Source: Kiritimatiellia bacterium (GTDB lineage Bacteria; Verrucomicrobiota; Kiritimatiellia; RFP12; DVOR01). From it: a DNA stretch of 40,685 nt. The notes below the pieces were generated by a model. That model saw nothing but the letters and a program-made list of their open reading frames with translations. It ran no database searches and was not told where the DNA came from. The DNA lies in the NCBI GenBank assembly GCA_051892815.1, contig JBJFGP010000185.1:1-40685 (forward strand). Direction: 5' to 3'. Of this stretch, positions 1 through 40,685 are shown piece after piece (within the stretch, counting starts at the first letter, position 1; every line of letters begins with the position of its first letter). The translations under genes and the position numbers were made by a program.

Positions 1-657
1 AAAGTTATTCTCAATCCGAACACCCATTGCCTTGAGACCGTCAATCTCCTTCTGCACAATGCTCTTCGGAAGACGGAACTCCGGAATGCCGTAGACCAGC
101 ACCCCGCCATTCTTGTGGAACGCCTCAAAGACCGTCACCTCATGCCCCGCACGGCGCACATCGGCGGCAACCGTAATCCCCGCAGGGCCAGACCCGATGA
201 CCGCCACCTTGCGACCGGTCGAGGGCGAAATCTGCGGCTGAACCGGTGCCCCCTGATTGCGCTTCCAGTCCGCCACATAACGCTCCAACCGACCAATACC
301 GACCGATTTATCCACGCTCTTGAATATCTTCCCGACGGTGCAATCCTTTTGGCACTGCCGCTCCTGCGGGCAGACACGACCGCAAATCGCCGGAAGAATC
401 GAAGACTCCTGAATCGTGGCAAACGCCCCCTCATTGTCCCCCTGCGCAACCGCCGCAATGAACTTCGGGATATTGATCTGGACCGGGCAATTCTTCACAC
501 ACGGCGCCGCCGCGCAATTCAGGCAGCGACTGGCTTCGAGCCGCGCCTGTTCGTCCGAAAACCCCAACGCCACCTCGCGCATGTTCCGGCGGCGGATATT
601 GGGTTCCTGAGTGGGCATCTCCTGCGAAGGAATCGCCATACGCTCTTTGGGTGTCAT
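1..657 (-). CDS. nfnB: NfnB / NADPH-dependent glutamate synthase small-subunit-like (GltA/SudA) flavoprotein, N-terminal part; runs off window
   Basis: Own translation from ATG 657: MTPKERMAIPSQEMPTQEPNIRRRNMREVALGFSDEQARLEASRCLNCAAAPCVKNCPVQINIPKFI; later CGRVCPQERQCQ and GSGPAG motifs; directly downstream of nfnA. Confidence 0.9.
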   Translation of the reverse strand, partial: MTPKERMAIPSQEMPTQEPNIRRRNMREVALGFSDEQARLEASRCLNCAAAPCVKNCPVQINIPKFIAAVAQGDNEGAFATIQESSILPAICGRVCPQERQCQKDCTVGKIFKSVDKSVGIGRLERYVADWKRNQGAPVQPQISPSTGRKVAVIGSGPAGITVAADVRRAGHEVTVFEAFHKNGGVLVYGIPEFRLPKSIVQKEIDGLKAMGVRIENNF

Positions 658-671
658 CTCTTCCCTCCAGC

Positions 672-1520
672 CTACTGTTGCGCCTCGGCCCTATGGGCCA
701 TACGCTCCAAATTGCACAAATGATCCCGCTCCTGAGGTTTGAACGCCTTCAGCCGCTGCATCAGATTGTCAAAGTCCACCTGGTGCGCATCAAACTCAGG
801 ACCATCTACGCACACAAACCGCGTCTTCCCGCCGACCGAGACCCGGCATCCACCGCACATCCCCGTTCCGTCAATCATAATGGCATTGAGCGACGCCATC
901 GTATGAATCCCGAACGGTTTCGTCGTCAAAGCGCAGAACTTCATCATAATCGGCGGGCCAATCACCACCGCGCAATCAACCTTCTCCCGTTCGCACACCT
1001 CCTTCAACGGCACGGTCACCAAATCCTTCCGCCCGGCAGAACCGTCATCCGTCGTGGTAATCAACTCGTCCGCCACGCGCCGCATCTCCTCCTCAAGGAT
1101 TAGCAACTCCTTCGTGCGGGCGCCCATAATCACGATCACTCGGTTTCCGGCAGCCTTCATGGCCTGGGCAATCGGGTGCATCGGAGCCACGCCGATACCG
1201 CCCCCGACGCAAACCACCGTGCCATATTTGCGCACCTCGGTCGGGCGCCCGAGAGGTCCAAGGAATACCGGAAGTTCATCCCCGACATTCATTTCCGCCA
1301 AGCGGCGAGTCGTCGCTCCGACAGCCTGGAAGATAATCGTCACCCGCCCCGTCTGAGCATCAGCATCGGCAATCGTCAAGGGCACCCGTTCGCCAAAAGT
1401 ATCGGAAACCTGCAAGATGACAAACTGCCCAGCCTTGCGAGAGCGAGCAATCAGAGGAGCCTCAATATCCATGCGGTAGACTTCGGCCGAAAGCCGCGTC
1501 TTGGCTAGAATCTTATTCAT
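672..1520 (-). CDS. nfnA: NfnA / ferredoxin-NADP reductase subunit alpha (SudB/PyrK-like)
   Basis: KAGQFVILQ, ERVPLTIAD, GGGIGVAP, MIDGTGMCGGCRV...CVDGPEFD motifs; start moved to ATG of MNKILAK. Confidence 0.92.
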   Translation of the reverse strand: MNKILAKTRLSAEVYRMDIEAPLIARSRKAGQFVILQVSDTFGERVPLTIADADAQTGRVTIIFQAVGATTRRLAEMNVGDELPVFLGPLGRPTEVRKYGTVVCVGGGIGVAPMHPIAQAMKAAGNRVIVIMGARTKELLILEEEMRRVADELITTTDDGSAGRKDLVTVPLKEVCEREKVDCAVVIGPPIMMKFCALTTKPFGIHTMASLNAIMIDGTGMCGGCRVSVGGKTRFVCVDGPEFDAHQVDFDNLMQRLKAFKPQERDHLCNLERMAHRAEAQQ

Positions 1521-1564
1521 ACTGGAAATTCCACACATCAAACCAAACAAATCGCAATGCCTCC

Positions 1565-1593
1565 ATTCTAGTGAAGCCCCCGAAGCAATGCAA
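1565..1593 (-). promoter_or_regulatory. sigma70-type promoter of nfnAB
   Basis: TTGCAT-17bp-TAGAAT on minus strand upstream of nfnA. Confidence 0.6.
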
Positions 1594-1730
1594 GCCCAAA
1601 CTCCGTCCCCTGGCGGATTGAAAAGACCAACAGGGTGCTTTTAGCGGCACCTCCGTTGGTCTCTCAGGCAGCCAAGAGCAAGCGACCGGCCGCTTCTGTC
1701 CAAGGAAGGCGGACGGTCGGCACCTTGGAT

Positions 1731-3107
<1,377 letters not shown>

Positions 3108-3138
3108 TTATGCGGCCCCAATCAGGGGAACGCCACCC

Positions 3139-3168
3139 ATTCTATCCCATCTCCACTCCTTTTTGCAA
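3139..3168 (-). promoter_or_regulatory. sigma70-type promoter of gdhA
   Basis: TTGCAA-18bp-TAGAAT on minus strand ~60 bp upstream of ATG. Confidence 0.5.
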
Positions 3169-3445
3169 GGGATAATCCGCCCTAAGCCTCTTTTTTACAC
3201 CCTCCAAATTTGTCGTTTCAAACAATATCGCGCCAGTTAAAACACATCCGACATAAATGTCGCCCATTTATTCCCTAAAAGAGTTCCTTTTCCCCTGTTT
3301 GCCGCCTCTTTCCGTTCCTCCATAAAACTACGAGCAGCCACACCCATATTGAACAGAAGCCCAAAATGGAATACAATTTTGTTGCATTCCGCCACAAACC
3401 AAATTCGGGCACACCCTAGAAAGGATGCTCTTATACTCAAGTCAA

Positions 3446-3690
3446 GCCAACACAGCGAGTCGCTGGAACCTTTGTGACTCAACGGTTCCCAAGAGTCGGA
3501 ACAACAGATTGGTAGCAACTGGGGGAGTCAGTGACTATGAAGTGACGTTGCTCCAAGACTACCCCAACGAGGGCGCATAGACGCCAGACAACTAATAGCA
3601 AATGCGGGACGGCCGGAAGAAGCAGCCATCCCGTTTCAGCGCCGGAGGCTCAAACTGCATCCAGGTTGAGCCAAGCACAAAGGGCTAAAG
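3446..3690. ncRNA. candidate structured non-coding RNA (two tandem H-type pseudoknots plus hairpins), family and strand unknown
   Basis: Complementary segments 3465-3470/3484-3489 and 3476-3480/3493-3497; 3510-3519/3546-3554 and 3521-3529/3557-3565; hairpins 3605-3633 and 3647-3672; TATACT at 3432-3437; no credible ORF. Confidence 0.4.
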
Positions 3691-4476
3691 TCAAGTCAAA
3701 GGCTCGAAACCAAGCACATGCCGCATGGAGTAGAGCCCTGCCGGCTTGTCGGCGAGCCAGACGGCAGCCCGGACGGCTCCGACTGCGAAGGCCTCGCGCG
3801 AAGAGGCTTTATGGGTAATCTCCAATCGCTCCTGATCTGCCGCAAAGATGACGGTATGGTCGCCGACCACGGAGCCGCCGCGCAAGGCGTGAATGCCAAT
3901 CTCACCCCTCGGGCGCTCGCCTACGATACCTTCGCGACCGTAGATTGTCACCTCGGAAAGGTTGACCTGGCGGCCTTTGGCAAGGGCTTCGGCCAATCCC
4001 AAGGCGGTTCCACTGGGTGCATCCTTCTTGAGCCGATGGTGCATTTCGACAATCTCGGCATCGTAATCAGGGCCCAGGATGGTAGCCGCGCGGTTGACCA
4101 GTTCGAGCATCAGATTGATGCCGAGGCTATAGTTCGGCGCGAACACAAGAGGCATTACACGGGCAGTCTCTGCTATCAACCTTTTCTCGTCAGCGTCGAA
4201 CCCCGTCGTCCCCAAAACCATACGGACACCTGCCCTGGCGGCTTGCTTGAGGTGCGCCGCACTGGCAGTATGGAAGGTGAAGTCGATAATGACATCCGCG
4301 GCGGCGGGGAAGTCCGAACTATAGGGCAATTCGCGCCCAGGAACGGTCTGACCGATAAGCGGATGATCGGGACGGTCGACGGCGGCACAGAGGGTGGTCT
4401 GCGGGTTGCGGTCGACGCAGTCCATAAGAAACTGGCCCATGCGTCCGGCGGCACCCAAAACGGCGACTTTAAGCAT
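3691..4476 (-). CDS. dapB: 4-hydroxy-tetrahydrodipicolinate reductase
   Basis: MLKVAVLGAAGRMG, GTTG, EMHHRLKKDAPSGTA motifs; follows dapA. Confidence 0.96.
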   Translation of the reverse strand: MLKVAVLGAAGRMGQFLMDCVDRNPQTTLCAAVDRPDHPLIGQTVPGRELPYSSDFPAAADVIIDFTFHTASAAHLKQAARAGVRMVLGTTGFDADEKRLIAETARVMPLVFAPNYSLGINLMLELVNRAATILGPDYDAEIVEMHHRLKKDAPSGTALGLAEALAKGRQVNLSEVTIYGREGIVGERPRGEIGIHALRGGSVVGDHTVIFAADQERLEITHKASSREAFAVGAVRAAVWLADKPAGLYSMRHVLGFEPLT

Positions 4477-4490
4477 TGTTAGGCTCCCTT

Positions 4491-5360
4491 TTAGTGGATA
4501 ATTTGGGCGGCTCTCATAGTCGCGGCCAGCTTCTCGCGGTTGACAGGTGCGAGTTCGCACAGCGGCAAGCGGTAGACCTCGGGCATCTTACCCATTAGGG
4601 CGAGGGCTGCCTTGACGGGGACGGGATTGGTTTCTATGAAGAGGTCGCGGAAAAGGTGGTAGTAGCGGTCGTGGATGGCTAGGGCCTCGGCGAAGCGGTT
4701 CTCTGCGGCGAGGGCGCACAGTTGCGCCATTTCGGAGGGTATGATATTCGAGGCGACGCTGATGACGCCCTTTGCTCCGACAGCCATCATCGCCAACGCC
4801 AGGGAGTCGTCTCCGGAAAGGACTTCGAGCTGGCAAGCGGTACGAATGGCGCTGACGCGGTCTACGCTGCCGGCGGCTTCTTTGATTGCGACGATGGCCT
4901 CGTGGGTCGAGAGCCGCACGACGACATCCAAAGGAATCTCTTTGGAGGCACGCCCGGGAACGTTGTAGAGGATGACGGGAAGACCGAGGTCGGCAATGGT
5001 GGAGAAGTGGCGGTAGAGGCCTTCGCTACTAGGCTTATTATAGTAAGGAGTGACCTGGAGGGTTGCGTCGACGCCCATGGGAAGGACTTCGCGCGTGAGT
5101 TCGATTGCCTCGGCGGTCGAGTTGGCGCCGGTGCCGGCGATGACCTGGATTCGCTTGTCGACAATCTCGGCGGTGGTTTCAATCACCTTGAGGTGTTCGC
5201 GGTGGTCGAGGGTCGGGGATTCGCCTGTCGTGCCGACCGGAACGACGCCTGCGACGCCTGCGGCGACTTGCTCTTCGAGGAAGATGCGCAAGCGGCCGTA
5301 GTCGACCGAGCCATCTTCATTGAACGGCGTGACCATTGCCGTGTAGACGCCCTTGAACAT
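4491..5360 (-). CDS. dapA: 4-hydroxy-tetrahydrodipicolinate synthase
   Basis: GTTGESPTL, PYYNKP, LYNVPGR, IKEA, ETNPVPVK motifs. Confidence 0.97.
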   Translation of the reverse strand: MFKGVYTAMVTPFNEDGSVDYGRLRIFLEEQVAAGVAGVVPVGTTGESPTLDHREHLKVIETTAEIVDKRIQVIAGTGANSTAEAIELTREVLPMGVDATLQVTPYYNKPSSEGLYRHFSTIADLGLPVILYNVPGRASKEIPLDVVVRLSTHEAIVAIKEAAGSVDRVSAIRTACQLEVLSGDDSLALAMMAVGAKGVISVASNIIPSEMAQLCALAAENRFAEALAIHDRYYHLFRDLFIETNPVPVKAALALMGKMPEVYRLPLCELAPVNREKLAATMRAAQIIH

Positions 5361-5399
5361 GGGTTTCAATCCTATTGGTGGTGTATTCAGCGCGGATAC

Positions 5400-5434
5400 A
5401 AAAAAAGCCCCGGAAGTGGTGGTTCCGCGGCTTT
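5400..5434 (-). terminator. intrinsic terminator after tRNA-Cys
   Basis: AAAGCCGCGGAA-loop-TTCCGGGGCTTTTTTT on minus strand. Confidence 0.75.
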
Positions 5435-5438
5435 GAAG

Positions 5439-5512
5439 TGGAGGTGCGAAGCGGAGTCGAACCGCTGTACGAGGTTTTGCAGACCTCTGCCTAACCGCTC
5501 GGCCATCGCACC
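5439..5512 (-). tRNA. tRNA-Cys(GCA)
   Basis: GGTGCGATGGCCGAGCGGTTAGGCAGAGGTCTGCAAAACCTCGTACAGCGGTTCGACTCCGCTTCGCACCTCCA; cloverleaf, GCA anticodon, encoded CCA. Confidence 0.97.
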
Positions 5513-5523
5513 AAAAGGCGTGA

Positions 5524-5619
5524 TTACTTCTTCATCGCTTGGGCGTGACGATCGGCGATGCGACGCTTGTAGGCTTCGCGGCGACGGCGCTTGGCGACTT
5601 TTCTGTGTTGTTGTCCCAT
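5524..5619 (-). CDS. 31-aa highly basic small protein MGQQHRKVAKRRRREAYKRRIADRHAQAMKK
   Basis: Consensus promoter 10 nt upstream of ATG; codon usage like highly expressed genes; stop 11 nt before tRNA-Cys. Confidence 0.7.
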   Translation of the reverse strand: MGQQHRKVAKRRRREAYKRRIADRHAQAMKK

Positions 5620-5629
5620 AAGGCTTTTC

Positions 5630-5658
5630 AGTATAGCCGATTCGGGGCTCTTTGGCAA
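5630..5658 (-). promoter_or_regulatory. sigma70 promoter for small protein + tRNA-Cys
   Basis: TTGCCA-17bp-TATACT. Confidence 0.75.
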
Positions 5659-5700
5659 GCAGAAAGTTGCCCTTGCGGCAAGAAATTGTCGGGAGCCTAT

Positions 5701-5802
5701 CTCGGGCACCTCTGGGAGGAATAGGTTAGCGGGATTGGGGGCAGCGGGTTGCAAGGTCTGGGAGGCACTGATGGGTATCGACAAGGGGGTGAGGTAGGCA
5801 TC
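5701..5802. repeat. 23-bp-period array of degenerate 10-bp palindrome (5 units)
   Basis: CTCGGGCACC 5701, GGTTAGCGGG 5724, GGTTGCAAGG 5747, GATGGGTATC 5770, GGTAGGCATC 5793. Confidence 0.7.
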
Positions 5803-5847
5803 TTTCGGGGCGGAAGCGATTTTCTTGTGGGAGTCGCGAAAAAGCGT

Positions 5848-5878
5848 TTGACTTGGAGTGCACTCCAAGTGTTATAGT
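5848..5878 (+). promoter_or_regulatory. MerR-type promoter/operator (AdhR/NmlR-like)
   Basis: TTGACT-19bp-TATAGT with perfect palindrome ACTTGGAGTGCACTCCAAGT (5851-5870) over the long spacer. Confidence 0.92.
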
Positions 5879-5885
5879 GGATTGC

Positions 5886-6347
5886 ATGAAAGCCACCGAT
5901 TCCCATCCGGCACGGTTGATGCCGATTGCCGAAGCCGCGGCCCAGACGGGCTACAGCGCGGAGACGCTTAGGTTCTACGAGCGCGAGGGGCTCCTGCCGG
6001 GCATCAGGCGCGAGGGCGGCAAGCGCCGCTACTCGCCGTCCGACCTGCGCACCATCCGGCTCGTGGACTGCCTCAAGAAGACCGGCATGCCGCTGCGCGA
6101 AATCCGCCGCTACATCTCGCTAATTCCCAAGGGTGACCGCTCAGTCCCCCAACGCCTCGCCATGATGCGCCGTCAGCAGGAGGCGGTCGGGAAGCAGTTG
6201 GAAGAACTCCAGGCGTTCGCCGAGCATATCGCCTTCAAGGTGTGGCTCTACGAGACCGCGCTCAAGGAGGGCTTGAAGCAGATGGGCGACATCGACGCCT
6301 GCATCAAACGCTACCGGCAGGAGACCGGACGCCAGACCCGCTTTTAA
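5886..6347 (+). CDS. MerR-family regulator, AdhR/NmlR-like
   Basis: IAEAAAQTGYSAETLRFYEREGLL HTH; conserved Cys in VDCLKKTGMPL; ATG 7 nt after -10 (probably leaderless). Confidence 0.9.
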   Translation: MKATDSHPARLMPIAEAAAQTGYSAETLRFYEREGLLPGIRREGGKRRYSPSDLRTIRLVDCLKKTGMPLREIRRYISLIPKGDRSVPQRLAMMRRQQEAVGKQLEELQAFAEHIAFKVWLYETALKEGLKQMGDIDACIKRYRQETGRQTRF

Positions 6348-6365
6348 CCGAAAGGAAGTGCCCGT

Positions 6366-6932
6366 ATGAACAACCTGTTGAAGGAAGGAATCGTTATGAT
6401 CGGACTCGCCACCAGCCTGCTCGCCGCGCCCCCAAACGTCAGTCGAACCGCCGTCATCTACTACTCCTGGGGAGGCAACACCCGATTCGCCGCCGAGACC
6501 ATCGCCCGCAAGGCAAAAGCCGACCTCTTTCGCATCGAACCACAGGTCGCCTACAGCCGAGACTATGCCACCTGTTGCGACGAAGCCAAGCCCGAATGCC
6601 GTGGGAAAAAACAGCGTCCCATCAAGCCAATCGAAGGGCTCGAACTAAGCAAATACGACACCATCTTCGTGGGAAGTCCCAACTGGTGGGGTACCCTTGC
6701 GCCGCCCGTGCGCACTTGGATTACCCAGAATCAAGCCGCCCTCAAAGGCAAAAAAGTTGCCCTCTTCCAGACCCACGGAGGCGGCGGAATGCAACGCCTG
6801 GGAAGCGATTTCGCGGAACTCGTCGGGCCAAACTCCACGATTCTTCCGCCCAAAGCCTTCTACGGCTCCTCAATCAAGCGCGCCGTCCCTGATCTGGAAG
6901 CATTCGTCAACGAACGAATCAACCAAAAATAG
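6366..6932 (+). CDS. flavodoxin (Flavodoxin_4-like) with N-terminal signal-like segment
   Basis: YYSWGGNTR, YDTIFVGSPNWWGTLAPPV, FQTHGGGG. Confidence 0.85.
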   Translation: MNNLLKEGIVMIGLATSLLAAPPNVSRTAVIYYSWGGNTRFAAETIARKAKADLFRIEPQVAYSRDYATCCDEAKPECRGKKQRPIKPIEGLELSKYDTIFVGSPNWWGTLAPPVRTWITQNQAALKGKKVALFQTHGGGGMQRLGSDFAELVGPNSTILPPKAFYGSSIKRAVPDLEAFVNERINQK

Positions 6933-6939
6933 CCTCAAT

Positions 6940-8022
6940 ATGCCATCCTTTTCCCCAAAGACAGCCCTCCTCTACGGTCTGATGCTGACCTGCTGGAGCC
7001 CCGTGCCCCTGAACGCCGCCCCAAAGATTCCTGCCAACCTCACCATCGCAGAGCAAGGCTTCTTCGCCTCCGGCGGAAGCGTCACACCGCCCCTCCCCGG
7101 CGACTACGATCCGCGCCAAAACTGGCTCGACCCCACACGCGCCGGCAATACCGCGCATATCGACCACGCAAGCGTCTTCTACCAGGTTCCCAGCCAACCA
7201 ACCGGTGCACCAGTCGTCTTCCTCCACGGCTATGGACAGTCGAGACTTTGCTGGATGGCTACCCCAGACGGACGCCCTGGCTGGGCGCAAATCTTCCTCA
7301 AAGCAGGGCACCCCATCTACCTCGTCAACCAGCCCCGCCGAGGCCATGCAGGCGCTACAACACAAGCCAATCTCAGACGCGCGGTAGACGAATGCAAGCC
7401 CGGCGACCAGGCCTGGTATACGCACTTCCGTATCGGACGCGTACCGCCCGAACGCTATTCCGAAAGCCAATTCCCCGAAGGCCCGGGCGCCTTGAACCAG
7501 TTCCTGCGCCAAGCCACCCCAAACACCGGGCCGTACGACGAAAACCTCTTCGGAGAAACCCTCGCCGCCGTCCTTTCGGATGTACGGACGCGGACTGGTC
7601 GCAAGAGCGTCTACATCACCCACTCGCAAGGAAGCCGCATCGGCTGGAACACGCCGGTGGGGGACATTGCCGCCATCATCGCCATCGAACCGGGAGGTAC
7701 CCCGCCCATCGGCGGCAAGCATTTCCGGAAATTGCTCCAAGCAAAGATTCCCATTCTTTTGCTCTTTGGGGATTACATCGACAATGGCCCTGCCGACATT
7801 GCCTCCACTGCTTTCTGGCGGAATATCCGCAACACGGCCCGCACCTTCGCCAAAGCCTACCGCGCGGCAGGTGGGAAGGCAGAGTGCATGGACTTGCCTG
7901 CGATGGGCATCAAGGGTAACAGCCACTTTCTCTTCCAGGAACGCAACAATGACACAATAGCCCGCCTTGCCTTGGAATGGCTGGCAAAGCCAGAAACCAC
8001 GCGAAAGGAACGCAATCCATGA
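6940..8022 (+). CDS. exported alpha/beta hydrolase
   Basis: VFLHGYGQS, WMATPDGRPGW, THSQG nucleophile elbow, GIKGNSHFLFQE; start moved to ATG 6940. Confidence 0.85.
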   Translation: MPSFSPKTALLYGLMLTCWSPVPLNAAPKIPANLTIAEQGFFASGGSVTPPLPGDYDPRQNWLDPTRAGNTAHIDHASVFYQVPSQPTGAPVVFLHGYGQSRLCWMATPDGRPGWAQIFLKAGHPIYLVNQPRRGHAGATTQANLRRAVDECKPGDQAWYTHFRIGRVPPERYSESQFPEGPGALNQFLRQATPNTGPYDENLFGETLAAVLSDVRTRTGRKSVYITHSQGSRIGWNTPVGDIAAIIAIEPGGTPPIGGKHFRKLLQAKIPILLLFGDYIDNGPADIASTAFWRNIRNTARTFAKAYRAAGGKAECMDLPAMGIKGNSHFLFQERNNDTIARLALEWLAKPETTRKERNP

Positions 8023-10103
8023 ACCCAATTCTGGCAACCGCACTTGCCGCAACGGCGGCAACCCTTCATACGGGGGAAATCAAACTTTCGGATGGATGGG
8101 ACAAAACCTTTCCCAAGTCCAGCAAGGTTGAACACGCCAAGGTGACATTCAAGAACCGCTTCGGCATCATCCTAGCCGCGGATGTCTACAAGCCCAAGGA
8201 GGCGAAAGGGAAGCTGGCTGCCCTTGCGGTCTGCGGGCCCTTTGGCGCGGTGAAGGAGCAAGCCAGCGGTCTCTACGCGCAAACGCTTGCCGAGCGGGGA
8301 TTCCTGACCATTGCCTTTGACCCTTCCTACACGGGAGAGTCAGGCGGGGGACCTCGCCATGTCACCTCTGTCGACCTTTCTACGGAGGACTTTTCTGCGG
8401 CTATTGACTACCTGTCGACCCGTAGGGATGCGGATGCGGGGCGGATAGGAATCGTGGGAATTTGCGGCTGGGGAGGCTTTGCGCTCAATGCCGCCGCTGT
8501 GGACACGCGAATCCAAGCAACGGTGGCGGTGACGCTGTATGATATGCACCGGCTGATTGCCAAGGGCTACAACGATTCCGCCGATTCTCCGGCGGCGCGG
8601 CGGGCTATCCGCGAGCGGCTGTCGAAGCAACGGACGGCCGATGCGCGGTCTCACCTGCCGCCCTGCCGCGCGGGCGGGGTGGTGGACCCTTTGCCCGCAG
8701 ATGCGCCCCAATTTGTCCGGGACTACCATGCCTATTACAAAACGCCCCGCGGCTTCCATTCCCGCTCGCTCAATTCGACGGAGGGGTTCAATCTGTCGTC
8801 GCGGCTCGCGCTTGTCAACACGCCGATTCTCGCCTATGCGGAGGAGATTGAAAGTGCGGCTCTGGTGGTGCATGGCGAGTTGGCGCACAGCCGATACTTT
8901 GACGAGACGGTCTTTGCGCGGCTGAAGGGTTCGAACAAGGAGTTGCTCATCGTGCCGGGGGCTTCGCACTGCGATCTCTACGACGGTGGCGGCAAGGGAG
9001 CGATTCCTTTTGATGCCATCGAGGCCTTTCTCCGCAAGCACCTTTCGGGGCGGGCAGAAAGGAAGCCGGCACCACAAGAGGTTGGCAAGATCGCCCCGGC
9101 GGAGTTGACGCCGCGCGAGACGGCGCTTGCGAATGTCGGGGCGGCGACGGCGCTCGGCGACGAGGGTCTTCTGAGGGTATCTTTTGACGCTTGCTTTGAC
9201 GCCGGCGTGACGCTTTCGGAGGCGAAAGAGGCGGTCGGGCACCTCTACGCCTATTGCGGTTTCCCGCGCGCGCTCAATGCCGCTTCGGTATTGATGAAGT
9301 GTGCGGCGGAACGGCATCCGACGGTCGGCGAGGAGGGGCCCGAACCCTTCGTCCTGAGGGACTCTTTCGAGGTGGGTTCCTCCAACCAGACGCGCCTGTG
9401 CGGACGCGAGATCAAGGGCGGTCTCTTTGACTTCCACCCGCAGCTCGACGCCTATCTCAAGGCACATCTCTTTGGCGATTTGTTCAACCGGAAACTCTTG
9501 GATTGGCGCACGCGGGAACTGCTCACCATTGCGGCGTTGGCGGCATGTCCGGAGACCGCCCCGCAGTTGAAGTCGCACCTGGCGGTGGGCAGGCTCAACG
9601 GCATTTCCGAGGCGCAGGCGGAGGCGATTCTCCGCCGCGTCCGCCGTCCCGAAGCCCCTGAAAGTCTGCCGCGGAACTGGTCGTCCATCCCCGTCGGGAA
9701 GCCCAACCTCGCCTACTCGGCGCACTTTACCGGACGGAGTTATCGGCACCCATTGGCGACGCGTCCGGTCGGGTCGGCCGGGGTCTCATTCGAGCCATCC
9801 TGCCGCAACGATTGGCATATTCACCGGGCCGACTCGGGCGGCGGTCAAATCCTCATCGTCACGGCGGGAACGGGGCTCTACCAGGAGTGGGGACGCCCCG
9901 CGCGGAAACTCGTCAAGGGCGAGGCCGTCTTCATTGCCCCGGCTGTCAAACACTGGCACGGCGCCGCGCCGGACAAGTGGTTCCAGCACATCGCCATTGA
10001 GGTCCCCGGCACGAACGCTTCAACCCAGTGGCTTGAGCGGGTCGCGGACGCCGACTACCTCAAAGCCGCGCAAGAGGCCCAAGCGATTCCTGCCAACCTT
10101 TAG
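8019..10103 (+). CDS. fusion: YcjY-like alpha/beta hydrolase + carboxymuconolactone decarboxylase (CMD/AhpD-like) + cupin
   Basis: GPFGAVKEQ, GICGWGG, ASHCDLYD; then LYAYCGFPRALNA and AHLFGDLF; then FEPSCRNDWHIH...GGGQILI...KHWHGA; ATGA overlap with upstream gene. Confidence 0.85.
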   Translation: MNPILATALAATAATLHTGEIKLSDGWDKTFPKSSKVEHAKVTFKNRFGIILAADVYKPKEAKGKLAALAVCGPFGAVKEQASGLYAQTLAERGFLTIAFDPSYTGESGGGPRHVTSVDLSTEDFSAAIDYLSTRRDADAGRIGIVGICGWGGFALNAAAVDTRIQATVAVTLYDMHRLIAKGYNDSADSPAARRAIRERLSKQRTADARSHLPPCRAGGVVDPLPADAPQFVRDYHAYYKTPRGFHSRSLNSTEGFNLSSRLALVNTPILAYAEEIESAALVVHGELAHSRYFDETVFARLKGSNKELLIVPGASHCDLYDGGGKGAIPFDAIEAFLRKHLSGRAERKPAPQEVGKIAPAELTPRETALANVGAATALGDEGLLRVSFDACFDAGVTLSEAKEAVGHLYAYCGFPRALNAASVLMKCAAERHPTVGEEGPEPFVLRDSFEVGSSNQTRLCGREIKGGLFDFHPQLDAYLKAHLFGDLFNRKLLDWRTRELLTIAALAACPETAPQLKSHLAVGRLNGISEAQAEAILRRVRRPEAPESLPRNWSSIPVGKPNLAYSAHFTGRSYRHPLATRPVGSAGVSFEPSCRNDWHIHRADSGGGQILIVTAGTGLYQEWGRPARKLVKGEAVFIAPAVKHWHGAAPDKWFQHIAIEVPGTNASTQWLERVADADYLKAAQEAQAIPANL

Positions 10104-10190
10104 ACCCCAATCCTGCCTATCTTTAGGCTCCATTCCTGCCTACCTCCGAGGGCGAGAGGTTGCAACCTGCCGCCCCAAAAAGTTGCCAAG
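10089..10190. repeat. 23-bp-period array (5 units)
   Basis: CCTGCCAACC 10089, CCTGCCTATC 10112, CCTGCCTACC 10135, GGTTGCAACC 10158, AGTTGCCAAG 10181. Confidence 0.85.
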
Positions 10191-10194
10191 AAAC

Positions 10195-11448
10195 TCACTC
10201 GTCCGAAGTCGAACGGGCAGGCGGCGGGCGGTAGGACCGCGGACGCTGGCGGACGCGGGATCGGGCCTTGATGCGGGCATGGAGTTCAAGCGCCGAACGG
10301 ATACGCGACTCTGCCTCGCGAATGTCGGAATTGGATGGAAAGCGAAGCCGCAAAGCCTCAATCGATTCCAACCCGCGGCGGAGTTCGTCGTCGCGCAAAT
10401 CGGTCGATTCACGGTCAATGTCCGTGAACGCTGCCGCCAGCGAACGCGCCGCCCGGGCCGCTTCAATCTCAGTCGCCGCAAGCGTCCGCTGCGACTGCCG
10501 GTAGGCGAGAAAGAGCGCGGCGAAAAGCCCCAACGCCGTCGCCACAAGCCCACCGGCCGCCGCCAATCCAAGCGGATTCCGTCGCCCCCACAAAGCCACC
10601 CGGCGAGGCCAGGGAAGCGGATGCGCGCAGGTCGGTCGATGCTCCAGAACCCGTTCCAAATCGTCCGCGAATGCCGCCACATCTGCGTAGCGCCGAGCCG
10701 AATCGGAAGCCGTCGCCTTCCCTAGAACATACTCCCGATCGCGAGGGATTCCCGCCCGCTCCGCCAAGGCGCACAACTCCATCAGCGTCACCCCAAGCGC
10801 ATACTGATCGCTCCCCGCGCTCGCCGGCGAACCGGCGTGCAGCTCGGGTGCCATATACCGCCGCGTCCCCGCGCGAACCGCCCCCTCGCCTGCCAAACAC
10901 GCCAGCCCGAAATCACCCAACTTCCACCGACCGTTCGTATCAACCAACAGGTTCTCCGGCTTGATATCCCTGTGCAGCACACCACAGGTATGGGCATAGG
11001 CCAGGGCACGCGCGACATCCACCCCTAGCGACGCCACCTCCCGCCAATCAGAATAGCCCCAATCGCGCGCCGTCCGACCAGGCAAACGCTCCATCGCAAA
11101 GTAGCAAATCCCCTCTGAGACGCCCGCCGAATAGACCTCGACAATCCCAGGATGGTGCAACCGGGCGACCAACCTTCCCTCCTCCGAAAAACGCGTCCGG
11201 CAAGCCGTATCCTGCGCAAGACCAGGGCGCAAAATCTTCAACGACACCAGGCGATCGAGCGATACCTGCCGAGCCTCGTAGACGATACCCATCGCCCCCC
11301 GACCAACTTCCCCCTGCACCTGAAAGTCGCCACCCAAGAGTTCCGGGAAAACAAACGCCCCGCCCGGCATCGCTGGAATGCCGGACAGGGCGTCAAGCTC
11401 ATCTGCCAGAGCCTTCAAGTGCAAGGGAAGGCGCTCGTCCGGAAGCAT
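10195..11448 (-). CDS. Hanks-type Ser/Thr protein kinase with one TM helix
   Basis: GRGAMGIVY, SLKIL, HRDIKPEN, DFG, YMAPE; hydrophobic LGLAAAGGLVATALGLFAALFLAY. Confidence 0.92.
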   Translation of the reverse strand: MLPDERLPLHLKALADELDALSGIPAMPGGAFVFPELLGGDFQVQGEVGRGAMGIVYEARQVSLDRLVSLKILRPGLAQDTACRTRFSEEGRLVARLHHPGIVEVYSAGVSEGICYFAMERLPGRTARDWGYSDWREVASLGVDVARALAYAHTCGVLHRDIKPENLLVDTNGRWKLGDFGLACLAGEGAVRAGTRRYMAPELHAGSPASAGSDQYALGVTLMELCALAERAGIPRDREYVLGKATASDSARRYADVAAFADDLERVLEHRPTCAHPLPWPRRVALWGRRNPLGLAAAGGLVATALGLFAALFLAYRQSQRTLAATEIEAARAARSLAAAFTDIDRESTDLRDDELRRGLESIEALRLRFPSNSDIREAESRIRSALELHARIKARSRVRQRPRSYRPPPARSTSDE

Positions 11449-11999
11449 GAGAGGCTCTCAATCCTGGCGTGCAGACGCTCCAATGCGCGGATATGGCGCT
11501 GGGCCGCTGCCTTCGGGGAAATGCCCAAAATCTCGGCACACACACGGTTGTCGAGATTGTCGAAATGACGGAGCACGAGTACGCAGCGATCCGCCTCGGA
11601 GAGGGATTCCAAAGCCCTCCGGATCAAGCTATGCCGCTCCTCCCGATCAATATGGGAAGGGGGCGAAGTAATATCATCGGGCAACAGCGGAAGAAGGTCA
11701 GCCCCCTCAAGCGAAACTTCCCGCGAAACACTCCGCTTCTGACACGCCAAATGCCGGCGTTCGAGCGTAGCCAAAGTCTGGAAAAGTACGGTCCTGAACT
11801 TGAAGTAGATTGGCACCTCTCCCCGGTTGGCAAAGAAATCCAGCCGCCGCGCAGATGCCTCGTAAACATCCGACAGGATATCCTCCTCCGAGAGCCGCTG
11901 CAACAAAGCCGGCTTGAGATGGCGGCGCAACAATCCCAGCAGTTGATGCCGATGAGACTGGAAGTCGTCTGCCAAGCGTTCGAGGGTGTAGGTGGACAT
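11415..11999 (-). CDS. ECF sigma-70 factor (planctomycete-type, kinase-associated)
   Basis: RLSEEDILSDVY region 2; LESLSEADRCVLVLRHFDNLDNRVCAEILGISPKAAAQRHIRAL region 4. Confidence 0.88.
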   Translation of the reverse strand: MSTYTLERLADDFQSHRHQLLGLLRRHLKPALLQRLSEEDILSDVYEASARRLDFFANRGEVPIYFKFRTVLFQTLATLERRHLACQKRSVSREVSLEGADLLPLLPDDITSPPSHIDREERHSLIRRALESLSEADRCVLVLRHFDNLDNRVCAEILGISPKAAAQRHIRALERLHARIESLSCFRTSAFPCT

Positions 12000-12102
12000 G
12001 GGTAAGAGGATGAAAAAGGATTGAATCAGGGTGAACTTTACCTGTGGATTCGGGGAGTGGATTGCGTTCTATAGTGGATGAGGAAGGAAAGGTTTCGCCA
12101 TT

Positions 12103-13437
12103 ATGATACACACACCCGAAGGTCAAATCAAGCGTTATTTGGCTGGAATGGTTCTTGCCGCGGGATCCGTTTCGCTCCCGCTTCGAGCTGTCGAAGTGCC
12201 TGAGGAACCGGAGAAGCCGGGCATAAACACCCAGACCGCTGCGGCCATAGCAGCCTATGCGACCAATCCTTGCCCTGAAACCGTCGAGTCCATACGAGCG
12301 GCGGTCGCGGCAAACTACGATGCGGTTGTTGAGAGGAAAACCGCCAAGCTGCACGAGTTGGATGGCACGGCGGGGGCTGGTACGCCTGCTCAGAATCCGC
12401 AGATTGTCGAGGAAATGCGGGAAATCATAGAGGATATGATCCTCTTCAAAGACTATCGCGTGGGGCAGAATGTACGCCGCTTCACGGATGCCAGATTCGG
12501 GAAAACGCACGGGAATGGTGCCGCCTATAACGAGCCGGACGAAGATGGTTTCATCCCTCTTCTTGGTGCGGCATCCGACCTGTTTGTGGCCTATACTCCG
12601 GTGACGAATGCGGCTTTTGCGCAGTTTGACCCAAACTATTCATTTGCGCCGGGACATGAGGGCCACCCAGCCGTAAATATTGCCTACACGCAGGCGGTTG
12701 CCTATTGCGAATGGTTGACCGCCCATTCGCCCAACCTGGCGTACCGGTACCGTTTGCCAACCGAAGCCGAATGGGAACTGGCAGCCGGGCACATGCCGAA
12801 AGATGCGTCTATCAATTCGGGCGGCGTCGAGTCCGGGACAACGGATGTCTTCGCCTATTTTGAGGCTTACGAAAGCCGCACGGTCTCGCTTAGCGGCACG
12901 CTGGACATGTGGGGCAATGTGTGGGAGTGGCTTGCGACGGAATCGCCAGCGGGGGAGCAGAAAATCAAGGGCGGAGCATACGATTCTGACCGGTCGGACT
13001 GCCGTACGGAGGAACGCGGAAACTCCCGACCTGCCGACCGCGGCTATGGCAATGTCGGGTTCCGAATTCTACGCGAGAACAACCGCGCGGCGGGATTCAT
13101 CCGCGATGCCCGCTCGGCAAACTGGATGATGGAACATTACGGGCGGGCGCTTTTGCCGACAGAGTATCGACTGCTGGAAAATGACAGTGACGGCGACGGG
13201 TTTCCCGACTGGCAGGAGGGGGTCGCGATGACCAATCCTTTCGACCCCGAGAGTCGTTTGACTGCCTCGATTGGATGGAAGTCCGAGTCTCCGAGCATTA
13301 CTTGGAATCCGGCGCGTATCGAAGGTCGCCGCTACCGTCTTTTGGGCAAAGCGTCGCCAGCGGAGGATATTTGGATTGAGGTCCGGGGGAATGCCTCGCT
13401 CTATACCATTTTCAAGGTTGAGGTCGACCTTGATTGA
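12103..13437 (+). CDS. exported FGE-sulfatase/SUMF1-fold protein with DSDGDG motif and C-terminal sorting-like domain
   Basis: PVTNAAF, HPAVNI, YRLPTEAEWELAA, DMWGNVWEW, KGGAY, NVGFRI; start uncertain. Confidence 0.8.
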   Translation: MIHTPEGQIKRYLAGMVLAAGSVSLPLRAVEVPEEPEKPGINTQTAAAIAAYATNPCPETVESIRAAVAANYDAVVERKTAKLHELDGTAGAGTPAQNPQIVEEMREIIEDMILFKDYRVGQNVRRFTDARFGKTHGNGAAYNEPDEDGFIPLLGAASDLFVAYTPVTNAAFAQFDPNYSFAPGHEGHPAVNIAYTQAVAYCEWLTAHSPNLAYRYRLPTEAEWELAAGHMPKDASINSGGVESGTTDVFAYFEAYESRTVSLSGTLDMWGNVWEWLATESPAGEQKIKGGAYDSDRSDCRTEERGNSRPADRGYGNVGFRILRENNRAAGFIRDARSANWMMEHYGRALLPTEYRLLENDSDGDGFPDWQEGVAMTNPFDPESRLTASIGWKSESPSITWNPARIEGRRYRLLGKASPAEDIWIEVRGNASLYTIFKVEVDLD

Positions 13438-13463
13438 ACCAACCCCAAGAGGAGGATGATACG

Positions 13464-14258
13464 ATGTCGCTGATTCGATTCTTTGCAACCTTTCTGCTGA
13501 TTGCCGCCTGCGCCGCGCCGTTGTCCACGGTCGCCAAGGGGGCCCGCGCGAAGCAATCCGAGCACCAGCACGAACGCACAATCGAGCTGCGGAGACTGGA
13601 GCCGTTTCGTTCCGCGGAGGGTTTTGAGGGACGGCTGAGGTGGTCGGAATATGCCTTCAATGCCCAGTCCAAAGGGGAGCCGTTGCTGCTCGTGGTACTG
13701 GGCGGACGCAACGCACTCCGCCGCGGCGATGCGGCTTCCGAAGTGCCGGCGGCATTGACGCGGGGAGCCGACTTTGCGCGAAACCAAATCAAGAACCGCC
13801 CAGTCTACATCCTTCTCCCGGATGCCTATTCCGAGGGTGGAGACGCGCCTCGGAGGCGGCGTCAAGGTGGAGCATTCGAGGGACTTCCCAAGGTCGTCCG
13901 CGAGCGCGCCGAAGCCCATCGCATCAAGCCCGAGAATATCCGCGCGGCCGGCTTTTCGATGGGTGGCGGTGCTCTCTGGAGTTTGCTGAACGAGAATCCG
14001 TTTCTCTTCCACAAAGCGGTCATTGTCGGCGCATCGGGCGACCCTTCGCGAATGGGTAGCATCCGTGCCCAGACGCGTGCCTACCACGGCGACGAGGACC
14101 AGACCATTCCCCTCGCCCGTGCCCAGACCTTTGCCGCCGCGCTGGAAACCAAGCGTCCCGGTCAGCATCGACTGGAAGTTCTCAAGCGCACTGGCCACGC
14201 CGAGTCGGAGAAGTGCGCCTTCGCGAAACCAGCGCCTTGGCAATGGCTTCTGAATTGA
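13464..14258 (+). CDS. exported serine hydrolase (phospholipase/carboxylesterase or predicted peptidase family)
   Basis: GFSMGG, YHGDEDQTIP, GH; signal peptide; GAGGAGG RBS before ATG 13464. Confidence 0.75.
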   Translation: MSLIRFFATFLLIAACAAPLSTVAKGARAKQSEHQHERTIELRRLEPFRSAEGFEGRLRWSEYAFNAQSKGEPLLLVVLGGRNALRRGDAASEVPAALTRGADFARNQIKNRPVYILLPDAYSEGGDAPRRRRQGGAFEGLPKVVRERAEAHRIKPENIRAAGFSMGGGALWSLLNENPFLFHKAVIVGASGDPSRMGSIRAQTRAYHGDEDQTIPLARAQTFAAALETKRPGQHRLEVLKRTGHAESEKCAFAKPAPWQWLLN

Positions 14259-14334
14259 ACGCACCTTTCGCCCCCGCAGATTGCAACCTCAACAACCCAA
14301 AGGAACACACCCTATGAACCCGAAGATAGCCACG
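14256..14334. repeat. 23-bp-period array (4 degenerate units)
   Basis: TGAACGCACC 14256, GATTGCAACC 14279, GGAACACACC 14302, GATAGCCACG 14325. Confidence 0.55.
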
Positions 14335-15255
14335 ATCGTCCTCGCGACCTTGCTTGGAATCGCTCTCGCCCCAGCCGCCGAAACGCCCCCGCGCCAACCC
14401 AATCCCGAGGCCAAACTCCACCGCTTCTCAACCACCATCGAAAAGGAGCGTCCAAGCCTCGACGAAGAGACCCGCCGCCTCATTTCCGCCTACCGGCGCG
14501 ACCCATCCGAAGCCAACCGCCGGGCCCTGGAAACCAAGGTTGCGCAGAACTACGATGCCGTCCTTGCCCGCAAACGAAGCAAGCTCGCCGACCTTAAAAA
14601 GACCGCCCGCCACCAGTCGAAAGTCAAGGAAATGGAGACTATCATCGCCGAGATGGAGCGCGACCGAACCCAGCGAATCAAACAGTCGATAAGCCGTTTT
14701 ACCGACCCGAGAATGCGCCCCGGCGTGCGGGATGCCAAGGCTGGATACCACCCGCTGATCGGCTCGGAAGACCACACTCTCGAAGTCAGCCACCTCCCTG
14801 TGTCCAACGCCGAATACGCCCGGGTCGAACCCACCTGGCCGCTGCGCGACAACCGCCCCGTGGTCGGTATCGCCTACACCAACGCGGTAGCCTACTGCGC
14901 CTATCTGACCGCCCAAGACCCGCACCACACCTACCGCCTCCCGACCGAGACCGAGTGGGAACTCGCCGCAGGGCACATGCCCAAAGACGCCGACTTCAAC
15001 TCCAAAGGCGAATGCGGCAAACTGATGGATGCCAACGCCTCGTCCAACACGCTTGCCGCCTGCGGCGCGGTCGACATGTGGGGCAACGCCTGGGAGTGGA
15101 CCAGCACGCCGCGAACGGCCCATCGCTATGCCGTCAAGGGAGGCTCCTTCAGCACCCCGCGCACCCAGTGCCACACGGAAAACCGGACCGAATCGCGCCT
15201 CGATTCCGTCCCGCAAAACGATACCACATTCCGCCCCGTACGCTCTCGAAAATAG
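14314..15255 (+). CDS. exported FGE-sulfatase/SUMF1-fold protein, paralog of 12103-13437
   Basis: Signal peptide MNPKIATIVLATLLGIALAPA; YRLPTETEWELAAGHMPKDA, DMWGNAWEW, KGGSF. Confidence 0.8.
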   Translation: MNPKIATIVLATLLGIALAPAAETPPRQPNPEAKLHRFSTTIEKERPSLDEETRRLISAYRRDPSEANRRALETKVAQNYDAVLARKRSKLADLKKTARHQSKVKEMETIIAEMERDRTQRIKQSISRFTDPRMRPGVRDAKAGYHPLIGSEDHTLEVSHLPVSNAEYARVEPTWPLRDNRPVVGIAYTNAVAYCAYLTAQDPHHTYRLPTETEWELAAGHMPKDADFNSKGECGKLMDANASSNTLAACGAVDMWGNAWEWTSTPRTAHRYAVKGGSFSTPRTQCHTENRTESRLDSVPQNDTTFRPVRSRK

Positions 15256-15330
15256 CGCATTGCCGCACGGGAACAACGCCAACGGGCGGGCATCCGTCGC
15301 ACGACGCCCCGCCTTGACAAGGAATCAATT

Positions 15331-15432
15331 TCTGCCAACCTTTGGGAGTGACTGGTAGCCACCATTCGCTCCATCTGCTACGCACGAATCGCACGCAGAG
15401 ATTGGCACCTCTATTCCCGATTCGTGCCAATC
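15331..15432. repeat. 23-bp-period array (5 units, possibly extending to 15285)
   Basis: TCTGCCAACC 15331, GGTAGCCACC 15354, GCTACGCACG 15377, GATTGGCACC 15400, CGTGCCAATC 15423; GGCGGGCATC at 15285 in phase. Confidence 0.8.
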
Positions 15433-15474
15433 TTATGGGCTCGATCTCAAGTTGCCGCGGGAGACGCGGATGGC

Positions 15475-15510
15475 AAAAAAAGGGGCGGCCGCCCGAGAAG
15501 GGCGGTCGCC
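15475..15510 (-). terminator. intrinsic terminator of amtB-glnK
   Basis: GGCGACCGCCC-TTCTC-GGGCGGCCGCC followed by CCTTTTTTT. Confidence 0.85.
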
Positions 15511-15537
15511 GGGAAGTGCACACCACAAACGCGCCAA

Positions 15538-15879
15538 TCAGCCAATGGCCGAGGGGCCACGCTCGCCCGTGCGGATGCGGATACATTCGTCAATCGGAAG
15601 GACGAAGATTTTGCCGTCCCCGATCTTGCCGGTCCTGGCACCCTTGACGATGCATTCGACGCAGGCCTCGACAAAGTCGTCGTTGACCGCGATGGCCATG
15701 CGGGTCTTCTTGTGGAGGTTGACTTCGTTGACGATGCCGCGGTAGTGCTCCACATATCCGGCCTGCTGCCCGCAACCAAGCGAGGGCTGGATGGACATCT
15801 TGTAGATCTCCTTGGCGTAGAGCGCCTGCTTGACGTCAGGCAGGACTTCGGGGCGGATGTAGGCGATAATCAGTTTCAT
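15538..15879 (-). CDS. glnK: P-II nitrogen regulatory protein
   Basis: MKLIIAYIRP, YRG T-loop, ARTGKIGDGKIFV, IRIRTGERG; linked to amtB. Confidence 0.92.
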   Translation of the reverse strand: MKLIIAYIRPEVLPDVKQALYAKEIYKMSIQPSLGCGQQAGYVEHYRGIVNEVNLHKKTRMAIAVNDDFVEACVECIVKGARTGKIGDGKIFVLPIDECIRIRTGERGPSAIG

Positions 15880-15938
15880 CGGTAGCCTTCTTCTTTCCGC
15901 CCGGACGGGCTCGAACCCGCCCGGGACAATGGTTGAAT

Positions 15939-17321
15939 CTATTCGTTGACGAAGAACTGGAAGCCCGCGTAGGCATCGTTCCCGTGCTCGGTGATGTCAA
16001 GCCCCTTGAGTTCCTCCTCGCGGCTGGCCCGGAGCCCGATGGTCTTCTTGATGACAAGGAACATCCCCATACCCAATCCGAAGGCCCAAAGGAACGCGCA
16101 CCCCGCACCGATAGCCTGCGAAATCAACTGATTCAGCCCACCGCCGTAGAACAATCCCGTGTTGGCATCGCCCGCGCCGATGACCTTCTCCGCGTTGAAC
16201 AGACCGCAAGCAAGCGTTCCCCAGAGACCATTGACCCCGTGCACACTGACCGCACCAACCGGGTCGTCGATTTTAAGGATTCGCTCAAGCGCAGTGCAGC
16301 TCAGCACCACCAGCACACCCGCGATTGCCCCAATGGTCAACGCACCCGCCAGGCTCACCGTAGCGCACCCGGCGGTGATGGCGACTAGCCCCGCCAGCGT
16401 GCCATTGAGGCTCATCGAAAGGTCAGGCTTGCCAAACATCGACCAGGAGGTAATCATAGCCGTGATGGTCGCTGCTACCGCTGCCAGGTTCGTGGTCATG
16501 GCAATGCGCCCAATCGAGCCCTCCCCGACAACCGTGGAGCCGGGGTTGAACCCAAACCAGCCAACCCAAAGAATGAACACGCCCAGCGCGCCGATAACCA
16601 AGTTGTGCCCGGGTATCGCACGAGGCTTGCCGTCGGGGGCAAACTTGCCGATGCGGGGACCCAAGCAAATGGCGCCGGCGAGGGCTATCCATCCACCCAC
16701 GGAGTGCACGACGGTCGAGCCCGCGAAGTCGCAGAAAGCGCCCGTGGAGAGGCTAGAAAGCCAGCCCGCCGATGCGTCGCCGTTGAGGCAGCCCCAAGCC
16801 CACTTGCCGAAGATGGGATAGATTAGAAGGCTGACGATTGCCGAGTAGACGAGGTAGGCTTTGAAGCGTGTGCGCTCGGCCACGGCGCCGGAAACGATGG
16901 TGGCGGCGGTGGCGCAGAACATGGTCTGGAAGAACATAAAGGTCCAGGACCAATCGCTGCCCTGAGGCCCGGTCATGCACCAGCCTGTGGTGCCGATGAG
17001 GCCGCATTTGGTCGCACCGAACATCAGGGCATAGCCGATGAAGAAGAATGCGACGGAGCCGATGGCGAAGTCGAACAGGTTCTTCATCATAATGTTGGCG
17101 GCGTTTTTGGCGCGCGTAAAGCCGGTTTCGACCATGTCGAAGCCAGCCTGCATGAAGAAGACCAGCACACCGGCGATGAGGGTCCAGACAATGTTCAGGT
17201 TGTCCTGAACGGTCTGTACGGCCTCTGCGGTGGCCAGTTTAGGGGTTGCCGCGTCGTCGCCGATGGCTGCGCCTGCAACCAAGGCGGCCACTGCCGTCAT
17301 GAAACATTTCGACCAGTTCAT
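15939..17321 (-). CDS. amtB: ammonium transporter
   Basis: FMQAGF, IVSGAVAER, DFAGSTVVH, GWFGFNPGS, DDPVGAVSVHG. Confidence 0.96.
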   Translation of the reverse strand: MNWSKCFMTAVAALVAGAAIGDDAATPKLATAEAVQTVQDNLNIVWTLIAGVLVFFMQAGFDMVETGFTRAKNAANIMMKNLFDFAIGSVAFFFIGYALMFGATKCGLIGTTGWCMTGPQGSDWSWTFMFFQTMFCATAATIVSGAVAERTRFKAYLVYSAIVSLLIYPIFGKWAWGCLNGDASAGWLSSLSTGAFCDFAGSTVVHSVGGWIALAGAICLGPRIGKFAPDGKPRAIPGHNLVIGALGVFILWVGWFGFNPGSTVVGEGSIGRIAMTTNLAAVAATITAMITSWSMFGKPDLSMSLNGTLAGLVAITAGCATVSLAGALTIGAIAGVLVVLSCTALERILKIDDPVGAVSVHGVNGLWGTLACGLFNAEKVIGAGDANTGLFYGGGLNQLISQAIGAGCAFLWAFGLGMGMFLVIKKTIGLRASREEELKGLDITEHGNDAYAGFQFFVNE

Positions 17322-17409
17322 ATTGTGTTTTTACCTCCGGGAGTTGGACTCCAGAACGCCTTTCCGTTATCGGTTGATCCCTTGCGGGGATGTGAACGGC
17401 TCTTTGTAG

Positions 17410-17426
17410 AGCAACATCCGTGCCAA
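17410..17426 (-). promoter_or_regulatory. sigma54 (-24/-12) promoter of amtB-glnK
   Basis: TTGGCACGGATGTTGCT = TGGCAC-N5-TTGCW consensus. Confidence 0.9.
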
Positions 17427-17526
17427 GGGGGATTTCAGGCGTTTTGAGGGGACGGAGGCGACAATCTTGTCTGCCGGGAGGCTTTAGACGAACAAGCGCG
17501 GTAGTGGTCGACAATTTTGTCTTTGT

Positions 17527-17979
17527 CTACTCGGCTTCGCAGCGGATTTCCATCGAGACGGGGCCGTCGTTGACGAGTTCGACTTGCATATCGGCGCCGA
17601 AGCGACCGAAGGCGACGCGGTCGGGGCCGAGTTCTTCGGTCAGGCGCCGTTTCATCAGCTCGTAGAGCGGCTCGGCGAGGGCGGGGGGCGCGGCGAGGGA
17701 GAATCCCGGGCGGTTGCCGTGGGTGAGGTCGGCGTAGAGGGTGAACTGGGAGACCAGCAGGACGGAGCCTCCGACATCGCGGATGGAGCGGTTCATTTTC
17801 CCGGCTTCGTCCTCGAAGATTCGTAGGCACAAGAGTTTGCGAAGGGTGCGTTCGACCTGCTCCGGCTGGTCTCCACCTCCGACACCCATCAGTACCAAGC
17901 AGCCGTGCCCAATCCTGCCTACCTCTTCTCCTCCGATTGTGACGGAGGCGCGGGTGACGCGTTGGAGGAAGAGTTTCAC
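17527..17979 (-). CDS. dtd: D-aminoacyl-tRNA deacylase
   Basis: QRVTRASV, LRIFEDEAGKMN, VSQFTL, GNRPGF, NDGPV; GTG start. Confidence 0.95.
   Translation of the reverse strand: MKLFLQRVTRASVTIGGEEVGRIGHGCLVLMGVGGGDQPEQVERTLRKLLCLRIFEDEAGKMNRSIRDVGGSVLLVSQFTLYADLTHGNRPGFSLAAPPALAEPLYELMKRRLTEELGPDRVAFGRFGADMQVELVNDGPVSMEIRCEAE
17845..17923. repeat. 23-bp-period array inside dtd (4 units)
   Basis: GGTGCGTTCG 17845, GGTCTCCACC 17868, AGTACCAAGC 17891, CCTGCCTACC 17914. Confidence 0.55.
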
Positions 17980-17983
17980 GGCA

Positions 17984-18670
17984 TTAGTCCCGGACTTCGA
18001 GGCGGAAACGCACATCGCCGAAGCGTTCCAGCGCCAGGGCGGTCTCTTCGGCCTGGTCGACGATTTGGGCAAGGTCGGGAGTCACGGGTGTTCCGAATGG
18101 TATGCGCGTGGCCAGGCAGGCGGAAGGTCTCAACCCAGCGACAGGCAGTTGCCAGGCGTCTGCGGCGGCTTGGATCAGATACTTTCCAATCCCCGCTTCC
18201 AACCAAGGGGAACGCACGCCCAACTCTTCGACGGCTTGGAATCCCGGACGGTCTGAAAGGTCGTCGTCGGCTTGCGTTCCTTCCAGCAAAGGGGCCCCAT
18301 CCGCACAAGCCAGAAGCGCCCTCAGCAGATGACGCTTGCAATGGTAGCAACGCCTCGGCGTGTGGTTCAGAAGAAAGTCGGCGTTCGACAAATCGAGCAC
18401 GACTTCTTCGCACGGCAGCCCGAGGCACTCCGCCACGGCATGCACCATGCGTCGCTCGCGAGAGGTTTGGAGAAAGGTCTGCACATGGAGCAGCCGCACC
18501 GTTTTGCCCAGCCGCGCACAGGCCGTCGCCAAAACCGCGCTGTCCATCCCTCCGGAGAAAGCAATGCAGATGTTCGATTCGGGGACAACCGCCCCAAGAC
18601 GAGCAAGAAGTTCCACGACAGAGGCTCCTGAAAAGAGCATGGGCTGCGCAGGAGACTCCATGCAGCCCAT
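17984..18670 (-). CDS. LarE-like PP-loop ATP-utilising protein, short C-terminus
   Basis: AFSGGMDS, RCYHCKR, DRPG, SACLATRIPFG. Confidence 0.8.
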   Translation of the reverse strand: MGCMESPAQPMLFSGASVVELLARLGAVVPESNICIAFSGGMDSAVLATACARLGKTVRLLHVQTFLQTSRERRMVHAVAECLGLPCEEVVLDLSNADFLLNHTPRRCYHCKRHLLRALLACADGAPLLEGTQADDDLSDRPGFQAVEELGVRSPWLEAGIGKYLIQAAADAWQLPVAGLRPSACLATRIPFGTPVTPDLAQIVDQAEETALALERFGDVRFRLEVRD

Positions 18671-18676
18671 CAGGCC

Positions 18677-20041
18677 TCACGGCAGCGCGTCGCCGGCCGC
18701 CAGGTCCGGGTTGAAATAGCGCTCCTGTCCGGTTGCATCCAACACCGCGTGCCACAAGTCTGAATTGAGATCCAACTTGTTGCGCTCCATCGTTGCCAGC
18801 GGAATCGGCACCAGCGTGTAGTCGTCGTTGAGATTTCCGACCACGCAATTCGTCCGCCCCGCCATCGCCGCGTGCACGGCCATACGCGCCAACTGGTAGC
18901 AACGAATCGCGTCCGTGCCCTTCGCCGGGACGCTCCGGATGGTGTAGGACGGGTCGAAGTACTTGACCGTACTGTTGATGTTCTGTTCACGGAAGTACTG
19001 GGTGATGCGGGTCTTGAGATAGGCCCCGATGTCCTTCTTGAGAATGTTCCCCGAAGGATCCCGCTCCTCCGCCGACTGCATCAGATTCTGCCCGGCGCCT
19101 TCCGCCACGACAATCACCGTGTGCCCCTTGCCCGTCGCAAAGCGGCGCTGGAGCGCGGCCAGTAGCCCGTGCGGGCCATCCATCTCGAAACTAACTTCAG
19201 GCACCAGACAGAAGTTCACCACCGGATTCGCCAGCGTCGCAAAGGCCGTGATGAAGCCCGAGTCGCGCCCCATCAGTTTGACCAGACCAATACCGTTGGG
19301 AGCCCCTCTGGCCTCCGTGTGAGCCGATTTGATGACCGGCACAGCCTCCCCGACGGAGGTCTCGAAACCGAACGAGCGCCCGATGAAGTTCAAATCATTG
19401 TCGATGGTCTTCGGGATTCCCACCACGCTAATCGGCAGCCGCCGCTTCAAACAGGCCTCGGCGATGTCCTTGGCGCACCGCAGAGAGCCGTCGCCGCCAA
19501 TGCAGAAGAGCAGATTGATGTTCATCCGGCAAAGCGTGTCGACTATCAAATCCGTATCCTGCTGGCCGCGGGATGAGCCGAGAATCGTACCGCCCGTCTC
19601 GTGAATCGTATCCACCACATCGGGATTCAGCATCATCGGCGGATAGCCCAGTTTCGGATTCAGCCCCGCATAACCGTAGCGAATACCGTAGATCGTCTTG
19701 ATGTTGTAGTCGAAGGTCAGGATTTCGACCAGGCCCTTGATGACGTGGTTCAGACCGGGGCAGAGGCCGCCAGCCGTCAGAATGGCCGCCCGGGACCAGG
19801 CGGGATCGTGGAAAATACGGCGATGCGCACCAGCCCGCTCAAGTACCGGCTCGTGACCAATCTTCTCCCGGGCCGCCTGGTTGAAGTCGGTCCGGACACT
19901 CAACAGCGAGACCGCGTCATCACTGATAAAGTCGTGGCGATGCAACGGCGAATCAATCTTGCAGGGCCCCAGCAACGGGACCTTGAAGTCGAACTTCGCC
20001 GGTTCCTGAAGAATCCGCTCGTAAAGGCTCAGCGTCGGCAT
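18677..20041 (-). CDS. pfkA: ATP-dependent 6-phosphofructokinase (long, clade-X type)
   Basis: GGLCPGLN, LGSSRG, GGDGS, PKTIDND, LMGRDSGFI, DPSYTIRS. Confidence 0.9.
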   Translation of the reverse strand: MPTLSLYERILQEPAKFDFKVPLLGPCKIDSPLHRHDFISDDAVSLLSVRTDFNQAAREKIGHEPVLERAGAHRRIFHDPAWSRAAILTAGGLCPGLNHVIKGLVEILTFDYNIKTIYGIRYGYAGLNPKLGYPPMMLNPDVVDTIHETGGTILGSSRGQQDTDLIVDTLCRMNINLLFCIGGDGSLRCAKDIAEACLKRRLPISVVGIPKTIDNDLNFIGRSFGFETSVGEAVPVIKSAHTEARGAPNGIGLVKLMGRDSGFITAFATLANPVVNFCLVPEVSFEMDGPHGLLAALQRRFATGKGHTVIVVAEGAGQNLMQSAEERDPSGNILKKDIGAYLKTRITQYFREQNINSTVKYFDPSYTIRSVPAKGTDAIRCYQLARMAVHAAMAGRTNCVVGNLNDDYTLVPIPLATMERNKLDLNSDLWHAVLDATGQERYFNPDLAAGDALP

Positions 20042-20120
20042 AAGGTATCCTCCATTATCTAGACGTGCCTAGAAGTATACATTATCCAGACCGAATTTCA
20101 AGCAAAAGGGGCCTTTGGGC

Positions 20121-20149
20121 TTGTGCAAAATCCGCCGGTGTTCTATAAT
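20121..20149 (+). promoter_or_regulatory. sigma70 promoter of pfp-dxs operon
   Basis: TTGTGC-17bp-TATAAT. Confidence 0.65.
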
Positions 20150-20196
20150 GGATGGCGTTTTGCAACCCTCCCAGAAGTTCCTTATAGGAGCACCCG

Positions 20197-21483
20197 ATGC
20201 CACCTAAAAATGTGCTTGTCGCCCAATCAGGCGGTCCCTCCGCCGTCATCAACAACTCCATTCGAGGGGTTGTCGACGCCTGCCGGGACTATCCCAATCT
20301 CTATGGGCGCATCTATGGCGCCTGGCACGGCATCGAAGGCGTTCTCAGGGAGGAGTTGCTCGACTTGTCCGCCCAGGACGAGAAGGAAATCCGCCTGCTG
20401 GAAACCACCCCTGCCGCCGGGGCAATCGGTACCTGCCGCTACAAGCTCAAGCCGGAACAGAGGGAGGACTTCGCACGGGTGATAGAGGTGCTCAAGGCGC
20501 ACGACATTGGCTGGTTCTTCTACGCCGGGGGGAACGATTCGATGGACACCGCGAACCGGATTGCCGAGTTGGCACGGAGCGAAGGGCTTGATTTGGTCGC
20601 GACCGGAGTTCCCAAGACCATCGACAACGATGTGGGCGACAGCGCGTTCCATTTGGTCGACCACACGCCTGGCTATGGTTCGACCGCGCGCTACTGGGCG
20701 TCGAATATCTTGTGTGCCAATGAAGAGAATGCCGGTTCCTGCCCTGCTGACCCTGTGCTGGTGCTGCAGGCGATGGGCAGACGCATCGGATTCATTCCAG
20801 CTGCGGCACGCCTTGCCGACCCGGAAAGAAGGCTGCCGCTGCAAATCTATCTTCCCGAGGCGAATGTATCATTGGAGGAGATGGCCGACCTTGTCAACGA
20901 CGAACTCAAGCGTTCTAAGCGGTGTCTGATTGTGGTCAGCGAGGGGTGCGAAGTTGGCTCTCTCGGGGAGGTGCGGGATGCTTTCGGCCATGTGAACTTC
21001 GGGGCGAGCGAGACGACCGTGCAGCAAAGGATTGTCAGCCATCTCAACAAAGTTGGTCTGGCGGCGACTGGCAAGGCCCGGGGGCAGACGCCGGGCACGG
21101 ATCAGCGCCATAACATATTTACCGTCTCGGGGGTTGATTTGCGCGAGGCTTACGAATCGGGGCGCTACGCGGTGGAGATTTCGCGCAAGGATGGGAATGG
21201 TTTTATGGCTACCATTCTGCGCGCGCCGGGGGAATCCTACAGTGCGGTTTATGGCAAGGTTCCGCTCTGCGAGGTGGCCAACTCGGAGCGCGCTTTCCCC
21301 AAGGAATGGATTGCGCCCAACCGCATCGATGTGACGGATGATTTCATCCGCTACGCCCGCCCGCTGATTGGAAACGAGCCGGTTCCAGTCCCGATGGAAG
21401 GCGGCTTACCACGTTTCACCCGGTTCCGTCCCATCTTTGCCCCGCAGCTCCTGGGGTCCTACACGCCGCAGGCGCTCCGCTGA
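20197..21483 (+). CDS. pfp: probable PPi-dependent phosphofructokinase
   Basis: AQSGGPSAVIN, GTCRYKL, GGNDSMDT (Asp at specificity position), PKTIDND, MGR. Confidence 0.85.
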   Translation: MPPKNVLVAQSGGPSAVINNSIRGVVDACRDYPNLYGRIYGAWHGIEGVLREELLDLSAQDEKEIRLLETTPAAGAIGTCRYKLKPEQREDFARVIEVLKAHDIGWFFYAGGNDSMDTANRIAELARSEGLDLVATGVPKTIDNDVGDSAFHLVDHTPGYGSTARYWASNILCANEENAGSCPADPVLVLQAMGRRIGFIPAAARLADPERRLPLQIYLPEANVSLEEMADLVNDELKRSKRCLIVVSEGCEVGSLGEVRDAFGHVNFGASETTVQQRIVSHLNKVGLAATGKARGQTPGTDQRHNIFTVSGVDLREAYESGRYAVEISRKDGNGFMATILRAPGESYSAVYGKVPLCEVANSERAFPKEWIAPNRIDVTDDFIRYARPLIGNEPVPVPMEGGLPRFTRFRPIFAPQLLGSYTPQALR

Positions 21484-21484
21484 A

Positions 21485-23335
21485 ATGCTGGAAGAGATTC
21501 AAACTCCGGCCGATGTCAAGCAGCTGCCGATGGAGCGGTTGCCGGAATTGGCATCTGAACTGCGCCGCGAAATCATCGAAACGGTCTCGTCGACGGGCGG
21601 GCATTTGGCGTCAAGTCTCGGGGCGGTGGAGTTGACCATTGCGTTGGCGAGGGTCTTCGACTTTCCCGACGACAAGGTGCTGTGGGATGTAGGACACCAA
21701 ACCTATGCTTGGAAGCTGCTGACCGGACGCAGGGCGCGTTTCGGTACGCTTCGCAGGCTGGACGGGTTGTCGGGGTTTACCAAGCGGGAGGAGTCGCTCT
21801 ACGATTCGTTCATTGCGGGACATGCGGGGAATACGCTCTCGGCGGCGATTGGCTATGCGGCGGCGCGTGACGCCCAATCGGGTCGGAACCATATCATCGC
21901 GGTGATTGGGGACGCCTCTTTTTCCAACGGCATCACGCTTGAAGCACTCAACAATCTGCGGGCGGCGACCGACCGGCTGATTATCATCCTCAACGACAAT
22001 GAGATGTCCATCAGCAAGAATGTCGGAGCCTTTTCGCGCTACCTCGGGCGTCTGCTCTCCTCCGTCCGGTACAACCGCATCAAGCAGCGCGCGGAGGAGA
22101 CTGGACATCGTCTGAAACTTTCCGGTCTGCGCTCCTTCTACCACCGCCTCGAACAGCACCTCAAGAGTTTCTGGCTGAAGAACCTTCTTTTTGAGGAAGC
22201 GGGCGTTCGGTATGTAGGACCTGTAGACGGTCATAGCATCCCGCGGATGGTGGAGGCGCTAACCTCCGCCCAGGAAGAGTGCAAATCTCCGATTCTCATT
22301 CATGCCTATACACAGAAGGGCAAGGGATACCCGCCGGCCGAGCGAGATCCGACGCATTGGCACGGAGTCGGGCCCTTCAATCCCGCGACTGGACTGCCGC
22401 CGCCCAAACCGGGCTATTCGGAAATCGTCGGCACCGAACTGGCAACACTCGCCGACAAGGACGCTCGACTCCACGCCATCACGGCAGCCATGGCGGAGGG
22501 TACGGGGCTGAACATTTTCGCCTATCGCCACGCCAACCGATTCCACGATGTCGGCATTTGTGAGGAACACGCGGTCGTCTTCGCCGGGGGGCTGGCGGCA
22601 GGCGGGCTGCTCCCCGTATTCGCGGTCTACGCCTCCTTCTTCCAACGCGCCGTCGACTGCGTGATGCACGACATCTGCCTGCAGCACCTGCCCGTGCTCT
22701 TCTGCGTCGACCGCGCCGGCATCGTCGGCGCAGACGGACAGACGCACCACGGACTTTTTGACATCGCCATGCTGCGTTGCCTGCCCAACATCGCCCTGCT
22801 CCAGCCCGCCGACGGTCCCGAACTCAAAGCAATGATGCGCGCCGCGCTCAGCCACCAGGGCCCCGTCGCCATCCGCTACCCGCGCACCAAACCGCCTGCG
22901 GAAATCCTCACCGGCGAAACGCCCGTCGAGTGGGGCAAAGCCGCCATCGTCCAGACCGCCCCCAAGTCGACCATCTATATCTGGGCCCTGGGCGATTTGA
23001 TTCCCCTCGCACAAAAGGTCGCCGCTCGCTTGCCGCAAGGGGCAACCATCGTCAACCCCCGCTTCATCAAACCCATCGACAAGCCCCTTTTGCTCCAACA
23101 GGCGCAACGCGCGACCCTCTTCATCACCCTCGAAAACGCAGCTCTTGAAGGCGGTTTTGGATCCGCTCTGCTCGAAACCCTCGCCGACGCCAACTGCCGC
23201 GTGCCCGTCGAACGCATCGGCTGGCCAGACGCCATCATCCCGCAAGGAGGCATCGACGAACTCTTCGCCCGATACGGTCTGACCGCAGACGCCATCGCCC
23301 ACCGGATTGCCCAACATGAAAAACCAACTCCTTGA
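21485..23335 (+). CDS. dxs: 1-deoxy-D-xylulose-5-phosphate synthase
   Basis: GGHLASSLGAVEL, DVGHQ, IILNDNEMSI, DVGICEEHA, DGQTHHG. Confidence 0.97.
   Translation: MLEEIQTPADVKQLPMERLPELASELRREIIETVSSTGGHLASSLGAVELTIALARVFDFPDDKVLWDVGHQTYAWKLLTGRRARFGTLRRLDGLSGFTKREESLYDSFIAGHAGNTLSAAIGYAAARDAQSGRNHIIAVIGDASFSNGITLEALNNLRAATDRLIIILNDNEMSISKNVGAFSRYLGRLLSSVRYNRIKQRAEETGHRLKLSGLRSFYHRLEQHLKSFWLKNLLFEEAGVRYVGPVDGHSIPRMVEALTSAQEECKSPILIHAYTQKGKGYPPAERDPTHWHGVGPFNPATGLPPPKPGYSEIVGTELATLADKDARLHAITAAMAEGTGLNIFAYRHANRFHDVGICEEHAVVFAGGLAAGGLLPVFAVYASFFQRAVDCVMHDICLQHLPVLFCVDRAGIVGADGQTHHGLFDIAMLRCLPNIALLQPADGPELKAMMRAALSHQGPVAIRYPRTKPPAEILTGETPVEWGKAAIVQTAPKSTIYIWALGDLIPLAQKVAARLPQGATIVNPRFIKPIDKPLLLQQAQRATLFITLENAALEGGFGSALLETLADANCRVPVERIGWPDAIIPQGGIDELFARYGLTADAIAHRIAQHEKPTP
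22209..22310. repeat. 23-bp-period array inside dxs (5 degenerate units)
   Basis: GGTATGTAGG 22209, CATAGCATCC 22232, GGCGCTAACC 22255, AGTGCAAATC 22278, CATGCCTATA 22301. Confidence 0.55.
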
Positions 23336-24158
23336 CCTGATTCGCGCCACCTCCTGCGACCTACCCGCCGAATCCGAAGCCGTCCTTCAGCCCGTTTCCG
23401 AGGCGCCCGGCTCGCCCGCCCAAGCCACCCTTGAGCAGATTTGCAAGAATGTTGCCATCGCCCGCCAAGGCAACCGCCCCATCTGCCAAGATACAGGAAC
23501 CCTCACCTTCTTCTTCAATCTTCCCGACGGCACCAAAGTACTCCCCATAGCCCAGGCCGCGCGAGAAGCCGTTCGAGAGGCAACCGCCAACGGCTGGCTC
23601 CGGAACAATACCATCGAAACCCTTTCCGGGCGTTCCATCAACGACAATGTGCTCGCCCCGCATGCGCCCGTCTTGCACTTCGACTTCAATGACAAAGGCA
23701 CCTCCGAGGTCACCTTGTTGATGAAAGGCGGCGGCAGTGAGAACATGAGTTGCCAGTATACCCTGCCCGACGCCACCCTCAAAGCCAACCGCAATCTCGA
23801 CGGCGTCCGCAAGTGCACTCTTGATGCCGTCAACCGCATACAAGGGCAAGGTTGCGCCCCGGGAACCCTTGGAGTCTGTATCGGAGGAGACCGCGCGGAG
23901 GGCTACGCCGCCGCCAAGCGCCAACTCCTTAGAAAACAGGGTGAGCGCGCCAGCGACCCAGACCTTGCCGCATTCGAGACACGCCTCCTCGAAGAGGCGA
24001 ATTCCCTTGGCATCGGCCCTATGGGACTGGGCGGGAAAGTGACCTTGACCGACATCCGCATCACCACACTCCCGCGCCTTCCCGCCTCCTACTTTGTCAC
24101 CATCGCCTATCTCTGCTGGGCGGCCCGTCGGCGCACCCGAATCTTCCGGATTGGATAG
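23316..24158 (+). CDS. class I Fe-S fumarate/tartrate hydratase alpha subunit
   Basis: PICQDTG, KGGGSEN, GCAPG, GIGPMGLGG, CWAAR. Confidence 0.9.
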   Translation: MKNQLLDLIRATSCDLPAESEAVLQPVSEAPGSPAQATLEQICKNVAIARQGNRPICQDTGTLTFFFNLPDGTKVLPIAQAAREAVREATANGWLRNNTIETLSGRSINDNVLAPHAPVLHFDFNDKGTSEVTLLMKGGGSENMSCQYTLPDATLKANRNLDGVRKCTLDAVNRIQGQGCAPGTLGVCIGGDRAEGYAAAKRQLLRKQGERASDPDLAAFETRLLEEANSLGIGPMGLGGKVTLTDIRITTLPRLPASYFVTIAYLCWAARRRTRIFRIG

Positions 24159-24161
24159 CAG

Positions 24162-24875
24162 ATGGACCGCTACTGCCGGCAAATCCAATTCCCCCCTTTC
24201 GGCGAAACTGGGCAGCGCCTTCTTTCCCGCGCAACCGTAGCCATCATTGGTTGCGGCGGCCTCGGAACCCAGCAAGCCGAAGCCCTCGTTCGAATGGGCG
24301 TCGGCACCATCCGCTTGGCAGACTTCGACCTCGTCACCGAGCACAACCTACACCGGCAGCACCTCTTCCGCCAAAGCGATTGCGGTCAGCCGAAAGTCCT
24401 GGCCGCCGCCCGCCATCTGCGCGAAATCAATCCCGACTGCCAAATCGAAACCGTCCTGGAGCGCATTGAGGACATTGGCACCTTCGCGGGTGGTGCCACC
24501 GCCGTGCTCGATGCAACCGATTCCGTTCCGACGCGCTTCGCCCTGAACGACTGGTGCGTCCACAACCGCGTACCCTATGTCTACGGCGGTGTGGCGGGTG
24601 CCGAGGGCATGGTGCTGCCCGTCGACACCCAAGCCCATTCACCCTGCCTGCGCTGTCTATACCCACAACCGCCCGCGGAGAGCCTAGGCGTCGCGACCTC
24701 AGGCATCTGGCCGCCGTTGGTCTCTCAAATCGCCACCTTGCAGGTCACCCTGCTCGTGAAACTCCTGATGGGCGACCAATCCATTTTGGGCAAACTCTAC
24801 CTCTTCAACGCCTGGGAGATGTCCCTCAGGACAATCCGGCTTGAGCCGAGACCGGGGTGTGACCATGGCCAGTGA
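24162..24875 (+). CDS. ThiF/MoeB family adenylyltransferase
   Basis: RYCRQ, GCGGLG, DFDLV..NLHRQ, DATD, PCLRC. Confidence 0.9.
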   Translation: MDRYCRQIQFPPFGETGQRLLSRATVAIIGCGGLGTQQAEALVRMGVGTIRLADFDLVTEHNLHRQHLFRQSDCGQPKVLAAARHLREINPDCQIETVLERIEDIGTFAGGATAVLDATDSVPTRFALNDWCVHNRVPYVYGGVAGAEGMVLPVDTQAHSPCLRCLYPQPPAESLGVATSGIWPPLVSQIATLQVTLLVKLLMGDQSILGKLYLFNAWEMSLRTIRLEPRPGCDHGQ

Positions 24876-27039
24876 AGTCCTCACCGGAACCGTTGAAATC
24901 ATTACCTTCCATAACGATGAAAACGGCTTCACCGTTTGCAAGGTGCGCCCCTCAGGCAATGACCATCTCGTCCAGAAACCTTTGGTCCCGCTCGTGGGAA
25001 ATGTGCTCTCCATCTGGACCGGAGAAGAGATTCGGGCCGAGGGCGAATGGGTCTACGACACCACCCACGGCAGGCAATTCAAGGCCCGGGAGATAACCTG
25101 CATCACGCCGACTTCCCTGGAAGGAATCCGCCTCTTTCTAGCCAGCGGTATGATCCGGGGAATTGGCAAGGTAACGGCAGAAAAAATCGTAGCCCACTTC
25201 GGCCGGCAAACCCTCGAAGTGCTTGACAACCAGTCCGAGCGTCTGAAGGAAATAGAGGGTATCGGCGAGGCCAAGCGCAAGAAGATCCGGGACTCTTGGA
25301 TTGAACAATCCGCCGTCCGCAATATCATGATCTTCCTCCAGTCCTACGGTATCAGCATCGGCAAAGCCGCCCGCATCTACCGCCGATACGGGGCAGGTGC
25401 CGTGGCGGTCGTCAAGCAGAATCCCTACCGATTGGCACGCGACGTCTGGGGCATTGGGTTCGAGACGGCCGACAAGATTGCCTTGAACCTTGGCTTCGCT
25501 AGGGATTCGGAACTTCGGGCGAGGGCCGGGGTGCACCATGTGCTCCAGCATGAAGAGGATGAGGGCGGGAACTGCTTTTCCCCTGTGGCATCGCTTCTGT
25601 TGGAAGCCCAGTCGCTCTTGGCCATCCCTGTCGAACGCTTGCAGGAAGCTTTGCGCCACGAGGTTGACTCCGGCCGTCTGATCCAGGAGGAGGACCGCAT
25701 CTACCGCAAGGATGTCTTCTTCGCCGAACGCAATGTCGCCGACAGACTGGCTCTTTTGTTGAAGATGCGGCCATCCTTCCCACCCATTCAAGCGGAGCGC
25801 GCTGTCGAATGGGCCGAAAAGCAGGGTAAGATCACCTTTGGTCCCGACCAGCGCAAGGCCTTGCTGACGGCCATCTCCAGCAAGGTGACCATCATCACAG
25901 GCGGACCGGGCGTCGGCAAGACGACCGTGGTCAAAGCCATTACGGATGTCTTCTCGGCAAAGCACCTCTCCATCTGTTTGGCATCCCCAACGGGTCGCGC
26001 CGCCAAGCGTCTTTCGGAGTCGACGGGCCTTCCGGCCAGCACCATTCATCGCCTGCTCAAGTACCAGCCCAATGGCCAGGGATTCGTGCACGACTGCACC
26101 AATCCGCTTGAGGGGGATTGCTTCATTTTGGACGAGGTCTCGATGCTCGACATCCGTCTGACGAACAGTCTACTGCAGGCGATTCCCCCTGAAGCCGTCC
26201 TGATTCTGGTGGGTGACTGCGACCAACTTCCGAGCGTTGGACCGGGGAATGTCCTACGCGATTTGATTGCCTCGGGGCGTATTCCCTGTTGCCGGCTGGA
26301 GCGTGTCTTTCGCCAAGATCAAAGCGGCTACATCGTCCGGAACGCGCACCACATCAACCGCGGCGAGTCGCTTGAATTGGGAGCTGCAGATGCCGACTTT
26401 TTCTATGTCGACGCGGAAGATCCGGATCGGATTCTCCAGATGCTCCGACAGTTGGTGACGCAGCGAATTCCGGCCAAGTTCGGGTTTGATCCACGCCACG
26501 ATGTGCAGATTCTCACGCCGATGAACCTGAACTCTCTAGGGGCGCTGAACATCAACATTCAGATGCAGGCTCTGCTCAATCCGACGGGCGATTCCCTCAA
26601 GCGGGGCGAGTTGACCTTTCGAGTTGGCGACCGGGTTATGCAAATCCGCAATGATGCGGAGCGGGATGTCTTCAACGGGGACATTGGGTACATTGCCGCC
26701 GCAGACGAGGTTGACCGGACTTTATGCGTGGACTTTGACGGCCGGATAGTCAACTATAGCCAAGATTCGCTCGACGAACTGGCCTTGGCGTACGCCTGCA
26801 CCATACACAAGTCGCAGGGCTCGGAGTACCCTGTGGCCATCGTGATTCTGCACACGCAGCACTTCAAACTCCTCCAGCGGAATCTTCTCTACACTGCCGT
26901 GACCCGAGGACGAAAACTGGTCGTCCTGATTGCCAAGGCTTACGCCCTTCAGTTGGCGCTCCGCAATAACGACACGCGCCAGAGGCGGACGACACTCTGC
27001 CCAAGGCTGGTCAAACTCCTGGCACGAAACCAATCTTGA
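24865..27039 (+). CDS. recD2: ATP-dependent RecD2 helicase
   Basis: N-terminal HhH region, GGPGVGKT, DEVSM, GDCDQLPSVGPG, AYACTIHKSQGSE. Confidence 0.95.
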   Translation: MASEVLTGTVEIITFHNDENGFTVCKVRPSGNDHLVQKPLVPLVGNVLSIWTGEEIRAEGEWVYDTTHGRQFKAREITCITPTSLEGIRLFLASGMIRGIGKVTAEKIVAHFGRQTLEVLDNQSERLKEIEGIGEAKRKKIRDSWIEQSAVRNIMIFLQSYGISIGKAARIYRRYGAGAVAVVKQNPYRLARDVWGIGFETADKIALNLGFARDSELRARAGVHHVLQHEEDEGGNCFSPVASLLLEAQSLLAIPVERLQEALRHEVDSGRLIQEEDRIYRKDVFFAERNVADRLALLLKMRPSFPPIQAERAVEWAEKQGKITFGPDQRKALLTAISSKVTIITGGPGVGKTTVVKAITDVFSAKHLSICLASPTGRAAKRLSESTGLPASTIHRLLKYQPNGQGFVHDCTNPLEGDCFILDEVSMLDIRLTNSLLQAIPPEAVLILVGDCDQLPSVGPGNVLRDLIASGRIPCCRLERVFRQDQSGYIVRNAHHINRGESLELGAADADFFYVDAEDPDRILQMLRQLVTQRIPAKFGFDPRHDVQILTPMNLNSLGALNINIQMQALLNPTGDSLKRGELTFRVGDRVMQIRNDAERDVFNGDIGYIAAADEVDRTLCVDFDGRIVNYSQDSLDELALAYACTIHKSQGSEYPVAIVILHTQHFKLLQRNLLYTAVTRGRKLVVLIAKAYALQLALRNNDTRQRRTTLCPRLVKLLARNQS

Positions 27040-27092
27040 CAAGGAACCGTTTGGTGCCTTCGTTTTTACCCCCATCCTATGAAACTATTGGT

Positions 27093-27121
27093 TTGCTCCA
27101 TTCCTTTGATTCTGCTAGAAT
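27093..27121 (+). promoter_or_regulatory. sigma70 promoter of rnfE
   Basis: TTGCTC-17bp-TAGAAT with extended TGn. Confidence 0.6.
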
Positions 27122-27149
27122 CCTTGCCATCAACGACCGAGGAGGCACT

Positions 27150-27827
27150 ATGCGTTTTTTCACTGAATTGACCAAAGGCATTGTCCGGGAGAATCCCATC
27201 TTCCGCCTGGTCCTTGGAATGTGTCCGACGCTGGCGGTCACGACCTCTCTGGAGAATGCGTTGGGAATGGGTGCGGCGGCGACCTTCGTGCTGATGGGCT
27301 CAAACACAACCGTCTCGCTGCTGCGTCGGTGGATTCCCACGGCAGTCCGGATTCCCTGCTACATCGTCCTGATTGCGACATTCGTCACCGTGGCAGATTT
27401 GCTTCTTCAGGCCTATTTGCCGGCTTTGGCAGAGAGCCTTGGCATCTTCATTCCGCTGATTGTGGTCAACTGCATCATCCTGGGCCGCGCGGAAGCTTTC
27501 GCCGCGAAACATTCGCCTCTAGAGAGTCTGGCCGATGCAATCGGGATGGGAATTGGTTTCACCCTGGCGCTCGGAATCGTGGCCAGCCTGCGAGAATTGC
27601 TCGGCAACGGAACACTGACTTTGTGGGGCTCAATCGCCTGGGAGGTGCCCACGAAACCAATCTTACTCTTCATTCTTCCGGCCGGCGGATTCATTATGCT
27701 GGGGCTCGTATTGGCGGCCGTGAACGCGATTGAAGCAAAGATTGCCCAGCGCAAAGGGAAGCCCGCGCCCCTCCCCCCAACATTCGACTGCCGCCACTGT
27801 GCGCTCTGCGACCTAACCTCCCGTTGA
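27150..27827 (+). CDS. rnfE: Rnf electron transport complex subunit E
   Basis: ENPIFRLVLGMCPTLAVT, LGIFIPLIVVNCIILGRAE, LRELLG; GGAGG RBS. Confidence 0.92.
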   Translation: MRFFTELTKGIVRENPIFRLVLGMCPTLAVTTSLENALGMGAAATFVLMGSNTTVSLLRRWIPTAVRIPCYIVLIATFVTVADLLLQAYLPALAESLGIFIPLIVVNCIILGRAEAFAAKHSPLESLADAIGMGIGFTLALGIVASLRELLGNGTLTLWGSIAWEVPTKPILLFILPAGGFIMLGLVLAAVNAIEAKIAQRKGKPAPLPPTFDCRHCALCDLTSR

Positions 27828-27837
27828 TCTGCCATCG

Positions 27838-28767
27838 GTGGATCTTTCTCTTGCCAAGGGCGAAGAGCCCTGCTTTGAGCGGATTTGCCGCATTTCCTTG
27901 CCGCCCGGGAGTCTTTCGGATACGGCTCTTCTAGAACTCGTCTCGGCACGATTCACCTACCGTTCGCTAGACGAATGGGCGCAGGCGCTAGCCGAGAAGC
28001 AGCTTGAACGCTGTGGTGATGCGCTCCTCTTTCATCCCCCTCTCCTGCCCGAACCCGAAGTCGACTGGGACTGCCGAATGCTCCACGAAGACGAGGAAGT
28101 TCTGGTTATCGACAAGTCGGGCAATCTGCCTTGCCATCCGGCTGGACGATTCTTCAATCACACCCTCTGGGCGCTGCTCAAACACAAGGGTCTCGAAGCC
28201 CCCCAATTCGTCAACCGTCTCGACCGCGAGACCTCCGGCATCGTGCTGGTAGCCAAGACGGCGCAAGCCTGCAAGGAGTTGCGGCGCGAGTTTGCCGCGC
28301 AGCGCGTCGAAAAACACTACCAGGCTGCGGTCGAAGGTACTCTTCATTCCGCGCAAACGGCCCGAGGTACCCTCGCGCAAGCCCACACGCCGATCCGAAA
28401 GAAGCAGGAGTTCCGCTTCGATTCCAACGGCTCCGTCATCACTGAATTCACCCCCCTCGCGCATCGAAACATGCCCGAGTTGACCCTGCTCGACATCCAC
28501 CCCATCGGCGGGAAACTCCATCAGATACGCGCGACGCTCTTGGCTTGTGGCTTCCCTTTGGTCGGCGACAAACTCTACGGCGTCGACGAAACCATCTACC
28601 TTCGTTTCGCCAAAGGGCAACTCACGCCGACCGACACCCTTCGCCTCCGCATCAAGCGGCAAGCCCTCCACGCCGCCACCCTAACCCTGCGGCGGCATAG
28701 CGAAACCTGCCGCTACGAAGCCCCCCTTCCCTCCGACATCGCCGGGCTCTTCCAGGCCCACGATTGA
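27838..28767 (+). CDS. RluA-family pseudouridine synthase
   Basis: IDKSGNLPCHP, NRLDRETSG, HQIRA, GDKLY, QALHA. Confidence 0.9.
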   Translation: MDLSLAKGEEPCFERICRISLPPGSLSDTALLELVSARFTYRSLDEWAQALAEKQLERCGDALLFHPPLLPEPEVDWDCRMLHEDEEVLVIDKSGNLPCHPAGRFFNHTLWALLKHKGLEAPQFVNRLDRETSGIVLVAKTAQACKELRREFAAQRVEKHYQAAVEGTLHSAQTARGTLAQAHTPIRKKQEFRFDSNGSVITEFTPLAHRNMPELTLLDIHPIGGKLHQIRATLLACGFPLVGDKLYGVDETIYLRFAKGQLTPTDTLRLRIKRQALHAATLTLRRHSETCRYEAPLPSDIAGLFQAHD

Positions 28768-28890
28768 TACCAACCACTATCCCCGAAAGGTTGCTACCCG
28801 CCCCCCGCGCAGATAGCAACCTCTTCCCTCAAATCCAACCTATCTCGCCCCCCAACTGGTTGCAACCAAGGTCGACGCGAGGTGGGCAGC
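28766..28890. repeat. 23-bp-period array (6 units)
   Basis: GATACCAACC 28766, GGTTGCTACC 28789, GATAGCAACC 28812, CCAACCTATC 28835, GGTTGCAACC 28858, GGTGGGCAGC 28881. Confidence 0.9.
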
Positions 28891-28896
28891 AAAGGG

Positions 28897-29892
28897 TCAA
28901 TCAATATAGGCTGGCGGCAATGCCGGAACGGACACCTCCAGAGCACCGTCCAACGCATCCGACGCCTCCGGCTCGGCAGGGATTTCGACAATCTCATCGT
29001 CAGCATCCGCCGCAGGAGCAACCTCTGGTGCCGGAAGCAATGCCCGCAGAAACAGCACTGCAAGGACCAAACCAACCAGCCCCGCGCCAACCTGCACCCC
29101 GCGCCACTGAATAGGAGACAAACGCCCCTTCAGGCTGCCGCCCCAGCCCCGCACACGCGCCAGCCCGATCGAGATAGCCTTGCCGCAACCGCCAAACACC
29201 GACAGGCTCCATTCCGACACCCGCGACCACACCGAACCACCACATTCACGCCCACCCGTCGGTTCCTTCGCGACACTCGGACGCTCCTCAAGCGGCGTAT
29301 ACGCCGAGAAAAGAGGTTTCGACTTGTCCCGCGTAAACAACTCAGACCGCGACAGCCCGCGCCGGGCAGGAATCGGAGGCGGCACATCGCGAGAAACCTC
29401 CGGAATCTCAGCGGCAACCGGTTGCTCGGACGGCAACGGTTCGGGCGGCAACTCGCCCCCCTTCAACTCCAAGACCTCCTCAGCGGCGACATCGGACGAA
29501 ACCGGCTCCTCGACCCTTTCCGATACTGCATCCGGCCCCGGAGCAACCACCTCAGGAGTCGGAGCCGCGGCAACCTCAGGAACCGTTTCAACCGGGCTCT
29601 TCTCCGGTTTCGGCGGCAACAATGGTTTCGACACACGCTTGGGAAGCGGCGTAATCGGCTTGCACCGAATCAGTTCCGCGTAATCCTTCAGCAAGGGCGC
29701 CGGATCCAACTCCAGCAACTCCGCGTAAAGGCGGATAAACCCCCGCCCGTAGATGGGAGCCGCAATCTTCCGAAAGTCCTCATTCTCCAGACTCTCGACA
29801 ATCCCCTCCGTCAAATTGATATTCGCCGCCACCTGGCTGGCTGTCATTCCACGGGCCAAACGGTTCTCGCGCAAAATCCGGCCTAAAGCCAT
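28897..29892 (-). CDS. RodZ-like HTH membrane protein
   Basis: LGRILRENRLARGMT...IYGRGFIRLYAELLELD; P/E-rich linker; one TM; downstream of ftsK. Confidence 0.8.
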   Translation of the reverse strand: MALGRILRENRLARGMTASQVAANINLTEGIVESLENEDFRKIAAPIYGRGFIRLYAELLELDPAPLLKDYAELIRCKPITPLPKRVSKPLLPPKPEKSPVETVPEVAAAPTPEVVAPGPDAVSERVEEPVSSDVAAEEVLELKGGELPPEPLPSEQPVAAEIPEVSRDVPPPIPARRGLSRSELFTRDKSKPLFSAYTPLEERPSVAKEPTGGRECGGSVWSRVSEWSLSVFGGCGKAISIGLARVRGWGGSLKGRLSPIQWRGVQVGAGLVGLVLAVLFLRALLPAPEVAPAADADDEIVEIPAEPEASDALDGALEVSVPALPPAYID

Positions 29893-29934
29893 CTCCTACC
29901 TCCTTGTTCGCGTACAGTCCAAACCAAAACAAAC

Positions 29935-32496
29935 CTAGTTCTCCGCCCCTTCCGAAGGTTCGGCAGCCTCCCCCTCCTGCTCAGCGGTCAGAGCCGATTC
30001 ATTGTCCGAATGCAACTCCAAATCAGTCACCCCAGAGGGCGCATAATTGTCAAGATCCACCAGAATGGTACGGGCAGCAGCACCGTTGGAGGGACCAACC
30101 ACCCCGTTCTCCTCCAACATATCCATCAGGTTCGCCGCTGTATTGTACCCAATCTTCAGATTGCGCTGAAGCGAAGAGGTCGATGCCCTCCTCGTCCGCC
30201 GCAAAACTTCAATCGCTTGGGCGTAAAGAGGGTTGTCCTCGGGGCCGGAGGTGGCCACCCCTTCGGGTGCGGGAATGGCACTTTCCGGTGATGTTTCTTC
30301 CCCGCCACCACCGAATTGTTCGAGTTCCTCGTTCGGGTCTGCTTCCTTGATGCTGGCCAGGCGCCTACGCAGGTCTTCGTCGAAACTAGTCGGACAATGT
30401 TCCTTGATGTAGGCTATCACCCGGGCCAATTCCTCGTCACGCATAAAGGCGGATTGTGCCCGCACAAGGTGGGAAACCTTGGGATTTTTGAAGAGCATAT
30501 CTCCGCGCCCGATGAGGGTTTCGGCGCCAAGGTCGTCGAGGATAATTCGGCTATCTGTGCCGGAAGAGACTTTAAGCGCGATGCGGCCGGCAATGTTGCC
30601 TTTGATCTGACCGGTTATCACGTCGGTGGAGGGGCGCTGGGTTGCAAGGATGAGGTGGATGCCTACGGCGCGGGACTTGGCGGTCAAACGAGCGATGCAG
30701 TTTTCCGCGTGTTTGGCGGTCTGCTTGTCGGCATTCATAATCTCGGCCACTTCGTCGACAACGACGACGATGTAGGGCATGGGTTTGGTGTCGCGCTCGG
30801 CCATCTCCTGGTCGAGGGGTAGGACGGTCTGGTGGCAGCGGTTGTATTCGACGATGCTTCTGCATCGGGCGTCTTCGAGGATGCGATATCGGCGTTCCAT
30901 CTCGACGACGGCCCATTGGAGTCCGAAGGCGACTTTGCGGATATCGGTGATGACGGGGACGAGCAGGTGGGGGAGGTTGTCGTAGGGGGCGAACTCGACT
31001 CGTTTGGGGTCAATCATGATGAACCGCACCTCTTCGGGGCGGCGGGACATGAGCAGGCCGACGATGATGGAGTTGACACAGACGCTCTTGCCGGAGCCTG
31101 TAGTACCGGCGACGAGGAGGTGCGGCATATCGGCCAAATCGGCGACGAGGTCTTTGCCTTCGGCGTCCTTGCCGATGGACATGGGGATGCGGAATTTACG
31201 GGTGGCCTCCTGCCAGGTTTTTCCTTCGAGGACTTCGCGCACGGTGACGGTTTTGGCGACTGCGTTGGGGATTTCGAGTCCTACAACTCCTTTGCCTGGG
31301 ATTGGCGCCTGAATGCGGAGGCTCTTGGCGGCGAGGCGCATCATCAGGTCTTTGGATTTGCCGCTGATGGCGTTGACGGGCACGCCGCGGTTAGGCAGGA
31401 GTTCGAACTGGGTGACCACGGGTCCGCTGACCACATTGGTGACCTGGACATCGATTTTGAATTCGGCGAGGCAGTCGACGACGGCGGTCTTGATGAGTTC
31501 GACATCTCCGGCTTCGGCCTGATCGGAGGAAGGCGGATCGAGCAGGTCGAGAGGTGGCAATGGATAGGGGGCATTGGTGGCAACCTCTTGTCCGGAAGGT
31601 TGGCAGGTCTGTGGGGCGGAGGTTGCCACCTCCGGCTCCTGGGGATTGGTATCAACCGGTTGCTGCTGCGCCTCGCGCTGACGGCGCAGGGCTTTGGCGG
31701 ACTCCTCCTGTTTGCGGCGCAAATTGGCCTCACGCTGCTTCTGGAGTTCTTTTGGGGAGAGCACAAGAGCAGAAGTCGCACGCTCGTCCGCCCGGGCCTG
31801 GCGAGCCTCCTCCTGCGCGGCGCGAATTCGCTCCAGCTGCTCGACGGAGGCTTCGCGCGGCAGGGACTCTTCGAGACGCTTCCGGCGGGATTCGCGGTAA
31901 GTCTCGAACCCGGCTCCGACTGCGCCCACGCCTCGGACAAACAGCGCCACCGCGGTGCGCACGCCAATCAGGAAGAGCACCAAGACCGCAAGCAGGATGA
32001 CAAGCAAAATCGCCGTTCCGACCGGACTGACGAGCCGTTCGAGCGCGCAGGTCACCAGCCAATACCCGACCGCCCCGCCGGCGTTGGGCAGAAGGTTGAG
32101 ATTCGCCAACAAGGGGCGAAACAGTTCAGACCGGAGTTGAATCAGCGAGGAAACCACAATCTGAATTCCCACCAGCAAAAGCATCCGCCTGCGCGCCGCC
32201 TGCGTCCGCCCGCAAGCCTGAAGAATCGAGTGCGCCAAGACCGACAGCGGCAGCAGCCAGTAGCCAATCCCCAGCAGGCTGTACCCGTAGAAAGTCAGCC
32301 ACGCCCCGACCAGCCCGATGGCATTGTGCGGCGGATTGTTCGCAGGCGAACACAGTTGGGGAATGTCCCGCCAATCGTATGTCAACACCGCCAGAATCGG
32401 GAAGACCATCAAGAGCGCGGCTATCCCTCCAGCCAGCCGCCGGAATGGCTGCTGCTCCGGAGAAACCTGCGACTTCTGCGACTCTCTACTGCTCAT
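29935..32496 (-). CDS. ftsK: DNA translocase FtsK
   Basis: N-terminal TMs, PHLLVAGTTGSGKS, IDPK, LATQRPS, gamma domain STSSLQRNLKIGYN. Confidence 0.97.
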   Translation of the reverse strand: MSSRESQKSQVSPEQQPFRRLAGGIAALLMVFPILAVLTYDWRDIPQLCSPANNPPHNAIGLVGAWLTFYGYSLLGIGYWLLPLSVLAHSILQACGRTQAARRRMLLLVGIQIVVSSLIQLRSELFRPLLANLNLLPNAGGAVGYWLVTCALERLVSPVGTAILLVILLAVLVLFLIGVRTAVALFVRGVGAVGAGFETYRESRRKRLEESLPREASVEQLERIRAAQEEARQARADERATSALVLSPKELQKQREANLRRKQEESAKALRRQREAQQQPVDTNPQEPEVATSAPQTCQPSGQEVATNAPYPLPPLDLLDPPSSDQAEAGDVELIKTAVVDCLAEFKIDVQVTNVVSGPVVTQFELLPNRGVPVNAISGKSKDLMMRLAAKSLRIQAPIPGKGVVGLEIPNAVAKTVTVREVLEGKTWQEATRKFRIPMSIGKDAEGKDLVADLADMPHLLVAGTTGSGKSVCVNSIIVGLLMSRRPEEVRFIMIDPKRVEFAPYDNLPHLLVPVITDIRKVAFGLQWAVVEMERRYRILEDARCRSIVEYNRCHQTVLPLDQEMAERDTKPMPYIVVVVDEVAEIMNADKQTAKHAENCIARLTAKSRAVGIHLILATQRPSTDVITGQIKGNIAGRIALKVSSGTDSRIILDDLGAETLIGRGDMLFKNPKVSHLVRAQSAFMRDEELARVIAYIKEHCPTSFDEDLRRRLASIKEADPNEELEQFGGGGEETSPESAIPAPEGVATSGPEDNPLYAQAIEVLRRTRRASTSSLQRNLKIGYNTAANLMDMLEENGVVGPSNGAAARTILVDLDNYAPSGVTDLELHSDNESALTAEQEGEAAEPSEGAEN
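31553..31653. repeat. 23-bp-period array inside the FtsK linker (5 units; one 22-bp step)
   Basis: GGTGGCAATG 31553, GGTGGCAACC 31576, GGTTGGCAGG 31598, GGTTGCCACC 31621, GATTGGTATC 31644. Confidence 0.8.
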
Positions 32497-33430
32497 GCGG
32501 AGCCTCCGGCGAAAGGACGATTTGCGAGGGGATGACTTCAGCCCGATCCAATTTCAGCTCGCCAGGCGTCCACACCCTGACCGAAGTGTTCGTCTGGTCC
32601 AGTTCCGCATAGACCGCAATCGCCTCGCTGCCCAGCCGCTCGATCACATCGCCCTGCCCCGTCAGACGCACCGTGACGAACGAAGGCGTCGCCACCAAAC
32701 GCGGACCGGAAGCCGGCTGGACTACACGGACGGGAATGTGTGAAACCTCACGGAAAATGTTCTCCGTAGAAATCGTCACCACCGCCGAAAGCGTCAACGG
32801 CTGAATCGATTGAACGGCGACATTCGGCGGAGCCAAGACCGTCACACGCGTCGAAAAACTCTGCGGCGCCCCCTCGATGTCAATCGCCGAAGTCTGCAGA
32901 CTCACACCCTCCCGCTCCAGCATCTGCAACGCCCGGCGAGAACCGCTTACTTGCACCTTGGACTCCGAAAGAGTCACCGTCGCCAACCCCTTCAACGGCT
33001 TCCCGACCAGCGGTGGAAGGCTAACCGGAATCGCCATCGTGCTGCTGCGATCCAGCCGCACCTGCACCTTGTCCGGCTTGATGGAGACCACCTGAACCCC
33101 TCGCGGACAACGGATGTTCCAGCGGCGAATGGGGCACGACACCAACCCGTCCTCCTCGCTCGACATCGGAGAAATCTGAAGCAATGCCTCGACCTCCCGG
33201 CGGTCTAGGCCGCGAATGTCCACATCGGAACCTCGGAAGGTCACTTGAACGGTCGACGGCTCCACCGACTCGACCGCGATGCGCTCACCGCCTACCGCAC
33301 GCACCGGAACCGTCAGCGTCACCGGTTCGGAGATGAGCCCGCGCAACATGAAAAAACTGCCATAGGCTATCGCAAAAGCCAAAAGCTTCTGCGGCCACTT
33401 GCGCGTCAAGACTGAAAGACGGAGTTTCAC
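32486..33430 (-). CDS. cdaR: CdaR/YbbR-domain protein
   Basis: N-terminal TM after WPQKLLA, three YbbR-like repeats (P..VxVxxxG); GTGA overlap with cdaA. Confidence 0.8.
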   Translation of the reverse strand: MKLRLSVLTRKWPQKLLAFAIAYGSFFMLRGLISEPVTLTVPVRAVGGERIAVESVEPSTVQVTFRGSDVDIRGLDRREVEALLQISPMSSEEDGLVSCPIRRWNIRCPRGVQVVSIKPDKVQVRLDRSSTMAIPVSLPPLVGKPLKGLATVTLSESKVQVSGSRRALQMLEREGVSLQTSAIDIEGAPQSFSTRVTVLAPPNVAVQSIQPLTLSAVVTISTENIFREVSHIPVRVVQPASGPRLVATPSFVTVRLTGQGDVIERLGSEAIAVYAELDQTNTSVRVWTPGELKLDRAEVIPSQIVLSPEAPHEQ

Positions 33431-34266
33431 GAAGACCTGGAAAAGATGAGCTTGAGCCACTGGCGGAAGGTCGGTCGCCCATGCACGCCCAAAACAATGG
33501 AAAACGTCAAATCCCGCTTCTCCCGGGGGATGAAGACCGCCTTGAGATAACGCAACAGCGCCGCCTCCCCGATATTCCGCCGGAACGCCGTATCGTGGGC
33601 AATGGAAATCGCTCCAGTCTCCTCCGAGACAATCAGCACCAGAGCGTCCGTCTCGTTGGCCAACCCAATGGCTGCCTGATGCCGCGTCCCCAAATGGCGG
33701 GCAACCTTGTCCGGAAGCGTCGCCAGCGGAAACATCACATGGGCAGACAGAATCCGGTTGTTCCGGATGATAACCCCGCCATCGTGCAACGGCGAAGGAG
33801 GCGTGAAAATCGTAGAGAGAAGTTCCGCCGAAACAGGCGCGTCGACACGGATTCCCTTGTCGGCATAATGCTGCAGATTGTCCTGACGTTCAATGGCAAT
33901 CAGCGCGCCGCGCCGCAGCGTCGACATCTGCCCGAGAGCCAACGCAATCGTCTCCTCCGAACGCTCCCCCTGCCTGCCCGGATGCTCACCAGCGGCGAAG
34001 GAGGCAAGACGCATCAGCATCCGCCGAATCTCCGGCTGAAAGACAATCAGCAAGGCCACCCCCGAGGAGACCGATAGCGCGCGGAGCATATAATTGATGA
34101 CATCCCAGCCCAGCCAACTGGAGAGATACATCGCCCAAACAGTCAGAAATGCCAAGCCGACAACGACTCCCGCCGCGCGCGTCATGCGAACCAGGCGAAT
34201 AAGCTGATAGGCCAGCACGGTCAACAGCAGAATCTGCGCAATGTCGGACAGGTTGGTGGGGAACAT
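33427..34266 (-). CDS. cdaA: diadenylate cyclase (CdaA/DacA)
   Basis: 3 TMs, IVFQPEIRR, GALIAIER, PLHDGG, LGTRHQAA, VSEETG. Confidence 0.9.
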   Translation of the reverse strand: MFPTNLSDIAQILLLTVLAYQLIRLVRMTRAAGVVVGLAFLTVWAMYLSSWLGWDVINYMLRALSVSSGVALLIVFQPEIRRMLMRLASFAAGEHPGRQGERSEETIALALGQMSTLRRGALIAIERQDNLQHYADKGIRVDAPVSAELLSTIFTPPSPLHDGGVIIRNNRILSAHVMFPLATLPDKVARHLGTRHQAAIGLANETDALVLIVSEETGAISIAHDTAFRRNIGEAALLRYLKAVFIPREKRDLTFSIVLGVHGRPTFRQWLKLIFSRSS

Positions 34267-34270
34267 GATG

Positions 34271-35047
34271 CTACAATTCCGCCAAAGCGCGACGGGTCAA
34301 GGGAACATTGTGGACGCGGACGATGCGGGCCCCTTTTCGGACGCATTGTTGCGCCAGCCGGGCGCTCGTCTCGTCCGAGCCGCCGGTCATCCGCTTGCGG
34401 GAAAGTCCGACAAGAACAGGGGCAAGAGCGACAAGGCTCCCCAGGCGGCTAATGATTCGCATCGACTGCTCGGTGGTCTTGGCAAAGCCGAAGCCTGGAT
34501 CAAGAATGATGCGCTCGGACGGGTAGCCGCGGGTCAAAAGATTGTCCCGATCGGCTTTGAGCGCGGCACAAACATCCTCCACGACATCTCCATATTCGGT
34601 CATGCCGTCCATACTTTTTGGGGTTCCGCGGCTGTGCATGAGTATCACAGGCGCCCGGGTGCGCAACACCAGCGGAAGCATCTTGGAATCATAGTGAAGG
34701 GCTGTCACATCATTGACGACATCCGCCCCGGCATCGAGGGCAGCCTCGGCAACGGCCGCATGGCGGGTATCGATGGATATGGGCAGGTCAGTCTGCTCCC
34801 GCAAGGCGCGGATATAGGGGACTGTGCGTCGGATTTCTTCGTCTGCCTGAACCTCTTCCGCGCCTGGGCGGGTGGATTCGCCACCGACATCAAGCAGGTC
34901 GGCTCCATCGCGAATCATTTGAAGGGCATCTTCAATGGTGGCCTCGTGCCCCTTATTGGAAAAGGAGTCCGGCGTGCGGTTGAGGATGCCCATAATCAAG
35001 GGCTTCCCAGGCGTGTGGAGTCGGGTAATGAAGGCGTCGATACTCAT
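34271..35047 (-). CDS. folP: dihydropteroate synthase
   Basis: MGILNRTPDSFS, DVGGESTRPG, DPGFGF, GLSRK, VRVH. Confidence 0.95.
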   Translation of the reverse strand: MSIDAFITRLHTPGKPLIMGILNRTPDSFSNKGHEATIEDALQMIRDGADLLDVGGESTRPGAEEVQADEEIRRTVPYIRALREQTDLPISIDTRHAAVAEAALDAGADVVNDVTALHYDSKMLPLVLRTRAPVILMHSRGTPKSMDGMTEYGDVVEDVCAALKADRDNLLTRGYPSERIILDPGFGFAKTTEQSMRIISRLGSLVALAPVLVGLSRKRMTGGSDETSARLAQQCVRKGARIVRVHNVPLTRRALAEL

Positions 35048-37032
35048 ACTTCTTCGGAGGGCGACTCTGCCTGGCGTTCCTTCTCGGTCCGGATATGCCC
35101 GAGCTTGACAAGGTCTTCAACCGCGCGTCCGTCGAGCGTCTCTTGGCGGAGGAGTTCCTCGACCAGGCGTTCAAGCGTTTCTCGGTTCGCGTTGATAAGG
35201 GTTGTAGCCCGGTCGAAAGCCTCCTTGAGCAGGCGGTCGATCTCCTCGTCAATGAGTCTGGAGGTGGCTTCGCTGTGTTCGTTGCTGCGCTGGACTTCTC
35301 TACCGAGGAAGAGGAGTTCCTGGTTGTCGCCGTAGGAGCGGAAGCCGATGCGGTCGCTCATGCCGTAGGTGCAGACCATACGCTGGGCTATGCGGGTGGC
35401 CATCTGGATATCGGCGGCGGCACCGGTGGAGATATCGTTGGTGTAAAGGTGTTCGGCGATGCGGCCGGCGGTCAGGACAACGAGGTTGTCGAGGAATTCG
35501 GCGCGAGTCCGGTTGAGCACATCACGCTCGGGAAGGCTCATCGTCGCGCCCAAGGCCTGGCCTCTGGGGATGATTGTGACCTTGTGGACGGGGTCGGTAT
35601 GTTCGCAGAGGACTTGGGCCAAGGCGTGGCCGGATTCGTGCCAAGCGGTGATGCGGCGGTCGCGGTCTTCCATAGCCCTTGAACGGCGTTCGCGGCCCCA
35701 GAGGACTTTATCGCGCGCCTCTTCGAGGTCGGAATGAAGGATGGCGTTGTGGGAGCCTCTGGCGGCGATGAGGGCGGCTTCGTTGAGGAGGTTGGCCAAG
35801 TCGGCTCCGGAGAAGCCCGGGGTACCTCTGGCGATGCGGGTCAGGTCTGCGCTCTTGGCGAGTTTGACCTTTCGGGCGTGGAGTTTGAGTATTTCGAGAC
35901 GGCCGTCGATGGTGGGCAAGTCGATGACGATTTGCCTGTCGAATCGGCCGGGGCGGGTCAGGGCCGGATCAAGGACATCGGCGCGGTTGGTGGCGGCCAT
36001 AACGATGACGCCGCTGTCTGAGGAAAAGCCGTCCATTTCGACGAGCATGGCGTTGAGGGTCTGCTCGCGTTCGTCGTGACCTCCGCCGATGCCGGTAAAG
36101 CGGCTGCGGCCGATGGCGTCTATTTCGTCGATGAAGATGATGCAGGGGGCATTCTTGCGGGCCTGCTCGAACATGTCGCGCACTCGGGTGGCGCCGATGC
36201 CGACGAACATTTCGATGAAGTCGGAGCCGCTGATGCTGAAGAAGGGGACTCCGGCTTCGCCTGCGATGGCCTTGGCCAGCAGGGTTTTACCGGTTCCGGG
36301 CGGCCCCATCAGCAGGACGCCTTTGGGGATACGCGCGCCGAGGGTTTTGAACTTGTCCGGGGTCTTGAGGAAGGCGACCATTTCGGCGACTTCTTCCTTG
36401 GCCTCCTTGATTCCGGCGACATCTTTGAAGGTGATGCGGCGCTTGTCGGGCGTCAAGGTCTTGGCCCTGGATTTGCCGAATGCGAGGGCACTGGCCTGGG
36501 AGTTGCGAATCATCCGGAAGATGAAGAGCAGGCCGATGAACATCAGGCCGCCGAGGATTAGATTGGGCAGCAGCGTCTTCATCAAATCGTTCTGGTACTC
36601 AATCGTGAGCGCGACGCCGTGCTGAGAGAGTTTGTTCTCCAATTCGGCCGAGGGAATGACATTGACTCGGTAGGCGGTCTGGGAATTTCCGGGGAGCGGA
36701 CCGGTCAGATAGGAGACCGTGGAATCCTCGCGCACGAGGGTCGTCTTCTGGATCTCTCCTTTATCGACAGACGCCCAGAAGGTCTTCTGGTCCCACTCCT
36801 TGAGGTTGGCACCCGAGACAGGATTCTTGACTGTCGAGAGCATCAGCAGCGCCAGCAGCCCAACCCCCAGCCAGGCTACGAGATTCTTGCGGCGGTTGGC
36901 TTCTTCAGGGGCGCCCCCCGGCAGAGGGCGGCGCGGTGGATTCTTGGGGGGCGAGGGCGGCGCGGAACGGCGTTTGGGCGCGCCGGAACCGTCCTTGCGG
37001 GAATTGCGGGGCTGGGAAGCAGGTTGATTCAT
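35044..37032 (-). CDS. ftsH: ATP-dependent zinc metalloprotease FtsH
   Basis: [27 protein letters not shown]; start set at ATG 37032 because the ORF-track ATG lies upstream of the -10 box. Confidence 0.97.
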
Positions 37033-37061
37033 GCACAATCCATTCGTGGCGATGTCTCCCC

Positions 37062-37090
37062 AGTATACCATACTTCAAGCCGCCATTCAA
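37062..37090 (-). promoter_or_regulatory. sigma70 promoter of ftsH operon
   Basis: TTGAAT-17bp-TATACT with extended TGn. Confidence 0.75.
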
Positions 37091-37139
37091 ACTTTAACCG
37101 CCAATTCCTTTCACCTTATATGAGGGTGCGGCCCCCAAT

Positions 37140-37226
37140 GGCGGATAGGCACCTTTCCCTCCCCAAGATAGCCACCTCCTGACGCCACAGGTGCCAACCA
37201 GCGCCCCCAAAAGGTGCCTATCCGCC
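37140..37226. repeat. 23-bp-period array (4 units) bounded by a perfect 17-bp inverted repeat
   Basis: GATAGGCACC 37144, GATAGCCACC 37167, GGTGCCAACC 37190, GGTGCCTATC 37213; GGCGGATAGGCACCTTT 37140-37156 / AAAGGTGCCTATCCGCC 37210-37226. Confidence 0.9.
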
Positions 37227-37254
37227 GCCCGCGCCGGTGTCCGACCGCTTCTGC

Positions 37255-37283
37255 TTGCAAAGGCAGCGGAATTTTGCTATCAT
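37255..37283 (+). promoter_or_regulatory. sigma70 promoter of NifU-like/GGGtGRT operon
   Basis: TTGCAA-17bp-TATCAT with extended TGn. Confidence 0.65.
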
Positions 37284-37322
37284 CAGCCCCATTCAATTTC
37301 AAATCCCGCAAGGAGAAGCCCC

Positions 37323-38036
37323 ATGAGTTGTCCTTACGCCTGTTCGCACGAAGTCGAACAAATGTGCCAAGTCACAAAAGGCGCCGTCCACGATCCCGCC
37401 CCCATTCCCGAAGAGGGCAAGTGGGTCAAGGCCAAAGAAATCAAGGATATTTCCGGTCTGACGCACGGCATCGGCTGGTGCGCCCCCCAGCAGGGCGCCT
37501 GCAAACTGACGCTCAATGTCAAGAACGGCGTCATTGAAGAGGCCCTCGTCGAGACCATCGGCTGCTCCGGCATGACCCACTCCGCCGCCATGGCCGCCGA
37601 AGTCCTCTCCGGCAAGACCATCCTCGAGGCGCTCAACACCGACCTCGTCTGCGACGCCATCAACACCGCCATGCGCGAACTCTTTCTCCAAATCGTCTAC
37701 GGACGCACCCAGAGCGCCTTCTCCGAAAACGGTCTCCCCATCGGCGCAGGCCTCGAAGACCTCGGTAAAGGACTCCGCTCCCAGGTCGGCACCATGTACA
37801 GCACCCGCGTCAAAGGCGTCCGCTACCTCGAAATGGCCGAAGGCTACGTCAAACGCATAGCCCTCGACAAGAACAATGAGGTCATCGGCTACGAATTCAT
37901 CCACATGGGCAAGTTCCTCGAAGCCGTCAAAAAAGGCCTCGACGCTAACGAAGCCCTCAAGAAATTCACCGGCACCTACGGCCGCTTCACCGCTGAAAAC
38001 GGCGCCGTCAAGTTCATCGACCCCCGCCAGGAATAG
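37323..38036 (+). CDS. NifU/IscU-like Fe-S scaffold-fold protein (partner of GGGtGRT protein)
   Basis: GWCAPQQGACKL, ETIGCSGMTHS, DLVCDAIN. Confidence 0.88.
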   Translation: MSCPYACSHEVEQMCQVTKGAVHDPAPIPEEGKWVKAKEIKDISGLTHGIGWCAPQQGACKLTLNVKNGVIEEALVETIGCSGMTHSAAMAAEVLSGKTILEALNTDLVCDAINTAMRELFLQIVYGRTQSAFSENGLPIGAGLEDLGKGLRSQVGTMYSTRVKGVRYLEMAEGYVKRIALDKNNEVIGYEFIHMGKFLEAVKKGLDANEALKKFTGTYGRFTAENGAVKFIDPRQE

Positions 38037-38050
38037 AGAGGAACACCACC

Positions 38051-39052
38051 ATGGCACTGTTTGAAAGCTACGAACGCCGCATCGACAAAATCAACGCCGC
38101 CCTCCAGACCAACGGCATCGCCTCCATCGAAGAAGCCAAGCAGATCTGCGACAGCATCGGCGTAGACCCCTACACCATCTGCAAAGGCATCCAGCCCATC
38201 TGCTTCGAAAACGCCGCTTGGGCCTACGTCGTCGGTGCCGCCATTGCCATCAAAAAGGGCTGCACCACCGCAGCGGAAATCGCCGAAGCTATCGGCATCG
38301 GCCTCCAGGCCTTCTGCATCCCCGGCTCCGTCGCTGAAGACCGCAAGGTCGGACTCGGGCACGGCAACCTCGCCGGCATGCTCCTGAGAGACGAGACCAA
38401 ATGTTTCTGCTTCCTCGCCGGGCACGAATCCTTCGCCGCCGCCGAAGGCGCCATTGGAATCGCAACCAAGGCAAACAAAGTCCGCAAGGTTCCCCTGCAA
38501 GTCATCCTCAACGGCTTGGGCAAAGACGCCGCCTACATTATCAGCCGCATCAACGGCTTCACCGCGGTCGAGACCAAGTTCGACTACTTCACCGGAAAGC
38601 TCGAGATTGTCAAGCAGACCAAGTTCTCGGAGGGTCCCCGCGCTGCCGTCCGCTGCTACGGTGCCGACGATGTCCGTGAAGGCGTCGCTATCATGTGGCA
38701 CGAGAATGTCGATGTCTCCATCACTGGCAACTCGACCAACCCCACTCGCTTCCAGCACCCGGTCGCCGGCACTTACAAGAAGGAGTGCTACGAAAAGGGC
38801 AAGAAGTACTTCTCCGTTGCCTCCGGCGGCGGTACTGGGCGCACACTTCACCCCGATAACATGGCTGCCGGCCCTGCCTCTTACGGTATGACCGACACGA
38901 TGGGTCGGATGCATTCCGATGCCCAGTTCGCGGGGTCGAGTTCGGTTCCGGCGCATGTTGAAATGATGGGCTTTCTCGGCATGGGCAACAATCCGATGGT
39001 CGGTGCGACCGTCGCGGTTGCGGTTGAAGTCGCCGAGAAGTTGAAGAAGTAG
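38051..39052 (+). CDS. GGGtGRT family protein
   Basis: MALFESYERRI start, SGGGTGRTLHPDN signature. Confidence 0.95.
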   Translation: MALFESYERRIDKINAALQTNGIASIEEAKQICDSIGVDPYTICKGIQPICFENAAWAYVVGAAIAIKKGCTTAAEIAEAIGIGLQAFCIPGSVAEDRKVGLGHGNLAGMLLRDETKCFCFLAGHESFAAAEGAIGIATKANKVRKVPLQVILNGLGKDAAYIISRINGFTAVETKFDYFTGKLEIVKQTKFSEGPRAAVRCYGADDVREGVAIMWHENVDVSITGNSTNPTRFQHPVAGTYKKECYEKGKKYFSVASGGGTGRTLHPDNMAAGPASYGMTDTMGRMHSDAQFAGSSSVPAHVEMMGFLGMGNNPMVGATVAVAVEVAEKLKK

Positions 39053-39071
39053 CATTCTTCGCACCTTGAAG

Positions 39072-39110
39072 GAGGCGGCTGGGGCGATTGGCGCCACAGC
39101 CGCCTCTTTT
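39072..39110 (+). terminator. intrinsic terminator
   Basis: GAGGCGGCTG...CAGCCGCCTC-TTTT. Confidence 0.75.
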
Positions 39111-39149
39111 CGTCTATCCAAGTTTTTCCCCGCCGGATGCGCTCTGGTG

Positions 39150-39178
39150 TTGCTTTCCCGTGGCAAATCCAGTAGAAT
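39150..39178 (+). promoter_or_regulatory. sigma70 promoter
   Basis: TTGCTT-17bp-TAGAAT. Confidence 0.55.
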
Positions 39179-39220
39179 AAAGGTGTCTACGATTTACATG
39201 CACTCCAAGGTACGACTGTG

Positions 39221-39739
39221 ATGAAAAAAGCATTGAGTCTCCTCTTTGTCGCTTGCGCCCTCTGTTGCGCGCCCCTGCTCGCCCAAAGCGAGAATCAAAA
39301 GACCTACGATCCTGCGCCGGTTGCTTTCAACACCAGCACCGAGGCGGATGTCGTCGGGGTTCGTTTCAACTTTCCCTTTGGCCGTTGCGAGCAGGTGACC
39401 GGCTTCGATTTGGGGCTTCTGGGCAATGCCAACAATTTCTTTGGCCTCCAGCTCAACATTCTTCGCAACAAGACCATCGACCGCATGGAAGGTATACAGA
39501 TTGGGCTCGTCAATCTTGCCGGCAATGCGTTTGGACTTCAGGCCGGGCTTTGGAACGAGAATCTGACTGCGGGCGGTTTCTCCGTGGGGCTGGTGAATGT
39601 TGCCGACCACCATTCGGGCATGCAGATTGGAATCATCAACCGGTGCGAATCAATCGATGGTTATCAGATTGGCGTCGTGAATGTCATCCGCTCCTCGGCG
39701 GTGCCTTTCTGCCCTGTCATCAACTTCACTTTCGACTGA
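39221..39739 (+). CDS. exported GxQxGxxN-repeat protein (LA_2272/VC2662-like surface repeat)
   Basis: Signal peptide; repeats GIQIGLVN, GLQAGLWN, GMQIGIIN, GYQIGVVN; C-terminal PVINFTF. Confidence 0.8.
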   Translation: MKKALSLLFVACALCCAPLLAQSENQKTYDPAPVAFNTSTEADVVGVRFNFPFGRCEQVTGFDLGLLGNANNFFGLQLNILRNKTIDRMEGIQIGLVNLAGNAFGLQAGLWNENLTAGGFSVGLVNVADHHSGMQIGIINRCESIDGYQIGVVNVIRSSAVPFCPVINFTFD

Positions 39740-39913
39740 GTTTCTGCCCGCCCCTTTGCCGGCAACTGCGTACGGAGGCTGTGTGCCGTTGGCCAGAAGG
39801 GTGCATTTTTCCGTCCCTGTGGAGCCACTTCGGCAAGCCGCGGCGGTGCTGGTTTGACAATCGCGTTTCTTCTCGCAAGCCCATAGGTCTAAACACAATG
39901 CGCGGCAACGATT

Positions 39914-40061
39914 GGTGCTAACCTGTTCCTCTGGGTGGTGCCAACCTGATGGTCCGAGAGGTTGCTTGGACGGGGGCGGGCAGGTTGGTATGATTGGGAT
40001 GCATTCGTTTACAGGTCCATCGGCTGGTGCAGGGGGACGGATGGCGCAGGAGGTTGCCGAT
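39914..40061. repeat. 23-bp-period array (4 clear units + 1 in phase)
   Basis: GGTGCTAACC 39914, GGTGCCAACC 39937, GGTTGCTTGG 39960, GGTTGGTATG 39983, GGTTGCCGAT 40052. Confidence 0.75.
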
Positions 40062-40166
40062 TGGGGGAGCCGGGCGAATCTCAATCGTAGAGCCAGTGAG
40101 GGGATGGGGTCCTGAACAACTCGATAAGCGTGCAGGGAGTTTTTTTCATAGCAGGAGAGATTGAGG

Positions 40167-40685
40167 ATGAGAATCAAAGCATTTCAGGCATTGCGCCCCA
40201 CGGTTGAAGCGGCCAAGCAGGTCGCGGCGGTTCCGTATGATGTGGTCGACACGGCGGAGGCCAAGGTCTTGGCCGAGGGCAATCCCCGCTCCTTCCTCCA
40301 TGTTTCACGCCCGGAAATCGACCTCCCGCCCGACACTGACATCCACTCGGACGCGGTGTACGCCCAAGGTCGAAAGGCCCTCGACACCCTGGTCCAGGCG
40401 GGCACGCTCCTTCGGGAAGGCAAGGATTCGCTCTATCTCTATCGTCAGACCATGGGCGAACATAGCCAAACCGGGTTGGTCGCGACCTGCCATGTCGGGG
40501 ACTACGAGGGAAATATCATCCGCAAGCACGAGAAGACCCGAAAGGATAAGGAAGACGACCGCACGCGCCACTGCCTGGAACTCAACGCCAACACCGGCCC
40601 CGTCTTTCTGACCTATCGCGATGAAGCCCCAATCGATGCCCTTTCCGAAGCCGTCACCGCGACACCTCCGCTCTACGACTTTACC
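40167..40685 (+). CDS. DUF1015 family protein, runs off window
   Basis: Own translation: MRIKAFQALRP...VPYDVV...SFLHVSRPEID...YLYRQTM...IRKHEKTRKDKEDDR. Confidence 0.9.
   Translation, partial: MRIKAFQALRPTVEAAKQVAAVPYDVVDTAEAKVLAEGNPRSFLHVSRPEIDLPPDTDIHSDAVYAQGRKALDTLVQAGTLLREGKDSLYLYRQTMGEHSQTGLVATCHVGDYEGNIIRKHEKTRKDKEDDRTRHCLELNANTGPVFLTYRDEAPIDALSEAVTATPPLYDFT

Follow-up and report, generated by a model that had tools for sequence, protein, structure and literature searches.

Skew waves centred on arrays of a 23-bp unit with a palindromic core in the genome of an uncultured gut bacterium

In fungi, the coding strand is C-biased at the 5' ends of genes and G-biased at the 3' ends, and the same is reported for fourfold-degenerate sites and flanking non-coding DNA (McLean & Tirosh 2011, PMC3315797). 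Human CpG islands are dispersed elements surrounded by a two-sided, complementary substitution asymmetry, for which both replication and recombination (biased gene conversion) are under discussion as causes (Polak & Arndt 2009, PMC2817419). Here we describe skew that switches at arrays of a 23-bp unit in the 2.15-Mb genome (93% complete) of an uncultured gut bacterium. The window, which is the whole stretch of 40,685 nt analysed, belongs to this genome. The pattern resembles the fungal one, in which each intergenic region carries a G-to-C flip in either gene orientation; here, however, it occurs in a bacterium and is anchored at repeat arrays instead of gene borders.

Skew waves around the arrays

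The genome holds 420 arrays by a strict definition and 729 by a lattice score, for which 15 was the calling threshold; arrays with a score of at least 30 are referred to as strong. Units repeat directly in tandem every 23 bp. This lattice is strict, since 845 same-strand pairs are spaced by 23 bp, compared with 30 by 22 bp and 5 by 24 bp. The core of the unit is a conserved palindrome, (A)GGT-N4-ACC(T). The unit PWM has 4209 matches versus 667 in the reversed-genome control, and the motif is over-represented (15 matches versus 0.77 expected). Divergence from a same-genus genome is 0.02-0.09 at the core positions G3, T5, A10 and C12 and 0.20 at the remaining unit positions. The arrays are thus conserved sites and most likely bound by a protein.

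The skew waves at the arrays were confirmed as real across the whole genome. At the arrays, the + strand switches from G/T-rich to C/A-rich. For the 190 of the 420 arrays that have 3-kb flanks, mean GC skew falls from +0.12 before the array to -0.15 beyond it, and 80% of the 190 flip in this direction versus 50% of 5000 random positions. After correction for gene strand, fourfold-degenerate sites around 271 arrays have a skew of +0.215 on the left and -0.275 on the right. The left-minus-right difference (L-R) is above zero at 85% of these arrays versus 48% of 3895 random positions (Mann-Whitney p 7e-46), both wings follow the stated direction at 68% of the 271 arrays taken singly, and L-R grows with array size from 0.35 in 2-unit arrays to 0.70 in the longest. 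Skew switches are also enriched at arrays relative to random positions, as the initial annotation had supposed: an array lies within 500 bp of 79% of the strong G-to-C flips (n = 235) versus 33% of random positions, and of only 16% of the strong C-to-G flips (n = 231). On the other hand, L-R is zero or negative at 26% of 486 lattice arrays, which counts against an array-anchored reading. The switch had been taken to occur at the arrays themselves. A flip is present there, but the change is gradual, spread as a smooth wave over some 1.3 kb, and not abrupt. From about 0 within 100 bp of the array, the effect climbs to a peak of 0.35 near 650 bp and falls back to 0 near 1750 bp, with a length scale that is constant regardless of the distance to the next array. 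Hundreds of arrays are each the centre of a zone of about 3.5 kb in which the strands are opposite in base composition independently of the genes. The skew within an array tracks its stronger wing (L 0.13, R -0.32 for arrays that are C-rich on the + strand; L 0.32, R -0.19 for those that are G-rich).

The effect is set by the distance to an array, not by gene borders. In + genes, fourfold skew has a baseline of -0.30 and moves to +0.03 on the left and -0.6 on the right of arrays; in - genes, the baseline of +0.30 moves to +0.58 on the left and about -0.1 on the right. Sign and size of the effect thus agree between + and - genes and among all four junction classes, which bears out the earlier claim that the flip ignores gene direction. 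Since + and - genes shift alike, a transcription-type sign rule, in which skew follows gene direction, does not apply. At strong arrays L-R is 0.55 for divergent (n = 36), 0.52 for convergent (n = 26), and 0.60 (n = 60) and 0.55 (n = 52) for tandem junctions. Array-free junctions show no flip (L-R -0.05 to -0.17; divergent -0.05, n = 26; convergent -0.17, n = 34), and neither do the 72 of them with spacers of at least 150 bp (-0.10 to -0.25; divergent -0.15, n = 15). Where the nearest array is more than 2 kb off, genes keep a level skew of about -0.3 (n = 34). General anchoring at gene ends, of the fungal type, is therefore not seen here. Skew dips to -0.66 in genes with an array at the 5' end only (n = 181), rises to +0.10 in those with one at the 3' end only (n = 170), and runs from -0.59 to -0.02 along genes with arrays at both ends (n = 94). 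Within genes of 1.8-3.6 kb the sign switches with distance from the array, and arrays inside confident genes have a weaker flip (L-R 0.13-0.14, 64-65% positive, n = 87).

Of the two strands beside an array, the one running out from it 5'->3' is termed the away strand, and the complementary one, which faces the array with its 3' end, the toward strand. C and A are enriched on the away strand, G and T on the toward strand; at synonymous sites the latter has G above C and T above A, as in replication-type skew. Toward-strand frequencies at fourfold sites are A.068, C.249, G.558 and T.126 at 500-1000 bp from the array, versus A.090, C.415, G.405 and T.089 far from arrays, so that the shift is mainly a loss of C and gain of G with GC4 constant. 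The baseline coding strand is C- and T-rich at fourfold sites (GC skew -0.30, AT skew -0.16), and the A-richness of the away strand is opposite to it. All eight fourfold families shift in the same direction, as do 7/7 C/T-ending and 4/5 A/G-ending twofold families; non-coding sites shift too, by 0.1-0.2, and codon positions 1 and 2 scarcely. The pattern thus survives control for gene strand and amino-acid composition, which the initial annotation had named as a possible refutation. Among genes, third-position skew has a 5-95% range of -0.70 to +0.28. Fourfold divergence from a sister genome is flat with array distance, at 0.16-0.21 in all nine bins, and the wings are therefore not hypermutable. 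Because divergence is flat and the change is mostly a swap of C for G at constant GC, fixation bias would fit the footprint as well as mutation. Of the idea that arrays anchor a bidirectional, strand-asymmetric process with a mutational footprint, the geometry (two-sided, gene-independent, size-dependent) held up, but the footprint need not be a mutational one.

Arrays of the window and a strain-variable segment

The skew sawtooth that the initial annotation had seen by eye in the window is present (Table 1), and its four hand-counted 60-mers are exact (G24/C12, G12/C29, G27/C14, G14/C27). Raw 1.2-kb skew is higher on the left than on the right at 8/8 of the positions it had listed as fitting, weakly at 40.0 kb (-0.01/-0.06). 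The flips at 22.2 and 31.6 kb do lie within genes, because Pfam confirms dxs (21368-23332, +) and ftsK (29938-32496, -). The dxs "array" is accepted in part: the flip there is strong, but the lattice is under the cut-off. By eye this lattice has the 23-bp unit spacing, and it adjoins the within-gene flip. The ftsK array lies in the linker between the membrane and motor domains, at about residues 270-325 of the 853-aa frame as placed by Pfam domains. The positions 15331 and 28766, already noted as not fitting cleanly, have another array 1 kb away or atypical genes next to them; the wings of the former overlap because the previous array is 1 kb away.

Table 1. Arrays and skew features of the window (L, left; R, right)
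Positions	Feature	Lattice score	Raw skew	Fourfold skew	Remarks
4300..40685	kb-scale GC/AT-skew wave				1-kb GC skew -0.24 to +0.20; AT skew opposite
3451..3542	weak 23-bp array, no G-to-C flip	20.6	L -0.09, R +0.06
5691..5835	23-bp array, G-to-C flip	38.6	L +0.16, R -0.12	L +0.34, R -0.16 (corrected)	flanked by dapA/tRNA (-) and merR-like (+), divergent
7004..7095	weak array or single palindromic site in hydrolase gene, no clear flip	20.3	L -0.05, R -0.11
9024..9115	weak array in 7977-10100 gene	16.7
10040..10223	strongest array, convergent genes, G-to-C flip	49.7	L +0.05, R -0.17		TRF period 23, 2.5 copies; three near-perfect units plus palindrome; left junction of variable segment
14230..14383	array between two co-directional + genes, G-to-C flip	36.2	L +0.03, R -0.14
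15282..15465	array, right junction of variable segment	35.0	L -0.21, R -0.06
17865..17933	short array or site, dtd 5' end, G-to-C flip	20.0	L +0.14, R -0.04	L +0.28, R -0.44
22229..22320	degenerate three-unit lattice inside dxs, sub-threshold	13.5	L +0.06, R -0.22	L +0.44, R -0.18
28733..28916	long array, rluD-like (+) / rodZ-like (-), offset flip	46.9	L -0.13, R -0.23
30194..30308	weak site near ftsK 3' end, at C-to-G flip, breaks rule	16.9	L -0.23, R +0.18
31520..31686	array inside ftsK, strong within-gene flip	45.3	L +0.17, R -0.09	L +0.41, R -0.58
37111..37255	array, divergent ftsH (-) / + gene, strong flip	47.9	L +0.13, R -0.18	L +0.21, R -0.57
39881..40041	array near contig end, flip weak or not measurable	40.1	L 0.00, R -0.04

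The segment 10102-15327 (5.2 kb) has array units at both borders and is absent from the sister genome, whose alignment breaks off at 10101 and picks up again at 15328. Contigs of 3/4 sequencing runs, from three studies, span the gap with one unit at the joint; those of X2, X3 and X5 join 10073/10101 to 15353. The arrays have been recombination junctions at least once. Two genomes from other genera of the same family carry 22/23-bp arrays of other palindromes with the opposite flip (G002: L-R -0.21 to -0.25, n = 26-36, p about 0.001; G005: L-R -0.40, n = 8). These opposite flips count against the reading of the arrays as seats of a process.

Possible causes of the asymmetry

A DNA-level process anchored at the putatively protein-bound arrays, which treats the two strands unequally for about 1.7 kb outward both ways, would explain the waves, and we give it slightly less than an even chance. 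Both the action at the DNA rather than the RNA level and the nature of the process are what we infer. In the likeliest class, the away strand would be repeatedly removed and made anew, or exchanged; candidates are 5'->3' resection that starts at an array carrying a break or nick, excision and resynthesis directed by a nick, and recombination heteroduplex with fixed polarity. The bias may be fixed because the toward strand, while exposed, is damaged (C to T, C to G) or, alternatively, through unequal mismatch correction in which C.C would escape and G.G and G.T would be corrected. Simple cytosine deamination does not predict a fall of C and rise of G at constant GC4, and plain resection from a break is at odds with an effect that is near 0 beside the array and maximal 650 bp off. 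The flat divergence and the weaker flip of arrays within genes also tell against the process. RecC (PF04257) and PDDEXK_1 (PF12705, the RecB/AddAB nuclease) had no match in the genome, which at 93% completeness leaves their absence unproven; a Chi/RecBCD version is therefore unlikely. It is a somewhat doubtful further step that a strand-specific DNA transaction is programmed to enter at the arrays, for instance site-specific nicking or breakage after which one strand is removed outward 5'->3', or a recombination heteroduplex of fixed polarity. If this is true, the arrays would act as hot spots of recombination or repair in a bacterium, at a density of about one per 3-5 kb, and would leave in the long term a strand-asymmetric conversion or mutation bias strong enough to dictate codon choice in most genes. 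The fungal gene-end skew would perhaps be the same process without a visible anchor.

Transcription-linked asymmetry would require the arrays to be combined start/stop elements or bidirectional promoters, whose initiation and termination phases, or outward sense and antisense transcripts, would leave C-bias just downstream and G-bias just upstream, an origin that has been proposed for fungal gene ends. In geometry this resembles the C-biased 5' and G-biased 3' ends of fungal genes (PMC3315797). Placement agrees with it as well: 278 of the 420 arrays are intergenic, whereas non-coding DNA is 13% of the genome, and arrays occupy 44/93 divergent and 33/94 convergent but only about 17% of tandem junctions, which fits operon borders. 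The baseline coding strand also shares its GC sign with the away strand. However, its AT sign is the reverse. Divergent junctions need promoters, yet the array-free ones have no flip, nor have the convergent ones; arrays within genes (n = 87, and the one in ftsK) flip the skew as well; and the effect is near zero at the array and maximal away from it. We consider transcription an unlikely cause.

Replication-fork pausing at protein-bound or structured arrays is improbable. Two templates would stay single-stranded, that of the lagging strand behind the paused fork and that of the leading strand ahead of it, with the helicase uncoupled from the polymerase and repriming 1-2 kb on, so that the toward strand is exposed on both sides in either fork direction. 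Such exposure should peak at the pause site, where the effect is zero; the wings have no excess divergence, and a C-for-G swap is not the usual outcome of deamination in ssDNA. Fork pausing would fit a toward strand that is G+T-rich, as leading strands (lagging-strand templates) are, the two wings at single arrays and the conserved palindromic cores expected of a bound protein. The 1.7-kb length scale also resembles bacterial Okazaki-fragment and repriming distances. Finally, the arrays may be secondary, arising or persisting at G/T-rich to C/A-rich changes that an unrelated process sets, or associated with the wave through codon usage, expression or amino-acid content of neighbouring genes. 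Composition explains neither the strict 23-bp lattice nor the conservation of the core, and the scaling with array length, the shift of codon families and non-coding sites with hardly any at positions 1 and 2, the within-gene sign change with distance and the array-free junctions, which yielded no other anchor, speak against it too. We regard this explanation as very improbable, even though the PWM core GGT-N4-ACC, a keto-rich half followed by an amino-rich half, mirrors the flanking composition, internal array skew follows the stronger wing and third-position skew differs widely among genes.

Comparison with known systems

The preferred reading, a DNA-level process anchored at the arrays, has partial likenesses in several systems. 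As in oriC/terminus skew, one strand is G+T-rich and its partner C+A-rich, most strongly at synonymous sites, and the arrays show terminus polarity; unlike it, there are 420-729 arrays per 2.15 Mb and not two switch points, the range is fixed at 1.7 kb, and for the most part C is exchanged for G while GC stays constant. The hundreds of strong flips (235 G-to-C and 231 C-to-G) and the loss of the effect about 1.75 kb from an array do not agree with origin/terminus switches. CpG islands are likewise dispersed sequence elements that act as centres, but their polarity is origin-like, the range extends up to megabases and the data are polarised substitutions (PMC2817419).

The arrays resemble REP/BIME elements as hundreds of short imperfect palindromes, mainly intergenic; they are direct 23-bp tandems, however, and not alternating REP pairs, and RAYT (Y1 transposase, PF01797) had no match in the 93%-complete genome. 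Iterons are direct repeats of 22-23 bp, a range that includes the period found here, but as replication origins the arrays are far too numerous. In the literature searched, neither REP/BIME nor iterons were reported as tied to local skew. Chi and RecBCD-AddAB hot spots lack their RecC or PDDEXK_1 counterpart in this genome, with the reservation on completeness given above. DNA uptake sequences (USS/DUS) are over-represented short motifs bound by the competence machinery; the motif here is over-represented, and ComEC is present in the genome.

Fungal gene-end skew is similar in form. The skew of genes with arrays at both ends follows its C-biased 5' and G-biased 3' arrangement, and non-coding sites agree; the present pattern differs from it in that arrays within genes flip the skew and AT skew is coupled in the opposite sense. 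A skew pattern of like geometry with an anchoring repeat array was not found in the literature searched, so this anchor is without precedent there, and the geometry of the array-anchored skew waves is of a kind known at fungal gene ends.

Strand flips anchored on the 23-bp arrays

Across the window, 1-kb GC skew oscillates about every 4 kb between extremes of -0.24 and +0.20, and AT skew moves in the opposite sense. The initial annotation held that the + strand turns from G-rich to C-rich at tandem 23-bp arrays. Recounting its four hand-counted 60-mers gave exactly the same numbers, and the flips were borne out in the window and extended to the whole genome (2.15 Mb in 251 contigs, 61% GC, coding fraction 87%), of which the window is one entire contig of 40.7 kb.

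The window contains 15 copies of the motif TGCCWAYCT, where 0.77 would be expected, and alignment of 357 genomic copies revealed flanking columns recurring at 23-bp intervals. An iterated 23-column weight matrix with a cut-off of at least 9 bits gave 4209 hits in the genome versus 667 in the reversed genome, which served as the control. Same-strand hit spacings peaked at 23, 46, 69 and 92 bp (845, 607, 393 and 155 pairs) and opposite-strand spacings at 7 bp (907 pairs). Thus, each unit consists of the palindromic core (A)GGT-N4-ACC(T) and, after it, a spacer rich in G and C. Strict arrays, defined as clusters of two or more units, number 420: 278 are intergenic, 113 lie in called genes and 29 are mixed. 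When a lattice score over three units is used instead, with a cut-off of 15 (reached at 3838 genome positions versus 58 in the reversed control), there are 729 lattice arrays, or one per 2.95 kb. Because the units are degenerate, TRF picks up just one of the arrays in the window. The gaps gave no support for regular spacing of the arrays (n = 246, with a median of 2.7 kb and a CV of 0.84). In comparison with G001, a genome of the same genus that is about 90% identical, the core positions G3, T5, A10 and C12 diverge by 0.02-0.09, and the remaining unit positions by 0.20, the same level as fourfold sites (0.19). On this pattern of substitution the cores are under constraint, so a predicted dimeric DNA-binding protein would read them. 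One full-strength array, at 31520-31686, sits in the reading frame of ftsK, in the linker that precedes the alpha domain; with a period of 23 bp, which three does not divide, it cannot be a repeat of the protein.

At 500-1000 bp from the array, the mean + strand skew was +0.12 before and -0.15 after (190 of the 420 strict arrays, those with 3-kb flanks). The left-minus-right difference (L-R) was positive at 80% of these arrays versus 50% of 5000 random positions, and motif-free detection by 22/23-bp self-similarity led to the same result (68 usable arrays, L-R 0.19, 79% positive). Conversely, a lattice array lies no more than 500 bp away from 79% of the 235 strong G-to-C flips, as against 33% of random positions and 16% of 231 strong C-to-G flips. 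Baseline-corrected fourfold skew at 271 arrays was +0.215 on the left and -0.275 on the right, with both wings, that is, the array flanks, in the expected direction at 68% and L-R above zero at 85% versus 48% for random positions (p = 7e-46). L-R rose from 0.35 at two-unit arrays to 0.70 at the longest ones; it was 0.30 at strong isolated palindromes, and weak single motif hits showed no flip. There are exceptions: L-R was zero or negative at 26% of 486 lattice arrays, and in the window the arrays at 3451, 7004 and 30194 do not fit the rule. The clear within-gene flip of the window is that of ftsK (fourfold skew +0.41 on the left and -0.58 on the right). Genome-wide, arrays at least 300 bp inside confident genes have a weaker flip (L-R 0.13-0.14, n = 87).

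On the strand that runs 5' to 3' towards the nearest array (the toward strand), corrected fourfold skew is -0.01 within the first 100 bp, peaks at 0.35 at 600-700 bp, returns to 0 at 1700-1800 bp and is then slightly negative. This length scale is independent of the gap to the next array, so a domain-type skew, linear and scaled to the gap, was rejected. The initial annotation had described a sawtooth; its strand flip is real, and since the profile is smooth and the length scale fixed, its shape is instead that of a wave of fixed reach. Orientation-averaged fourfold composition of the toward strand is A.068, C.249, G.558 and T.126 at 500-1000 bp, and A.090, C.415, G.405 and T.089 beyond 5 kb. 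The change is therefore chiefly G replacing C at constant GC, plus T over A. At twofold sites of the same strand T/(C+T) and G/(A+G) are raised, indicating that transitions take part.

Array position, gene direction and codon usage

In + genes, fourfold skew has a baseline of -0.30, which shifts to +0.03 on the left side of arrays and to -0.6 on the right side; in - genes it moves from +0.30 to +0.58 on the left and about -0.1 on the right. Codon positions 1 and 2 hardly change around arrays, and non-coding sites near them shift by 0.1-0.2. At arrays with a lattice score of at least 30, L-R was 0.55 at divergent junctions (n = 36), 0.52 at convergent ones (n = 26), and 0.60 and 0.55 at the two classes of tandem junction (n = 60 and 52). 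Junctions with a score below 10, including 72 with spacers of at least 150 bp, gave -0.05 to -0.17. Gene orientation as the whole cause was therefore rejected, because arrays add about 0.2 of raw skew and about 0.5 of fourfold skew in every orientation class. Fourfold skew changes by about 0.6 across one array and the coding-strand baseline is 0.3; the array outweighs gene direction in setting synonymous-site skew. The two asymmetries also differ in kind, since ordinary coding-strand bias is C/T-rich whereas the away strand, the partner that leaves the array 5' to 3', is C/A-rich.

Profiles along genes follow the arrays. Genes lacking an array within 2 kb keep an even skew of about -0.3 from start to end (n = 34). 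Skew dips to -0.66 where an array lies at the 5' end only (n = 181), climbs to +0.10 where it lies at the 3' end only (n = 170), and runs from -0.59 to -0.02 with arrays at both ends (n = 94). In genes of 1.8-3.6 kb touching one array, corrected skew starts low (0-0.15 over the initial 300 bp), reaches about 0.5 at 600-900 bp, is down to 0 by 1500-1800 bp and turns negative further out. This variation with distance inside single genes led us to reject gene-level or expression-level codon bias. Selection for particular tRNAs was also rejected: all eight fourfold families and 11 of the 12 twofold families (seven of seven C/T-ending, four of five A/G-ending) shift alike, TTR-Leu being flat. From a conserved array one can predict both sign and magnitude of the synonymous-site composition in the surrounding 3.5 kb or so.

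The genes of the window are an ordinary housekeeping set by Pfam (main features in the table), and Rfam found one tRNA and nothing else. Judged by dxs similarity, the closest named relatives are MAGs of Verrucomicrobia and Kiritimatiellia (58% and 56%). The top metagenome matches of the window DNA are from faeces and pig gut, and no RNA data set was listed as containing it. Upstream of a merR-like gene, TTGACT, a 19-nt palindromic spacer and TATAGT (5850-5880, by eye) form a classic MerR-type promoter layout. A codon-usage model called 1706 genes in the genome and missed three Pfam-supported genes of the window, whose coding strands are G/T-rich and which are situated in array wings of the wrong sign. 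Composition-based gene finding can be defeated by positional skew. In genomes of this kind, codon usage is largely positional, a point of relevance to gene finders and expression predictors. Two paralogous FGE-sulfatase-like genes on the same strand (12148-13434 and 14314-15252), with stretches about 80% identical, have coding-strand skews of +0.08 and -0.21 and GC3 skews of +0.05 and -0.39, respectively; this opposition fits their positions relative to arrays.

Features of the window and array loci in related genomes
Feature	Position	Strand	Source or remark
tRNA gene	5442-5512	-	Rfam; immediately left of the 5.7-kb array
Kinase	10198-11448		Pfam; missed by codon-usage caller
Sigma factor	11418-11999		Pfam; missed by codon-usage caller
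dxs	21368-23332	+	Pfam
RecD2	24859-27036		Pfam
HTH_25/RodZ-like	28900-29892		Pfam; missed by codon-usage caller
ftsK	29938-32496	-	Pfam
22/23-bp arrays, G002	L095-L134		Same motif recurs at several loci
22/23-bp arrays, G005	L200-L219		Same motif recurs at several loci

Arrays in related strains and genera

Over 108.6 kb aligned with G001, fourfold divergence was 0.16-0.21 in all bins of distance from the array, so hypermutable wings were not supported. C/G differences were slightly commoner near arrays (0.033-0.043 versus 0.021-0.029). On the toward strand, G/T differences numbered 398 versus 133 A/C in the wings, and 125 versus 144 far from arrays; these counts are unpolarised and carry no direction, and composition accounts for part of the G/T excess in the wings. 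At aligned sites the skew of G001 is the same (0.343 versus 0.345), which is not independent evidence.

G001 is without window positions 10102-15327; its alignment ends in a unit at 10086 and restarts in a unit at 15328. Contigs from three of four metagenome runs (three studies) connect 10073/10101 with 15353, and in two of them just one unit-like stretch intervenes. The contigs show no molecule ends, a feature that assembled sequence is in any case unable to display. Thus, this 5.2-kb segment, which carries a Ser/Thr kinase, an ECF sigma factor, the two FGE-sulfatase-like paralogues and an S9 peptidase, is a strain-variable cassette with its junctions in arrays, and array units bound at least one such segment. 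In one G001 contig the alignment skips from 7093 to 9556, as a deletion or an assembly variant; if real, the gap (7094-9555) would truncate one hydrolase gene at its end and take out most of the gene that follows. In metagenome run X1, one 12.5-kb contig matches 2815-12157 and 13411-16501; between the two pieces it carries about 105 bases of its own in place of about 1.25 kb of the window, within the first FGE-sulfatase-like gene (12157-13411).

Among the relatives sampled, G002, from a second genus of the family (743 kb), has 31-49 arrays of 22/23-bp period built on several different palindromes, such as AGTAACGTTACT and GTGACAGC..GCTGTCAC; the motif of our genome is not enriched there (185 hits versus 136 in the control). 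The G002 arrays sit at C-to-G flips, opposite to ours (corrected L-R -0.21 to -0.25, 31-36% positive, p about 0.001), and the flip is also opposite in G005, which belongs to another genus of the family and likewise has arrays of several palindromes (400 kb sampled, L-R -0.40, 8 usable arrays). G003 has 0-1 arrays of this period in 287 kb, and G013 (70% GC) has 3-8 in 400 kb. Dense arrays with G-to-C flips have so far been seen, among the genomes sampled, only in the genus of the window.

Candidate processes and known systems

The initial annotation suggested a bidirectional, strand-asymmetric process starting or stopping at the arrays and leaving a local mutational footprint. That suggestion is partly supported: the asymmetry is bidirectional and array-anchored, being found in both wings and every orientation class and depending on distance, and it may or may not arise through mutation. 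The toward strand carries a leading-strand-type signature, which makes the arrays terminus-like, not origin-like. Okazaki priming fixed at arrays was rejected for this genome, since by reasoning it should give skew of reversed sign, with an abrupt step where the array lies. Transcription is a possible cause only if the arrays act as special start-and-stop elements, given that junctions which contain promoters but lack arrays show no effect.

A process that exposes or retains the toward strand on both sides of the array would fit. One candidate is resection or excision in the 5' to 3' direction, beginning where the array is broken or nicked, after which the away strand is synthesised anew. Others are a recombination heteroduplex that has a fixed polarity and whose mismatches are corrected unequally, and fork pausing with uncoupling. 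MutS leaves C.C mismatches uncorrected and corrects G.G and G.T. Given these preferences, a fixation bias may account for the C-for-G swap and the flat divergence no less well than damage to single-stranded DNA. MutS and ComEC were found in the genome, and RecD2 lies within the window. RecC (PF04257), PDDEXK_1 (PF12705, the RecB/AddAB nuclease domain) and the Y1 transposase (PF01797) had no match in this assembly, which is 93% complete. The near-zero effect at the array itself is unaccounted for by any simple version of these processes.

Local strand asymmetry usually marks replication origins, termini or transcription. The array skew points to a putative array-binding factor and a DNA transaction in Kiritimatiellia. 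Full-text literature searches found no account of a local skew anchored on repeats in bacteria. The nearest published pattern is that of fungal genes, which are reported to have opposite GC skew at their 5' and 3' ends, fourfold sites included (PMC3315797); the geometry is common to both, and the array offers a testable physical anchor for a gene-scale skew sawtooth such as the fungal one. Human CpG islands, around which bidirectional strand asymmetries are reported (PMC2817419), are a conceptual parallel, but the polarity is origin-like there and terminus-like at the arrays.

Follow-up and report, generated by a model that had tools for sequence, protein, structure and literature searches.

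The genome to which the window belongs carries arrays of a GGT-N4-ACC dyad that recurs every 23 bp, and this recurrence is real and far beyond chance. The window is the whole stretch of 40,685 nucleotides analysed here (contig JBJFGP010000185.1 of a gut Kiritimatiellia bacterium), and the genome scanned was its own (G000, 2.15 Mb, 93% complete). Our preferred reading, to which we give somewhat less than an even chance, is that the arrays are putative cooperative protein-binding sites at transcription-unit boundaries, genus-specific and genome-wide. The anatomy of the arrays, their statistics and distribution, their retention between species, the higher conservation of the dyad and the lack of RNA-type covariation are observed; protein binding, its cooperativity and the boundary role are what we infer.

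We located 1107 GGTNNNNACC sites genome-wide. Pairs of these sites were spaced by 23 bp in 108 cases, by 46 bp in 77, by 69 bp in 47 and by 92 bp in 12, while non-phased spacings were nearly empty (six pairs at 22 bp, none at 24 bp and about 0-3 at the others). For the looser pattern GRTNNNNAYC, the four phased spacings held 229, 173, 113 and 34 pairs. A 3-unit PWM scored above 10 at 1934 genome positions against 3 in 50-nt block shuffles, and above 15 at 1503 positions against none. Consecutive PWM matches were separated by a step of 23 bp 770 times, of 22 bp 28 times and of 24 bp five times. The spacing counts, the comparison with shuffles and the layout in 23-nt rows bear out the earlier note, which had reported phased arrays and proposed a spacing histogram as a check; the genome-wide peaks fall at 23, 46, 69 and 92 bp. 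The census comprised 447 arrays, covering 1.7% of the genome, and 315 of them have 3-6 units. Array size is bounded, with 144 arrays of three units, 106 of four, 61 of five and 4 of six. One array is found every 4.8 kb, in agreement with the previous estimate of roughly one per 4 kb.

In the window, nine arrays were called by PWM and 3-unit detection (Table 1), and nine of the ten loci listed in the earlier note thus hold. The tenth, at 22209, is not supported: it reached a best 3-unit score of 6.6, and the shuffled genome itself has 10 positions above 5. The locus listed at 17845 is weaker yet significant, given that shuffles never exceeded 15. Tandem Repeats Finder detected one array alone in the window, at 10088-10145 (period 23); the others are invisible to it because their units are too diverged.

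Table 1. Phased arrays called in the window (1-based coordinates).
Position	Strand	Units	Evidence	Location
5735..5803	- (C-rich strand)	3 scored	Total score 38; 23-nt rows	Flanked by a tRNA gene (5442-5512, -) and a divergent + gene
10088..10179	+	4	PWM, 23-nt rows; Tandem Repeats Finder	Fills the entire 92 bp that separate the convergent ORFs 7977-10103 (+) and 10195-11448 (-)
14255..14346	+	4	PWM, 23-nt rows	Overlaps the stop codon of ORF 13434-14258 as well as the likely start of the next + gene
15330..15444	+	5	PWM, 23-nt rows	Downstream of ORF 14281-15255 (+)
17867..17935 (listed locus 17845)	+	3 (weak)	Total and best 3-unit score 19.8	
28765..28879	+	4 scored in 5 slots	PWM, 23-nt rows	Starts at the stop codon of ORF 27838-28767 (+)
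31541..31654	-	5	PWM, translation	Inside the FtsK ORF (29935-32496, -); encodes a linker stretch at about aa 281-319
37143..37234	+	4	PWM, 23-nt rows	Divergent region between ftsH (35044-37071, -) and a + gene
39902..39993	- (G-rich strand on +)	3 scored	PWM, 23-nt rows	

The gene overlapped by the array at 14255 likely starts at ATG 14314, which is followed by a signal-peptide-like sequence. Downstream of the array at 37143, promoter-like hexamers, a Shine-Dalgarno sequence and a candidate start at ATG 37323 were read by eye. In the FtsK array, one step measures 22 bp, so that the reading frame is intact. Because ORFs run through them, the arrays can confuse gene calling.

The 23-bp unit is directional and consists of the dyad A-GGT-N4-ACC-T and a C-rich spacer. 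Units are arranged head-to-tail within an array, with the C-rich stretch about one helical turn from the dyad. The 13-bp spacer follows a directional consensus, roughly T-yy-ss-CCCCC-r-A-A, and is occasionally flipped; the spacers are therefore not free, as had been supposed. The variable positions of the unit are saturated, while GGT/ACC and the 23-bp phase persist. Unit-unit identity was 0.386 within the same array and 0.376 between different arrays; units in matching slots were 0.383 identical and those in different slots 0.376. Neither comparison shows any sign that units or slots share an ancestor. Around 167 arrays, the 46 nt upstream and downstream carried no information beyond the unit, i.e., no leader, tail or TIR. 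At the arrays covered by strain contigs (96.6% and about 92% identical), which align ungapped, no change in unit number was found. As the earlier note had argued, the arrays are thus not slippage repeats (VNTR): the units of one array are no more alike than units across arrays.

The conserved dyad spans 10-12 bp and is palindromic at its outer 3-4 bp, while the centre is anti-palindromic, with a complementarity of 0.16 at positions 3-6 against 0.33 expected. No base-pair covariation was found across the dyad centre, across the spacer or between units, which fits the recognition of sequence rather than of a folded strand. Non-B structures are subject to limits on loop and stem length. Phased C5/G5 runs, which return every 23 nt in 4-5 copies, might form a G-quadruplex or i-motif, and the palindromic outer dyad positions might form cruciforms, acting on supercoiling or replication. 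The loops between runs measure about 18 nt, the dyad stem is just 3-4 bp, its centre avoids complementarity, and the C-run is less conserved than GGT/ACC in the sister species; we hold this explanation to be highly improbable.

A role at the RNA level, in which the arrays would serve as C-rich 3' UTRs for Rho loading (rut-like), as RNA-stabilising regions or as short processed RNAs, appears improbable. It would account for the strand bias near genes, since arrays no more than about 30 nt from a stop have a C-rich mRNA strand 59 times and a G-rich one 25 times (binomial p = 3e-4), and the array at 10088-10179 leaves no space for another terminator in its convergent gap. It would also fit the lack of enrichment of terminator-like hairpins in positions 5000-24999 of the window (21 vs 22.2 in shuffles). 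An Rfam search of the window at the gathering score matched a tRNA alone, and the earlier statement that the arrays are not terminators stands for intrinsic ones. The same Rfam result and the lack of covariation speak against an RNA function, and the latter also against the short processed-RNA arrays suggested earlier. Array fold z-scores of -1 to -4 arise from chance pairing of units that share a motif, a complementary partner in the same array being present for 9.8% of units vs 9.5% expected. In addition, divergent regions hold 45 arrays, 55 arrays run antisense to the genes on either side, and the relative orientation of neighbouring arrays along contigs is random (81 same, 76 different). 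This random orientation also disfavours the earlier idea of segregation or repair sites, insofar as these would form a polar signal.

The sister species G001 (95% complete) shares 90-92% nucleotide identity with the window's genome. In alignable DNA, an orthologous array was kept for 37 of 37 arrays; 24 of these orthologues are ungapped and three have unit-size gaps (23-35 nt). The array at 28765 has such an orthologue with conserved cores and diverged spacers, and the FtsK-linker array is conserved in G001 and ungapped in strain contigs. Identity to G001 at the core bases G, G, T, A, C and C was.95,.85,.91,.87,.86 and.93, against.69-.84 at spacer positions. Given the consensus base, identity was 0.913 in the core (n=819) and 0.824 in the spacer (n=890); third codon positions were 0.819 identical. 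The dyad thus shows extra conservation over the rest of the array, though of moderate extent. Whole arrays change fast (0.192 substitutions per bp vs 0.117 in other intergenic DNA), and indels are not depleted in them (6.7 per kb vs 3.1 per kb).

The closest published family is BrickBuilt of Porphyromonas gingivalis (Klein et al. 2015, PMC4596501), described as a dispersed, intergenic 23-nt minisatellite/MITE whose unit is conserved in its first half and variable in its second. It has 19 copies with leader and tail segments bearing IS5-like inverted ends, contains 1 to 22.8 near-identical units that differ in number between strains, and has no explained function, although promoter activity was reported nearby (PMC4596501). 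The window family likewise has a half-conserved 23-nt tandem unit at many intergenic loci by housekeeping genes, but it differs in its lack of conserved flanks, including a leader or tail with IS5-like ends, in its about 315-447 loci with 3-6 saturated units, in its lack of unit-number polymorphism and in one copy inside a gene (FtsK).

This precedent (PMC4596501) favours a somewhat unlikely alternative, namely a dispersed minisatellite, selfish or neutral, whose arrays would be decayed BrickBuilt- or MITE-like copies from a genus ancestor with no host function, tolerated where harmless (after stops, ahead of promoters or within a disordered linker). An overall array rate at or above the synonymous rate, the in-frame copy within the FtsK linker and the restriction to one genus described below would be accounted for, and the avoidance of 5' leaders is expected from purifying selection against insertions. 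Less easily explained are the persistence of dyad and phase in units that show no trace of common descent, the higher identity of the dyad than of spacer consensus bases, the full retention in G001 and the lack of conserved leader, tail or TIR flanks. In neither G000 nor G001 was a RAYT, rve or full IstB gene found, but this absence is weak evidence because MAGs frequently miss IS copies.

A second published parallel is found at the ends of IS21, where direct repeats stand 23 bp apart, 2-5 per end, each with a pair of conserved blocks about a turn from each other, and are bound cooperatively by IstA on underwound DNA (PMC10122671). The window arrays show this 23-bp spacing with at least two repeats. 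In view of BrickBuilt (PMC4596501) and of the 23-bp IS21 end sites (PMC10122671), the label "undescribed" in the earlier note was too strong. It is very unlikely that we are dealing with transposon ends, solo or fused (IS21-, Mu-, Tn7-type multi-repeat termini), or with derived MITEs, mobilised in trans. The period and the 4-5 units do equal those of IS1491, an IS21-family element with five 23-bp units at its left end and four at its right, beside istA/istB. The IS21 repeats (PMC10122671) form the inverted ends of an istA/istB element with a conserved terminus, whereas the window arrays are solo, without a conserved terminus or inverted array pairs and in random relative orientation, and they are stable in position at all 37 aligned loci. 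The window unit is also unlike that of IS1491. Searches of G000 and G001 for an rve-domain gene gave no match, and the best IstB match in G000 is a partial AAA+ hit covering model positions 97-196 of 238. The window family therefore has the defining features of neither BrickBuilt nor IS21 ends.

Other repeat classes were also compared. REP/BIME elements are 20-40-bp stem-loop palindromes tagged GTAG/CGTC and linked to RAYT. Plasmid and phage iterons comprise 4-7 direct repeats that recur about every 22 bp, with one protein bound per repeat. Iterons lie at a single origin beside a rep gene, unlike the window arrays, which occupy hundreds of chromosomal loci. As in the window family, which is high-copy (447), mostly intergenic and genus-restricted, REP/BIME elements occur as hundreds of short, lineage-specific palindromic repeats in regularly spaced groups between genes, often at gene 3' ends (cf. 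PMC3733652). The window dyad is too short for this class, its centre is anti-palindromic, stem or flank covariation is lacking, and no Y1 transposase was found: RAYT (PF01797) had 0 matches in G000 and G001, in which MAG gaps are possible, while control genomes matched. The earlier exclusion of REPs is thereby upheld. A CRISPR array, in which identical repeats of at least about 23 nt alternate with unique spacers at least similar in length, was rejected given a conserved part of 10-12 bp, an 11-13-bp spacer with its own consensus and at most six units.

Context statistics, which rest on ORFs from our own crude gene caller, place the arrays in intergenic regions of all three types (convergent, divergent and tandem) as well as in one coding linker, that of FtsK, in line with the earlier claim that arrays occur regardless of gene orientation and inside coding sequence. 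Among the 315 arrays with at least three units, 66 are located over 150 bp inside a called ORF; the others are intergenic or lie at contig edges. Arrays occupy 35-50% of the 120-399-bp intergenic regions of each kind, except for divergent regions of 120-199 bp (5/16, 31%). Strong sigma-70-like sites within 100 bp of an array fire away from it in 87 cases and toward it in six, against 125 and 48 for random placements in array-free regions (Fisher p = 2e-5). The arrays follow stop codons or precede promoters and almost never separate a promoter from its gene. Array-promoter distances are broad, about 20-90 bp, and therefore show no activator-like register.

On the protein-binding reading, a putative sequence-specific DNA-binding protein would take one 23-bp unit, about two turns of DNA, per protomer or dimer, and may polymerise cooperatively along one face of underwound DNA, by analogy with IstA on 23-bp IS21 end repeats and Rep proteins on about 22-bp iterons. 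Since arrays lie after stops and upstream of promoters, the complex would act as a marker or insulator at the borders of transcription units. The family probably arose when a BrickBuilt-like dispersed minisatellite was amplified in the genus ancestor, and it was then retained. The exact phasing, bounded array size, saturated spacers, complete retention in G001, promoter-side placement and IS21 precedent argue for protein sites; the fast evolution of whole arrays, the undepleted indels and the broad promoter distances argue against them, and the FtsK-linker array fits poorly with a role at boundaries. No candidate binding protein for the arrays was found.

Among 341 Kiritimatiellia genomes, the GGT-N4-ACC dyad class was found only in the window's genus (g1), with any match in 3 of 41 relatives and in 2 of 301 class genomes, and just one match in genome G002; the ftsH neighbourhood of five genomes of other genera held no array. 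Sister Kiritimatiellia genera carry 22/23-bp arrays at much lower density, each array with its own palindrome even within one genome. One sequence-specific protein cannot explain such array-specific palindromes, which may instead reflect a mechanism that generates arrays or a factor that senses structure. Gut Bacteroidales MAGs also contain dispersed 23-bp palindrome arrays with different cores. Like those of the window, the Bacteroidales and sister-genus arrays combine a 10-14-bp palindrome with a spacer of about 10-13 bp at a period of 22-23 bp and are intergenic, adjoining housekeeping genes. They differ in their cores, e.g., the fully palindromic AGGT-AGCT-ACCT class of Bacteroides, and in their often near-identical units, up to 10. 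An Rfam search of seven Bacteroidales loci returned nothing at E <= 0.1, and we saw no published description of phased arrays in Bacteroidales or the sister genera.

A broader, rather doubtful proposal is that the window arrays are one case of cross-phylum "phased palindrome arrays", including BrickBuilt, that load putative polymerising DNA-binding proteins demarcating transcription units, one dyad class having become fixed at about 450 boundaries in this genus. The traits of this class, observed here in Kiritimatiellia and gut Bacteroidales, are a 22-23-bp period, 4-5 or more units and an intergenic location. The same architecture in sister genera, gut Bacteroidales and BrickBuilt makes a common ruler likely, which by analogy with IS21 ends is likely to be two turns of underwound DNA and could be studied in cultivable Bacteroides or Porphyromonas. 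Even if the arrays were merely selfish DNA, they would be an unusual repeat, without termini, exactly phased, with saturated spacers and stable over the long term. If they are protein-loading platforms, about a third to half of the mid-sized intergenic regions of this genome would hold a dedicated architectural site, and the arrays would represent bacterial chromatin or transcription-unit demarcation of a not yet described form.

When the loci proposed in the earlier note were laid out in rows of 23 nt, a core repeating every 23 bp became visible. The genome holding the window (G000; 2,148,632 bp in 251 contigs, 61% G+C, 93% complete) contains 1107 sites matching GGTNNNNACC, pairs of which lie 23 bp (108 pairs), 46 bp (77), 69 bp (47) and 92 bp (12) apart; distances of 22 and 24 bp account for 6 and 0 pairs, respectively, and elsewhere the number is about 0-3. 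Using a position weight matrix (PWM) from 367 seed units, with the score added up across three slots at 23-bp intervals and 50-nt block shuffles as the control, we identified 1934 positions above 10 bits (3 in the shuffles) and 1503 above 15 bits (0 in the shuffles). Clustering yielded 447 arrays, of which 144, 106, 61 and 4 have 3, 4, 5 and 6 units, respectively, while the remainder have 1-2 scored units each. The arrays sum to 35,786 bp (1.67% of the G000 sequence), with one array per 4.8 kb. Based on the PWM and 3-unit clustering, the window holds nine arrays; among the ten loci originally proposed, that at 17845 is weak yet significant (score 19.8) and that at 22209, with a score of only 6.6, fails.

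The unit is directional, with A-GGT-N4-ACC-T followed by a C-rich stretch with r-A-A at its end; thus, the spacers, previously described as free, carry a consensus. Spacer orientation is flipped in occasional individual units. No conserved sequence was found in the flanks of 167 arrays, and the signal ends sharply on both sides. Unit identity was 0.386 within an array vs 0.376 between arrays, indicating no closer kinship inside arrays, and a slot-specific signature was likewise absent (0.383 in the same slot, 0.376 in different slots).

DNA of the sister species G001, whose public record is titled 'Kiritimatiellia bacterium', is 90-92% identical to that of G000. All 37 G000 arrays in aligned regions (about 272 kb of G001) have an orthologous array, 24 of them ungapped and 3 with gaps of 23-35 nt. 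In the conservation test, which covers these two species, identity per position over 170 units was.85-.95 at GGT/ACC,.71-.82 at the centre and.69-.84 in the spacer, the reference values being.819 for third codon positions and.883 for other intergenic DNA. Conditioned on the consensus base, as a guard against ascertainment, identity was.913 in the core vs.824 in the spacer. The arrays are fast-changing overall (0.192 substitutions per bp between the two species), and indels in them are not depleted, an uninformative comparison given that alignments inside arrays produce paired gaps. In strain contigs, one 96.6% identical and the others about 92%, unit number is unchanged in the arrays starting at 28765, 31541 and 37143, with parts of 28023-30023 lacking cover in sequencing runs X2, X3 and X13; the sole change at these arrays is the loss of a single nucleotide (37236), seen in one run. 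Right next to the array at 39902-39993, contigs of two related-strain runs join across 39752-39910 with an equal-length, diverged segment.

The central four bases of the core (positions 3-6) are anti-palindromic, with a complementarity of 0.16 vs 0.33 expected; at positions 4-5 the values were 0.31 vs 0.39. In the G000 arrays, covariation was found neither between the halves of neighbouring cores nor between flanks, whether compared over the centre or over the spacer, and among any two units of one array a complementary partner occurred in 9.8% of cases vs 9.5% expected. Single arrays fold favourably (z from -1 to -4); since there is no covariation, these folds and their long stems are chance pairings of units that share a motif. 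On the strength of three separate covariation and complementarity tests, we rejected hairpin and cruciform readings, and that the arrays act as non-B DNA is extremely unlikely. An Rfam search of the window and seven Bacteroidales loci returned nothing relevant.

Based on our own rough codon-usage gene caller, on which all context figures rest, the 315 arrays of three or more units are distributed as follows: 66 sit >150 bp into a called ORF, 73 point in the same direction as the genes on either side, 55 are antisense to both, 47 and 45 lie in convergent and divergent gaps, respectively, and 29 at contig edges; the G000 background comprises 855 tandem, 150 convergent and 141 divergent gaps. Roughly 35-50% of the 120-399-bp gaps of each kind contain an array, except for divergent gaps of 120-199 bp, where the share is lower (5 of 16). 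The array at 31541-31654 is genuine coding sequence within the FtsK linker, where one 22-bp step keeps the frame. In the window, an ATP-dependent 6-phosphofructokinase gene (18677-20041, minus strand) and a PPi-dependent phosphofructokinase gene (20197-21483, plus strand) are divergent neighbours; the latter was missed by the caller, which suggests that its codon usage is atypical.

Of the strong sigma-70-like sites located no more than 100 bp from an array, 87 are directed away from it and 6 toward it, vs 125 and 48 for random placements in array-free gaps (Fisher p = 2e-5). Therefore, arrays are found ahead of promoters or past the ends of genes and hardly ever in 5′ leaders. The array-to-promoter distance is broad, about 20-90 bp. 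Two individual promoter-like pairs were also recorded. At 5848-5880 of the window (plus strand), upstream of ORF 5853-6347, a near-consensus -35/-10 pair 19 bp apart contains a perfect 16-bp palindrome in its spacer, the layout of MerR-type promoters; by eye, the predicted product of the ORF looks MerR-like at its N-terminus. The other pair lies on G000 contig C57, downstream of the array at 3652-3766 (about 65-110 bp away); its spacer is made up of some 20 consecutive G residues, and it may be either an assembly artefact or a phase-variable promoter.

Where arrays abut a stop codon, the C-rich strand is the mRNA strand in 59 cases vs 25. Such a bias would be expected if arrays transcribed in the C-rich sense had an RNA- or Rho-type role, an unlikely explanation for elements whose orientation is otherwise random (neighbouring arrays same in 81 cases, different in 76) and which carry no pairing signal. 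Array orientation is weakly linked to local GC skew (134 concordant vs 82 discordant, p = 0.002). The random orientation along contigs, together with the weakness of this link, led us to reject a replication-polar signal of the KOPS or Chi kind.

Our literature searches returned no paper on this 23-bp array element. PMC10122671 describes IS21 ends as direct repeats 23 bp apart, with two conserved blocks each about one turn apart, which IstA binds cooperatively, wrapping underwound DNA. PMC4596501 describes BrickBuilt of Porphyromonas gingivalis, a 23-nt minisatellite dispersed between genes: one half of its unit is conserved and the other variable, the element is bounded by a leader and a tail that carry IS5-like inverted ends, and it is present in 19 copies with 1-22.8 units each. 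Both have the 23-bp period in common with the arrays described here. These arrays, however, conform to the definition of neither: they have no flanks or termini, their units are bounded in number, saturated and without polymorphism, and neither G000 nor G001 yielded an rve, a full IstB or a RAYT gene. Derivation of the arrays from transposon ends, to which the period might point, is very unlikely. We consider an origin as a selfish, now immobile minisatellite somewhat doubtful.

Among the public-genome matches listed, dispersed 23-bp arrays occur in many gut Bacteroidales MAGs and in Bacteroides timonensis. They are intergenic and lie beside housekeeping genes, with up to 10 units, fully palindromic versions of AGGT-N4-ACCT as cores and spacers in either orientation. 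Many of the other matches listed are 23-bp tandem repeats with no relation to this family or are IS21-type ends, which the loose pattern of the scan also catches, and the scan is uninformative on frequencies. One IS21-family end of about 120 bp, matching 52 plasmid records, is the left end of IS1491 in a Pseudomonas plasmid. A phage and plasmid search with a Bacteroides array returned one unannotated phage record and no plasmid; the viral contigs with the pattern proved to be perfect tandem repeats of other kinds.

We counted 23 matches to the triple GGT-N4-ACC pattern in G000, 15 in G001 and one in G002 (a sister genus), vs none in 38 other relatives; a sample of 301 genomes from across the class contained two with the pattern, G000 and, with its single match, G002. 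The ftsH neighbourhood lacks an array in five genomes from other genera. Motif-free autocorrelation on 322 kb from four sister genera (G002-G005) gave arrays at lags 22 and 23 and at no other lag of at least 17 that is not a multiple of three; below lag 17, there were one or two single matches at 14 and 16 bp. The lag-22 and lag-23 arrays number 6 and 3 in G002, 2 (lag 22) in G004, 1 in G005 and none in G003. They adjoin housekeeping genes and have 4-5 units, each array with its own 10-14-bp palindrome and unrelated spacers.

Locations of 23-bp and related arrays in other genomes
Feature	Location	Source	Remarks
Bacteroidales arrays	L032:3785-4001; L011:7546-7693; L018:2850-2928; L055:776-946		about 30 further loci
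IS1491 ends	L162:5010-5130 and 7560-7660		direct repeats, exact 23-bp period; five units left, four right
Sister-genus array	L141:17788-17900	G002	
Further sister-genus arrays	L143:16421; L143:2461; L154:5561 (G004)		
Sister-genus arrays	L156:3837-4090; L157:19678	G005	

A screen of small, basic, codon-adapted ORFs for a binder gave no specific candidate; judged by eye from N-terminal sequences, the candidates were ribosomal, HU-like, YbaB-like and Ala/Lys/Pro-rich H1-like proteins and a serine recombinase. GntR/HutC operators have a GGT...ACC-type dyad. The GntR proteins (two each in G000 and G001, five in G002, none in G004 or G005) were rejected as binders, being ordinary long sugar-type regulators unlinked to arrays.

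The arrays keep an exact phase and a bounded length, their variable positions are saturated while the dyad persists, their locations have long been stable, and a pairing signal is lacking. Together, these features lead us to favour selection for a sequence-specific ligand, putatively a protein, which would read each unit and stack along one face of the helix. Because the protein search came up empty, we hold this reading tentatively. The placement of the arrays suggests a boundary or architectural role. Additionally, the fact that arrays of the sister genera each have a palindrome of their own points to a cause of the 22-23-bp period broader than a single protein, either a ruler or a generating mechanism.
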